Positions 1 to 64,000 of a stretch of DNA of 64,000 nucleotides are shown in pieces (within the stretch, counting starts at the first letter, position 1; every line of letters begins with the position of its first letter). The translations under genes were made by a program, and so were the position numbers. Origin of the DNA: an uncultured Eubacteriales bacterium (GTDB lineage Bacteria > Bacillota > Clostridia > TANB77 > CAG-508); assembly GCA_949288185.1 (NCBI GenBank), contig CASEIZ010000024.1, positions 74,303 through 138,302 on the forward strand, read 5' to 3'. Under the pieces are notes generated by a model. That model was not told where the DNA came from. It did no database searches and saw only the letters and a program-made list of their open reading frames with translations.

Positions 1-1
1 A

Positions 2-970
2 AAAGAGTGTGAAATTGTAAAAGATTTATTTCCTAGTTATATAGCTGGGATATTAAGCGAAGAATCAGAAAAATTTATACAAGCTCATATAAATGAATGC
101 CAAGAATGTAGAAATTTATTAGAAAAGATGTCAGAAAATTCTGAAAATAGTAAATTAGAAAGTGAAGATAAAATTGAATATAATCACTTAAAAAAATATA
201 GAAGAAAGATGGTAATATTAAAATCTGTTTTATTTTCTATTCTTATTGTAATAATTGCAATAATAACTATATTTATAGCAAAATACAATTATAGTAACAA
301 TATTATGGAACAAGTTATTAGTAAAATAGAAGAATATAAAAAGTCAGATAATTATTCAATAAAAAAAGTAGAACATAGAATTGACTATGAACGAAACAAT
401 GAATTTACGTTTACAAAGGTGTACTATTACAAAGATGGAAAGTATAAAAAAGAAAGTTTAGCAGAAAGTCCAAATCAAAAGTTTTTAAATTCAACCATGT
501 ATGATTACGGAGAAATTAATTCAAATCAAAGAATTGAAATAACCGAAGATATAAAGACTGCAAATATTGAAACATCAAACTTTACTTATGTTAAAGAAGG
601 ACAATTTTTCAATTTGTTGTTAGATGAGGTTCAATTATACAATACAAATTTTGGATTCTTTTCTGGTATATTTATGAGAATGGGATACCAAGTTAGAACA
701 GATAGATACAATGGAAAAGAATGCTATGTTTTTAAAATACAGGATGATACATCTTATACAGAAAAGTGGATAGATAAAGAAAGTATGATGATTGTTAGAG
801 CAATTCAAGATGTTTATAATAAGTCTTATACAGAAATATCATATTTTGTATCTTTTGATAATGTTACAGAAGAACAAGTAGCAGTTCCAAATTTACAAGA
901 TTATAATGTTGAAAATAGTGAAAAAAGTATGGAAGAAGAAATGGTAGAAATTTATAATAAAAATTTATAA
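2..970 (+). CDS. anti-sigma factor, 5' end cut by window edge (zf-HC2 N-terminus, one TM, LolA/DUF4367-like outer domain)
   Basis: Frame 2 is open from nt 2 and reads KECEIVKDLFPSY...HINECQECRNLL (HxxxCxxC anti-sigma zinc finger) upstream of the track Met at 128. Hydrophobic helix VLFSILIVIIAIITIFIA. N-terminus is paralogous to the anti-sigma at 54751. Confidence 0.7.
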   Translation, partial: KECEIVKDLFPSYIAGILSEESEKFIQAHINECQECRNLLEKMSENSENSKLESEDKIEYNHLKKYRRKMVILKSVLFSILIVIIAIITIFIAKYNYSNNIMEQVISKIEEYKKSDNYSIKKVEHRIDYERNNEFTFTKVYYYKDGKYKKESLAESPNQKFLNSTMYDYGEINSNQRIEITEDIKTANIETSNFTYVKEGQFFNLLLDEVQLYNTNFGFFSGIFMRMGYQVRTDRYNGKECYVFKIQDDTSYTEKWIDKESMMIVRAIQDVYNKSYTEISYFVSFDNVTEEQVAVPNLQDYNVENSEKSMEEEMVEIYNKNL

Positions 971-1022
971 CATATAAATAAATCAAAAGGGGGAAAGGTT
1001 AGTTTCAATAACCAGACAATAA

Positions 1023-1709
1023 ATGATTAAAGCATTAATAGTAGATGATAATTTACAATATATAAAGAATATACTAAATACAACAATAAATAAATTTTCT
1101 GAAATACATATAGAATATATTGCAACGACTGCAAAAGAAGCAATAAACGTTATATCAAATAATCAAATAGATTTAATATTTCTTGACTTAAATCTTCCAG
1201 ATGAAAATGGAATATATATAATTGACAAAATAAAATATTTGAATACTATAAAAAATCCATATATTGTTATAATTTCAGAAGATAGAAAGCTCATTGAAAT
1301 AATAAATGAAAGACAGATTTCATTTGATGTTATTAGTAAATTTGAAAGTAATAATATAATTTATAATAGAATTAAAAAAATTATTCACGAAATAAAATTT
1401 AGTACAAATGAGAAAGAAATAAAGGAATTCGTTGTTTCTGAAATGTCTAACATGGGATATAACTGGAAATACAAAGGAACATTATATATGCTTGAAACAA
1501 TTTTATATATTTATCAAAATAATAATATGGATTTATTAGATAATTTAGAAAAAAATGTATATAAGTATATATCTTATCGAAATGGAAAAAAGATTAATAG
1601 TATAAAGACTAATATTATAAAAGCAACTAGTGCAATAAAGAACGGAGATAATTTAACACCTAAATTTGTTGTGTCAAATATTTTAACTAGAATAATTAGT
1701 AATTATTAA
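1023..1709 (+). CDS. orphan response regulator with Spo0A C-terminal-like DNA-binding domain
   Basis: Receiver motifs IVDDN and FLDLNLPDENG. C-terminal part aligns by eye with the Spo0A effector domain (YKGTLYMLETILY / NSIKTNIIKAT / LTPKFVVSNILTRI versus Spo0A IKGYLYLREAI / ASRVERAIRHAI / PTNSEFIAMVADKL). Confidence 0.6.
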   Translation: MIKALIVDDNLQYIKNILNTTINKFSEIHIEYIATTAKEAINVISNNQIDLIFLDLNLPDENGIYIIDKIKYLNTIKNPYIVIISEDRKLIEIINERQISFDVISKFESNNIIYNRIKKIIHEIKFSTNEKEIKEFVVSEMSNMGYNWKYKGTLYMLETILYIYQNNNMDLLDNLEKNVYKYISYRNGKKINSIKTNIIKATSAIKNGDNLTPKFVVSNILTRIISNY

Positions 1710-1841
1710 TTATTAAGATAGTAGATAGTTTGTTATATAAAAATAAAGAAACAGATATGGATATATAGAATATTTTTCATATCTGTTTTTGATTTACTTT
1801 TTATGAATATTGGAAATAGGTAAAAAGTATTAAGTATTTAT

Positions 1842-2321
1842 TTAATATTTTAATTTCCAAAGTTCCTTATCACTATACATTTCAAGAAGTTTATTTTTAG
1901 CATTCTCAACATCTATTAAAGTTGCATGAATATCCATATTCTCAATAGTATTCATCAATTTTGAAATTCTTTTATTCATAGTATTTTTTATTTTCTTAAT
2001 AGAAATCATTTTCTTATCAGAAAAAAGAAATAAATTAAATGAAGGTAATTTCATTAGATTTTTCAAATAAGTGTATTCTTTAGTAATTCCCAAACTAATT
2101 AAACATTTGTAGATTTTTTCGTTACACTTTAACATTAAGATAAAAATAGGTATAGAATCAATTACAATAAAGTTCATTTTAAATTTAAAAGTAGTTGAAA
2201 GTATATCTTTAATCCTTAAACATAATGAAAAAGTATCAGATTTGCCAAGATTATCTCTTAAAATGGAAAGATTATCTAATGGCAAAAGGTCTATTTGATC
2301 TAATTCGATTATAGACTTCAT
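1842..2321 (-). CDS. hypothetical protein
   Basis: 159-aa ORF divergent from the XRE gene. No recognisable motif. Confidence 0.5.
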   Translation of the reverse strand: MKSIIELDQIDLLPLDNLSILRDNLGKSDTFSLCLRIKDILSTTFKFKMNFIVIDSIPIFILMLKCNEKIYKCLISLGITKEYTYLKNLMKLPSFNLFLFSDKKMISIKKIKNTMNKRISKLMNTIENMDIHATLIDVENAKNKLLEMYSDKELWKLKY

Positions 2322-2511
2322 AACTTTTCACCTTCTTTTACGATAAATATAATAGCACATATGGAATAAAATTCAAGTATATATATAAAATTAGTATAAC
2401 ACAACATATTTTATTTTACTATAATTCTTCTAAATAAATATAGTATATGTAAAAAACTTTTTTCTCATAATATACTTATAACAAGTATTGGTAGAGGAGT
2501 AAGTAGTAAAA

Positions 2512-2856
2512 ATGGATTTAAAAGAGATTGGTAGAAGAATTTCAAAACAAAGAAAAGTAAAAGGTATGACACAAGAGATGTTAGCTGAAAAAGCAGATAT
2601 TTCAGTTGGATACTTATCTGGAATAGAAAGTGGAAATAAAGTAGCAAGTTTAAAGAATATGCTAAATATAGCAAATGCCTTAGAGATGTCTTTAGATTTT
2701 ATGCTTTTAAATGATATAGAAACAGAAAATATTAAGAAAGACAAATATATAGATGAATTTAAAATCATGTTAAAGGAGATAGATGATAAAGATAAAATAG
2801 AAAGATTTGTAAATTATGCAAAAGCCCTTTCAGAAGAAATAGCAAAGGAAAAGTAA
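2512..2856 (+). CDS. XRE-family helix-turn-helix transcriptional regulator
   Basis: MTQEMLAEKADISVGYLSGIESGNKVASLKNMLNIANAL is a canonical HTH_3/XRE motif. First gene of the phage-like block. Confidence 0.85.
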   Translation: MDLKEIGRRISKQRKVKGMTQEMLAEKADISVGYLSGIESGNKVASLKNMLNIANALEMSLDFMLLNDIETENIKKDKYIDEFKIMLKEIDDKDKIERFVNYAKALSEEIAKEK

Positions 2857-2886
2857 GTTGGATAAAAAAATAACTTGTAACCCCAT

Positions 2887-2927
2887 ATATAATCAATAAA
2901 AAAAATATTTATTGATTATATTTTTTT
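2887..2927 (+). terminator. rho-independent terminator after XRE gene
   Basis: Perfect 14-bp stem ATATAATCAATAAA / TTTATTGATTATAT, 7-nt loop, then a T7 run. Confidence 0.7.
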
Positions 2928-2970
2928 AGGCTCAAAAAGGAATTATAATATAGATGTATTCAAAAAAAGT

Positions 2971-3203
2971 AACTATTTATAAGGTCAATCTATAAATAGT
3001 TATTCTACCTAGAAAAACTAGGTTATAGCTAATAAAATTAGCATGACTTGCGTTTTAAGCAAGTATAATTGGTAAAGCGACACCAATACAAAATAACAGT
3101 CCTTGTATTAGTGTGCTTAAAATTAAGAAATAAGAAGGCAAGAAGTATAAATGAGAAAAAGAATCCCCTAATAATTTCATTTATATACTTGACTTCTTTT
3201 TTT
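2971..3203 (+). ncRNA. candidate structured RNA or origin-like region (six short hairpins plus long terminator hairpin)
   Basis: No ORF of 60 aa or more on either strand in 2857-3288. Hairpins: AACTATTTATA/TATAAATAGTT, ACCTAG/CTAGGT, GCTAAT/ATTAGC, ACTTGC/GCAAGT, ATTGGT/ACCAAT, ATACAA/TTGTAT, then 3133-3197 long imperfect hairpin followed by T7. Confidence 0.3.
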
Positions 3204-3288
3204 ATTTTAAAGGAAGGAGGTTAAAGTTAATTTATTTTGAATACGACTCTTAAAGTTTAAGAGAATTTATATAAAAGGAGGTAAAATA

Positions 3289-3522
3289 TTGAGAATTAAC
3301 TTTAAAAAAAGGAAAAAAAGGAAAAGTGAAGATGATTTTGCATCAGAAATAGTTGAAATAATAGAAGAAAAAATGGATGATGCAATGAAGTTAGATTTGC
3401 CATTAGAAATATTAGAAGTAAAAGATGAACAACTAAAATTTAGAGAAGATTTAAGAAAAGATTTAGTTTATGAAATATCTGATTTTCTACATAGCAATCA
3501 AAAAATAAAAAAAGTAGCATAA
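3289..3522 (+). CDS. hypothetical phage-like protein (acidic, ends KKVA)
   Basis: TTG start 8 nt after AAAGGAGG. 77-aa ORF. First gene of a long same-strand array. Confidence 0.55.
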   Translation: MRINFKKRKKRKSEDDFASEIVEIIEEKMDDAMKLDLPLEILEVKDEQLKFREDLRKDLVYEISDFLHSNQKIKKVA

Positions 3523-3537
3523 ATAAAATGGAAAGGA

Positions 3538-4464
3538 ATGAATAATATGAAGCTACCATTTAAAAAGGAAGAATTCCTAGGAAATGTTAGGTCAGGAAAT
3601 AAAAGAGAAAATAATTCACCTAGAAATTTAAGTTATTTTGATGTTCATTTGGATAATTATACATCTGAATATTCAGTTGCATTATTTAATAGTGTTACCA
3701 AAGAAAATCCATCACAATTAGAAATAATGCCAATTGACAATATAATTGTTACAAATGAGATTTATACAAAGAGTTTTAAATGTAAAGGTTATCTTGGAAA
3801 AGCAACAAGAATTACTGGAAATGGAGGAAAACAAGAATGTGCTTGTAATGAAGAAAATTGTAAGTATTTTAAGGAAGGTAAATGTGTGAAAGTAGGAAGA
3901 ATCTATTTTAGGCTTAAAGGAGCTTTAGATAAAGGGATTTGGTGTTATTCAACAAAAAGTAGGGGAATTAAGTATATTGAAAATTATTTGAATTTAATGA
4001 TTGAAAAAGGCATAGATATAACAAAAAGCTATTTTTTATTACAACTTAATGCTAAAACTGGTAAATCTGGAAAAGTATATGTGCCAGATATAAAACTAAT
4101 AAGTTCAAATGAAAATGTAACACCTAAAAATACACAAAGTCCACCACAAAATCCATTACAAAATCAAAATAATAAAAATCAAAATTCAAACAAAAAATTA
4201 TTTCAATATATTGGTGGTAAAATGATAGAATATCAAAATCAAAGAATACCACAATTAATTCTTCAAAATCCTCAAAAAGAAAAGACAATCGTACACATGA
4301 ATCAAGCATCTAAAAAAGATTTATTAAAGTTAAATAAGGGAACAGTAATTGAAATAACAAAATTAAGTAAAGATAAGAATAATACAATATTTTTAACAGA
4401 TTACAATGTTTTAAGAGCTGTACCTAGAAAAGAAAATAAAGAAGAAAATAAAAAAGCAGTCTAA
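3538..4464 (+). CDS. hypothetical phage-like protein with Cys cluster and Q/N-rich linker
   Basis: 308-aa ORF. CKGYLGKATRITGNGGKQECACNEENCKYFKEGKC cysteine cluster. Low-complexity QNPLQNQNNKNQNSN. 3' end lies inside a hairpin AGCAGTCTAA...TTAGAACTGCT plus T-run. Confidence 0.65.
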   Translation: MNNMKLPFKKEEFLGNVRSGNKRENNSPRNLSYFDVHLDNYTSEYSVALFNSVTKENPSQLEIMPIDNIIVTNEIYTKSFKCKGYLGKATRITGNGGKQECACNEENCKYFKEGKCVKVGRIYFRLKGALDKGIWCYSTKSRGIKYIENYLNLMIEKGIDITKSYFLLQLNAKTGKSGKVYVPDIKLISSNENVTPKNTQSPPQNPLQNQNNKNQNSNKKLFQYIGGKMIEYQNQRIPQLILQNPQKEKTIVHMNQASKKDLLKLNKGTVIEITKLSKDKNNTIFLTDYNVLRAVPRKENKEENKKAV

Positions 4465-4513
4465 ATAAGAGTTAGAACTGCTATTATTTTTGCAAAGAAA
4501 GGATATGATACAC

Positions 4514-4681
4514 ATGGTTAAATTTATAAAAAAATTCGTATTTATAACAATCCATTTAATTATTAATTTCCTTTTCTTCACTTATAGAATTATACACAAA
4601 TTTTTTGTAAAAAACAAGAGCAAAATAAAAGAAACACTATTAAATATAGATGAAGTTTTAAAAAGGAATATTGCCTTATGA
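4514..4681 (+). CDS. possible small membrane protein
   Basis: ATG about 10 nt after AAAGGA. Hydrophobic FVFITIHLIINFLFF. Stop overlaps next start (ATGATG). Short, so uncertain. Confidence 0.35.
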   Translation: MVKFIKKFVFITIHLIINFLFFTYRIIHKFFVKNKSKIKETLLNIDEVLKRNIAL

Positions 4682-5262
4682 TGAATAAGTTTAAAAAAGG
4701 AGAATTAGTAATTATTTCAGGCACTGGAAAAGAATTTAACGAAGAAAATACTAATGTGTTAGGAAGAATAAAAGAAAAAGATTATTACTTTAACCAATAT
4801 CTAGTAGAAGTATTTTTTGGAAAGAATGATTGGTTTAAAGAAGAAGATTTAACGCCTGTTTTTGAAAAGAGAAATAGGAAAAAAGATAAATATAAAGTAG
4901 GATTGGTAATCGAAGATAGAGGATTAAGATATATATTAGATGAAATGAGAGTAAAAGACCATAAAACTATAAATATGTTTAAAAAAGCAGACATTTTTCA
5001 AGAATTTAACAAAGATGAAAAAACATATTTTCTAATTATTTGGAGCAACACATATTGGGCAAATACAAATTATACCGTACAAGAAATAGAAAAAGCATTG
5101 CCTATTTTAAAAAAAGAAAATATAGGATACCAATATATAGTTTTAGGAATTTCTGATAAAAAATATATAAAAATTGATGAATTTACCAAAAATGATTCTA
5201 ATGTAGATATTCTGGAATTATCAACCAAAATAAAAATCAAAAAAATTGGAGGGTATATATAA
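4678..5262 (+). CDS. hypothetical phage-like protein
   Basis: 194-aa ORF, translationally coupled on both sides. Confidence 0.65.
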   Translation: MMNKFKKGELVIISGTGKEFNEENTNVLGRIKEKDYYFNQYLVEVFFGKNDWFKEEDLTPVFEKRNRKKDKYKVGLVIEDRGLRYILDEMRVKDHKTINMFKKADIFQEFNKDEKTYFLIIWSNTYWANTNYTVQEIEKALPILKKENIGYQYIVLGISDKKYIKIDEFTKNDSNVDILELSTKIKIKKIGGYI

Positions 5263-5840
5263 TGATATATAATAAAATTTCAGATATTATGAATGAAATT
5301 ATACCGTTAGGTAAGATAAGAAGAGAAGAAATAGTAAGCACATTATTACCTATACTTGCAAAACACAAAATTGTAATAAAGCCAGGAGAAGTAAAAGATT
5401 ATTCTTATACGAAAAATGAATCAAGTTTTATTGTAACATATGAAGTGATAGATACAGAAGATCCAGAGTTAAAATCAATTTTAGTAGAAGTTCCAGCAGG
5501 AGGTCGTGATACGGAAGAAAAGGGAAGAAGTACATATATGGCTTCAACAGGAGCATATAGACAAATGTTTCAGCAACTTTTTGCACTCCCAATAGAAGAT
5601 GAATTACCTGATAATTCTAATAATACTAATAACAATGATTTTGACAATACAAATAATGCAAATAATGATTTTGTATTAGATGAATTTCAAGGTGATAACA
5701 CAGTAGATGAAACTAATGGAACTAACATTACTCCAGATAATCAAAATATGGAGAAAAATAATACTACAACTAATACAAATGCAAAACCAATAAGTGATTT
5801 TACATTTGATGATATAGATGAAGAGTTTTCAAATTTTTAG
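5262..5840 (+). CDS. ERF-like single-strand annealing protein (tentative)
   Basis: GGAGGG RBS, start overlaps previous stop (TAATG). N-terminal IYNKISDIMNEI... and STYMASTGAYRQMFQQLFAL resemble ERF-family signatures. N/D-rich tail. Sits with an ATPase and SSB. Confidence 0.45.
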   Translation: MIYNKISDIMNEIIPLGKIRREEIVSTLLPILAKHKIVIKPGEVKDYSYTKNESSFIVTYEVIDTEDPELKSILVEVPAGGRDTEEKGRSTYMASTGAYRQMFQQLFALPIEDELPDNSNNTNNNDFDNTNNANNDFVLDEFQGDNTVDETNGTNITPDNQNMEKNNTTTNTNAKPISDFTFDDIDEEFSNF

Positions 5841-5857
5841 ATAAAGAGGTGTGAAAT

Positions 5858-7537
5858 ATGATAATAAAATCAATAGATGATACAAGAGGATATAAAGGAT
5901 TACCTGATGGAACAAGGGTTAATTTTGATGAAAATATTACATATATAATAGGAGATAATTATAAAACTAAATCTACTATTCTTTCTGTTCCACTTTGGGT
6001 TATAACAGGATATAGTTTAAATGAAGGTAACCAAGAAGATGTGTCAGATGATAATAGACCAAATTTAAGAAATGTAACAGCTCAAATAACAATAATTGAT
6101 AATGAAGGAGAAGAACATAGTATCTTTAGAAGTAAAGGAAAATCTAACTATGTTTTACTAGATGGCGTAAAGACATCAAGAGAAGCCCTATCAAAATTTT
6201 ATAAAGATATTCAATTTTTTCTATGTGCATATAATCCATATAGATTTAGAAGCATGGAAAAAGACAAACAAAAAGAATTATTATTAAGATTACTTCCAAA
6301 CATAGAAAAAGAAGAAGTATTTAGTTGCTTGACAGAGGAAGAACAAAATATATTAGGAGAACCAATACTAGATGCAAAAGAATACAATAAGGAAAAAAGA
6401 GTTAAAATAAAAGAAATTGAATTTGAAATAAAAAGAAATGAAGGCATAAAAGAAAGTAATCTGTTAACAGCTTTAAAAGTAGAAAGAAAGGAAAAGACAT
6501 TTGATAAGCAAATGGAACTTCTTGATTTAGAAGCTCAATATGAAAATCTTTTAAAAGGTGGAATTGGAGCATTTAACCTAGAAGATATAAAAAATAAAAT
6601 AAACTTACTTGAAAGAAAACTATCTAAAATATTAAAAGAAGATTTAGTAAATGCAAAAGAGAAAAAGAAAAAAATAGAAGATAAAATCAATAATGTATCT
6701 TCGGTTAATAGTGAATGTCCAGTCTGCAAACAAAAGATAGTAAACGAGGCTTTAAGGAAAGCATTAGAAAGGCAATATAATAAAGAGTTAGAAACACTAG
6801 AAAATTCAATTGAGAATTTAAAACAAGAAGCAAAAAATTATTTAACAGAAATGAATTCCAAAAAAGCATTATTTAATAAGCTAAATACAAGTGAAAATAA
6901 AGAAAAATTAGAAAATATAAATACTCTTAAAGAACAAATAGATAGCCTAAAAGAAGAAAAGCTCGAAATTGAACTATATAATCAAAAAGCAGAAACGGAA
7001 AATGAAGAAATTAGAAACGCTAAATCGCAAATAGAAAAGGTAGAAGATGCTATAAAAAAATTAACAGATACCAAAGAATTATATGAAAAGCAAATAGAAG
7101 TTGCTAACAAATTTAGAAAGCTAAAAATAGAAAAGCAAGTAAAAATGATTCAAAATCTACTAGATAAAGTTACAATAGAGTTTTATAAGGTAGATACTTC
7201 TACTGGAGAAATCATAGATGATAATAAATATACAGTAAAATATAATGGCAGAGAATATGAAAAATTATCACATTCACAAAAAATGAGAGCTGATTTTGAA
7301 ATTTCTAATTTAATAAATGAACTTGCTAATATTCATACACCAATGTTCATAGATGATGCAGAATCTATAAGAGATGTTAATATAAAAACAAACAATCAAA
7401 TAGTAGTTGCAATTTTTATAAAATATAGTGAATTAAAGGTTTTATATAACTACCACAATGTATTAGAAGCTAAAAAAGCATCTGTTGACGAACAATTAAG
7501 AGAAGATAGAAATATAAATATGTTAAATGCAGCTTAA
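5858..7537 (+). CDS. Rad50/SbcC-like coiled-coil ATPase with central CxxC zinc hook
   Basis: N-terminal P-loop-like GDNYKTKST, about 350 aa of K/E-rich coiled coil with CPVCKQK at its midpoint, and a C-terminal Walker B-like MFIDDAESI. Confidence 0.65.
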   Translation: MIIKSIDDTRGYKGLPDGTRVNFDENITYIIGDNYKTKSTILSVPLWVITGYSLNEGNQEDVSDDNRPNLRNVTAQITIIDNEGEEHSIFRSKGKSNYVLLDGVKTSREALSKFYKDIQFFLCAYNPYRFRSMEKDKQKELLLRLLPNIEKEEVFSCLTEEEQNILGEPILDAKEYNKEKRVKIKEIEFEIKRNEGIKESNLLTALKVERKEKTFDKQMELLDLEAQYENLLKGGIGAFNLEDIKNKINLLERKLSKILKEDLVNAKEKKKKIEDKINNVSSVNSECPVCKQKIVNEALRKALERQYNKELETLENSIENLKQEAKNYLTEMNSKKALFNKLNTSENKEKLENINTLKEQIDSLKEEKLEIELYNQKAETENEEIRNAKSQIEKVEDAIKKLTDTKELYEKQIEVANKFRKLKIEKQVKMIQNLLDKVTIEFYKVDTSTGEIIDDNKYTVKYNGREYEKLSHSQKMRADFEISNLINELANIHTPMFIDDAESIRDVNIKTNNQIVVAIFIKYSELKVLYNYHNVLEAKKASVDEQLREDRNINMLNAA

Positions 7538-7588
7538 ATAGAGCTATTTTTTAAAATAGTTTTTTTTTTTTGCAAAAAGGAGGATATT

Positions 7589-8344
7589 ATGCTTAAAATT
7601 AAGAATTTTTTACAATATGCAAAATGTTTAAATTGTAATAAAGAATTTCTCCTATATGATACATATAAAATAAATAATAAAGAATATGTTTGTCATAGTT
7701 GTAGTAGGCAACAAGGATATACGACAAGAAATAATGAAAAGCAAGGAAAAGAAACACAAATGACATTTTCTTTTGAATTTGAAACAGGTGAAAGAAATCT
7801 TGAGTTGTATGAACTTCTAAAATATGGATTTATTGGATGCTATGATGGTTCAATATCAGGAACAGAATGGAAAAGTCCTATATATTCAAATCGAAAAACG
7901 TTTCATGCTATTTGTAGAAAATTAGATAAATTTGCTAAATATATTAATAATGGTTGTGGAACTCACTTGCATGTTGGAACAAAATACAAATATATCATGC
8001 AAGATTATGAAGTAGAGTTATTTTCGCCACTATTAGAATATATGAGAAAGGATAAAGAAAAGACAAAAAAATTCTGGGGAAGATATTTTAATCATTATTG
8101 TTCAGAATATTTTGAAGAAGATAGATACAATTCATTTAATACGAGATCATCAGTAGAAACATTAGAGTTTAGACTATTAAAGTTTAATAATTCAAAGCAA
8201 TATATAAGAGCAACTGACTTTTGCATAGATACAACTAAATACATAAATTATCATATATCAAAAGGAAATTTTGACAGCAATAAGGCAAGAAAAGTAGGAC
8301 AAACAATATTAAAAAAGTACATGGAGGTAACCGAAAATGTGTAG
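7589..8344 (+). CDS. putative amidoligase (Amidoligase_2 / glutamine-synthetase-like fold) with N-terminal zinc ribbon
   Basis: CLNCNKEF...CHSC ribbon. FSFEFETGE, GCYDGSISGTEWKSPIY, CGTHLHVG and ETLEFR match the conserved blocks of the putative amidoligase family. Confidence 0.65.
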   Translation: MLKIKNFLQYAKCLNCNKEFLLYDTYKINNKEYVCHSCSRQQGYTTRNNEKQGKETQMTFSFEFETGERNLELYELLKYGFIGCYDGSISGTEWKSPIYSNRKTFHAICRKLDKFAKYINNGCGTHLHVGTKYKYIMQDYEVELFSPLLEYMRKDKEKTKKFWGRYFNHYCSEYFEEDRYNSFNTRSSVETLEFRLLKFNNSKQYIRATDFCIDTTKYINYHISKGNFDSNKARKVGQTILKKYMEVTENV

Positions 8345-9098
8345 ACTGATTTTAATGAATAAAAATGGAGAAAAAGAAATAGAAAAAAGATATGGTATGC
8401 AAAATTTCCTGACTTATTTAGAAAAATCATTTGGAGGAGATGGAAATGGCTATGCCTTAATGAAAAATAGTAAAGTAATAAAAATAGAAAAAGGTCTTAA
8501 TTTATCGACAAAAGATATAGCAACAAGAATAAAAAAGATAAATTATGACTGGTGCATATTTCATACAAGATATGCTTCTATCGGTATTAAATCTAATCAA
8601 AATTGTCATCCGTTTATTAGAAAAGGAAGCTCTGAAGAAGTAATGGCAATGAATGGTACTGAAAGCTCGGTTGGCTTTATTAGTAAAGTATTAGAGAAGA
8701 CAGATACAGAAGCTATTTTAGATTTAAAAGTAAAATATAATCTGGAATTACCTGCATTAAAAAAATTAGGCAGTATTTTTGTTGGATTTAGTAAAGGAAA
8801 ACCATATGTAGTGGCAGATAATACTAAAAATATAAGACTTTTAAAAGATGGTAGAAATAATGCAATTGTATTTGCATCAGAATTTCCAGATGAAATTACT
8901 GGAACTATCTATAAGCCCAATAAATGTTTTATTTGGAATGGAGAAAAAATTGACATGACAAATTTTAAGAAATGTTATCCTAGAAAATATGAATATTGTG
9001 ATTATTATTTTGATACATTTCCAGCATACAGTTTGGATGATTACTATGAAGATTTATACCAAAAATATTATGAGGAGGGTGAAAAAGATGTTGCTTAA
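8337..9098 (+). CDS. class II (Ntn) glutamine amidotransferase-like protein
   Basis: Starts MCRLIL (Cys2 nucleophile). FHTRYASIG....NCHPF....MNGTE blocks. Overlaps the amidoligase stop by 8 nt (ATGTGTAG). Confidence 0.7.
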   Translation: MCRLILMNKNGEKEIEKRYGMQNFLTYLEKSFGGDGNGYALMKNSKVIKIEKGLNLSTKDIATRIKKINYDWCIFHTRYASIGIKSNQNCHPFIRKGSSEEVMAMNGTESSVGFISKVLEKTDTEAILDLKVKYNLELPALKKLGSIFVGFSKGKPYVVADNTKNIRLLKDGRNNAIVFASEFPDEITGTIYKPNKCFIWNGEKIDMTNFKKCYPRKYEYCDYYFDTFPAYSLDDYYEDLYQKYYEEGEKDVA

Positions 9099-18416: not shown

Positions 18417-18447
18417 ACACCACTATTGGTGTGTATGGTACACACCA
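18417..18447 (+). promoter_or_regulatory. three ACACCA-type half-sites forming mutually exclusive hairpins / operator upstream of the abrB-like gene
   Basis: ACACCA(18417-22) ctat TGGTGT(18427-32). TGGTGTGTA(18427-35) tgg TACACACCA(18439-47). Confidence 0.35.
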
Positions 18448-18481
18448 AAAATCTAAAGGAGATAATAAGAGTGAAAACTTA

Positions 18482-18509
18482 TTGACATAGAATGATAATT
18501 AAATAAAAT
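18482..18509 (+). promoter_or_regulatory. sigma-A-like promoter for the abrB-like gene
   Basis: TTGACA, 16-nt spacer, TAAAAT, 22 nt before the start codon region. Confidence 0.5.
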
Positions 18510-18530
18510 AAGAAAGAAGGAAGAATTGTA

Positions 18531-18794
18531 ATGAAAAGTACAGGAATAATTAGACGAGTAGATGAACTAGGAAGGGTAGTAATTCCAAAAGAAATTAGGG
18601 AAACTTTTAATATAAAAGAAAAATCGCAAATAGAAATCTATGTAGATAAGGGAAGAATTGTTTTAGAAAAAGCAACTATAACTTGTCAATTTTGTGGAAG
18701 TGAAGAAAACTTAAAGGGATTTAATGGCAAAGCCATTTGTACTAAATGCTTGAAAAAATTACAAGAAAACAAAGTAGAAAAAATAGAATATTAA
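18531..18794 (+). CDS. AbrB/SpoVT-family DNA-binding protein with C-terminal double-CxxC zinc ribbon
   Basis: MKSTGIIRRVDELGRVVIPKEIRETFNIKEKSQIEIYVD is the swapped-hairpin AbrB N-domain. The tail carries CQFCG...CTKC. Confidence 0.85.
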   Translation: MKSTGIIRRVDELGRVVIPKEIRETFNIKEKSQIEIYVDKGRIVLEKATITCQFCGSEENLKGFNGKAICTKCLKKLQENKVEKIEY

Positions 18795-18800
18795 GAATAA

Positions 18801-18826
18801 AAAATACCGATTTTATTCGGTATTTT
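18801..18826. terminator. bidirectional terminator between abrB-like and hup
   Basis: AAAATACCGA ttttat TCGGTATTTT, flanked by A-run and T-run. Confidence 0.75.
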
Positions 18827-18831
18827 AAAAT

Positions 18832-19107
18832 TTATTTATTAACAGTTTCTTTTAATGCTTTACCAGCTTTAAATACTGGAGAAGTAGAAGCTGGAATTTT
18901 CATTTCAGCACCAGTTTGAGGATTTCTACCTTTTCTAGCTGCTCTATTTCTTGTTTCAAAAGTTCCAAATCCAACTAATTGAACTTTTCCACCATTTTTT
19001 AATTCATCAGAAATTATTTCGATTAAAGCATTTAATGCTTTTTCAGTAGAAGTTTTTGAATCTGAAATTTTTAAAGCCATTGCACTAACTAATTCACTTT
19101 TGTTCAT
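18832..19107 (-). CDS. hup: HU-family DNA-binding protein
   Basis: MNKSELV...VQLVGFGTFETRNRAARKGRNPQTGAEMKIPAS is the canonical HU/IHF signature. Confidence 0.95.
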   Translation of the reverse strand: MNKSELVSAMALKISDSKTSTEKALNALIEIISDELKNGGKVQLVGFGTFETRNRAARKGRNPQTGAEMKIPASTSPVFKAGKALKETVNK

Positions 19108-19277
19108 TTTTCATTCCTCCTTTCGACAAAATATATCTTTTGTAGCTACGACAAATTTATCAAAATAATTTAATAAAGTCAATATAATAGGTGGATATAA
19201 ATAAAATAAATAAAATTTATAGTTTTTTTGAAAAAAATATGTTATACTTATATTGAATGTAAAGGTAGGTGATTAAA

Positions 19278-19631
19278 ATGCCAAATATTCCAAAGAAAAT
19301 TAATAGTATATTAGAAGAATTTATAGAAGGTGCAAAGAATATTCTTGGCGATAGAATGAAAAAAATAATCCTTTATGGTTCATATGCAAGAGGGGACTAT
19401 AAAAAGGATTCTGATATAGATATAATGATATTAACAGACCTAAAAGATGATGAAATATCAGAATATAGAGATAAAATATGGGAATTTGCTTATAATATTG
19501 AATTTGATAACAATTTTGATATTGCTTTATCACCTTTAATTAAAAATATAGATAAATTCAATTATTGGTTAGAGGCATTACCGTTTTATATTAATGTTCA
19601 AAATGAAGGGGTGGTATTAAGTGAGTCCTAA
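19278..19631 (+). CDS. minimal nucleotidyltransferase (MNT, antitoxin-type of HEPN/MNT modules)
   Basis: ILYGSYARGDYKKDSDIDIMIL matches GSxxRGxxxxxSDxD. ATG 19278 follows AAAGGTAGGTG. Confidence 0.8.
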   Translation: MPNIPKKINSILEEFIEGAKNILGDRMKKIILYGSYARGDYKKDSDIDIMILTDLKDDEISEYRDKIWEFAYNIEFDNNFDIALSPLIKNIDKFNYWLEALPFYINVQNEGVVLSES

Positions 19632-19722
19632 AATTTCAAAAGAATTATCTAAACATAGATTAGAACAAGCAGAAGAATTGATAAAACTAACAGAAAAATA
19701 TATAGAGGTTAAAAAAATATAA
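19621..19722 (+). pseudogene. 33-codon remnant of the partner HEPN gene (internal deletion)
   Basis: GTG overlapping the MNT stop by 11 nt. It reads VSPKISKELSKHRLEQAEE-LIKLTEKYIEVKKI, i.e. a HEPN-like N-terminal helix joined to a C-terminal helix with no Rx4-6H region. Confidence 0.5.
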
Positions 19723-19809
19723 TAATAGATGAAGTATCCTTATGGGTACTTTTATTTTTTTGCCGTTTATGATATGATATGGAAGGTTATAAATAATTAT
19801 AAGTAGAAG

Positions 19810-20112
19810 GTGATAGAAGTGTCAAATCAAGAACAAGAAAAACAAATTACAGAGGAATATGTTGATAATTATTTAGAAGAAAAATTGGAAATAGATAAAA
19901 AATGTATTGTATGCAAATATTATGACTTAAAAGTAATTAAAGATTTATCTGATAAACAAGTAGATGACTTTTTAAGAATAGCAAGAGAAAAATTATTAAA
20001 AAAAGGTTATGAAGTTTATTTTACAGGAGCAAAATTTGTATATCAAAATGCAAATCGTACCGTGCAGGATAATGAATTTATGATTGCCATAAAAGAAGAA
20101 GGGGATTGTTAA
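19810..20112 (+). CDS. hypothetical protein
   Basis: 100-aa ORF with GTG start. No motif. Confidence 0.45.
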   Translation: MIEVSNQEQEKQITEEYVDNYLEEKLEIDKKCIVCKYYDLKVIKDLSDKQVDDFLRIAREKLLKKGYEVYFTGAKFVYQNANRTVQDNEFMIAIKEEGDC

Positions 20113-20171
20113 AATGTTTTTTAAAAATAAATATAATGGTATTTTAGATAAATTGATAGAAAGCAGTTAAC

Positions 20172-20429
20172 ATGAATAAAGAAAAAATTTATAAAGAAGC
20201 AATAAAGGCAGAAACAGAAACCACAATAAACATTTTATATAGTGAAAATAAATTATCAATTTATACAAATAAAGTACCATTACAAAAACAGTTAGTAAAA
20301 ATATTAGGAGAACCTACAAAAGAACATAAGATAAAAAGGTCAATTGCTGGTAGTACATGGGAAATACCATTAGATGATAAAAGTAAGATTTCTAAAATGA
20401 TTCTAAAAGCTAATATATTTGAATTATAA
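20172..20429 (+). CDS. hypothetical protein
   Basis: 85-aa ORF. Weak RBS. Confidence 0.45.
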   Translation: MNKEKIYKEAIKAETETTINILYSENKLSIYTNKVPLQKQLVKILGEPTKEHKIKRSIAGSTWEIPLDDKSKISKMILKANIFEL

Positions 20430-20462
20430 GTAAAAAAGTATAAAAATAGAAGGAGCAGAAAA

Positions 20463-20699
20463 ATGAAAATATTTGATAAATTTACAGTTGAAGAAAGAGA
20501 TTTAATAGGAGAATCTTCAAAGATTGAAGATAGAGATTATAGTATAGATGAAATTAGATACATAAAAAGTAATGTCATAGATAATATTTTTCAAAAAAGT
20601 CATAAAAACGGTGATATGACTAAAGCATTAGAAAACTATTCTGATATTATAGAAAAATTTGATATGATGATAAAGCATGAGAAAATGATGACTATATAA
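20463..20699 (+). CDS. hypothetical protein
   Basis: AAGGAGCAG RBS. 78-aa ORF. Confidence 0.5.
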   Translation: MKIFDKFTVEERDLIGESSKIEDRDYSIDEIRYIKSNVIDNIFQKSHKNGDMTKALENYSDIIEKFDMMIKHEKMMTI

Positions 20700-20745
20700 A
20701 TTGATTAGAAAAGAAAAATTAAACTCTAATAAAACAAAATTTTTT

Positions 20746-20788
20746 AGGAAAAGAGGAGCTTTAAAACAGCTTTTCTTTTCCTTTTTTA
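20746..20788 (+). terminator. rho-independent terminator
   Basis: AGGAAAAGAGGAGCT ... AGCTTTTCTTTTCCT (two G-U pairs) followed by T6. Confidence 0.65.
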
Positions 20789-20852
20789 TATAAAACAAAT
20801 GATTTCTTTATTTTTTTAAATTTTTATGATATTATGACGAAAGAGTAGAGAT

Positions 20853-22238
20853 ATGGGAGAAAATAAAATGTGTGAAAATATGTTAGATAAAATAGAAATT
20901 AAAAAAATAGAAAAAGAACAATTTGAAGAGTATAAAGATGAAATAGAAAAAATACATAGTGAAAACGTATTTCCAAATAACGGTTATTTAATGGATGAAG
21001 ATTATATCACAAATGCAGAATTTATTTTTGTTGCCGTATCTAACGATAAAGTCGTAGGTTATGCTTCTATAAATACATATGATTATGAACCAGATGAAGG
21101 TGATGACATATGGATAACGATAGAAAAAAATAATATTCAAATTAAACAGATTGTTATAAGTAAAGAATTTCAAGGATTAAAAATAGGAACATACTTATTA
21201 AATAAAGTAAAAGAATATGCAAAAAGTAAAGATATAAAAAATATTTATTTATATGCTTTAGGTGATAATGAAAAAGCTCATAAGTTTTATGAAAGAAATG
21301 GTTTTAAATTATCTGGTATTTGGAGTGCAAAAGAGTATATGGGAATAAAAGATTTTAAAAGCTATCTTTTTGCATATACAAATAAAATGGAATGTAAAGC
21401 AATATTTTTAGATATGGATGGCACATTATTAAATTCTGAAAAAGAAGTATCAGATTATTCAATTAAGATTTTACAAAAAATAAAACAAAAAGGAATAGAA
21501 ATAATCTTAATATCAGGAAGATGTAATAAATCAATTGAGCATATTGTGAAAAATAGAATAAATAATAAAAATGAGATAATTAGATATATTATTTCAACAG
21601 ACGGAACAATGATAAAAGATTTGAAAGAAAACAAAATAATATATCAAAGTAGTTTAAATGAAAAAATGGTAAAAGAGTTAATATATAAATCATATGATTT
21701 TGATACGTCTTTTTATATAATAACTGAAAATAACATGTATAAAGATAATAGAATGAATAAATATCAAACAGAAATTGATAAATGGTATATAAATGGTGAA
21801 TTTTATAATATAGAAGATAATCTAAAAACTATTGACTTTAATAATTTTAGTAAACTAAATGAAAAAGTTAATCGAATATTATTCTTTTCCATGAACTTTG
21901 ATGAATTAAAAGAAATTAATGAAAATATTTTAAAAAATGATGAAATTCAAACATTGTTTAGAAAAGATTATAAGGATTTTAAATTATTGCTAATTTCAAA
22001 TAAATATTCTAAAGCAAAGGGAATAATTGAGATGTGTAAATGTCTAAACATAGCAGTAAAAGATACAATAGCATTTGGCGATTCAGATAATGATATTGAA
22101 ATGCTAAAAATAGCAGGAGAAGGTATTGCAATGAAAAATGCAAAAATAGATTTAAAAACAAATAAAGTTACAGAATTTACTAATAATGAAGATGGTGTAG
22201 CAAAGTATTTAGAAAAGATGTTATTGGAGGAAAAGTAA
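20853..22238 (+). CDS. fusion protein: GNAT N-acetyltransferase + Cof-type HAD phosphatase
   Basis: GNAT motif A FQGLKIGTYLL. From about aa 180, AIFLDMDGTLLNSEKEVS ... GDSDNDIEMLK are HAD motifs I and IV of the Cof subfamily. Confidence 0.8.
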   Translation: MGENKMCENMLDKIEIKKIEKEQFEEYKDEIEKIHSENVFPNNGYLMDEDYITNAEFIFVAVSNDKVVGYASINTYDYEPDEGDDIWITIEKNNIQIKQIVISKEFQGLKIGTYLLNKVKEYAKSKDIKNIYLYALGDNEKAHKFYERNGFKLSGIWSAKEYMGIKDFKSYLFAYTNKMECKAIFLDMDGTLLNSEKEVSDYSIKILQKIKQKGIEIILISGRCNKSIEHIVKNRINNKNEIIRYIISTDGTMIKDLKENKIIYQSSLNEKMVKELIYKSYDFDTSFYIITENNMYKDNRMNKYQTEIDKWYINGEFYNIEDNLKTIDFNNFSKLNEKVNRILFFSMNFDELKEINENILKNDEIQTLFRKDYKDFKLLLISNKYSKAKGIIEMCKCLNIAVKDTIAFGDSDNDIEMLKIAGEGIAMKNAKIDLKTNKVTEFTNNEDGVAKYLEKMLLEEK

Positions 22239-23455
22239 TGAATATAGGAATAGATATAGATGGTGTCTTAACAGATATTGAGCAATGGCAATTAGATTAT
22301 GGAAGTAAAGTTGTATTTGAAAAATACCAGAAAGGAATTATAAACCCAGAAGGATATGATGTAACAGAAATATTTGATGTAGACAAAAATTTAGATGATG
22401 AATTTTGGAGAAAATATTTATATGATTATGCTAAAAATGAACCAGCAAGAAAATTTGCAAATGAAGTAACAAAAAAATTAAGTAATGATGGAAATAAAGT
22501 ATATATTATAACTGCAAGATTTTTAACTGATAGAGATACAGCTGAAGGTCAAAAGATGAGAGAAATAGTAAGAAATTGGTTAAAAGAAAATGAAATTTAC
22601 TATGATGAAATTATATTTAGTCCAGATGATAAATTAGAAATATGCTTAAATAATAATATTGATGTGATGATAGATGATAAAGTAGAAAATATAAATGAAA
22701 TATCAAAACATATACCAGTAATATGCTTTAATGCAGGATATAACAAAGAATGTAAAGGGGAAAATATTTATAGAGCTTATTCTTGGTATGATGTATATAA
22801 TAAGATAAAAGAAATAGAAAACAAAAATAAAATCGTTATATTCGATTGGGGAGGTGTTATAGAGAGTCATAAAGAAGGAGAATATTCAATAGATAGAGCC
22901 ATAATAAACCTTATTAAACATTTTAATAGTAAAGAAGATGAAAAAACGATAGTAGAAAGATACCATGCTCAATCAGTAGAAGATATAACATACCATATCT
23001 ATTTAGAAAATGATAAATGGTTTGAAAAAATAAAAAAAGAATTTAATTTAAAATGTAATTCAGAGGAATTTTACGATTATTACATAAAAGAATTTGATAA
23101 AATTGATTATTACAAAGATGTAGTAGAATTTGCTCATAGCTTAAAAGATAAATGCAAGATAGCTATTTTATCAAATCTTGGATCATTAGATAAGCAAAGA
23201 TTAAATAAACAAGTAGATTTAAAAGAGTTTGATTATGTATGGCTTTCATTTGAATTGAACTGTCGTAAACCAAAAGAGAAAATTTATGAAATAGTAGAAA
23301 AAGAATGTAAGATAGAGCCTAAAAACATTCTATTTATAGATGACAGCAAAGAAAATATTGAAGTAGCAAAAAACAGAGGTTGGAATACTTGTTTAGCAAC
23401 AGGACACGAGCTAGATAAAATAAGAGAAAAAGTGAATAAATTTTTAAACAAATAA
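22238..23455 (+). CDS. two-domain HAD protein: NT5C-like 5'(3')-deoxyribonucleotidase + HAD-IA hydrolase
   Basis: MNIGIDIDGVLTD, GNKVYIITAR and IDVMIDD (NT5C-like). Then IVIFDWGGVIES ... FIDDSKENIEVAKNRGW (HAD-IA). Confidence 0.75.
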   Translation: MNIGIDIDGVLTDIEQWQLDYGSKVVFEKYQKGIINPEGYDVTEIFDVDKNLDDEFWRKYLYDYAKNEPARKFANEVTKKLSNDGNKVYIITARFLTDRDTAEGQKMREIVRNWLKENEIYYDEIIFSPDDKLEICLNNNIDVMIDDKVENINEISKHIPVICFNAGYNKECKGENIYRAYSWYDVYNKIKEIENKNKIVIFDWGGVIESHKEGEYSIDRAIINLIKHFNSKEDEKTIVERYHAQSVEDITYHIYLENDKWFEKIKKEFNLKCNSEEFYDYYIKEFDKIDYYKDVVEFAHSLKDKCKIAILSNLGSLDKQRLNKQVDLKEFDYVWLSFELNCRKPKEKIYEIVEKECKIEPKNILFIDDSKENIEVAKNRGWNTCLATGHELDKIREKVNKFLNK

Positions 23456-23463
23456 TAAGATTT

Positions 23464-24648
23464 ATGACAATATTTATGATAGCAAAGAAATATGATAGAG
23501 TTAAAAAATGGGAGGACAAACTATTGAATGTAATTTTTCTAGATATAGATGGTGTTTTAAATAGTCCAAATTATATAAAAAAATATAAAGAGATGAAAAC
23601 AAGAAAAGGAAGAATATATAAAAATATTGATGATAATGCACTTAATTATCTTAAAGAACTTCAAAATAGATATGATGCTAAAATTGTTCTAACTTCCACT
23701 TGGCGTAAGTGGCGTAACCGTATATCAATAGATAAATTTAAAAAATCTATTAAAGAAAACCCAATTACAGAAGATGAAAGAACAGAAGATTATGCAAATT
23801 TAAGAACATTATATGAAAAATTAAGATTAGAATATGATTTGGATTTGGACGACATGACTGATGATTTGCAGAATAGAATGTTAGAAATACAACTATACTT
23901 ATTGCTTCATAAAGAAATAGAAAAATTTGTCATTTTAGATGATGATGATGAACATTTTTCTGAAATCTTTAAAGAACAATTTGTTCAATGTTGTGCGAAA
24001 GGAGAAGCTTTTGGAGAAAAAGAATTTGAACAAGCCTGTACCAGCTTTAACCAGCAAGAAAGATATATTCCAAATATAGAAGGATTAAAAGAATTACAAG
24101 ACTATTTTGATAAATTAACACAAGCTTACAAAGTTAAGGCAGAGTCACTTTATAGTTCAATCTTAAAAGAAGATTTTGAAGGGGGTTCATTTGATGTATC
24201 TGGTATGCAATATAAAAGATTATATTATTATTTGCCAGATGAAATTAAAGCTCAAGTAGATATAGATTCTTGGAAAAATGGAAGAATTATAACTAATAAC
24301 CAAAGAACCTTTGAGAAAGCTATTATAAATAATGAAGATTATTTTTCTAGTCTAATGTTATTAGAAGCTGGTTCAGATTCTTTACCATTATATAGTATTG
24401 TATTAGAACAAATGGAAATAGATGAGAAAGAAGAAATGCAAATGATGCAAGATTTGATTTCTAAATTATCTGAAGAACAAAAGATGAAATTATTACAATC
24501 AGCTAGACAAAAATATGAAGAACTACAAGAAAATAATTTACACGGCTCTATAAAGAACATAAGAGAGGTTATTCAATATTTGTTTCATGTAGATATTTCA
24601 AAAATACAAATAGATAAAGAGAGTGACTTAGATAAAGAGTTGTATTAG
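23464..24648 (+). CDS. HAD-like domain protein (RNA-repair 'Swiss-army-knife' type HAD) with uncharacterised C-terminal 250 aa
   Basis: VIFLDIDGVLNSPNY...AKIVLTSTWR. The true start may be TTG 23524, 8 nt after GGGAGG. Confidence 0.6.
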   Translation: MTIFMIAKKYDRVKKWEDKLLNVIFLDIDGVLNSPNYIKKYKEMKTRKGRIYKNIDDNALNYLKELQNRYDAKIVLTSTWRKWRNRISIDKFKKSIKENPITEDERTEDYANLRTLYEKLRLEYDLDLDDMTDDLQNRMLEIQLYLLLHKEIEKFVILDDDDEHFSEIFKEQFVQCCAKGEAFGEKEFEQACTSFNQQERYIPNIEGLKELQDYFDKLTQAYKVKAESLYSSILKEDFEGGSFDVSGMQYKRLYYYLPDEIKAQVDIDSWKNGRIITNNQRTFEKAIINNEDYFSSLMLLEAGSDSLPLYSIVLEQMEIDEKEEMQMMQDLISKLSEEQKMKLLQSARQKYEELQENNLHGSIKNIREVIQYLFHVDISKIQIDKESDLDKELY

Positions 24649-24656
24649 ATTAATAG

Positions 24657-24797
24657 TATGATATAAAAATTCAAAAAGTAAATCATTACAATATAGAAAG
24701 TTATGGGTATATTATAAATAATGAATTAACAGATATATCTATGTTAGCAACAGGACATGAATTAGATAAAATAAAAAGTAGTATAAATGAATTTTAA
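24657..24797 (+). pseudogene. chimeric gene scar: MBL-gene fragment fused to 3' end of a HAD-IA paralog
   Basis: 24657-24728 matches 25210-25281 at 68 of 72 nt. 24729-24743 equals 25351-25365 (15 of 15). 24744-24797 encodes LATGHELDKIKSSINEF*, compared with LATGHELDKIREKVNKFLNK* at 23393-23455. Confidence 0.8.
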
Positions 24798-24822
24798 AAT
24801 TTGAAATAAATAGGGGAAAACA

Positions 24823-25536
24823 ATGAAAGTAAGATTATTAGGAACAGGAGCAATATATTCAAAATATAATTGTGCAAGTGAGTTAATAGATGACAAAATA
24901 TTAGTGGATGCAGGAAATGGTGTACTAAAAGAATTAAGAAAAATTAATTATGATTTAACAAAATTAGAAATGATAATTATTACACATCTTCATGCAGACC
25001 ATTATGCAGATTTACCTGCACTAATATTGAATTTAGAAGTAGAGGGAAATTTAAAACCAATATATATTGCTGGACCAAAAGAATTAAAAGAAAACTTAAC
25101 AGCATTGTGTCATATATATTATCAAGATTTTTTTGATAAGTTTTTTGAAGAAAAGATAAAATTCATAGAAATATTGCCAGAAACAAAAGCAATAGAAGTG
25201 TTAAATGATTATGATATAAAAATTCAAAAAGTAAATCATTATAATATAGAAAGCTATGGATATATTATAAATAATAAATTAGGTATTACAGGAGATACTT
25301 GTCTATGTAAAGAAGTATTAAATATATTTGAAAATAGTGAAATTGTAATAACAGATATATCTATGATTGAAGGTACAAATTATCACATGGGAATTGATGA
25401 TATAGAAACAATAAGGAAAACATATAAAAATAAAATGATAGCTACCCATTTAAGAGATGATACAAGGGAAGAATTAAAGAAAAAATGCTTAAAAGATGTA
25501 ATCATAAAAGAAGATGGGGTAGAGATGATAATATAA
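24823..25536 (+). CDS. small metallo-beta-lactamase-fold hydrolase (RNase Z / phosphodiesterase-like)
   Basis: ITHLHADHYADLP (HxHxDH), a later GDT, and IATHL near the C-terminus. 237 aa. Confidence 0.8.
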   Translation: MKVRLLGTGAIYSKYNCASELIDDKILVDAGNGVLKELRKINYDLTKLEMIIITHLHADHYADLPALILNLEVEGNLKPIYIAGPKELKENLTALCHIYYQDFFDKFFEEKIKFIEILPETKAIEVLNDYDIKIQKVNHYNIESYGYIINNKLGITGDTCLCKEVLNIFENSEIVITDISMIEGTNYHMGIDDIETIRKTYKNKMIATHLRDDTREELKKKCLKDVIIKEDGVEMII

Positions 25537-25553
25537 TTATGGAGATGTAAAAT

Positions 25554-26030
25554 ATGGTTTTAGAAGATATTAAAATTATTAATTTATTAGATGATATAGA
25601 GTCTTTAGAAGAGGTTTCAGAATGGATATATGAAGAATGGGAGAAAAAATATAATAGAAAATTGGAAGATATAATTTATCGTTCCAAACATTCTTTAAAT
25701 AGAGATGATATTCCTCAAATGTATATTGCAAAATATGATGATGAAGTAGTAGGATGTGTTTCCATTTGGAGATGTGACTTAAAATCAAGACAAGATTTAT
25801 ACCCATGGATGGCAGCATTATTTATAAAGAAAGAATATAGAAATCAAGGGATAGGTAAATTATTGCAAGAAAAAGTAATAGAAGAAACAAGAAAGATGAA
25901 CTATAAAAACATATATTTAATAACAGAACATGAAAATTATTATGAAAAAACAGGATGGAAATTTTTAGAAAAAGCACCTTTGGAAAATGGTAGTTATACT
26001 AAAATATACAAATATGATTTAATGAAATAA
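25554..26030 (+). CDS. GNAT family N-acetyltransferase
   Basis: Motif A YRNQGIGKLLQ. 158 aa. Confidence 0.8.
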   Translation: MVLEDIKIINLLDDIESLEEVSEWIYEEWEKKYNRKLEDIIYRSKHSLNRDDIPQMYIAKYDDEVVGCVSIWRCDLKSRQDLYPWMAALFIKKEYRNQGIGKLLQEKVIEETRKMNYKNIYLITEHENYYEKTGWKFLEKAPLENGSYTKIYKYDLMK

Positions 26031-26097
26031 TAGATTATGATAAAAATGAACTTATAATTTAATAAGCAAAAACATAAAATATTAGATATATAATTAA

Positions 26098-26235
26098 ATT
26101 GAAAAAAAGTGGCATAAATGGCAAAAAAATTCAATGATTTATATATTTGATGAGCCAACTTCAAATATAGACCTAAAAACGGAGAACAGAATTCAAAAAT
26201 TAGTAGATAGAATTACAAAAGAAAGTACAATTTGA
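26098..26235 (+). pseudogene. 3' remnant of an ABC-transporter ATPase gene
   Basis: Open frame reads ...MIYIFDEPTSNIDLKTENRIQKLVDRITKESTI* (Walker B / D-loop region) with no upstream Walker A or signature motif. Confidence 0.6.
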
Positions 26236-26316
26236 AATATTATGTAAAATATGCTATACTTTAATATGAATTACATATAAATCTTGGACTATTGGGCTAT
26301 CTATAGGAGGATTTTT

Positions 26317-26766
26317 ATGGATGTAAAAACATTACTGGATGTTATAAAAGAATATAATTCTCATGAAGAAGAAATCTTTGATAATGCTACTGATATATTC
26401 ATCTCAAAGGTTCGGATTGAATTTGAAAAGATGTATAGAAATCAGGAATGGACAAAGATGATAGGTGTTTCAGAACTTGGTATTTTCATAACAGAATTAA
26501 GTGATGACTTTCAAAATGTTGAATTTAGAATTTCACCATATATTTCTGGAAGAAACGGAAAAGAATATGAGGAAGAGTATTATAATGATCCACCTTTTAC
26601 AAAATATCTTGAAAGGAAGATGTATTTGGGTGATGAACTATTTGGTTTTCAAGATGAAGATATTCTCGCCTTAAAACCTTACTGTGAATCACTAGAAAGA
26701 AAAGGTTTTGGTTGCTATGTTAGCACAGGCAACAGAGAACTAGTTGTAACAATAAAAATTATTTGA
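26317..26766 (+). CDS. hypothetical protein
   Basis: ATG 6 nt after GGAGGA. 149 aa. No motif. Confidence 0.55.
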   Translation: MDVKTLLDVIKEYNSHEEEIFDNATDIFISKVRIEFEKMYRNQEWTKMIGVSELGIFITELSDDFQNVEFRISPYISGRNGKEYEEEYYNDPPFTKYLERKMYLGDELFGFQDEDILALKPYCESLERKGFGCYVSTGNRELVVTIKII

Positions 26767-26798
26767 TTTTAAAGCCCAAGATATGTTCAAGGCAAAGG

Positions 26799-26826
26799 AG
26801 ATTGCGATTTTTTGCAATCTTTTTTG
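26799..26826 (+). terminator. rho-independent terminator ending the first enzyme operon
   Basis: AGATTGC gattttt GCAATCT followed by T6. Confidence 0.65.
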
Positions 26827-26856
26827 TTATCATTTTTATCTAATGAAAAGGAAGAG

Positions 26857-27042
26857 TCAAAGCTCTTCCTTTTTCATAATCTCTGGACAATTATACATAT
26901 CAAATGCTTCTTTTGAAGTAAGATTATACTTATTTGAACCTGAAGCAATTATTTGTTTCATATGTTCAGCAAATCTTTTTTCATAATCGCTATCACGTCC
27001 TTGTACTACTATTTCAGAGATATTAAAATGTCTTTTTGCCAT
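26857..27042 (-). CDS. hypothetical small protein (only minus-strand gene in the island)
   Basis: 61-aa ORF with AAGGAGG RBS on the minus strand. Its 3' end sits in hairpin AAAGGAAGAG/CTCTTCCTTT. Confidence 0.5.
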   Translation of the reverse strand: MAKRHFNISEIVVQGRDSDYEKRFAEHMKQIIASGSNKYNLTSKEAFDMYNCPEIMKKEEL

Positions 27043-27275
27043 AATGTGCCTCCTTAATAATAAATGCTTGATTAATAGTTATTGATATTATGCCCAGAAA
27101 TTTTGCAACCAAGATGTAATTGTTTCTTGGAATTAAAATTTATTCAAACTTAATTGTACCATGATTTTTAAAGTTAGTCAAAAATATAAGTTGTTATTAA
27201 CTTGAAATAATGAGCATTGAAAAGTTTTTATTATTATGATAATATGTGAAAGAATATAAATTTAAGGAGAAAAAG

Positions 27276-28205
27276 ATGTTAAAAGCATATAGCATAATAA
27301 AAAATTTAGATAAAAAGGCATGTGAAATAATTAGAAATAATGGAATACAATTAGATATTTCAAATTCAGACAAAAGACCAGATAAAGAAGGATTGATTAA
27401 ATTATTAGATGAATATGATATCCTTATAATCGGAATAGAAGATAAGTTCACAAAAGATATGTTACCAATAACGACAAAGAAAAAGATAATAGCAACATTA
27501 TCTATTGGTTTAGACCATATAGATAGAGCTTTTTTAGAAAATGATAATATAAAAATAATTAACTGCCAAAATTCAAACGTAGTATCAGTTGCAGAGCATA
27601 TATTTGCATTAATACTAGCGTTAAAGAAAAGAATTTTAGAAGCAAATGATATTTCATTAAAAGGTGAAAACAGAAGAAAATTATCTATGAGAAGTAACGA
27701 TATAACTAGTAGTACACTTGGAATCATTGGTGCTGGTAAAATTTCTCGTGAAGTAATTAGAATTTCAAAAGCATTTAATATGAATATTATTTCCAATACA
27801 TTAAATCCAGAACTACATGAAGATTTAATGAAACAAGGAGTCAAATTCGTATCTTTAGATGAAGTATTATCAAATGCTGATATTATAACAATTAACATAC
27901 CATTAAATGAAGAAAATAGAAATATTATATCTAAAGAAAAAATTAGATTAATGAAAAAAACAACAACATTTATAAATACTTCAAGAGGAGAACTTGTAGA
28001 TATGAATGAATTAATAAATTATGCTGATGAAAATAAGACATTTAATGTTGGATTAGATATAGATGCTGAAAATTATAAAGATATTTTAAGTATAAAAAGA
28101 AATAATGTAATTGTAACACCTCACATAGCTGGAGTAACAAAGGAAGCAGTAGAAAGAATGGATGTAGAAGTGGCAAATAGATTAGTCGAATACATTAAAA
28201 AGTAA
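27276..28205 (+). CDS. D-isomer-specific 2-hydroxyacid dehydrogenase family protein
   Basis: GIIGAGKISREV (GxGxxG), TSRGELVD, PHIAG. ATG follows AAGGAGA. Confidence 0.85.
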   Translation: MLKAYSIIKNLDKKACEIIRNNGIQLDISNSDKRPDKEGLIKLLDEYDILIIGIEDKFTKDMLPITTKKKIIATLSIGLDHIDRAFLENDNIKIINCQNSNVVSVAEHIFALILALKKRILEANDISLKGENRRKLSMRSNDITSSTLGIIGAGKISREVIRISKAFNMNIISNTLNPELHEDLMKQGVKFVSLDEVLSNADIITINIPLNEENRNIISKEKIRLMKKTTTFINTSRGELVDMNELINYADENKTFNVGLDIDAENYKDILSIKRNNVIVTPHIAGVTKEAVERMDVEVANRLVEYIKK

Positions 28206-28222
28206 AAATTTAGGAGCAAAAA

Positions 28223-28828
28223 ATGAATATAAAGGAAATGCAACAAGCAGTAAAAATATTAGGCGAAGAATGGAATTTAGGAAAAAAAGAATCAGGAGCT
28301 GAAGGAAATATATGTGCTTGGATTTATTTAATGGAGATACTAGAAGAGAGTGAAAAGATTATTACATATAAAGAAAATGGTGAACTTGTAGGATTTTGTG
28401 GATATGCTAAATGGAATTCAAAAAATCATTTAATAAGAAAAAAATTATCAAAAATAATAAAAAATAGATTAATGAATAGTAAAAAGATAAAAAATAAAAA
28501 TGCAATAAAAAAGTATGATGAAAATTATGGATATTATGCACCAAAAGAAATAGAAAAGAAATTTGATGGAGAAATATCTATATTAATTGTAAAAAAAGAA
28601 TATCAAAATAAAGGTATAGGAACAAAGTTATTATTAGAAGTATTTAAACTTGCAAAAGAAGACGGATTAAAGAAAATTCAAATACTAACAGATGAATCTT
28701 GCAATCATGAGTTTTATGAGAAATGCAATTGTAAAATTGTATATGAAACTAAAATACAAAACATAGAAAGCAATATTGTTGGAAATAAGAAATTTGAAAA
28801 AGCATATGTGTATCAAAAAATACTATAA
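28223..28828 (+). CDS. GNAT family N-acetyltransferase
   Basis: Motif A YQNKGIGTKLL. Confidence 0.75.
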   Translation: MNIKEMQQAVKILGEEWNLGKKESGAEGNICAWIYLMEILEESEKIITYKENGELVGFCGYAKWNSKNHLIRKKLSKIIKNRLMNSKKIKNKNAIKKYDENYGYYAPKEIEKKFDGEISILIVKKEYQNKGIGTKLLLEVFKLAKEDGLKKIQILTDESCNHEFYEKCNCKIVYETKIQNIESNIVGNKKFEKAYVYQKIL

Positions 28829-28855
28829 TTTATAAATTACGAAAGGAAAGAATAA

Positions 28856-30091
28856 ATGGAAGAAACACAGAGTATAAAAAAAGCAAAAAGAAGCATAAAA
28901 ATATACCCAATATTTGCATCGTTTACAGGAGATATGATTTTTTTCGTACCAATAGATACTTTATTCTTAACATTAGTAAAAGGCTTAACAGCAAGTCAAA
29001 TAACAGCAATGACAATGGTTTCACTAATTATATGTATATTATCTCAAAAAATAATATTATCTATTGTAAAGAAAATAGGAAATGTAAATTCATTAAGATT
29101 AGGTTCATTTATGCTTTTAATAGCATCTCTATGCTTAACATTTGGAAATAGTTTCCCTTTGATGCTATTATATAAAACTATACTTGAACTCGCATATATA
29201 TTTTTAAATATGGATGAAATCGTACTAAAAAACAATCTAAATGCAGTAGATAGATCAGATGATTATTATAAGATTAGAAATAAAACAAAAATAATATATT
29301 CATCAATAACACTATTTACAGCATTAGTAGCAGGAAGTTTATTTAATATAAATAATTATTTACCAATGTATTTATCAATTGGAATATATATAATCTTATT
29401 TAGTGTTTCATTTTTATATTACGAAGCAAAAAACAAAATTAATGAAACTACGAAATCGGATAATAATAAACTAAAAATAACTAACATCATTTTTTTAGTA
29501 ATTTTAGCTAATGCAGTTTTTTATTCTATCATAAAGATGGGACAAAATAATAGTAAATTGTTTATGCAATATGATTTTCAAAATTTCTTATCCATTGAAA
29601 TGGTTACATACTATATAACAGCAATTGTATTTATTTCAAGAATTGCAAGACTATTAGGAAATATCATATTTGGAAAGGTATATAAAAAAATTAAAGATAA
29701 AATGAGTATTGCATTATCAATATGTTTAGCTTTAGCATTTATATTATTGTTATTAGGTCATTTTATAAATACGTCATTTGTAATAAAAGTATTGTTAATG
29801 TCACTAGGATTTTTCTTGATTTTAGCAATTAGAGATTCTTTCCAAGTATATATAGAAGATGTGGCACTAGGTATTGCAAATAAAGATGAACAACAAAAAA
29901 TAATAATAAAAATAGAAGTAAGCAGAAGAATTGGAACATTGATTTTAAGCACATTATTTACACTTATACTAATGAGATATGAGTTAGTTGTAGTTGAATT
30001 TATATTATTAATTTTATCAATAATTGAAATATTTATTAGTAAACAATTATGTAATAAACTAATTAAAATGAAAAGGGAGGAAGTAAATTGA
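28856..30091 (+). CDS. MFS-like multi-pass membrane transporter
   Basis: 411 aa with about 12 hydrophobic segments. No soluble domain. Confidence 0.65.
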   Translation: MEETQSIKKAKRSIKIYPIFASFTGDMIFFVPIDTLFLTLVKGLTASQITAMTMVSLIICILSQKIILSIVKKIGNVNSLRLGSFMLLIASLCLTFGNSFPLMLLYKTILELAYIFLNMDEIVLKNNLNAVDRSDDYYKIRNKTKIIYSSITLFTALVAGSLFNINNYLPMYLSIGIYIILFSVSFLYYEAKNKINETTKSDNNKLKITNIIFLVILANAVFYSIIKMGQNNSKLFMQYDFQNFLSIEMVTYYITAIVFISRIARLLGNIIFGKVYKKIKDKMSIALSICLALAFILLLLGHFINTSFVIKVLLMSLGFFLILAIRDSFQVYIEDVALGIANKDEQQKIIIKIEVSRRIGTLILSTLFTLILMRYELVVVEFILLILSIIEIFISKQLCNKLIKMKREEVN

Positions 30092-30678
30092 AAAACATAG
30101 TAATAATAGGAGTAGGGAGAGCAGGAAAAACAACATTAAGCAATATGATTAAAGATAAATGGAATCAATATAATTTAATTCATTCAGATTCAATTAAATG
30201 GGGAATAATTAGAGGAAAAGGTGAAGAACCTTATTACAGAAAAAATATTAAAGCACAGAAAGAATGGGAACATGGAGATGAATTTCAAAAAACTTTAGTG
30301 GAAATATACAAATCTTCAGTAAATAAAGATGAGGATATAAAAGGATATGGCACAATACTTGAATCAGGTCAATTAGAACCAAGATATGTAAAAGAGCTTA
30401 TTGATAATTATAATGTTTATTGTATATGTTTAGGTCATGGAGATTTAGACAAACAAGGAATTATTGATTTATGTAGGAAAAATGACAAAGAAAAAGACTG
30501 GAGTTATGGGATTTCTGACGAAGATTTAGATGCTCATGCAGAAAAGTGGGCAGAAACTAATGAAAATTTGAAAGTAGAATGTCCAAAATACGGAATTGAA
30601 TATATTGATACACATATAGACAGAAAAGAAATTTTAAATAAGATAATGGAAAAGATAGAAAAGGAAATTGAATATTAG
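30088..30678 (+). CDS. P-loop NTPase / small-molecule kinase-like protein
   Basis: TTG start after AGGGAGG, overlapping the previous stop. Walker A GVGRAGKTT. Confidence 0.65.
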   Translation: MKNIVIIGVGRAGKTTLSNMIKDKWNQYNLIHSDSIKWGIIRGKGEEPYYRKNIKAQKEWEHGDEFQKTLVEIYKSSVNKDEDIKGYGTILESGQLEPRYVKELIDNYNVYCICLGHGDLDKQGIIDLCRKNDKEKDWSYGISDEDLDAHAEKWAETNENLKVECPKYGIEYIDTHIDRKEILNKIMEKIEKEIEY

Positions 30679-30723
30679 ATTTTAAAATTTAGATAAAACA
30701 ATTTATATAGTGAGGGAAATATT

Positions 30724-31170
30724 ATGAATAATAAAGAAATAGAAATAAAATTAGATTTAAGACAAGACATAGATAATATGGTTAAATTACGTTTACATAG
30801 ATATAATGTAAAACATTGTAAGTATATGGAAGAACATTCAAGCTATACACATAATGATAAAATAACAGCAAATTTTGGGATTTTCAAAGATGAAGAATGT
30901 TTAGGTGGAGCAGTTGGATACATTTCGTTTGGATGGTATATGCTTACTGATTTTTGTATAGACGAAAGTTTAAGAGGTCAAGGAATAGGAAAAGAAATCA
31001 TTATGAAAATAGAAGAATTTGCTAAAGAAAATAATTGCATAGGCGTACAGTTAGACACTTGGAATTTTCAAGCACCTGAATTTTATAAAAAATTAGGTTA
31101 TATTGTTTGGGGAGAATTCAAAGATTGTCCTCCTGAAACAACTCATTATTATTTATATAAAAAGTTTTAG
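30724..31170 (+). CDS. GNAT family N-acetyltransferase
   Basis: Motif A LRGQGIGKEII. Confidence 0.8.
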   Translation: MNNKEIEIKLDLRQDIDNMVKLRLHRYNVKHCKYMEEHSSYTHNDKITANFGIFKDEECLGGAVGYISFGWYMLTDFCIDESLRGQGIGKEIIMKIEEFAKENNCIGVQLDTWNFQAPEFYKKLGYIVWGEFKDCPPETTHYYLYKKF

Positions 31171-31323
31171 ATAAAAAACTATTAAAAAGGAGCAATGTCA
31201 ATAAAGAAATTTGTTGATAAGCTCCTTTTTGCATTAAATAAACTTTTACTTGGTGGTAATTGTAAAAAATAAAGTGTTATGATAGAATGAAAATGCTTAA
31301 TCAAGTTTAATTGGAGGATTTTA

Positions 31324-31929
31324 ATGAGAATTGGTATAGATATAGATGATACATTAACAAATGTAAAAGAAGAACTAATTGAGGCAGGAGAAAACTATGT
31401 TAGAAGATTGGGAAAAGATATAAAAGTAGATAAAAACTTTGAAGATAAAAACAATAATGGCAACAAATGGCAAGAGATGTTTCAATTTAACTATGAAGAA
31501 TTAAAATATTTTTTAAAAGACATACAAGAAAGTATAACAAATAAAGCTAAACCAAGAGAGAATGTAGTAGAAGTTATAAAAAAATTAAAAAATGACGGAA
31601 ATAAAATTATAATTATTACTGCTAGAGATTCAGAATTCCATGATGATCCATATAAATATAGCAAAGATTGGTTAGATAAAAATAATATATATTATGATAA
31701 ATTAGTTGTAAATGCAAGAAATAAAGAAGACGCATGTATTGAAGAAAAGATTGATTTATTTATTGATGATAGTGAAAGTAATTGTTTAAATGTAAAAAAA
31801 GTTGGAATAAAAACGATAAGAGTTTGTAATAAGATAGAAGAAAACAATTCTAATTTAATATGCTTTAACAATTGGAATGATATTTATAGCTATATTCAAA
31901 CTATAAAAATAATCAAGAAAGAAGGATAA
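31324..31929 (+). CDS. NT5C-like 5'(3')-deoxyribonucleotidase (HAD superfamily)
   Basis: MRIGIDIDDTLTN, GNKIIIITARD, IDLFIDD. Paralog of the N-domains at 22238 and 33859. Confidence 0.75.
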   Translation: MRIGIDIDDTLTNVKEELIEAGENYVRRLGKDIKVDKNFEDKNNNGNKWQEMFQFNYEELKYFLKDIQESITNKAKPRENVVEVIKKLKNDGNKIIIITARDSEFHDDPYKYSKDWLDKNNIYYDKLVVNARNKEDACIEEKIDLFIDDSESNCLNVKKVGIKTIRVCNKIEENNSNLICFNNWNDIYSYIQTIKIIKKEG

Positions 31930-31931
31930 AA

Positions 31932-32375
31932 ATGAAATACATAAAAGAAGAAGAAAATCCAAATATAAAATATAGAAAAAGACCAGGAGCTTATGCAATT
32001 ATGACAAGAAATGAAGATAACAAAGTAGGAATTGTAACAGATGGTAGAGATTTATTTTATATAGGCGGTGGAATAGAAGAAGGAGAAACAAAGCTACAAG
32101 CATTAAAAAGAGAATTTATTGAAGAAACAGGATATACCATAAAAAATATAAAACCATTTGATGAAGTTAGGTCATTTATAGATGGTGAAGAAAAAGGGCA
32201 TCTAGAAGTAGAAGCATATGTGTATACAGCAGAATTTGATGAAAAAGTAGCAGAACCAATAGAGAAAGACCATAAAGTGTTATGGGTGAATCCAGAAGAA
32301 TATAAGGACAAGTTATATAGAGAATGGCAAAAATATATATTAAAAGAATATGTTGAAAGGAATTGTAATAAATGA
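31932..32375 (+). CDS. NUDIX hydrolase
   Basis: GGIEEGETKLQALKREFIEETGY fits the Nudix box Gx5Ex7REUxEExGU exactly. Confidence 0.9.
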   Translation: MKYIKEEENPNIKYRKRPGAYAIMTRNEDNKVGIVTDGRDLFYIGGGIEEGETKLQALKREFIEETGYTIKNIKPFDEVRSFIDGEEKGHLEVEAYVYTAEFDEKVAEPIEKDHKVLWVNPEEYKDKLYREWQKYILKEYVERNCNK

Positions 32376-33184
32376 AAATAGTTATCTTTTCAGACATACA
32401 TTATTCTGATAATTATAAATATGAAAAAGAACCTATCAAGTCAAGAAAATTGACAATGTATTCAGAGCCTCTGGTTAAAAAATTAATAGAAAAAATAAAC
32501 CATGAAATAAAGCCAGATATTGTATTAAATTTAGGAGATTTAATAGAAGATAGAAATGATAGTAAAAAGGATAAAGAAAATTTGGAATATATATGGAATA
32601 TTTTAAAACAGATAAAAGTTCCATTTTATACATTAGTGGGAAATCATGATTTAAAAATGATGAAATCAAAAAGAGAAGTAGAAAACATATTAGGTTATAA
32701 AAATGCAACATTTTCAATTGATTTAAAAGGGTATCACTTCATATTCTTAAGTCCTAAATTAGAAAATTTTACAATATCTGATGATGGAGGAATTTCAAGG
32801 ACAAAAAACATATCAACTGAAGATTTAAAATGGTTAATAAATGATTTAAAGAAAAATACATTACCAACAATTATATGTTATCACTATGGAATAGCTGAAG
32901 ATAATATGAAAGGAAATTGGTGGTTTGAAAAAGATAAAGAAGAAGCTTTATTAGAGAATAGAAACGAATTAAAAGAAATATTGGAAAGTGATAAAAATAT
33001 AGTAGCAGTTTTTTCAGGACATCAGCATTGGACAAAAGAAATAGAAGAAAATAATATAAAATATTTCATAGTTGGCTCTTTGGTTGAAAATGTGAATAAT
33101 GATGGAAGTCCTGATGGGATTTTTTTAGAGGTAGATATTAAAGATAAAAATATGAAAATAAAAAAGAGGCATATTTCTATATAG
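32372..33184 (+). CDS. metallophosphoesterase (calcineurin-like)
   Basis: SDIHYSD, LGDLIED, GNHD and SGHQH motifs in canonical order. Confidence 0.85.
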   Translation: MKIVIFSDIHYSDNYKYEKEPIKSRKLTMYSEPLVKKLIEKINHEIKPDIVLNLGDLIEDRNDSKKDKENLEYIWNILKQIKVPFYTLVGNHDLKMMKSKREVENILGYKNATFSIDLKGYHFIFLSPKLENFTISDDGGISRTKNISTEDLKWLINDLKKNTLPTIICYHYGIAEDNMKGNWWFEKDKEEALLENRNELKEILESDKNIVAVFSGHQHWTKEIEENNIKYFIVGSLVENVNNDGSPDGIFLEVDIKDKNMKIKKRHISI

Positions 33185-33221
33185 TTGAAAAATATAGTTA
33201 ATTTCAATATGGAGGATTTAT

Positions 33222-33824
33222 ATGAATACCAAAAGATTTAGATATCAACAAAGAGATTTTCATTTAAAAGAAATAGACAACTTAACAAATATAGATTGGA
33301 ATTTAGAAAAGTATGGTTGTGGACCAACATCTATTGCTAATGTATTAAAAAATTATGGATTTGACGTTAATCCAATAGATATGGCTAAAAAAATATTATT
33401 TGATAGTGATGGAAATTTTGATACTACATATTTACGAAACAAAGGAATCAATGATAGAGGTTTGATATATTGCCTAGAAAGACTAATAAAAGAAGATAAA
33501 TTCAATATCTCATATGATATTGTAAAAATAGATTTTTCAAATCCTAACAATCAAAAACAAAAAGTAATTGATTTAATGAAGCAAGGGAACATGGCAATAA
33601 TTCATGTAGGACCATCAGAAATAAGTCCATTAACTTTTTCTAAAAATGGTCATTATTTAGTAATTAGTGATATTGATAGTGATAATAATTTTTATGTTAT
33701 CAATTCTAATGAAATAGGAGATAATCAATTAGGTGTTCCATTTGATTATGATACAATTATTAAAAATATGACAGGAAGAAAAGACTCTTTCAATTTTTTA
33801 TTTATAAAAAAATTAGATAAATAA
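33222..33824 (+). CDS. papain-fold cysteine peptidase, C39-like
   Basis: GCGPTSIANVL catalytic-Cys block and a later GHYLVI His block. Confidence 0.55.
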   Translation: MNTKRFRYQQRDFHLKEIDNLTNIDWNLEKYGCGPTSIANVLKNYGFDVNPIDMAKKILFDSDGNFDTTYLRNKGINDRGLIYCLERLIKEDKFNISYDIVKIDFSNPNNQKQKVIDLMKQGNMAIIHVGPSEISPLTFSKNGHYLVISDIDSDNNFYVINSNEIGDNQLGVPFDYDTIIKNMTGRKDSFNFLFIKKLDK

Positions 33825-33858
33825 ACAATACCTAAATAAATAGAATAGGAGAATATTT

Positions 33859-35298
33859 ATGCGAATTGGAATAGATATAGATAATTGCATATCAAATTTT
33901 GATGATGTATTATTAGAAGAATATTTAAAACACGATAAAGAATTAAGAAATACAGGAATTATAAATGACAAGCCATATCATATAACAGTCGGAATGTTTG
34001 ATTGGTCAAAAGAGGAAAATGACGACTTTTATTACAATAACATACAAAGAATAGCAATGAGTTTAAAGCCATTAAATAATGCAAAGGAAGTAATAGACAA
34101 ATTAAAAGCAGATGGAAATGAAATCTATATCATAACATCTAGAGATAATGGAGAATATATAAACCCAGAGAAAATGACAAGAGAATGGCTAGAAAAATAT
34201 GATATATATTTTGATAAATTAATCCTTACTGGAAGACACGAAAAAGGACCTGCGTGTAAAGAAAACAATATAGACATTATGATAGAAGATAGCATAAAAA
34301 ATTGCGAAGATATAGAGAATAACGGTGTAAAATGCTATATAATGAATACGAGATATAACCAAGAAGAAACAAGGTTTGAAAGAGTGAAAAGGTGGGATGA
34401 AATATATTCAAAAATTTCTAAACTATATAAAAAAGAAGAACATAAAGAAAGAATAAATGTTATATTAGACACAGATACATATAATGAATGTGATGATCAG
34501 TTCGCTTTATCATATATGCTTTTATCACAAGATAGATTTAATATAGAAGCTATTACAGTAGCACCATATCACCATGATAATGATATTAGTATAGAAGAAG
34601 GACAAGAAAAGAGTTATCAAGAAATATTAAAAATTTGTAATTGGCTAAATTTTGATGCAAAAAATAAAGTATTTAAAGGTAGCAATGGTTATATAGAAAA
34701 TGGATATAATGAAACAAATGGAGCAATAGAAAAAATAGTAGAGATTGCAAGAAAAAACGAAAAAACATATATTATGGCAATTGGAGCAATCACAAATATT
34801 ACATTGGCTATTAAGAAAGATCCAGATATTATAAATAAAATTAAAATTGTTTGGCTTGGAGGACACAGCCCAATATGTGATAACAATAAAGAATTTAATT
34901 TTAGACAAGACGTACAAGCAATAAAGGAAATCTTTGAATCAAAAGTAGACTTAACAATCATTCCTTGTAAAGGTATCGCATCTAACTTAAAAATATCAAT
35001 ATATGAATTAGAACATTATTTAAAAGGAAAAAATGAACTTTGCAATTATTTATTTGGCAGATTTTATGATGATGGGATACATGGAATTCAAACAAGAAGG
35101 GTAATTTGGGATATAAGTGTTGTAGCTTATTTAATTAATAAAGATTGGTTTGAAGAAAAAGAAATGGATTGCCCAGAAATTAATAAAGATTTAAGTTATA
35201 GTTTTAATAAAAATAATAGAAAAATAAAATTTATAACTTATTTAAATTCAGATGATATATATAAAGATTTATTTGATAAATTAGTAGAAAAAGGATAG
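33859..35298 (+). CDS. fusion protein: NT5C-like nucleotidase + inosine/uridine-preferring nucleoside hydrolase
   Basis: MRIGIDIDNCISN, GNEIYIITSRD, IDIMIED. Then VILDTDTYNECDDQFAL (the DxDxxxDD motif of the IUNH family). Confidence 0.8.
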   Translation: MRIGIDIDNCISNFDDVLLEEYLKHDKELRNTGIINDKPYHITVGMFDWSKEENDDFYYNNIQRIAMSLKPLNNAKEVIDKLKADGNEIYIITSRDNGEYINPEKMTREWLEKYDIYFDKLILTGRHEKGPACKENNIDIMIEDSIKNCEDIENNGVKCYIMNTRYNQEETRFERVKRWDEIYSKISKLYKKEEHKERINVILDTDTYNECDDQFALSYMLLSQDRFNIEAITVAPYHHDNDISIEEGQEKSYQEILKICNWLNFDAKNKVFKGSNGYIENGYNETNGAIEKIVEIARKNEKTYIMAIGAITNITLAIKKDPDIINKIKIVWLGGHSPICDNNKEFNFRQDVQAIKEIFESKVDLTIIPCKGIASNLKISIYELEHYLKGKNELCNYLFGRFYDDGIHGIQTRRVIWDISVVAYLINKDWFEEKEMDCPEINKDLSYSFNKNNRKIKFITYLNSDDIYKDLFDKLVEKG

Positions 35299-35300
35299 AG

Positions 35301-36176
35301 ATGGAAGAAAAAGATTTGTTAATAGAAAAAGATAATATAGAAAAGGCATTAACATTTTATAATATAAATATAGAAGATTATAAGGATAAATGTTATAAAT
35401 GTTTAGATAACATTAATAAAAATAGTGAATTGAAGAACAAAATAAATTATGCACTAAAATTCTTATATAGTAATGAAAGCGAACAGTTAGAATTATTATG
35501 GAAAGAAAGTAATTTGAATAAATTTTTAGGAGAATCCTATAATAAATTCATTCATAACATAATACTTTTGTCAGGTTATAAAATACATGAAGAAAATATG
35601 AGTAAATATAACTTTGATACATACCAAGTTTTAGCACATAAAAACAGAGTTAGAGAATGTTTAACAAATGATATATATAATCAAAAACTAGAAGGAATTA
35701 GATTATCTCAAACTTTATGGGGAATATATTTTATAAATATAAGATTAATAGAAGTTGGAAGATTGCAGTATGAATATTGTAATAATAAAAAAGGAAAATA
35801 TATTAAAATTCATATACCAAAAGGAGATAAACTACTTTATAATGAAGTATTGAATTCCATAAAAAATTCTAAAAAAGAAATAAAGAAATACTTTGAAATA
35901 GAAAATTACGAATATTATTGTGAATCATGGCTATTGAGTAAAGATATAACGAAACTATTAGATGTCAATTCAAATATTGCTAAATTCCAGCAACTATTTG
36001 ATATAATTGAAGGAAAGGATGCTACTAAAGACATTATAAATTTTGTTTTTGGATTGCAACAAATAGATAGTTATTACGATTTGCCAGAAAAAACAAGTTT
36101 GCAATCAAAAATTAAAGATTTATTGATTAACGGAAAAGAAATTCACATTGGAATAGGAAAATTAAAGAAAATATAG
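35301..36176 (+). CDS. hypothetical protein, possibly GNAT-like acyltransferase C-terminal domain
   Basis: VGRLQYEY...IKIHIPKGDKL...CESWLLS...SNIAKFQQLF resembles the acyltransferase-domain proteins of Clostridia. Tentative. Confidence 0.4.
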   Translation: MEEKDLLIEKDNIEKALTFYNINIEDYKDKCYKCLDNINKNSELKNKINYALKFLYSNESEQLELLWKESNLNKFLGESYNKFIHNIILLSGYKIHEENMSKYNFDTYQVLAHKNRVRECLTNDIYNQKLEGIRLSQTLWGIYFINIRLIEVGRLQYEYCNNKKGKYIKIHIPKGDKLLYNEVLNSIKNSKKEIKKYFEIENYEYYCESWLLSKDITKLLDVNSNIAKFQQLFDIIEGKDATKDIINFVFGLQQIDSYYDLPEKTSLQSKIKDLLINGKEIHIGIGKLKKI

Positions 36177-36192
36177 AAAAAGGATAATTAAT

Positions 36193-36720
36193 ATGAAAAT
36201 ATATGTAATTAGACATGGAGAAACAGAAAGTAATTCCAAAAATATCGTTGGAGAAATTAAAGAAGATTTAAACGAAAATGGTATTAAACAAGCAGATAAA
36301 GCTAGTGAAAAAATAGCGAATTTGAATATAGATTTGATTATTTGTTCTCCAGCAGATAGAACTAAACACACTTGCAATATTATAAATAAAAATAATGTTC
36401 CAGTTATATTTGATGAAAGGCTAATCGAAAGAGATGTGGGTATTTATGAAAATAAAGATTGGAATAATATAGATAGAAAAGCATTTTGGAATTACTATTC
36501 TACAAAATATACAGGATTAGAAACAATGAAAAGTGTATATAAAAGAGTTGCAGAATGTTTAGATGAAGTAAAAGGAAAATATAAAGATAAAACAATTTTA
36601 TTAGTAACACATGGAGGGACATTAAGAGCTATCTATTGGTATTTTAATGGAATACCTGAAGATGGAAATGTTGGTTATGATATGCACTCAAATTGCGAGA
36701 TAAAAGAATATGAATGGTAG
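36193..36720 (+). CDS. histidine phosphatase family protein (phosphoglycerate-mutase-like)
   Basis: IYVIRHGETESN (RHG motif) and LLVTHGG near the C-terminus. Confidence 0.85.
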   Translation: MKIYVIRHGETESNSKNIVGEIKEDLNENGIKQADKASEKIANLNIDLIICSPADRTKHTCNIINKNNVPVIFDERLIERDVGIYENKDWNNIDRKAFWNYYSTKYTGLETMKSVYKRVAECLDEVKGKYKDKTILLVTHGGTLRAIYWYFNGIPEDGNVGYDMHSNCEIKEYEW

Positions 36721-36730
36721 GAAATAGTAA

Positions 36731-37318
36731 ATGGAAGAACTAAAAATAGATTATAAATTCAATTTAGAAGATTTTGAAAAAATGGAAGATATCGAACATT
36801 CATATTTCCCAAATGAAAATATAACACCAGCTGAAGAAGTATTAAAGTGGTATGAAAAGAATAGTTTAACTTGTATAGGTGTTAGGAACAGTAATAATGA
36901 AGTAGTTGCAAATGTTAATATACTTCCATTAAATAAAAAAACTTTTTATGATGTTTATGATAATAAGATGAATGAAGCTGATATAGTAGATTCTCAAATA
37001 GAAAAATATGAGAGCAACAAAGAATATTACTTATACTTATCTTCAATATCAATAAACAAAAAATATAGAAATATTTATCGTGTAATAACAACACTATTAA
37101 AAGGATGTATTGATTTATATAAACTACTAATAGATAGAAACATCAAGATAATAAAAATAATGGCAGATGTAAGTACAGAACATGGAGAAAAAGTATGTAA
37201 GAAATTATTGAAAATGGATTATATAAGAGATACAACTCATAATTCTAAAATTTATTGTGCAGATGGTAATAATTTTGTAGAATCGATAAATAGAATTATG
37301 AAATTTTTAGGCAAGTAA
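36731..37318 (+). CDS. hypothetical protein, weak GNAT-like features
   Basis: 195-aa ORF. YLYLSSISINKKYRN at the position of GNAT motif A. Weak. Confidence 0.4.
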   Translation: MEELKIDYKFNLEDFEKMEDIEHSYFPNENITPAEEVLKWYEKNSLTCIGVRNSNNEVVANVNILPLNKKTFYDVYDNKMNEADIVDSQIEKYESNKEYYLYLSSISINKKYRNIYRVITTLLKGCIDLYKLLIDRNIKIIKIMADVSTEHGEKVCKKLLKMDYIRDTTHNSKIYCADGNNFVESINRIMKFLGK

Positions 37319-37335
37319 AATTTAATGGAGGAAAA

Positions 37336-37791
37336 ATGAAAATATTATATACAGCATTTAACGGAAAGGATAATTCATCAAAAATATTATTAGATAAAAT
37401 AATGGCAGAAAATACAAATAAGTTATATTTAAGAAATAGTTTTGATACAAGTGTTAAACAATTGATAAGTAAATTAAAAAAGTACGAAACAATAATTTCG
37501 TTTGGACAAGCTCCATTAGATAAAGATTTAATAAAGATTGAACTTATTGGCAAAAAAGAAAAGGATTTATATAAAACAGATTTTAATTATTCAAAAATAA
37601 AAGAAGATATAGAAAAAACAGGAATTAAAGTAGAAATTTCTGAAGATGCTGGTAATTTTCTATGTAACAATTTATATTATAATGGACTTAAATATATAAG
37701 AGAAAACAATATAAATTGTAAAATGATATTTATACATATTCCAAAAATAGAAGATATAAGCAATATAGAATTGTTAGCAAAAATATTTTAG
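37336..37791 (+). CDS. short pyroglutamyl-peptidase-like (C15) protein
   Basis: EDAGNFLCNNLYY (Cys block) and IFIHIP (His block). At 151 aa it is shorter than typical family members. Confidence 0.6.
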   Translation: MKILYTAFNGKDNSSKILLDKIMAENTNKLYLRNSFDTSVKQLISKLKKYETIISFGQAPLDKDLIKIELIGKKEKDLYKTDFNYSKIKEDIEKTGIKVEISEDAGNFLCNNLYYNGLKYIRENNINCKMIFIHIPKIEDISNIELLAKIF

Positions 37792-37803
37792 AAGGAGAAA
37801 ATA

Positions 37804-38412
37804 ATGAAATTAACAAGCAAAGAAACAAAAGATATAGTAGAAAGTTATAGAGGAAAAACACTAACAGATAAATGGATAGACCATTGTATTTGTGTTGGAG
37901 ATACAGCAGGAAAAATTGCTAAAGCATTAGAAGAAAAAGGATATAATATAGATGTAGATAAAACAATAGCAATTGGATATGTTCATGATATTGGAAAATA
38001 TAACGGAGAAATTTATGGTCATGTTATGAGAGGATATAATTATCTAAAAGAAAAAGGTTATGATGAAGATTATTGCAATATTTGCCTAACACATTCATAT
38101 TTAAATAATGATATTATTTGTACTGCTGGAGGAATTCCAGATATAAATGAGAATCCATTTTTAACTAACTTTATAAAAAATCATGAGTATACAATAGAAG
38201 AAAAGATAATAAATTTGTGTGATTTAATGTGTCCACCAGGAGGAAAGGTATATACAATAGATAAAAGATTAATAGACCTAATTTATAGAAAAGGAGCATA
38301 TACAAACACACAATATCATGTAAAAGAAACATATAAATTGAAAGATTATTTTGATAATTTATTAAGATATAATTTATATGATTTATTTCCAGAAATAAAG
38401 GATAATCTATAA
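37804..38412 (+). CDS. HD-domain phosphohydrolase
   Basis: IDHCICVG ... GYVHDIGK (H...HD). Confidence 0.75.
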   Translation: MKLTSKETKDIVESYRGKTLTDKWIDHCICVGDTAGKIAKALEEKGYNIDVDKTIAIGYVHDIGKYNGEIYGHVMRGYNYLKEKGYDEDYCNICLTHSYLNNDIICTAGGIPDINENPFLTNFIKNHEYTIEEKIINLCDLMCPPGGKVYTIDKRLIDLIYRKGAYTNTQYHVKETYKLKDYFDNLLRYNLYDLFPEIKDNL

Positions 38413-38527
38413 AATATAATATTACAAAAATATTACAATTCTATTAACTTTGTCATATTTCTTGTAAAAAAATAGGATTTAGTATAGAATTTCAATAATA
38501 ATAGTGTAATATGAAAGGATAAAAGGT

Positions 38528-39676
38528 ATGGGAAGATATGCTTATCGTGGACAAGAAGTCTTATATAGAAATGGTAAATTAGTTGGTTTTAATGCTGGAT
38601 ATGGAGCTCATACTGAACATGAATCACATTATTTAGGATATGAACAAAGAAAGCGAAAAAAATTGATTGATAAAAATAAAAATCATCCATTTAATGGAGA
38701 AATTGTTGAAAATCCTAATGCAGTACAAATGATGGAATTTAATGATGGAAATGTCTGGATAACTAATGATTCTTTGTTTAATTACCAATTAATGCAAAAA
38801 ACAGAAAAAGAAAGAAATGAGATTAAGGAAAAATACTTGCATAATGAAGATAGAAAAAAAACAGAAAAAGTAATGCTTGAATTTGGAGGTAGAGAACTTG
38901 ATGCTCCTGAAGTAGTTGCTTTATGGAATGCAGGTTGTCATGGTGATGGAAACTTTGATTTAATATCAACTACTGAACAAAGTAGTGAGATGTTAAGAAA
39001 ATTATATGAGGAAATGCAAAAAGGAAATGTTGCCATTTCAAGCGATTATAGTTTTATGTTCAAAGACAGAGGTTTATCATTTGTATTGTTAGACCAATTA
39101 ACACAACAAGATTTGATGATGAAAGAATATGTTGATTATAGACAGGAATTAGGTAAAAAATTCCAAAAAGAATACAGAGAGTTTGTTGATGGTGAAGGAT
39201 TAGGAGAATTTGAAGTGAAATATCCAGTAGGATTTTGGAATCTTCAAATTTCTGGATTAAATCAAACCGATAAAGGATTGGTTCCAGAATTTTATTTGGA
39301 ACTATATCATACAAATCATGGAGATTGGGATAATGATAGTTGTCTATTCAATGTACCACGTTATATGTCAGGTGATGAAATTAAGTTTTTAGTACCAATT
39401 GCAAAATCAGAAGAATTTATAACTTTTGCAGATAATCATTCAAAAGAAGAAATAGAAGAATATATAAACACTCAATTAGAGAATTATCATGAACAGCAAA
39501 GATTAGCTCAAGAACAAGAGTATCAAATTGGAGAAGATTCTTTAGATAGTATTGCAGGAGAACAAAGGTCGGAAAATATAGAAAGAAAATCATCTTCATT
39601 AAGAGAAAAAATAAAAAAATGGTTAAATCCAGATAGAGAAAACGATAAAAATAAACCTGATGGAAGAGAGGAATAA
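38528..39676 (+). CDS. hypothetical protein (382 aa)
   Basis: AAAGGA RBS. Long ORF. No motif recognised. Preceded by a 115-nt gap that ends the tight array. Confidence 0.65.
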   Translation: MGRYAYRGQEVLYRNGKLVGFNAGYGAHTEHESHYLGYEQRKRKKLIDKNKNHPFNGEIVENPNAVQMMEFNDGNVWITNDSLFNYQLMQKTEKERNEIKEKYLHNEDRKKTEKVMLEFGGRELDAPEVVALWNAGCHGDGNFDLISTTEQSSEMLRKLYEEMQKGNVAISSDYSFMFKDRGLSFVLLDQLTQQDLMMKEYVDYRQELGKKFQKEYREFVDGEGLGEFEVKYPVGFWNLQISGLNQTDKGLVPEFYLELYHTNHGDWDNDSCLFNVPRYMSGDEIKFLVPIAKSEEFITFADNHSKEEIEEYINTQLENYHEQQRLAQEQEYQIGEDSLDSIAGEQRSENIERKSSSLREKIKKWLNPDRENDKNKPDGREE

Positions 39677-39677
39677 A

Positions 39678-40130
39678 ATGGAAAATGTAGAATATATGAA
39701 TTCCCTATATCAAATAAGTGAAATATTAAAATATATTACGCCACCATTAAAAGCTAGAATACCTAAAAAAATTATCAGCTATATTGAAAGTAATAAATCA
39801 AAAGATTATAATTGGAAAATAGATAAAACATTACCATTAGAAAAGCAAGAATTATTACCTACTACTAAAGAACTTATAACAGTATTATATAAAGATTATA
39901 TGTGTGATGATATATCAAGATTAAAATTAAATAAAGTATTAAATGAAAATCAGATAAAATATGAAAATGAAGTAAGAGAAAAATATAATCCTGATAATAT
40001 TTTTAAAGAGAGAAATAAATCTTATGAAACAAATAAAAGAACAATAGAAAATAATGAAATAGTAAGCTATAAAGAATCATTCTTAAGTAAAATAATAAAT
40101 AAACTAAAATCATTTTTTCATAAACAGTAA
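39678..40130 (+). CDS. hypothetical protein
   Basis: ATG 2 nt after the previous stop. 150 aa. Confidence 0.6.
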   Translation: MENVEYMNSLYQISEILKYITPPLKARIPKKIISYIESNKSKDYNWKIDKTLPLEKQELLPTTKELITVLYKDYMCDDISRLKLNKVLNENQIKYENEVREKYNPDNIFKERNKSYETNKRTIENNEIVSYKESFLSKIINKLKSFFHKQ

Positions 40131-40267
40131 AAATAATCCTATTAATAAAGTTAAAAATAGCTGTTATTAATAGGATTTAAAATTAGATTAGTATAAGCAA
40201 TTAATTTGATATTTTACATAAAACATGTTAAAATATTATATAGTAAAAATTGCAGGAGGATAAATTT

Positions 40268-40693
40268 ATGTCTAATAATTTAGAAAAATTGATTAGTGAA
40301 AAACGGAAGCAAGGAAAGCTTCAGCAACAACAGATTGCTAACAAAGTAGGAGTAACAAATGTAACTTTATGCCAAGCTCAATCAGGTCAGAAAAAGTTAA
40401 GTAGAGAAAAATTAATTCGTTTAGCTACTGTACTTGATGTAGACTATAATGAATTACTTAAAATGATGAACTATGATATGAGAGATGAGTATATAATGGC
40501 TTTTGATAAATTGGTTACTGCCAACAAAAATGATTGTGAATTATTCATGTTGTTTGCATAGGTTGTCGGAGATTCTAAAAACATTGAGATACTAAAGAAA
40601 GTAATATCATTGCTTGTAAAGGCAGATGACAAAGAAAAAGAAACACTTTCCAATATGCTTGAACTTTTAAAAGACGGAATATATGGAATTTGA
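40268..40693 (+). pseudogene. XRE-family HTH regulator interrupted by an in-frame TAG at 40559-40561
   Basis: QQQIANKVGVTNVTLCQAQSGQKKLSREKLIRLATVLDV HTH. After TAG the same frame stays open for 43 more codons (VVGDSKNIEILKKVISLLVKADDKEKETLSNMLELLKDGIYGI*). A G-U-containing terminator hairpin follows at about 40713-40750. Confidence 0.55.
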
Positions 40694-40812
40694 TATTGGA
40701 AGTGTGTTAATTGAGGGCAGGGATTAAAAACAAAATCTCTGCTCTTTTCATATATTTGATTTTTTAATAAAAATTGATATAATAAAGAAAATAAAATTAA
40801 GAGGTAATAATA

Positions 40813-41352
40813 ATGGAATCTTTATATGGATTAACATACATACCAGTAGATATGGATAATTTAGAAATAGCATTTAAAATACAAAAAGAAATATGGACAT
40901 CTGATCCAGATTATAACGATTTACTAGATAAAGCTAAAAATAGAGCTGATAATAATTGTTCTTTTTTAATTTATTATGACAATACTTTAATTGGAATAAC
41001 TGGAGTTGACTTTTACAAAGAATATAACGATACGATATGGCTTGACTGGTTTGCAATTTTGCCAGAATTTCGTAGAAAAGGTTATGGTAAGAAAGTATTA
41101 TTAGATACAATTAGATATTGTAAAAATTTAAAAAAATATGATTATTTTAGACTAGATACCACATATTATGAAAATAGACCAGCATTATATTTGTATGATG
41201 ATGTAATGGATTTAAGAGAAGATTATACAGTTGAAGATACAGATACAGTAAAAAACAATTTTATTATATATACATATGGCTTAAATAAAAAAGCTGAATA
41301 CTGGAATAATAAATATTTAGGATTAAGAGAATATTATGATAATTGTAAATAA
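40813..41352 (+). CDS. GNAT family N-acetyltransferase
   Basis: Motif A FRRKGYGKKVL. Confidence 0.8.
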   Translation: MESLYGLTYIPVDMDNLEIAFKIQKEIWTSDPDYNDLLDKAKNRADNNCSFLIYYDNTLIGITGVDFYKEYNDTIWLDWFAILPEFRRKGYGKKVLLDTIRYCKNLKKYDYFRLDTTYYENRPALYLYDDVMDLREDYTVEDTDTVKNNFIIYTYGLNKKAEYWNNKYLGLREYYDNCK

Positions 41353-41375
41353 TAGAAATGGGAGAAATATAAATT

Positions 41376-42080
41376 ATGGAAGATAAGAAAGTAGTAGTAG
41401 GAATAGTTGCAAAACATATAAATAATAATCAATCTAAAATTAATTCTTTAATTCGTGATGAAGTAAAACAAGCAATATTTGATAATGGAGGAATTGTAAT
41501 TGGAATATTATCACCAAATGATGAAATATTATATGCAGGAAACGATTGGAAAGAATATGAAGATAAAATAAGAAAAGAAGAAATAATAGATGAGTTAAAT
41601 TTGTTTGATGGTGTTATTTTGCAAGGTGGGATAACTTGCGAAGCATATGAAAGTTGGATTGCAAAATATTGCTATGATAATAACATTCCTATACTTGGGA
41701 TTTGTGCTGGACAAAATGCAATAGCAAGAAGTCTTGGAGGAACAACTTTTAAAATCAGTAATCCAGAAAAACATGATAAAAGTTTTGATGAATATGTGCA
41801 TAGTATAAAGATTGATAAAGAATCAAAATTTTATTCAATTATTCAAAAAGAAGAAATAATGGTAAATTCAAGACATAAAAATTCAATTAAAGATTGTCCT
41901 GGATTAAATAAAGTAGCATTTTGTGAAGATGGATATGCAGATGTTATTGAAGATCCCAACAAAAATTTCTATATTGGTGTAAGATTTCATCCAGAAAGCT
42001 TGTATAAGAAAGATGAAAATATGAATAATATTTTTAAAGCTTTTCTTGAAGAATGTAAAAAACAAAGTAGGGGTAATTAA
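41376..42080 (+). CDS. class I glutamine amidotransferase-like / gamma-glutamyl hydrolase (peptidase C26) family protein
   Basis: LGICAGQN nucleophile elbow and VRFHPE His-Glu block. Confidence 0.8.
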   Translation: MEDKKVVVGIVAKHINNNQSKINSLIRDEVKQAIFDNGGIVIGILSPNDEILYAGNDWKEYEDKIRKEEIIDELNLFDGVILQGGITCEAYESWIAKYCYDNNIPILGICAGQNAIARSLGGTTFKISNPEKHDKSFDEYVHSIKIDKESKFYSIIQKEEIMVNSRHKNSIKDCPGLNKVAFCEDGYADVIEDPNKNFYIGVRFHPESLYKKDENMNNIFKAFLEECKKQSRGN

Positions 42081-42143
42081 AAAATTTTTTCTCAACTATG
42101 AACTAATATAAAAATGTATTAAACTTATGATGAGGTGAAGAAT

Positions 42144-42479
42144 ATGGATAAATCATATGTAAATACATTAAAAAATATATTAGGAGAAAAAAAGTTTAAA
42201 GAGCTATCAGACTTACTTTTTAAAGATGTAGATAAAATGTTTAGAGAAATAAAAATTGACATAGCAATAAAAATGGTAGAAGTAAATATGTCACTTATTT
42301 CAATAATTGGCGTGGAACTAGCAAGGGGATGCAAAGAAGAAGAATTATCAAAAAGAATTAATTGGTATAACATTGCAGGAAAATCTATGTTTATAGAAGA
42401 AAATATTAATGAATTTTATAAAAGATATAAAGAATATATCGAAATAGTTAAATTAAAAGTTATAGAAGAAAATAAATAA
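42144..42479 (+). CDS. hypothetical protein, paralog family member 1
   Basis: ATG after GAGGTG. NTLKNILGEKKFKELSDLL ... FYKRYKEYIEIV shared with 42601. Confidence 0.6.
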   Translation: MDKSYVNTLKNILGEKKFKELSDLLFKDVDKMFREIKIDIAIKMVEVNMSLISIIGVELARGCKEEELSKRINWYNIAGKSMFIEENINEFYKRYKEYIEIVKLKVIEENK

Positions 42480-42600
42480 AAAATTAATGCACTTTTCTAG
42501 CAATAGATTAGTGTGTTTTTTTATGGGTACATTTTTTATTTTTTTCTCAAATAGGTATTTTAAGCTCTTGGAAATATAATCACCTTCAGGAGGTGGAAAA

Positions 42601-42948
42601 ATGTATGTAAATTCTAGGACTACTAATAAAATTCTAAAAGAAATATTAGGAAAAGAATTATTTAAAGAATTGCTAGATTATCATGTAGAAATTGCAGACA
42701 GATATTTAGGTACAAATCATTCAGCAATTTTAGGAATATGCTATTCCTATTTTAATAATATGGTTATTTTATATATTTCTGCATTTTTATCAAAAGGTAA
42801 GACTTTAAAAGAAATTGAAACATCATTTAAAGAAAATTATAAAAATAGAATTATGCAAAACTCTATTGAAGATTTTTATTTTGATTATAAAAAATATATT
42901 GAGCAAGTTGTAAATAATTTAAAAAAGAGAAATGGGGAAGGTACATGA
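42601..42948 (+). CDS. hypothetical protein, paralog family member 2
   Basis: AGGAGGTGG RBS. NKILKEILGKELFKELLDY ... FYFDYKKYIEQV. Confidence 0.65.
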   Translation: MYVNSRTTNKILKEILGKELFKELLDYHVEIADRYLGTNHSAILGICYSYFNNMVILYISAFLSKGKTLKEIETSFKENYKNRIMQNSIEDFYFDYKKYIEQVVNNLKKRNGEGT

Positions 42949-43271
42949 ATTTTAAAAAAATGCAAGGCATCATTCAAATTATATTAAGTGAATATGATTA
43001 TCAAAAATTATTAACATTGATAGTTCAAGAATATGCAAAAACCGAAGTAATGATTAGTGAATTAGAAACAATCTTATTTTCATATTTTAATTTAATTTTT
43101 ATAAAAGGAATTTCAGATAAGAAAATAGAAGCAAAAGAATTAAAGATTTTAACAGAAAAAAGAACTATTAAAGTTAATTTAGAAAAGTTTGATGTAAGGT
43201 ATAGTGAATTTATTTTAAAAATAAAAAATTTAAAAGAGGAAGTTTTTGAAGAAATCAGAAAAAATATATAA
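42945..43271 (+). CDS. hypothetical protein, distant member 3 of the same family
   Basis: ATGA overlap with the previous gene. Similar size and helical pattern (IQIILSEYDYQKLLTLI). Confidence 0.55.
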   Translation: MNFKKMQGIIQIILSEYDYQKLLTLIVQEYAKTEVMISELETILFSYFNLIFIKGISDKKIEAKELKILTEKRTIKVNLEKFDVRYSEFILKIKNLKEEVFEEIRKNI

Positions 43272-43321
43272 CCATATGAATATTCTATATGTCATATATA
43301 GAATATTTTTAAGACAATTTC

Positions 43322-43356
43322 AAAATTCCACATAACTACACTTATGTTGAATTTTT
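43322..43356. promoter_or_regulatory. dif-like recombination site (near-perfect palindrome, 6-bp centre)
   Basis: AAAATTCCACATAA CTACAC TTATGTTGAATTTT. Core ATTCCACATAA-CTACAC-TTATGTTGAAT compared with E. coli dif GGTGCGCATAA-TGTATA-TTATGTTAAAT. Confidence 0.5.
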
Positions 43357-43383
43357 GAAATAAAAACTAAAAATATCTATAAT

Positions 43384-43433
43384 AAAATTCTACATAAATG
43401 AAAGAAAATTAGATAAAAAAATTCTACATAAAT
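43384..43433 (+). repeat. two perfect 17-nt direct repeats carrying the same half-site
   Basis: AAAATTCTACATAAATG at 43384-43400 and 43417-43433 (33-nt period). The second overlaps the recombinase RBS. Confidence 0.8.
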
Positions 43434-43445
43434 GGAGGAATAAAA

Positions 43446-44330
43446 TTGGAAGATGATATATTAGAAAAATTTGAAATTTATTTAGATGAAAAATATACAA
43501 GTGACGAAGAACGAAATACACAAAAAGCATATTTAAGTGATATAAGATTATTTTTAAAATATTTTGAAGATGAGTTTGGAGAAAAAATAGTATCCTTTTC
43601 AAGAGGACATATATTAGAATACAAAAATTATATGCTAAATAAAATGAATTATAAATTTTCGACTATTAATAGAAAATTGGCATCAATTTCTGTATATGAA
43701 GATTTTTTAATAGAAAATAATATAAAAGAATCAAAAGATATAAAAAAGAGAGATTCCTATAAAATTGATTTGGCATATATTTCTGCTGATATGCTTCCAA
43801 GAAAAACTATTAAAAAACTAAGATTAGAAGCTAGTAAATGGAATAAAAGAGATTATGCAATAATTGTTTTAATTGATGAAGCTGGATTAAGAGTTTCAGA
43901 AGCAATAAGAATTCAATTAGAGCGAGATGTTAATTTAGACATGAGAAGAATTACTATTTTTGGAAAAGGAAGAAAAGTAAGAGAGGCATTTATAAATAAT
44001 GAAATTTATGAGGCTTTAGATGATTATATAAAAGAAAGAAATGAAATTTTGAAAGAATTAAACACAACTAACAAATACTTATTTATTAGTAATAAATCTA
44101 AAAAGACTGGAAATCATATTCATAGAAGTACAGTAAATAAGATGCTAAATAAATATATTGAGCAATTAAATGAAAAGAAATTACATCCACATACTTTAAG
44201 GCATGACTTTGCGACAACAAGATATGAAGAAGGGTATAGTGATATGAGATTAAAGAAATCATTAGGTCAAACATCTAATGCAGTAAACAGATATGTCCAT
44301 CCAGGAGGAGAAGAAAATAGAAACAATTGA
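43446..44330 (+). CDS. Xer-like tyrosine recombinase/integrase
   Basis: AGLRVSE (Arg I), GKGRK (Lys), HPHTLRHDF (HxxR), NRYVH (Tyr). 294 aa. TTG start after GGAGGA. Confidence 0.85.
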   Translation: MEDDILEKFEIYLDEKYTSDEERNTQKAYLSDIRLFLKYFEDEFGEKIVSFSRGHILEYKNYMLNKMNYKFSTINRKLASISVYEDFLIENNIKESKDIKKRDSYKIDLAYISADMLPRKTIKKLRLEASKWNKRDYAIIVLIDEAGLRVSEAIRIQLERDVNLDMRRITIFGKGRKVREAFINNEIYEALDDYIKERNEILKELNTTNKYLFISNKSKKTGNHIHRSTVNKMLNKYIEQLNEKKLHPHTLRHDFATTRYEEGYSDMRLKKSLGQTSNAVNRYVHPGGEENRNN

Positions 44331-44454
44331 TAATAGAAATAGCATAAATGTAGGAATTTAGGCAAGAAGATTTGGAATACTTGAATTTTATACTGAATTA
44401 TGGTAAACTATCATTAGTGAGCAAATAGCTCAAAATTTAAATTTCAGGAGGAAA

Positions 44455-45060
44455 ATGGACATGATTAAAGTGGATGTAAACGAAATAACAGTAACAGTTA
44501 AAGGACGGGAAGTAACTTTATCTGAAAAAGAGCTGGTTAGTATTTTGGAACAACATTTCAAAATACTAAATGTAGTAAAAGGTGTTGAAGTAAATCCTAT
44601 TACTATTGATGAATCAATATTTGAAATAGGGGAAAAAGAGCATTATTATTCTCATGAGGAATATATAATGCAACTGATTCAAAAAGCATTTATAGAGATG
44701 AAGAAAGACCTACGAAGGTATGCAAGACCATTTGAAATTGTGACTCCAGCAGAATTAGAACCAGTATATACTGAAGAAAAGATAGTGGCACTGGCAGAAC
44801 AATATGGAGATCACCTTGCAGATTGGGTTGAACAAGCACTAGAGTGGGCACAAAAAATTGCTAATGGTGAAGATATCTTCAATAAATCAGATGATTCAAA
44901 ATGGTTTAGAGCGATTTCATGGCAGGACGGTCATGTGTGTCTTGTTGGTGGTTCGGAGGAATTTAATAATCATGATTGTGCTTCAGCTATTCATGAATTT
45001 CATGTTAATTCTTTTTATCAGCTACATAATGCAGTTCCAGCTATCGTGCGTTACAAGTAA
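44455..45060 (+). CDS. hypothetical protein
   Basis: AGGAGGA RBS. 201 aa. Noticeably more G+C than neighbours. Confidence 0.6.
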   Translation: MDMIKVDVNEITVTVKGREVTLSEKELVSILEQHFKILNVVKGVEVNPITIDESIFEIGEKEHYYSHEEYIMQLIQKAFIEMKKDLRRYARPFEIVTPAELEPVYTEEKIVALAEQYGDHLADWVEQALEWAQKIANGEDIFNKSDDSKWFRAISWQDGHVCLVGGSEEFNNHDCASAIHEFHVNSFYQLHNAVPAIVRYK

Positions 45061-45229
45061 AAATCCACTATTCAACATAATAATTGTTGAATAAAATCAA
45101 ATATAGAGGATGAAACTTTAATAAGAAGCATCCTCTATATATTTAAATGAAAATAAAATTAATATTTGATTTATGTTAGATAAAGTGCTATAATATGCTT
45201 ACTATAAACATTTTAGGAGGTTTTTGCAT

Positions 45230-45571
45230 ATGAACATTACAAGGGACGAGGTTTTTTATGATCGGCAATTAGAATTGGCAAACAAACTTGCGGATGTATT
45301 GGGTGACAAAATCAAAGAAATAAAAACAACTGAATATTTATACCCATGGGAAGGACCATTTGATAAAAAGTTGTCATATTCTGAAGTACGTCAAGCAAAC
45401 AGAAAGAAGCGTATTAATGTCACAATTGTATTTGACAGATACATTTCAAAAGAGGCAATACCAGAGCTTAATAAAATCATGAAATGTAATTATCGGATTT
45501 ACAAAAATGAACTTTGGTATTCAATGAAACCAGCAAAACTTGACTGGTATATGCGAACCGAAAAAGCGTAA
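45230..45571 (+). CDS. hypothetical protein
   Basis: ATG 10 nt after GGAGG. 113 aa. Strong terminator AAGAGGAGAA...TTCTCCTCTT follows. Confidence 0.6.
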   Translation: MNITRDEVFYDRQLELANKLADVLGDKIKEIKTTEYLYPWEGPFDKKLSYSEVRQANRKKRINVTIVFDRYISKEAIPELNKIMKCNYRIYKNELWYSMKPAKLDWYMRTEKA

Positions 45572-45736
45572 TTCGTAAGAGGAGAATATAGCTGAATTAT
45601 GAAAGCTATTTTTCTCCTCTTAACTCATTTTTAGAAAATAGCTATAAACGTTAAATATAAAAATAAAAATAGAACCATCCTTCTTTTTACAGAAAGATGA
45701 TTCCACTTTTTAAACTCAATCAATAACGACGTCACC

Positions 45737-46306
45737 TTAAAAATTCGCTGTTCCTATAACTTTAAACTTGTAATTCGCTTTATCCGTTATAATATTTCCT
45801 TCTATATCATCCATTTCAAAAGAAATAGGGATGATTTTAGTTACACTAAAACCTTTCCTACTTTTAAATTTTCCAGAAATGAGATATCTATATTCAGAAA
45901 GATTCTCTCTTCTTATAAGATGTCTATATTCAGAAATTTTAGAAATCTCATTTTTTCTTTTAAGTTCCTGCAAATGCTTGTGAAAAGAAGGAAAATCAGA
46001 AAATGATTGAATAAACATATTTCCTCTATATTCTGAAGCATAACCAAAATAGAAAGGAAGATCATATTCTTGATTTTTCAAATCCAAATGATTATCTTCT
46101 GCTTCAACAGTAAGAGAATAACCATCAAGAGTTGTAAAAGTATTTTCTTGTAGCAATCCTTCAATAAGCATTAATTCTGAATGAATAAAATTGAATAATA
46201 TTTTTATAGGACATCCAGTTTTTGAAATAGATTGAGCTTCATCAAGAGTTATTTCCACTCCTGAATCTTGGCTAAAAAACCGTGCTTTGTAAATTTTCTC
46301 CTGCAT
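45737..46306 (-). CDS. hypothetical protein
   Basis: 189-aa minus-strand ORF. No motif. Confidence 0.55.
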   Translation of the reverse strand: MQEKIYKARFFSQDSGVEITLDEAQSISKTGCPIKILFNFIHSELMLIEGLLQENTFTTLDGYSLTVEAEDNHLDLKNQEYDLPFYFGYASEYRGNMFIQSFSDFPSFHKHLQELKRKNEISKISEYRHLIRRENLSEYRYLISGKFKSRKGFSVTKIIPISFEMDDIEGNIITDKANYKFKVIGTANF

Positions 46307-46708
46307 ACTTTTCTACCTGTGAGAATTCTAAAATTCTCTCCTTTCTTTTTAGAATTTCATATATTGTATCATAAAATACTTGATAAATCAAAGAATAGTG
46401 GGAACTAACTATATTCTATTGAAAAATAGTCAATTGAAAAATCGGTATAGCTCTTAACCATACCGATTTTAACATAGTATCAATGCTTTGACACATATAA
46501 CCGAACAGTTGAAACATGATATCCATTGTCAAATGCAATTGATGTGAAACTGTCCTTATAGAAATCATCTGCTGTCTGTGGGCTTTCAATGATTTCAAAT
46601 GCTTTCACTATTGGAACATCTCTTTCCCTAATTTGTGCCAGAACTTCGCCAACACTAGGTTTGAAAATACCATAATATCCATATGTATGTAAGCATACAA
46701 AATCATGA

Positions 46709-46888
46709 ATAGAAATTAACAAATTAGAAAAATATATTCCAGAATGGGAACAAGAATTTAAAGATGCCCCTTTAGAAGTAAAAAGAATAATTTTAAATGA
46801 AATGGTTGATAAAATTGTATTGTTTAATGATAAAGTAGAAGTTTGTATAAGATATCCAATCTCAAATTTAATTGTAAAGGAAATTTGA
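46709..46888 (+). pseudogene. 3'-terminal remnant of a second large serine recombinase
   Basis: Reads IEINKLEKYIPEWEQEFKDAPLEVKRIILNEMVDKIVLFNDKVEVCIRYPISNLIVKEI*. It is homologous to the tail of the intact neighbour (IPNWKEEFENADVEMKKMLLTEFIKEIRIYNDKIEIDFLFEI). A stop codon lies immediately upstream at 46706. Confidence 0.7.
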
Positions 46889-46890
46889 AA

Positions 46891-48606
46891 ATGGAACATA
46901 AAAGAATAGGATGTTTGTATAGGGTTTCGACTTTAAAACAAGCTGAAAAGAATGATATACCTATGCAAAAAACAGCTTGTAAAGAATTTATAAAAAAGAA
47001 AAGAGATTGGAAATTTGAAAAAGAATATATAGAATTAGGAGTATCTGGTTATAAATTAAAAGAGTCAGAAAGAGATGTTTTACAAGACATAAAAAAAGAT
47101 GTAACAAACAAAAAAATTGATGTTTTATTAGTATTTATGTTTGATAGAATAGGTAGAAGAGAAGAGGAAACACCTTTTGTTGTTCAATGGCTAATAAATC
47201 AAGGAATAGAAGTATGGTCAGTAAAAGAGGGACAAAGAAAAATTGAAACAAGAGCAGATAAATTAATTAATTACCTAACATACTGGCAAGCTGGTGGTGA
47301 AAGTGAAAAAACAGCAATAAGAGTTAGAGAAGCACAAGAACAAATGGCAGAAAAAGGCATATTAACCTATGGTGGAAAAAGAAATGCACCTTATGGATAT
47401 GAATTTATAAAAAGTGGTACATATACTAAAAAAGGTGTAGAAAGACAAAAATTAGTGATTGTAGAAAAAGAAGCTGATGTTATAAGAAAAATCTTTGAAT
47501 TATATACTGTATATGGTTATGGTGTTGGAAGAATAGCAAAATATCTAAATAATAAGAAGATTAAACCTAAAAGAGGAAAACTATGGGGAATTTCGACTAT
47601 ATCATCAATTTTAAGCAATCCTATCTATATGGGTTATCCAGCATATAACAGAAGAACTACAAAAAATGCTCATACAAAAAGAAAATTACCTTTTGAAGAT
47701 TGGATTTTACCAAAGGAAAGAATAGATGAGTTAGTTATTATTTCAGAAGAAGTATGGTATAAAACAAAGAAAATAAAAGATAGCAGAAATAGATATGTAA
47801 AAAATGATGATGATATAATAATAAACAAACCATTTCAAACAAAGTCAGATTTATTATTTATAGGCTTATTAAAATGTGGTGAATGTGGATATTCATTTAT
47901 GACATCAGAAAGTAAGAAAAGAAAAAGAAATGGTGAAGAAGTAAAATATATGTATTATAGATGCAGTAGTGCTAGATTCACTAATTCATGTAATTTGAAT
48001 AAAAAATCTATTAGTAAAGAAAAATTAGAAAAACCTATTTTAGATACTATCTTTGATTTCTTAAATAATATAGAAAAGATGGATTTAAGTGATGAAATAA
48101 GAAATAATATGCAGAGCAATCAGCAAAAAGAAAAAAACGAGTTAAGGAAATGCGAAGAAGAAATAGTTGAAATAGAAAATAATATAAATACTCTTAAACA
48201 AGAAGTTGTTAAATCATTAAGTGGCAAAAGCAATTTTACACCTGAATTATTAAATGAATTATTGGAAGAAAAAAATAATGAATTAAAACAAGTTCAATTA
48301 AGAAAAAGTGATTTAGAAACAATTTTAATAAGAAAAGATATTGAACAAAAAGATATTCTAAAAGTTAAGAATATGATTCCAAATTGGAAGGAAGAATTTG
48401 AAAATGCTGATGTTGAAATGAAAAAAATGTTACTAACTGAATTTATAAAAGAAATTAGAATCTATAATGATAAAATAGAAATAGATTTCTTGTTTGAAAT
48501 AAATAATTATATAAAAACTAATGTGACTTTAAATGAAAATAATGAAATAGATAATAAGAATTTAAAAATTATTGAAAATACTATATATGTAAAAAGAGAT
48601 AAGTAA
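46891..48606 (+). CDS. large serine recombinase (integrase)
   Basis: IGCLYRVSTLKQ catalytic Ser block, resolvase and recombinase domains, zinc ribbon CGECGYSF...YYRCSS, long coiled coil. ATG 46891 is 2 nt after the remnant stop. Confidence 0.9.
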   Translation: MEHKRIGCLYRVSTLKQAEKNDIPMQKTACKEFIKKKRDWKFEKEYIELGVSGYKLKESERDVLQDIKKDVTNKKIDVLLVFMFDRIGRREEETPFVVQWLINQGIEVWSVKEGQRKIETRADKLINYLTYWQAGGESEKTAIRVREAQEQMAEKGILTYGGKRNAPYGYEFIKSGTYTKKGVERQKLVIVEKEADVIRKIFELYTVYGYGVGRIAKYLNNKKIKPKRGKLWGISTISSILSNPIYMGYPAYNRRTTKNAHTKRKLPFEDWILPKERIDELVIISEEVWYKTKKIKDSRNRYVKNDDDIIINKPFQTKSDLLFIGLLKCGECGYSFMTSESKKRKRNGEEVKYMYYRCSSARFTNSCNLNKKSISKEKLEKPILDTIFDFLNNIEKMDLSDEIRNNMQSNQQKEKNELRKCEEEIVEIENNINTLKQEVVKSLSGKSNFTPELLNELLEEKNNELKQVQLRKSDLETILIRKDIEQKDILKVKNMIPNWKEEFENADVEMKKMLLTEFIKEIRIYNDKIEIDFLFEINNYIKTNVTLNENNEIDNKNLKIIENTIYVKRDK

Positions 48607-48785
48607 AGATTTATTAATTAGTTTGAAAAGTATACAAACAGGTGTACCGTTATATATAGTTTTCAAAATAGGTACATATTAATTTATAAGTTTTACATGA
48701 TTCTTAAAAAGTAAAAAAAGTTTATATTTATATGTGAGTTAAGAAGTGAAACAAAATTTTGCTTTTTTATATGAAATAAAAAAGT

Positions 48786-49352
48786 TTGAAAATTAAACAT
48801 ACTGTCACCCCCGTATGTACAACAGAAATGATAGCTTTTACAAGAGCACATACATATTTTAAACAATTAAATACAGAATTGTTAGGATTAAGTGTAGACA
48901 GTAATTCTTCACACTTAGCATGGGTATATGATATATACTGTAGAACAGGTATAAAAATATCTTTTCCAATCATTGCCGATAGAAATGGAGAAATTGCTAG
49001 AAGATATGGTATGATTTCAAATGATATTAGTAATACAGAAACTGTTAGAAATGTTTATATTATAGACGATAAAGGAATTATTAGAACTATTTTAATCTAT
49101 CCAATGAATGTGGGAAGGTTTATACCAGAAATTATCAGAGTTGTGCAAGCATTACAAATGGCAGATTGTGCACAAGGTTCAACAGCAGCCAATTGGATTC
49201 CTAATCAACCAGTCATTGTTTCACCACCAAAAACTTATGAAGAACTTGTAGAACGTGTAAGTGAAATAGAGAATAACAGAAATGGAATTGGTTGGTACTT
49301 AAGCTTTAAAGAACCACCTGAGAATTGTATAAATGATACATGTGATACATAA
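48786..49352 (+). pseudogene. peroxiredoxin (AhpC/TSA, Prx) lacking its first ~43 codons
   Basis: Homology starts at VTPVCTTEMIAF (peroxidatic Cys motif FTPVCTTE). No upstream frame encodes the expected ...WxVLFSHPxDF. The rest is intact (FPIIADRNGEIARRYGMI...). Confidence 0.75.
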
Positions 49353-49450
49353 TTTTTAAGAAAGTAAGTTTGATAATTTCTTATTCAACTTACTTTTTTC
49401 TTTGCAAAAAATAGATTATATTCGTTAAATATTTTAAAGAAACTTCTATA

Positions 49451-49596
49451 TGGTCAAGAAAATGTGACGTAAGTTACAAATATTGGTCAAGATAATGTGA
49501 TTATATAAAAAAAGTCATTCGAAAAAATGTGCAAAATTCAAAAAAGTCGTTTGAAAAAATGTTAAAAGACAGTAAAAGTCGTTTGAAATCTTGTAA
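49451..49596 (+). repeat. five degenerate direct repeats phased every 32-33 nt
   Basis: TGGTCAAGAAAATGTGA (49451), TGGTCAAGATAATGTGA (49484), AAAAGTCATTCGAAAAAATGTG (about 49509), AAAAGTCGTTTGAAAAAATGTT (about 49542), AAAAGTCGTTTGAAATCTTGT (about 49574). Confidence 0.7.
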
Positions 49597-49677
49597 TCAT
49601 ATTGAAAAGAGGACTATAATATTATAAAATTAAAAATAATAAAGTAGTCAAAATTTCAAGAAATAGGAGAGAAATAG

Positions 49678-49779
49678 ATGAACCAATTATTAGTATTAGA
49701 TTTAGATGGAACATTATTAAGAAATGATAAAACCGTATCAGACGAGACAGTAGATAGTTTAATAGAATTTAAAAAATGA
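49678..49779 (+). pseudogene. 5' fragment (33 codons) of a Cof-type HAD hydrolase
   Basis: AGGAGAG RBS. MNQLLVLDLDGTLLRNDKTVSDETVDSLIEFKK* stops right after HAD motif I. Confidence 0.6.
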
Positions 49780-49891
49780 TTTTCAGATTTAAAAAATGGA
49801 AATCCTCTAAAAAAGAATACAAATAAAAAAAATTCACATAATAATAGTATGAACAAAAATGATGTTCATATACAAATTTTTGGAGGTAAAA

Positions 49892-50059
49892 ATGGAAGGA
49901 AATCAAAAGATACATTGTACAGTAGGTACATGTAAATACAATGAAACAAATCAAAATTTATGCAAGTTACAAGCAATTCAAGTAGAACCAACGAAAAATT
50001 GTAATACAAAACAACCAGAAGAATCTATGTGTTCAAGTTATATTTATGGGAAGGAATAA
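49892..50059 (+). CDS. DUF1540-like small cysteine-rich protein
   Basis: GGAGGT RBS. IHCTVGTCKYNETNQNLCKLQAIQV pattern. Confidence 0.6.
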   Translation: MEGNQKIHCTVGTCKYNETNQNLCKLQAIQVEPTKNCNTKQPEESMCSSYIYGKE

Positions 50060-50077
50060 TTTTCTTCTCATTTTTTC

Positions 50078-50106
50078 TTGACATATCTATAAATTAGAAA
50101 TAAAAT
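50078..50106 (+). promoter_or_regulatory. sigma-A-like promoter of fba
   Basis: TTGACA, 17 nt, TAAAAT. Confidence 0.55.
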
Positions 50107-50155
50107 AACCTTAGCAAAATCAATAGGGGAAAAACCCAAAAAAGGAGGAAAAGAT

Positions 50156-51085
50156 ATGTTAGTTACAACAAAGGAAATGTTTGAAAAATCAATGAAAGAA
50201 GGATTTGCCGTAGGTGCATTTAATGTAAATAATATGGAAATTGTACAAGCCATCACAGATGCAGCTCATGAAACACAATCACCAGTTATATTACAAGCAT
50301 CAGCAAGTGCCATAAAATATGCAAGAATAGGATATTTAATGAAAATGGTACAAGCAGCAGTAGAAGAATATCCAGAAATTCCAATTGCCATTCATTTAGA
50401 CCATGGACCAGACTTTGAAACAGCAAAAATGTGTATTGATAATGGATTTACATCTGTTATGATAGATGGTTCAAAATATGATTTTGAAGAAAATATAGCT
50501 TTAACAAAACAAGTCGTAGATTATGCACATTCTAAAGGTGTTGTCGTTGAAGCTGAACTTGGAAAATTAGCGGGTATAGAGGATGATGTCAATGTAGCAG
50601 CATCAGATGCTATGTATACAGATCCAGCGCAAGCAGAAGAATTTGTGAAAAGAACAGGATGTGATTCTTTAGCAATTGCCATAGGAACAAGTCATGGAGC
50701 ATATAAATTTAAAGGAGAAGCAAAATTAAGATTTGATATCTTAAAAGAAATTAAAGAAAGAATTCCAAACACACCTATTGTATTACATGGTGCTTCAACA
50801 GTTGTACCAGAATTGGTTGAAATGTGTAATCAATATGGAGGAAATATACCTGGAGCAAAAGGTGTACCAGATGAAATGTTACATGAAGCAAGTATATCTG
50901 GTGTTTCTAAAATTAATGTAGATACAGATTTAAGATTAGCTATGACAGCAGGAATTAGAAAAGTATTTGTAGAAGATCCAAGTGCGTTTGACCCAAGAAA
51001 ATACTTAACACCAGCAAGAGATTTAATAAAAGAGACAGTTGCTCACAAAATGAGAGATGTTTTTGGTTCAGCTGGTAAAATATAA
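50156..51085 (+). CDS. fba: class II fructose-1,6-bisphosphate aldolase
   Basis: FAVGAFNVNNME, AIHLDHG, GTSHGAYKF, VLHGAS. Confidence 0.95.
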   Translation: MLVTTKEMFEKSMKEGFAVGAFNVNNMEIVQAITDAAHETQSPVILQASASAIKYARIGYLMKMVQAAVEEYPEIPIAIHLDHGPDFETAKMCIDNGFTSVMIDGSKYDFEENIALTKQVVDYAHSKGVVVEAELGKLAGIEDDVNVAASDAMYTDPAQAEEFVKRTGCDSLAIAIGTSHGAYKFKGEAKLRFDILKEIKERIPNTPIVLHGASTVVPELVEMCNQYGGNIPGAKGVPDEMLHEASISGVSKINVDTDLRLAMTAGIRKVFVEDPSAFDPRKYLTPARDLIKETVAHKMRDVFGSAGKI

Positions 51086-51136
51086 AACAATATATTATTT
51101 TATGAACAATTTAAAATACAGAGATCAAATTTAATT

Positions 51137-51595
51137 TTAATCTCTGTATTTTTGTTTCATAGCTTGATTGATTTTTCGTTCTGCATCTTTTTTTGCAATA
51201 TCTTGACGTTTATCATATAATTTTTTACCTTTTCCAATACCTAATTCTAGTTTCACAAAATTTCCTTTGAAATAGATGCTAATAGGAATTAAAGTATATC
51301 CTTTTTGTTTGGTAAGCCCAATTAATCGATTAATCTCTCTTTTATTTAGCAAAAGTTTTCTGTCTCTTAATGGATTTTTGTTAAAAATATTTCCATGTTC
51401 ATATGGACTAATATGCATACCAGATATGTAGACTTCACCATTTTTAATGTTGGCATAACTATCTTTTAAATTTACTTTACCAGCTCGAATAGATTTAATT
51501 TCTGTTCCAAATAGGACCATTCCGGCTTCGATTTTATCTTCAATAAAATAATTATGATATGCTGTTGGATTTTTTGCAATTAACTTTGTATTCAT
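51137..51595 (-). CDS. smpB: SsrA-binding protein
   Basis: [32 protein letters not shown]...LLLNKREI...KGKKLYDKR. Confidence 0.95.
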
Positions 51596-51769
51596 ATAAT
51601 TACCTCTTTATTTTTTGAATATTATACCATAGATTATTCAATAATAAAATAGAACAGATAGAAATATCTTAAATTTCTATCTGCTCAGGATAAATCTCGC
51701 TTTGTGGGAACTTTTTTCTATTTTTCAGATTTAACTATATATTTTAAGTTCTCTAAGAAGCGTAAAAAA

Positions 51770-52270
51770 TTAATCTCTTCTTGAATGATTATTTTCAGAA
51801 GTGATTTGTGTTGAGTAATACCAAACAACCGCAATAATAGCAATTGCAGCAATGCCTAAAATTAACCAAGTCCAAGCGGTTGCACTCATACCCATAAAAG
51901 TTGCATTTCCATTGGTCGATGTTCTTGTTGCAGTATATCCATCATTGTTGGTGTTTGTAACTTTAGAAGTAGTATTTTTAACATCTTTTTCTAGTGTATT
52001 TCCTGTTCCTTCAATTTTATTTCCTGCATTTTCCATTGTATTTTCTGCTTTCTCAGTAGAATCTTGTATAGCATCACCAGCATTATGCATAGCACCTTCA
52101 ACGGCATTTCCAGCATTATGAATACCATCTTCGACAGTATTACCAGCATTTGTAACTGTGTCTTTTACTGCATTTGTAGCATCTGTCAATGCATCTGCTG
52201 CAAAACATACAGAAAATGAAAATACGATAGCAACGATGATTGCGAATATTGCAAATAATTTCTTTTGCAT
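51770..52270 (-). CDS. membrane-anchored protein with 11-residue NAGN repeats
   Basis: ATG 52270 follows AAGGAGGA. Signal/TM at the N-terminus. Repeats TNAGNTVEDGIH / NAGNAVEGAMH / NAGDAIQD / NAGNKIEGTGN. C-terminal TM WTWLILGIAAIAIIAVVWYY. Confidence 0.7.
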   Translation of the reverse strand: MQKKLFAIFAIIVAIVFSFSVCFAADALTDATNAVKDTVTNAGNTVEDGIHNAGNAVEGAMHNAGDAIQDSTEKAENTMENAGNKIEGTGNTLEKDVKNTTSKVTNTNNDGYTATRTSTNGNATFMGMSATAWTWLILGIAAIAIIAVVWYYSTQITSENNHSRRD

Positions 52271-52448
52271 ATCTAATCCTCCTTTGCAAAATATAATGAA
52301 AATAATATTAGACAATATATTCTCATTAATATTATCTAAAAAATATCAGAGAATTATACATGAAAAAATTGCAAAACAAGGATGAAATACATAAAAAACA
52401 AAAAAAGATTTTAACTTTTTTTGTTAAAATCTAAAATACAATTATTTA

Positions 52449-52844
52449 TTATTTACCAAGTCTAATCAAAATGGCAATTGCTAATAGTATCAATAATACA
52501 CCGATTGCAATTAAAATAATGGATAAAATATTTGAAATTCCTAAATCACTTTCAGGTAAACTACTACTTTGAACTGTTGTTGTATTTGTAGTAGGTGAAG
52601 TAGTTGATGTACTTGTTGATGAAGAAGTATTTGTAGTAGTGTTTATTCTAGGTGTATTAGTTGAATTCGAATTGTTAGATGTATTTGATGTATTTGACGT
52701 GTTCGATGTGTTAGAAGTGTTAGATGTTGCACTTTGACTATTTGTCTCATTGATATTCATATCTACTGCTAAAACACTTGTAGAAAAGGATAATAACATT
52801 AACAATATTGATATTATAGAAAATATTTTTAAATTTTTAATCAT
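52449..52844 (-). CDS. secreted/anchored S/T/N-rich low-complexity protein
   Basis: Signal peptide, (TSN)x6 and T/S-rich tract, C-terminal TM ILSIILIAIGVLLILLAIAILI. Confidence 0.65.
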   Translation of the reverse strand: MIKNLKIFSIISILLMLLSFSTSVLAVDMNINETNSQSATSNTSNTSNTSNTSNTSNNSNSTNTPRINTTTNTSSSTSTSTTSPTTNTTTVQSSSLPESDLGISNILSIILIAIGVLLILLAIAILIRLGK

Positions 52845-52993
52845 ATTTTTATACCTCCATTAAAAACAAAAAAATTTATCTTAAGTTCTTTACTATGATA
52901 TCACAAATATGGAAAATATGTCTAGTATTTTTAAAAAAATCTAAAAAATATATAGATTTTAAATAATGAAAAGTATTAATATTTACATAAATC

Positions 52994-53022
52994 TTGATAA
53001 AATGATAAAAATACATTATAAT
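52994..53022 (+). promoter_or_regulatory. sigma-A-like promoter of tsaC/sua5
   Basis: TTGATA, 17 nt, TATAAT. Confidence 0.6.
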
Positions 53023-53048
53023 ATACATCGAAGAAAGAAGGGAAAACA

Positions 53049-54086
53049 TTGGATAACTATTTAGATTTAAAAAATACAACAGATTATTCTAAATTAAAGG
53101 TAGCAGGAGAAATTATAAAAAATGGAGGACTTGTTTTATTCCCAACAGAAACCGTATATGGATTAGGAGCTAATGGATTAGACGAAAATGCCGTCAAAAA
53201 AATATATAAAGCAAAAGGAAGAGAACAAGACAATCCTTTAATTTTACATGTTTCTAATTTTGATATGGTATCTAAAATTGCTAAAAATATATCTGATATA
53301 GAATATACATTAATGAAAACATTTTGGCCAGGACCATTTACGATTATTTTAGATAGAACAGAAATTGTTCCTGATATCGTTACTGCAGGATTAGATACAG
53401 TTGGTGTTCGTATGCCAAGTGGAATCATTGCTAATAAATTAATTTCTTATGCAGATGTTCCAATTGCTGCACCAAGTGCCAATATTTCAGGAAGACCAAG
53501 TGGAACCAATATTTCTGATATTTTTGAAGAACTATCTGATAAAGTAGATTATATTGTTGATGGGGGAGAATGTGAAGTTGGCTTAGAATCAACAGTAGTA
53601 AGGGTAGTTGATGGCATTCCGAATATCCTAAGACCTGGTAAAATTTCTCCAGAAGATATACAAAAAGCAGTGGGAATAGTAAAAATAGATGAGCATATTT
53701 TAAAAGATATTGAAATTGATGAAAAAGTATTATCTCCAGGAATGAAATATAAACATTATGCACCAAAATCAGACTGTATATTAGTATATAGTGAAGATAA
53801 TGAAAAAATGATTAAAAAAATCCAAGAGATTACCAAAAAGTATACAAATCCATTGGTTATTTCTTGTAATGAAAATGAGAGATATTATGATGTAAAAAAT
53901 AAAATTTTATATGGTTCGAAAGAAAATTTAAATGAAATTGCACAAAATATATTTAAAGATTTAAGAAAAGTAGATTCCTTCAAACCAGATATTGTCATTA
54001 TTGAAGGTGTCAAAAAAGATGGAATAGGACTTGCCATTATGAATCGATTAATTCGTGCGTGTGAATATCATTACATAAAAATATAA
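53049..54086 (+). CDS. tsaC: L-threonylcarbamoyladenylate synthase (Sua5/YwlC type, with C-terminal domain)
   Basis: LFPTETVYGLGANGLDENAVKKIYKAKGREQDNPLILHV. 345 aa. TTG start. Confidence 0.9.
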   Translation: MDNYLDLKNTTDYSKLKVAGEIIKNGGLVLFPTETVYGLGANGLDENAVKKIYKAKGREQDNPLILHVSNFDMVSKIAKNISDIEYTLMKTFWPGPFTIILDRTEIVPDIVTAGLDTVGVRMPSGIIANKLISYADVPIAAPSANISGRPSGTNISDIFEELSDKVDYIVDGGECEVGLESTVVRVVDGIPNILRPGKISPEDIQKAVGIVKIDEHILKDIEIDEKVLSPGMKYKHYAPKSDCILVYSEDNEKMIKKIQEITKKYTNPLVISCNENERYYDVKNKILYGSKENLNEIAQNIFKDLRKVDSFKPDIVIIEGVKKDGIGLAIMNRLIRACEYHYIKI

Positions 54087-54266
54087 GAAAAATTTTATAT
54101 ATGTTCAAAATAGAAGCACGTTTTTTTATACAATCCAAAAAGCAAATGAAAAATAAAGAATTTTAAGACGATACAGGTTAGTATTGTCTTTTTTATATAA
54201 ATTTTTTAAAATAGTTGTAACAAAAAGAAATCTTTTTACACTAATAAAGTGAAAGGGGGAAAAGTT

Positions 54267-54767
54267 ATGCAGAATATGGAAGAAATATATAATAAATATT
54301 CAAAAATTGTATATAAATATATATTCTGCTTAACAGGAAAAAAGGAAATAGCTGAAGAAATCGTACAAGAAACATTTTTAGTAGCTATTGAAAATATTGA
54401 TAAATTTGAATATAAATGTAAACTATCTACTTGGCTATGCCAGATAGCAAAGTATATTTGCTTTAATCAATATAAGAAAGAAAAAAAGAGAAAAGAAGTT
54501 CCAATGAATACTTTAGAAAACACATTATTTACAGAAGAATCTATAGAGGAAATGGTTAGTCAAAAAGAACAGAAATTGGAATTACTAAAAAACATACAAA
54601 AACTAAATGAAGAAACTAGAAATGTGATGTATTTACGAATATTAGGTAATTTAGAATATGAAGAAATAGGGGAGATAATGGGAAAAACCTCTAATTGGGC
54701 TAGAGTTACTTTTTTTCGTGGAAAGCAAAAAATGAAAGGAGATCGAGAAAATGAAAAAGGAATGTGA
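54267..54767 (+). CDS. ECF-type RNA polymerase sigma factor
   Basis: Region 2 EEIVQETFLVAIENIDKF and region 4 LEYEEIGEIMGKTSNWARVTFFRGKQKM. Confidence 0.9.
   Translation: MQNMEEIYNKYSKIVYKYIFCLTGKKEIAEEIVQETFLVAIENIDKFEYKCKLSTWLCQIAKYICFNQYKKEKKRKEVPMNTLENTLFTEESIEEMVSQKEQKLELLKNIQKLNEETRNVMYLRILGNLEYEEIGEIMGKTSNWARVTFFRGKQKMKGDRENEKGM

Positions 54768-64000: not shown

Follow-up and report, generated by a model that had tools for sequence, protein, structure and literature searches.

On balance, and with modest confidence, the gene array at 20853-42080 of the window (the whole 64,000-nt stretch of DNA analysed) is read as an accessory cluster, clade-specific and variable between strains, of uncultured gut Firmicutes with very low GC content, situated upstream of a peroxiredoxin gene (prx) and having separate mobile elements beside it. 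It would comprise a few co-directional operons whose products, small enzymes of the cytosol, probably work each on its own and not as parts of one machine. An ORF scan identified 26 ORFs of at least 95 aa in this interval, on the + strand throughout and accounting for 91.6% of it as coding sequence, with 18 of the 25 junctions falling within -17 to +45 nt. A sequence-only reading had described some 30 tightly packed genes with three breaks; the packing stands, while the gene count is lower and the seven larger gaps (174 nt at 24649-24822, 253 nt at 26031-26283, 479 nt at 26767-27245, and others of 153, 115, 119 and 251 nt) mean that there are more breaks than this. A phosphohydrolase or GNAT domain is present in 16 of the 26 array ORFs, compared to none of the ~50 scanned ORFs in the rest of the window (Fisher p = 5e-10). 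The common orientation of the genes is not special in itself; between 1 and 49 kb nearly all genes lie on the + strand, and the GC skew is positive all along. The array and the DNA directly preceding it contain the following features.

20746..20782, + strand: hairpin resembling an intrinsic terminator, at the right end of the phage-like element
20792..20837, + strand: conserved non-coding stretch 5' of the first array gene (alignment with L065 and L001)
20853..22238, + strand: fusion of GNAT and Cof-type HAD (Hydrolase_3) (Pfam)
22238..23455, + strand: two-domain phosphatase, NT5C-like HAD and HAD_2 (Pfam and homology)
23464..24648, + strand: HAD_SAK_2 phosphatase domain with an uncharacterised C-terminal half (Pfam)
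24823..25536, + strand: short metallo-beta-lactamase-fold (MBL) hydrolase (Pfam, NCBIfam)
25554..26030, + strand: GNAT acetyltransferase (Pfam)
26284..26766, + strand: 160-aa protein, family unassigned (Pfam)
26791-26828: terminator-like hairpin 3' of the 26284 gene, closing the first sub-operon
27246..28205, + strand: D-isomer-specific 2-hydroxyacid dehydrogenase (Pfam)
28223..28828, + strand: GNAT acetyltransferase (Pfam)
28856..30091, + strand: multi-pass membrane protein, weakly MFS-like (Pfam, 30.6 bits, under the cut-off of 33.4)
30088..30678, + strand: P-loop NTPase or kinase-like protein on weak evidence (glycine-rich N-terminus, weak KTI12 match)
30724..31170, + strand: GNAT acetyltransferase (Pfam)
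31324..31929, + strand: NT5C-like HAD phosphatase (Pfam)
31932..32375, + strand: Nudix hydrolase (Pfam, NCBIfam)
32372..33184, + strand: calcineurin-like metallophosphoesterase (Pfam, NCBIfam)
33222..33824, + strand: Peptidase_C39_2-like cysteine peptidase (Pfam)
33859..35298, + strand: fusion of NT5C 5'-nucleotidase and inosine-uridine nucleoside hydrolase (IU_nuc_hydro) (Pfam)
35301..36176, + strand: GNAT_C-type acyltransferase (Pfam)
36193..36720, + strand: histidine phosphatase (branch 1), His_Phos_1, conserved core (Pfam, relatives' loci)
36731..37318, + strand: 195-aa protein without Pfam match, 82-85% conserved in close relatives
37336..37791, + strand: short pyroglutamyl-peptidase (Peptidase_C15)-like protein (Pfam, profile matched in part)
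37804..38412, + strand: HD/HDIG phosphohydrolase, conserved core (Pfam, NCBIfam, relatives' loci)
38528..40130, + strand: two overlapping ORFs (382 and 156 aa), family unassigned, 85-97% conserved in L152
40250..40561, + strand: HTH_3 (XRE-type) regulator (Pfam)
40813..41352, + strand: GNAT acetyltransferase (Pfam)
41376..42080, + strand: Peptidase_C26 / class-I glutamine amidotransferase (GATase)-like gamma-glutamyl hydrolase, the last array gene (Pfam)

The conserved stretch at 20792..20837 lies directly 3' of the terminator of an Exo_endo_phos gene in the related locus L065, and at 88% identity precedes a chromosomal NT5C gene in strain L001; it may represent the array promoter. Nearly all family assignments made earlier from motifs were confirmed by Pfam, the weak or unconfirmed ones being the MFS (28856), P-loop kinase-like (30088) and 36731 proteins. 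Of seven HAD domains claimed, Pfam and homology together recover six, in five proteins, the NT5C identity of the N-terminal half of the 22238 product deriving from homology to NT5C genes of L001 and L149. Pfam GNAT domains occur five times (in the N-terminal half of 20853, and in 25554, 28223, 30724 and 40813), in addition to the GNAT_C domain of 35301, and the unusual fusions already noticed are borne out by domain calls such as GNAT with Hydrolase_3 (20853) and NT5C with IU_nuc_hydro (33859). Catalytic motifs are intact in the translations, including the HAD DxD, the Nudix box, RHG, HxHxDH, HD, GDxxxD...GNHD and the nucleoside hydrolase DTDxxxxxDD. An NCBIfam scan of ten non-GNAT array proteins returned no equivalog-level match, and functional statements are therefore made at the family level only.

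Across the clade, as comparison with related loci shows, the array has the NT5C-nucleoside hydrolase fusion as its conserved anchor. Relatives of this protein, at 31-97% identity, are found in ~130 metagenome and MAG loci, of which nearly all bear the label uncultured Clostridia, Clostridium or Bacilli and originate from gut samples, and an HD and/or His_Phos gene lies 3' of the fusion in most loci with enough downstream sequence. Indeed, the array genes are not scattered and unlinked in relatives, since sub-blocks are linked in these ~130 loci. The core, in which a histidine phosphatase, an HD hydrolase or both usually come after the fusion, may convert nucleoside monophosphates to nucleosides, and these to free base and ribose, while around it lineages would gain, lose and swap whole genes for phosphatases, Nudix, metallophosphoesterase, MBL and GNAT proteins, transporters and amidases. 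Most likely, judging by family assignments, the cytosolic enzymes of the array act independently of one another in the turnover of nucleotides, nucleosides and sugar phosphates and in the acyl modification of small molecules, a capacity that gene swapping would render strain-specific; detoxification and salvage are plausible candidate roles.

The sequence-only reading had also seen the array as mobile cargo; similar arrays, however, occupy recombinase-free chromosomal surroundings in several related species (L149-151, L127 and L064). On the L149-151 contigs (0.15-0.64 Mb; the same protein is present on a 1.6-Mb contig too) an ~11-kb array encoding MBL, NT5C, a 394-aa protein, His_Phos, C26, NT5C-IUNH, GNAT_C, Hydrolase_3, HD and NT5C lies between an ABC transporter and a sigma/anti-sigma pair, an arrangement that recurs in many samples, and neither recombinase nor phage genes lie within 10 kb of it. 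In L127 and L064 the arrays immediately precede a full-length prx region that has a promoter of its own, no recombinase being present at the array/prx locus, and homology between the window and L064 ends at 42086, just past the last array gene. Nucleotide identity of array genes to those of the window is 81-94% for L127 and 86-91% for L064, with the exception of a replaced HD paralogue (~70%), and the chromosomal flank (prx and downstream) is 85-94% identical; by this measure array and flank appear about equally diverged from the window. Strain L001, with a right flank 99.3% identical to that of the window and an intact prx, has two Hydrolase_3 genes and one NT5C gene upstream of prx, behind the same conserved stretch as at 20792..20837.

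Variation among close relatives, in which array genes are 87-97% identical at the nucleotide level, takes the form of whole-gene indels and replacements affecting content and order, and boundaries of the blocks shared with the window fall at gene starts and stops. A 13-nt direct repeat in the ribosome-binding region, TAGAAAAAGGATA, brackets the 35301 gene (copies at 35285-35297 and 36174-36186); this gene is precisely absent from L065 and L079, where a single degenerate repeat copy (TAGTAAAGGATA) is found. Six more distant loci are still enriched in NT5C, Nudix, GNAT, HAD, HD, His_Phos, MFS and ABC genes. Gene scars reported earlier were confirmed as fragments of the MBL and 22238 genes and the 3' ends of an ABC-transporter gene and a second serine recombinase:

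24657-24728, + strand: 94% copy of an internal MBL piece
24744-24799, + strand: 77% copy of the 22238 gene's 3' end
26137..26232, + strand: last 32 codons of an ABC-transporter gene (comparison with relatives), intact at the same position in L127, L152, L104 and L068
46396..46890, + strand: deletion scar (comparison with relatives)

At the last of these, relatives carry 6.3 kb that holds small ORFs together with genes for a response regulator, for DUF6076 and for a second large serine recombinase; of this recombinase only the last 180 nt (46709-46890) remain in the window. The idea of mobile cargo under rearrangement is upheld as regards the scars and adjoining mobile modules, but not as regards cargo status, one reason being the roughly equal divergence of array and flank in L127 and L064.

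Gene content on both sides bears out the position of the array between a phage-like module and recombinases. On its left lies one feature:

1..20782, + strand: phage-like element of ~22.2 kb, beginning ~1.4 kb left of the window (Pfam, PHROGs, sister contigs L155-L162)

Its genes encode the C-terminal part of an anti-sigma factor, a Spo0A_C-like response regulator, an HTH protein, a phiC31 gp3-like recombination directionality factor (RDF, at 3538), ERF, an SbcC-like protein, amidoligase_2 with GATase_4, SSB, a primase-like zinc-ribbon protein and a nucleotidyltransferase. L065 is without this element at that position, and both junctions could be read. The module is thus a discrete insertion of ~22 kb that is not part of the array, and its precision relative to L065 implies that the two are separable units.

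The adjacency of this element invites the view that the array is its counter-defence arsenal, in which phosphodiesterases, Nudix, HD and nucleotidase proteins would degrade nucleotide immune signals or modified nucleotides. The MBL protein resembles RNase Z and cyclic-nucleotide phosphodiesterases while scoring far under every specific cut-off; it matches Apyc1 weakly (E = 1e-5), Apyc1 is one of the precomputed Pfam matches of a homologue in L149, and the metallophosphoesterase weakly resembles cyclic-nucleotide phosphodiesterases. However, the MBL score of 25.6 bits compares with an Apyc1 gathering score of 50 and is bettered by RNase Z-type models, and a search for defence or anti-defence hallmarks at the array found none, PADLOC returning one weak Nudix match among ten proteins. 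The same gene set occurs in recombinase-free chromosomal context in other species and the phage-like element is an independent insertion. For most array members (Cof-type HADs, GNATs, 2-hydroxyacid dehydrogenase, C26, C15 and C39 proteins) no link to immune signalling is known. The anti-defence role suggested earlier is accordingly very improbable, and turnover and acyl modification remain the preferred reading.

To the right of the array the following features were identified.

42135..46306, mostly + strand: recombinase-associated module (Pfam, comparison with L143)
46891..48606, + strand: large serine recombinase, 571 aa, true start ATG at 46891 (Pfam, ORF reading)
48622..48667, + strand: site A, attP-like, with dyad symmetry (sequence comparison)
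48798..48815, + strand: site B, the junction at the end of catactgtcacccccgta between element DNA and the 3' half of prx (sequence comparison)
48807..49352, + strand: 1-Cys peroxiredoxin gene (prx) without its first 48 codons (Pfam, comparison with L001)

The first module contains three small ORFs, an Xer-like tyrosine recombinase (43446-44330), two further ORFs of 201 and 115 aa and, on the minus strand, a 189-aa ORF (45737-46306). The tyrosine recombinase and the 189-aa ORF have 96-98% protein identity in a different species, L143; the 201-aa ORF is absent from the L143 locus, and the three small ORFs lie outside it. The block from tyrosine to serine recombinase is 92-95% identical at the nucleotide level in a species with an smpB identity of only 73%, implying that at least the right end moves horizontally. 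Site A holds the reverse complement of the prx TPVC codons and is recombined with the prx 5' half in L143. In the window it is intact, so the prx junction there was not formed by the 46891 recombinase acting through site A. The element end at site B is joined to other DNA in L142, L147 and L148. Full-length prx encodes 229 aa in L001, and its 5' half is absent from the window. The crossover in prx falls at the same codons in several genomes, and both prx halves are seen at recombinase-side junctions. The serine-recombinase module is a distinct element that has lost part of its DNA, carries att-like sites of its own and targets the prx active-site codons.

Alternatively, the array could be cargo of a single large integrative element (at least 56 kb) integrated into prx and moved by the serine recombinase at its right end with the gp3-like factor towards the left; arrays on the chromosomes of relatives would then be the source of captured cargo, or fossils of such elements. 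This reading is less likely than the accessory cluster. The recombinase adjoins the split prx with its recurrent crossover and both halves at recombinase-side junctions, and since the prx 5' half is missing from the window, a simple element would extend past its left end. There, sister contigs reach 7.5 kb further and carry MFS, Y-family polymerase with YolD, GNAT and Exo_endo_phos genes, the polymerase-YolD pair being typical of mobile elements. The directionality factor and recombinase stand on opposite sides of the array, as expected of one large element, the block at the right end moves horizontally, in L142 an identical recombinase and element end adjoin DNA other than prx, and in L012 an array is linked to a homologous phage-like RDF-ERF-SbcC module. 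At 0.22-0.26, the GC content of the array lies slightly under the 0.27-0.30 of the chromosomal flank. A further point against the accessory cluster is that L001, the same species by its flank, matches the window's array genes at only 67-76% nucleotide identity.

Against this, the module bearing the directionality factor is the precise insertion read from L065, site A by the recombinase is still intact, and the recombinase module is a deletion derivative. Recombinase-free arrays adjoin an uninterrupted prx in L127 and L064, where array and flank diverge alike, and occupy a stable chromosomal context in L149-151. Capsid, terminase, tail and conjugation genes were not found in 48 kb by Pfam and PHROGs, nor relatives in IMG/VR, phage or plasmid records. 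The earlier suggestion that the flanking modules carry the array therefore finds no support, as L065 stands without the one and the other is separate at the prx junction. For the accessory cluster, the history of this strain would then include insertion of the ~22-kb phage-like element just upstream of the array promoter, a tyrosine-recombinase module as a second mobile element beside the array, and a partly deleted serine-recombinase element integrated into the prx active-site codons; together with homologous and short-homology recombination, these may account for the scars and mosaicism.

No integron hallmarks were found at the array and, as had been surmised, no described system is known to have such a composition, literature searches, PADLOC and NCBIfam having given nothing specific. 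Kinship with known resistance systems has been considered, with the array as an island for resistance to, or detoxification of, toxins of nucleoside, aminoglycoside or glycopeptide type, in which GNATs and a Tcp24-like acyltransferase would modify amino groups, phosphatases and kinases modify or undo, and transporters export the products. The five GNATs, the 35301 GNAT_C protein as a distant relative of the teicoplanin acyltransferase Tcp24, MFS-like and ABC-transporter genes inside or beside arrays, and strain-level turnover, which fits diversifying selection, point this way, but the conserved core is nucleotide-catabolic rather than antibiotic-modifying, and the NCBIfam scan gave no equivalog among the non-GNAT proteins it covered, making this role improbable. 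The likeness to known resistance enzymes is weak throughout (E = 1e-4 to 1e-7) and of a kind that the GNAT fold shows in general: one of the five GNATs weakly resembles streptothricin and polyamine acetyltransferases and another AAC(6').

The array (20853–42080) contains 26 ORFs when a minimum length of 95 aa is applied, all of them encoded on the plus strand, with a coding fraction of 91.6%. Eighteen of their 25 junctions measure −17 to +45 nt and the other seven are gaps of 115–479 nt; the sequence-only reading, with about 30 genes and only three breaks, had thus overestimated the genes and underestimated the breaks. Operons are predicted to begin near 20792–20837, with a stop at 26791–26828, and again near 27.2, 31.3, 38.5 and 40.8 kb. 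The plus strand holds nearly all genes from 1 to 49 kb of the window, whose GC content is ~25% and whose GC skew is positive throughout. A Pfam analysis identified six HAD domains, spread over five proteins and including three of the NT5C type, together with Nudix, metallophosphoesterase, MBL, histidine phosphatase and HD hydrolases, five canonical GNAT domains and one GNAT_C protein. The array also encodes a fusion of an NT5C 5'-nucleotidase with a nucleoside hydrolase (33859–35298, plus strand, hereafter the anchor fusion), a 2-hydroxyacid dehydrogenase, an XRE-type regulator, and peptidase/amidase proteins of C39-like, C15-like and C26 type; three ORFs matched no family. Almost all family calls made from the sequence were thus borne out, the exceptions being the MFS and P-loop proteins, whose matches are weak, and the HAD count, which is six and not seven. 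A phosphohydrolase or GNAT domain occurs in 16 of the 26 array ORFs versus none of ~50 other scanned window ORFs (p = 5e-10), and the catalytic motifs of the array enzymes are intact in the translations, indicating working genes rather than debris. Scans of the window for tRNA genes and Rfam families returned no matches, and a promoter-consensus scan was uninformative in such AT-rich DNA (147 sites observed versus 174 expected).

Function can be predicted for the array only to the level of family membership and intact motifs; none of the ten non-GNAT enzymes scanned reached an equivalog-level NCBIfam score. The IU_nuc_hydro domain of the anchor fusion (residues 201–437) scores 86.8 bits against a Pfam cut-off of 34.2, and the N-terminal aspartate cluster of nucleoside hydrolases is present in the translation (DTDTYNECDD), a combination that places the domain in the inosine-uridine-preferring nucleoside hydrolase family; the RihA/B/C equivalog models score far under their NCBIfam cut-offs. 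A nucleotidase and a nucleoside hydrolase joined in one protein imply steps that follow one another, in which nucleoside monophosphates would be turned by the conserved fusion into nucleosides and these into base and ribose. The range of phosphoesters fed into this route or cleared may be broadened by the histidine phosphatase, HD, Nudix, metallophosphoesterase, MBL and additional HAD proteins, and other small molecules would be the targets of the GNATs, amidases and dehydrogenase. Matches of the GNATs to PDB sequences are generic, the resistance-type matches being weak (putative streptothricin acetyltransferase, E = 2e-7; AAC(6'), E = 5e-4), and the GNAT_C protein is a distant relative of the teicoplanin acyltransferase Tcp24. 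Obvious signal peptides are absent from the array translations, so the proteins probably act in the cytosol. Exact look-ups found no identical sequence on record for three products, namely the fusion, the longer version of the recombinase ORF and a 201-aa ORF.

Relatives of the anchor fusion were found at 55 metagenome loci and 79 loci of species-representative genomes (31–92% identity), and a protein search yielded more than 4,600 homologues. The fusion-bearing loci are labelled nearly all as uncultured Clostridia, Clostridium sp. or Bacilli, the gut samples being from human, chicken, rabbit, goat or sheep. Mapping of all window proteins onto these loci revealed that the histidine phosphatase and/or HD hydrolase come after the fusion in most loci with sufficient downstream sequence, and that the nearest loci (L152, L011, L063, L065, L127, L064, L012) have many more array genes in common, at 80–99% protein identity and in differing combinations and orders. 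For six distant loci a pooled Pfam scan was preferred, single-sequence phmmer against their ORFs underestimating GNAT and HAD content; their 150 ORFs include NT5C (9), Nudix (5), MFS (5), GNAT (4), HAD (4), HD (4), His_Phos (3), C26 (2) and GNAT_C (2) matches, plus ABC transporters. Since these distant loci still carry array families, a core is conserved across genera, and the dense 20-kb form is confined to nearer relatives. Three fusion contigs (L086, L106, L129; 45–61% identity) are binned into Methanobacteriaceae, Alphaproteobacteria and Muribaculaceae MAGs, a placement likely explained by binning errors or, possibly, by transfer. Megablast of the array against plasmid and phage records gave no matches, and in IMG/VR the fusion had a relative on a single viral contig (L007, 58% identity), where no array surrounds it; a tblastx comparison of this contig was discarded as too noisy.

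The flanks of the array comprise the following features.

Features flanking the array, including the split 1-Cys peroxiredoxin gene (prx)
1–20782, plus ~1.4 kb leftward (5076–6472 of sister contig L155): phage-like element, ~22.2 kb
43446, right of the array: small ORFs and Xer-like tyrosine recombinase
Minus strand, between the tyrosine and serine recombinases: 189-aa ORF
46891 (true start): large serine recombinase with Resolvase, Recombinase and Zn_ribbon_recom domains (Pfam)
48622–48667: att-like site A, with dyad symmetry, including the reverse complement of the TPVC codons
48798–48815: att-like site B, 130 nt beyond site A, the crossover points being 157 nt apart
After the serine recombinase: prx without its first 48 codons
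Past prx: ordinary genes of the chromosome (fba, smpB, sua5, sigma/anti-sigma pair, class A PBP)

In locus L001, whose chromosomal flank is 99.3% identical to that of the window, prx is intact (229 aa), and homology with the window ends at 48807, just ahead of the peroxidatic TPVC codons. The window gene is split at GDF|TPVC, and the large serine recombinase adjoining this att junction belongs to a family 93–100% identical across many gut metagenomes, in which it likewise adjoins prx broken at GDF|TPVC (L142–L148, L163–L167, the same recombinase end being seen next to prx in L144, L145, L163 and L164 and next to the other half of prx in L143). Site A is joined in inverse orientation to the 5' half of prx in L143, and site B to the 3' half in the window, L144 and L145 and to other DNA in L142, L147 and L148. 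Relatives (L142, L143, L163, L164) carry an extra 6.3 kb encoding a response regulator, a DUF6076 protein, small ORFs and a second serine recombinase, giving a tandem recombinase pair; this segment is missing from the window, where only the last 180 nt of the second recombinase are found, marking the serine-recombinase module as a unit separate from the array. Past site B in L142, whose recombinase is 100% identical to that of the window, positions 11926–12706 comprise a relatively GC-rich, possibly structured stretch followed by a fragment similar to the C-terminal end of endonuclease V; this DNA represents either the opposite arm of the attP of the element or a second site of insertion. Loci L127 (16729–17420) and L064 (13597–14282) contain prx at full length in DNA, 1-nt insertions shifting the frame near codon 35–50 with no recombinase involved, and these may be pseudogenes or assembly errors. 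Counting recombinase insertions and frameshifts together, prx appears to have been repeatedly inactivated in the clade.

According to Pfam and PHROGs, the phage-like element encodes a Spo0A_C-like response regulator, a phiC31 gp3-like recombination directionality factor (RDF), ERF, an SbcC-like protein, an amidoligase with a GATase, SSB, a primase-like protein and a nucleotidyltransferase, as well as a sigma/anti-sigma pair. It has no integrase of its own, and TTATATAAAA is present at both of its junctions. Its recognizable functions are confined to recombination and replication, with no virion or conjugation gene; megablast against phage and plasmid records gave no match, the left-module and recombinase proteins searched had no relatives there, and in IMG/VR neither the serine recombinase nor the SbcC-like and primase-like proteins had relatives. 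The amidoligase pair (Amidoligase_2 and class-II glutamine amidotransferase GATase_4, 7589–9098) rests on weak Pfam matches for both genes. The nucleotidyltransferase (NTP_transf_2, 19269–19631) lies just left of the array and has a 98% identical copy just right of the array in L065, where it precedes a 133-aa ORF, and the two could form an independently moving toxin–antitoxin-like pair. To the left of the phage-like element, L155 266–5033 carries an MFS transporter, a Y-family DNA polymerase with YolD, a GNAT and an Exo_endo_phos protein; Y-family polymerase–YolD pairs are typical of mobile elements, and these cargo-like genes imply that the variable region exceeds the 21 kb first reported.

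The analysis shows that comparative evidence is needed before a run of co-directional genes with recombinases on its flanks is read as cargo. The comparisons yield mixed evidence, on the strength of which it is judged somewhat probable that the array is a chromosomal gene cluster, and rather unlikely that it forms part of one single large mobile element. Contigs L149–151 (0.15–0.64 Mb) carry an ~11-kb array (MBL, NT5C, a 394-aa protein, His_Phos, C26, the fusion, GNAT_C, Hydrolase_3, HD and NT5C) between an ABC transporter on one side and a sigma/anti-sigma pair, a two-component system and a further ABC transporter on the other; no recombinase is found in the neighbouring 10 kb, and many samples show the same arrangement. 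A protein of these contigs is also found on a 1.6-Mb contig, and this occurrence of a relative's array hints at small genomes. In L127 and L064 the array leads directly to the full-length prx region with its native promoter, no recombinase intervening. Nucleotide identity to the window is 81–94% (L127) and 86–91% (L064) for array segments, ~70% for a replaced HD paralogue, and 85–94% for prx and its downstream flank, so that array and chromosome have diverged about equally. At the same place, L001 with its intact prx has two Hydrolase_3 genes and one NT5C gene, preceded by a non-coding stretch 88% identical to window 20781–20841; these genes are, however, only 67–76% identical in nucleotides to those of the window array despite the 99.3% identical flank, a contrast that counts towards the single-element reading.

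The modules on either side bear on the same question. The phage-like module is a discrete insertion by comparison with L065, in which a GNAT gene and an Exo_endo_phos gene ending in its terminator run straight into a stretch matching 20792–20837 and then into array genes, whereas in the window lineage (L155–L160) the same Exo_endo_phos terminator is followed by the ~22.2-kb element, which ends in its own terminator (20746–20782). Its lack of virion and conjugation genes and of known phage or plasmid relatives also counts against a single large element. Conversely, the gp3-like directionality factor and the serine recombinase stand on either side of the array, and a distantly homologous RDF–ERF–SbcC module lies immediately past the array in L012. 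The block from tyrosine to serine recombinase is 92–95% identical in nucleotides in L143, versus 73% for smpB, and thus moves between species; in L142 the identical recombinase and element end are attached to non-prx DNA; and the GC content of the array is slightly below that of the chromosomal flank. The 5' half of prx, and with it an attL, was not found in the window (tblastn) or in the 7.5 kb further left in the sister contigs, a result compatible with a larger element extending beyond these limits. The recombinase and phage-like neighbours noted by the sequence-only reading are real, but its view of the array as their cargo is made less likely by comparison with L149–151, L127, L064 and L065.

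The array is variable. Blocks common to the window and close relatives are 87–97% identical in nucleotides, and their ends (33858, 35276–35297, 36179–36181, 36720–36737, 37305, 37804, 38412, 40746–40777, 41352 and 42068) coincide with gene starts or stops. The GNAT_C gene is bounded by a 13-nt direct repeat, TAGAAAAAGGATA, located in ribosome-binding regions (35285–35297 and 36174–36186); where the gene is missing, in L065 and L079, one degenerate copy is found, TAGTAAAGGATA, suggesting whole-gene loss or gain by short-homology recombination. Scars of past rearrangement are the MBL and HAD fragments at 24657–24799 and, between a GNAT gene and a 160-aa ORF at 26137–26232, the final 32 codons of a gene for an ABC transporter. 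This latter scar, 88–91% identical to intact genes of L127 and L152 (L127, L152, L104 and L068 having the complete gene at the corresponding position), marks the joint of two sub-arrays. The gene-bounded blocks, the repeat-flanked gene and the scars together show turnover in whole-gene units, which would proceed by homologous recombination between shared neighbours and by short-homology events, with selection acting as the filter.

If the chromosomal-cluster reading is true, these poorly known gut Firmicutes maintain a strain-variable locus dedicated to breaking down nucleotides and nucleosides and to modifying small molecules, which would bear on their feeding and their detoxification of gut compounds and would supply uncharacterised fusion enzymes for biochemical study. 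A far bolder and quite improbable proposal is that the array is a dedicated, fast-diversifying 'small-molecule disarmament' locus, in which promoterless enzyme-gene cassettes are gained and lost clade-wide by short-homology recombination at ribosome-binding regions, nucleotide-derived toxins or signals being the targets. Such a locus would be integron-like in function without attC or IntI, and its members would be under selection to destroy or modify toxins or signals that competitors, phages or the host produce. Two neighbouring findings may outweigh the array in value, namely the serine-recombinase elements that target peroxiredoxin active-site codons in several species, and the 22-kb integrase-less phage-like element, which has no relatives in the viral collections searched.

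A literature search found nothing relevant, and the array was compared with known systems individually. An anti-defence role had been among the functions first proposed. Apyc1, an anti-Pycsar protein, is an MBL-fold cyclic-nucleotide phosphodiesterase, and the array MBL protein is of similar length, its alignment spanning most of the profile. Unlike Apyc1, it is scored higher by RNase Z-type models, and its gene also occurs in chromosomal arrays; Apyc1 membership was rejected at 25.6 bits (E = 1e-5) against the PF23023 gathering threshold of 50, and the NCBIfam model for cyclic-nucleotide-degrading phosphodiesterases gave 48.5 bits against a cut-off of 400. PADLOC, run on ten array proteins, returned one weak match, of the Nudix protein to candidate PDC-S07, a result on which a defence-island reading was rejected. 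With no PADLOC assignment and an MBL protein below the Apyc1 threshold, the anti-defence proposal is judged very improbable, and the locus lies outside every known defence or anti-defence system tested. Another comparison is with salvage and house-cleaning enzymes, such as the RihA/B/C nucleoside hydrolases, NT5C/YjjG-type nucleotidases, Nudix and HD nucleotidases, with which the array shares identical superfamilies and intact catalytic motifs. In model bacteria nucleoside and nucleotide salvage genes are scattered, whereas those of the array are clustered and strain-variable, and none attains a characterised-equivalog score.

Integron cassettes are each followed by attC, imperfect inverted repeats of ~57–141 nt, and an IntI-type integrase, attI and a promoter stand at the proximal end, the integrase usually being divergent from the cassettes. 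The array resembles such structures in its long, tight series of co-oriented small accessory genes rich in acetyltransferases, in whole-gene turnover, and in a tyrosine recombinase at one end. However, attC-like repeats are absent, no family of inverted or direct repeats lying between array genes in a repeat search, and the tyrosine recombinase (43446) is distal, co-oriented with the array and Xer-like, with only generic Phage_integrase and SAM-like domains in Pfam, and is lacking from the arrays of L127, L064 and L149. An integron cassette array was rejected on the missing attC and on the spacers of −17 to 45 nt at 18 of 25 junctions. Serine-recombinase elements that split host genes, such as SPbeta in spsM and skin in sigK, are matched on the right flank by a large serine recombinase adjoining a split host gene, a precise and conserved crossover, and a gp3-like directionality factor in the neighbourhood. 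They differ in that the target here is the peroxidatic-cysteine codons of a peroxiredoxin, that relatives have two tandem recombinases and two att-like sites, and that the window copy is degraded, with no structural genes and no attL found.

With flexible genomic islands, or chromosomal integration hotspots, the array shares a fixed chromosomal position (upstream of prx), content that varies among strains of one species (the window versus L001), additions and replacements of whole genes, and mobile elements and scars at its edges. It departs from them in its unusually uniform content of small phosphohydrolases and acyltransferases, and in a core of NT5C–nucleoside hydrolase, His_Phos and HD proteins that is conserved across genera. 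The locus behaves, in short, like a flexible genomic island or hotspot with unusually uniform content and a conserved core.

Follow-up and report, generated by a model that had tools for sequence, protein, structure and literature searches.

In the 64-kb stretch of DNA analysed in this study (the window), a short palindromic site with two extra repeats lies directly upstream of a gene for a tyrosine recombinase (Table 1). The sequence was read directly, and positions 43322-43355 form a 14-6-14 palindrome with one mismatch between the arms (C versus A, arm position 8), as the initial annotation had stated. Two further copies of the half-site, DR1 and DR2, follow in direct orientation on the gene side. 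Both had been reported before, and the copy at 43384 was placed exactly, but the second one starts at 43418 instead of 43417, and the spacing between them is 34 nt rather than 33 nt, an error of one base owing to an A-run. The last G of DR2 is the first G of the RBS GGAGGA (43434-43439), so the earlier remark that the second half-site overlaps the RBS of the recombinase is correct, with one base shared. An exact search of the 64-kb window for the 14-nt half-site pattern AAAATTCNACATAA gives four matches, none of them outside these 112 bp. When one mismatch was allowed, just one extra site was found in the window, at 11844, and approximately 1.4 are expected by chance.

Table 1. Positions of the features at the locus, in its surroundings and in the related loci used for comparison.
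Feature	Position	Strand	Details
Core left arm (IR1 equivalent), AAAATTCCACATAA	43322-43335	+	Direct read, pattern scan, alignment of loci
Asymmetric 6-bp central region, CTACAC	43336-43341	+	Putative strand-exchange region
Core right arm (IR2 equivalent), TTATGTTGAATTTT	43342-43355		Minus-strand reading AAAATTCAACATAA
DR1, accessory direct repeat, AAAATTCTACATAAATG	43384-43400	+	+62 nt from left arm
DR2, accessory direct repeat, AAAATTCTACATAAATG	43418-43434	+	+96 nt from left arm
Predicted sigma-70-type promoter, TTGAAA-17 nt-TATAAT	43355-43383	+	11/12 consensus positions
Hairpin and T-run, putative intrinsic terminator	43278-43310	+	Fold energy -11 kcal/mol, z = -3.4
TnpI-like tyrosine recombinase gene	43446-44330	+	294 aa, TTG start at 43446; Pfam, TnpI homology
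Gp3-like recombination directionality factor	3538-4464		
Large serine recombinase	46843-48606		Abuts truncated peroxiredoxin gene
Xer-like gene	57415-58398	minus	234 bits to XerC model; among housekeeping genes
Spo0A_C regulator in relative L001	7010-7699		
Spo0A_C regulator in relative L009	9543-10229		
Site on Clostridium carboxidivorans p19 (L032)	2875-3000		DRs +61/+97; half-site ATGCAACATAA
Site on P. thermoglucosidasius pGEOTH02 (L033)	1371-1500		DRs +62/+98; half-site ATTCAACATA
Site on B. methanolicus pBM19 (L034)	1377-1505		DRs +62/+98; ATTCAACATA in its DRs

The recombinase consists of a Phage_integrase domain and an N-terminal SAM-like core-binding domain according to Pfam. Because R149, K174, H249, R252 and Y283 are invariant in the alignment of 21 family members, the protein looks catalytically competent. 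At the second active-site His position (LGHSSN), the window protein has Q instead (LGQTSN), several relatives do likewise, and the residues seen across the family are H, Q and D.

The gap between the core and DR1 is filled by a predicted promoter, which is the best consensus match within 43150-44500; its -35 hexamer abuts the right arm and its -10 hexamer abuts DR1. In the promoter scan, this promoter was strong just in the window's own clade, and none was consistent in the AT-rich DNA of distant relatives. Studies have shown that Tn5401 has promoters inside its irs and that the binding of TnpI modulates expression (PMC7157771). With a predicted promoter between core and DR1, a DR2 that touches the RBS and the precedent of Tn5401, it is likely that the recombinase regulates its own expression through its site. 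Ahead of the core lies a hairpin with a T-run, whose position is kept in 12 related loci even where the upstream gene differs, and whose sequence is conserved. Among these 12 relatives, the stem of 13 pairs shows many G-U wobble changes and three pairs with compensatory changes, and because pairing is kept in this way, a role at the RNA level is suggested. The hairpin fits a plus-strand RNA terminator that would shield the site from upstream transcription.

A protein search returned approximately 58 relatives with an identity of at least 47%, and nearly all of these come from metagenomes. The family locus was found in at least 22 species genomes, all of them MAGs that represent uncultured Clostridia of the animal or human gut; the scan of species-representative genomes is pattern-based and the count is a lower bound. 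No relative was present among viral contigs scanned with the family alignment, phage records gave weak matches alone (33% identity at most), and an exact-sequence look-up of the window recombinase matched no contig. The 18 related loci that were checked, with recombinases 48-98% identical to that of the window, all have the identical plan: an 11-6-11 palindromic core (extendable), then two direct copies of the left half-site, the RBS and the gene. The distances of DR1 (+62 nt) and DR2 (+96 nt) from the core are invariant in the window and these 18 loci. This recurrence of the same architecture and spacing is the strongest evidence that the site is not a product of chance. The half-site itself varies among the loci (ATTCC, ATAGC, ATACT or ATAAT, each followed by ACATAA), and within a locus the core arms and the two DRs vary in concert, with L012 as a partial exception, as they would if a single protein recognised all four half-sites. 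The central region has the asymmetric consensus NTACA(C/A) across the family.

The canonical site is absent from one clade (L007, L008) and from two copies that have decayed (L020, L026). In the L007/L008 clade the intergenic region is short and carries different repeats, TTTTCTCATAT and CTTTTCATATA, and the inverted TTATATGAAAGG. In L026 (about 5900-6750), the right core arm alone is retained and the gene is truncated at its N-terminus, and in L020 (978-2523) a second tyrosine recombinase lies directly upstream. Extra half-sites were sought in the window and in the flanks of all relatives, and only single matches at chance level were found. A conserved ATTCAACATAA at 45070 was considered as a further half-site and was rejected; it is part of an unrelated hairpin after a 201-aa gene.

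The layout described above is well known from the transposon Tn4430. Its IRS of 116 bp has a pair of inverted 14-bp motifs, IR1 and IR2, which form the core and are cleaved with a 6-bp stagger, and two 16-bp direct accessory motifs, DR1 and DR2, which bind extra TnpI subunits (PMC2847244). The TnpI subunits bound to DR1-DR2 impose resolution selectivity via a topologically defined synapse (PMC2847244). TnpI of Tn4430 is, among characterised proteins, nearest to the window recombinase; the two are 32% identical over 277 residues (124 bits, E 2e-38), and TnpI scores 124 bits to the window recombinase versus 73 bits to the window's Xer-like protein. In a tblastn search, B. thuringiensis genes annotated as tnpI were among the top plasmid matches (E 2e-29), along with several small-plasmid recombinases. 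We read the Tn4430 IRS on the B. thuringiensis plasmid p06, where the IR1-IR2 core is followed by DR1 at +62, DR2 at +98, the RBS and tnpI. Tn4430 and the window have in common a homologous recombinase and the same four-motif site with two direct accessory copies on the gene side; DR1 is at +62 in both, and DR2 is at +98 in Tn4430 versus +96 in the window. In both cases the site measures approximately 112-116 bp and lies directly upstream of the gene, DR2 adjoins the RBS, and a terminator-like hairpin stands ahead of the core; an equivalent hairpin with a T-run is found just ahead of the cores of Tn4430 and of the plasmid p19. The irs of Tn5401/TnBth4 (Bacillus thuringiensis, Tn3 family) is related to that of Tn4430. 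If the 6-bp stagger reported for TnpI (PMC2847244) is taken over for the window, the cleavage positions would flank the 6-bp central region.

There are also clear differences. In Tn4430, tnpA comes directly after tnpI, whereas no Tn3-family transposase follows the recombinase gene in the window; in the relatives, a Spo0A-like response regulator is the downstream gene. The carrier differs too, being a large integrative element from gut Clostridia instead of the transposon Tn4430, and the half-site of the window is dif-like (ACATAA), not the CAACACAAT of the Tn4430-type site. The window recombinase reaches 124-154 bits against members of the TnpI clade and is only 27-34% identical to them, while the TnpI clade proper shares 52-55% identity. 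On account of this low identity, the window recombinase belongs to a separate, distant subfamily relative to the TnpI clade. Its affinity to TnpI was judged from pairwise scores rather than from a tree of 14 recombinases, in which the deep branching was not resolved.

Three Firmicute plasmids of 19-20 kb (p19, pGEOTH02 and pBM19) encode TnpI homologues that are 52-55% identical to TnpI, and these have the same site layout. Their recombinases are 32-34% identical to the window protein. They are annotated merely as tyrosine-type recombinase/integrase, despite the complete IRS-type sites beside them. The three plasmids are autonomous, whereas the module of the window lies in DNA integrated in the chromosome. 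Because no Tn3 transposase is annotated beside their genes, the sequences point to a stand-alone multimer-resolution role of these plasmid recombinases. We searched the literature for TnpI-like plasmid resolution systems, and nothing directly relevant was found. The half-sites of the three plasmids resemble those of the window, and the dif-like look of the core is therefore common to these sites and not a sign of a chromosomal dif.

The window contains two kinds of DNA. Housekeeping genes occupy the part from approximately 48.8 kb onward, including a truncated peroxiredoxin, fructose-bisphosphate aldolase, SmpB, Sua5, an ECF sigma/anti-sigma pair and a class A penicillin-binding protein. The part to the left of approximately 48.8 kb is accessory DNA with an element-type backbone, which includes ERF-like, SbcC-like and primase-like proteins besides the directionality factor and the serine recombinase listed in Table 1. 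Several backbone genes recur beside the recombinase gene in relatives. Integration and excision can be assigned to the serine recombinase and the directionality factor, and because the element has both of its own, resolution is left as the natural job of the TnpI-like enzyme. Large serine recombinases were also seen approximately 5 kb downstream of the TnpI-like gene in L013 (11035-12872), L012 (6165-7181) and L027 (6228-6638), and those of L013 are in tandem, echoing the pair of a remnant and an intact copy in the window (46709-48606).

Gene content near the site varies among close relatives and metagenome contigs, with presence or absence at 41353-42067 and 42945-43271. The C26/GATase-like gene at 41353-42067 is absent from L001, L025 and metagenome run X5, and the third of the 108-aa paralogues (42945-43271) is absent from L001 and L009. 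The latter was possibly lost by unequal crossing-over between tandem paralogues. A motif AAATTTTTTCTCA was noticed at about 42084-42098 and 42545-42560, upstream of several element genes, and also in upstream regions of the distant relatives L007, L012, L013, L016, L017, L024 and L026. Perhaps it serves as a promoter or regulator site specific to the element.

The initial annotation had proposed that the core is a chromosomal dif with a dedicated single Xer recombinase, similar to XerS/difSL or XerH/difH, which would mark the replication terminus. This proposal is understandable, because the arms of the core are dif-like and the spacer between them is 6 bp, and the claimed match of its right arm at 10 of 11 positions to the XerD arm holds against the sequence of E. 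coli dif. The window also has the SAM-like N-terminal domain, the palindromic core, the 6-bp centre and the dif-like inner bases in common with Xer systems, its protein has a distant Xer-type domain layout, and the gene adjoins the site as with XerS and XerH. However, the scores of the protein against the NCBIfam Xer equivalog models, 120 bits for XerA (cut-off 220), 116 for XerC (335), 114 for XerD (330) and 99 for XerS (267), all fall far under the cut-offs, and it reached 71 bits against the window's own Xer-like protein at 57415 and no more than 54 bits against the solved Xer structures. The surroundings of the site are an accessory element with variable flanking genes rather than conserved core genome: the gene content of close relatives varies approximately 60 nt upstream, the flanks of distant relatives differ, and the family is confined in our scan to the uncultured gut Clostridia mentioned above. 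GC skew within the 64-kb window was positive in 32 of 32 bins, and the cumulative skew climbs steadily with no extremum or switch at 43.3 kb. The second XerC/D-like gene at 57415, which had been pointed out before, is indeed Xer-like, and it is the more Xer-like of the two and belongs to the core genome. To our knowledge, dif sites have no accessory direct half-sites, in which the window again differs. We consider a chromosomal dif at this position highly improbable, and the claim that the region is the terminus is not supported.

Another thought is that the site is the attachment site of an element with its integrase, or that circles are captured at the core in the manner of integrons, with the upstream gene array as cargo. 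The order of gene, DR2, DR1, core and gene array does resemble the attI side of integrons; attI (L, R, DR1, DR2) and the window both have a core with two direct motif copies towards the recombinase gene and a same-strand gene array beyond the core, and the genes upstream of the site differ among relatives. But the gene orientation relative to the site is opposite in the two systems, and the array genes of the window are packed, with gaps of mostly 2-45 nt and no attC-like repeats. Neither the 64-kb window nor the 6-kb flanks of the relatives contain a second core or a half-site cluster beyond chance, and the protein scores 49 bits against the integron integrase model TIGR02249, with a cut-off of 265. 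The integron-like form of the idea was rejected for the lack of internal sites in the array. As for attachment, every locus has a core with two intact, symmetric arms, which is not how a hybrid attL or attR junction looks. Synteny with close relatives (L025, 96.7% identity) is unbroken over 42068-46395, straight through the site, and the breakpoint for the presence or absence of the 108-aa gene is not in CTACAC but beyond the hairpin, approximately 60 nt to the left of the core. Contigs of four gut or metagenome runs were compared with 41000-47500 and pass over the site without a break; the sole joint near the core (41241 to 43358) has a side of 25 letters and is unreliable. The large serine recombinase and directionality factor are moreover available for integration and excision. 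An integrase of the lambda type with arm sites was considered too and rejected, for the DRs are identical in sequence to the core half-sites and not distinct arm sites, and the 294-aa protein has just the SAM-like core-binding and catalytic domains. Attachment or capture at this site is thus improbable. The suggestion of an attachment site made in the initial annotation found no junction to support it, but its broader idea of an element-borne site with arm-type or autoregulatory repeats comes close to the evidence; the element encodes its own recombinase and so does not exploit Xer in the way of IMEX-type elements. An invertible DNA switch of the Fim or Hin kind, which a tyrosine recombinase beside a promoter-bearing repeat region might bring to mind, has a negligible chance of being right: there is no inverted partner site in the window or in the relatives' flanks, the metagenome contigs have a single orientation, and no reads with both orientations were seen.

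It could also be that the site is mainly an operator, and that the protein chiefly represses its own operon, in relatives together with the Spo0A-like regulator, with recombination secondary or lost. The position of the promoter between core and DR1, the contact of DR2 with the RBS, the regulator gene that follows the recombinase gene in nearly all relatives and the Q at the second active-site His position would all agree with this. Against it, a family that has diverged to 48% identity keeps the nucleophile Tyr and the R, K, H and R residues without variation, and the core has remained complete and asymmetric, with exactly the geometry of TnpI; none of this would be needed for repression alone. 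Regulation and resolution coexist in Tn5401, and the operator explanation in this respect overlaps with the TnpI/IRS explanation. We regard a mainly regulatory site as unlikely.

The response regulator deserves a description of its own. It has 228-230 aa with a Spo0A_C domain (40-43 bits against the Spo0A_C model, cut-off 25) and comes directly after the recombinase gene in nearly all relatives, for example approximately 100 nt after it in L002, L004, L007 and most other loci. The recombinase and regulator genes are separated in the window's clade by an insertion of three genes with a higher G+C content (44455-46306). The window itself is without this regulator; its homology to relatives ends at 46395, just before the serine-recombinase remnant. 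A separate Spo0A-like response regulator (1023-1709) is found in the window beside a zf-HC2 anti-sigma-like protein (128-970). It is approximately 25% identical to the recombinase-linked one, and the same pair is present in L015 (1141-2515). This regulator and anti-sigma-like pair at 128-1709 may belong to the element too. A search of the literature on Spo0A-like genes on mobile elements returned nothing directly relevant. In nearly all relatives, the recombinase and regulator genes make up a single unit behind the promoter region with its four half-sites. We also considered that the module was recruited as a gatekeeper of the element-borne Spo0A-like regulator and that the window copy lost its partner gene. 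In such a case, the occupancy or recombination state of the site, reflecting the copy or multimer state of the element, would set the expression of the regulator. This is a rather unlikely proposal at present.

In this study, we believe it probable that the site and the gene form a module for multimer resolution of the TnpI/IRS type, which regulates itself, lacks a Tn3 transposase and is part of an integrated mobile element. The architecture of the site, its conservation, the co-variation of the half-sites across loci, the homology to TnpI and the intact catalytic residues were observed directly. From them we infer the binding, the cleavage positions, the resolution activity, the substrate and the autoregulation. 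Four recombinase molecules would bind the four copies of one half-site. The two inverted copies would act as the core, and strands would be exchanged across the 6-bp CTACAC, while DR1 and DR2 on the gene side would hold extra, non-catalytic subunits. As has been shown with TnpI of Tn4430, the subunits at DR1 and DR2 would impose a defined synapse, and recombination would then take place only between directly repeated sites on one molecule. The product of such selective resolution in systems of the Tn4430 type is a two-noded catenane. In this way, dimers or cointegrates of the circular form of the element could be turned into monomers. Because the predicted promoter is flanked by the core and DR1, and DR2 is in contact with the RBS, the filled site would also shut down the expression of the recombinase.

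Several observations count against the TnpI/IRS reading. Four of them were described above: the low identity to the TnpI clade, the Q at the second active-site His position, the promoter that is strong in the window's own clade alone and the loci without a canonical site. The classical substrate of TnpI, the transposition cointegrate, is missing, since there is no Tn3-family transposase; the sole ORF of more than 600 aa in the window is the penicillin-binding protein. The element, furthermore, was seen integrated only, with a single copy of the site. We assumed that multimers of an excised, replicating form of the element are the substrate, and this is the weakest step of the proposed mechanism.

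If the TnpI/IRS reading is right, the design in which a recombinase also provides the accessory subunits occurs beyond the three Bacillus transposons of the Tn3 family. The same geometry (+62, then +96 to +98) is found in Tn4430, small Firmicute plasmids and integrative elements of gut Clostridia, even at approximately 30% protein identity, which argues for a tightly constrained synaptic complex. The four half-site specificities are natural variants that can be used for the study or engineering of tyrosine recombinases. The dif interpretation would then be a false lead, and the site would say nothing on where the terminus lies. The fixed pairing with a Spo0A-like regulator in the relatives is a lead in itself, and if the module were indeed a gatekeeper, this regulator could interfere with sporulation of the host or with other decisions under Spo0A control.
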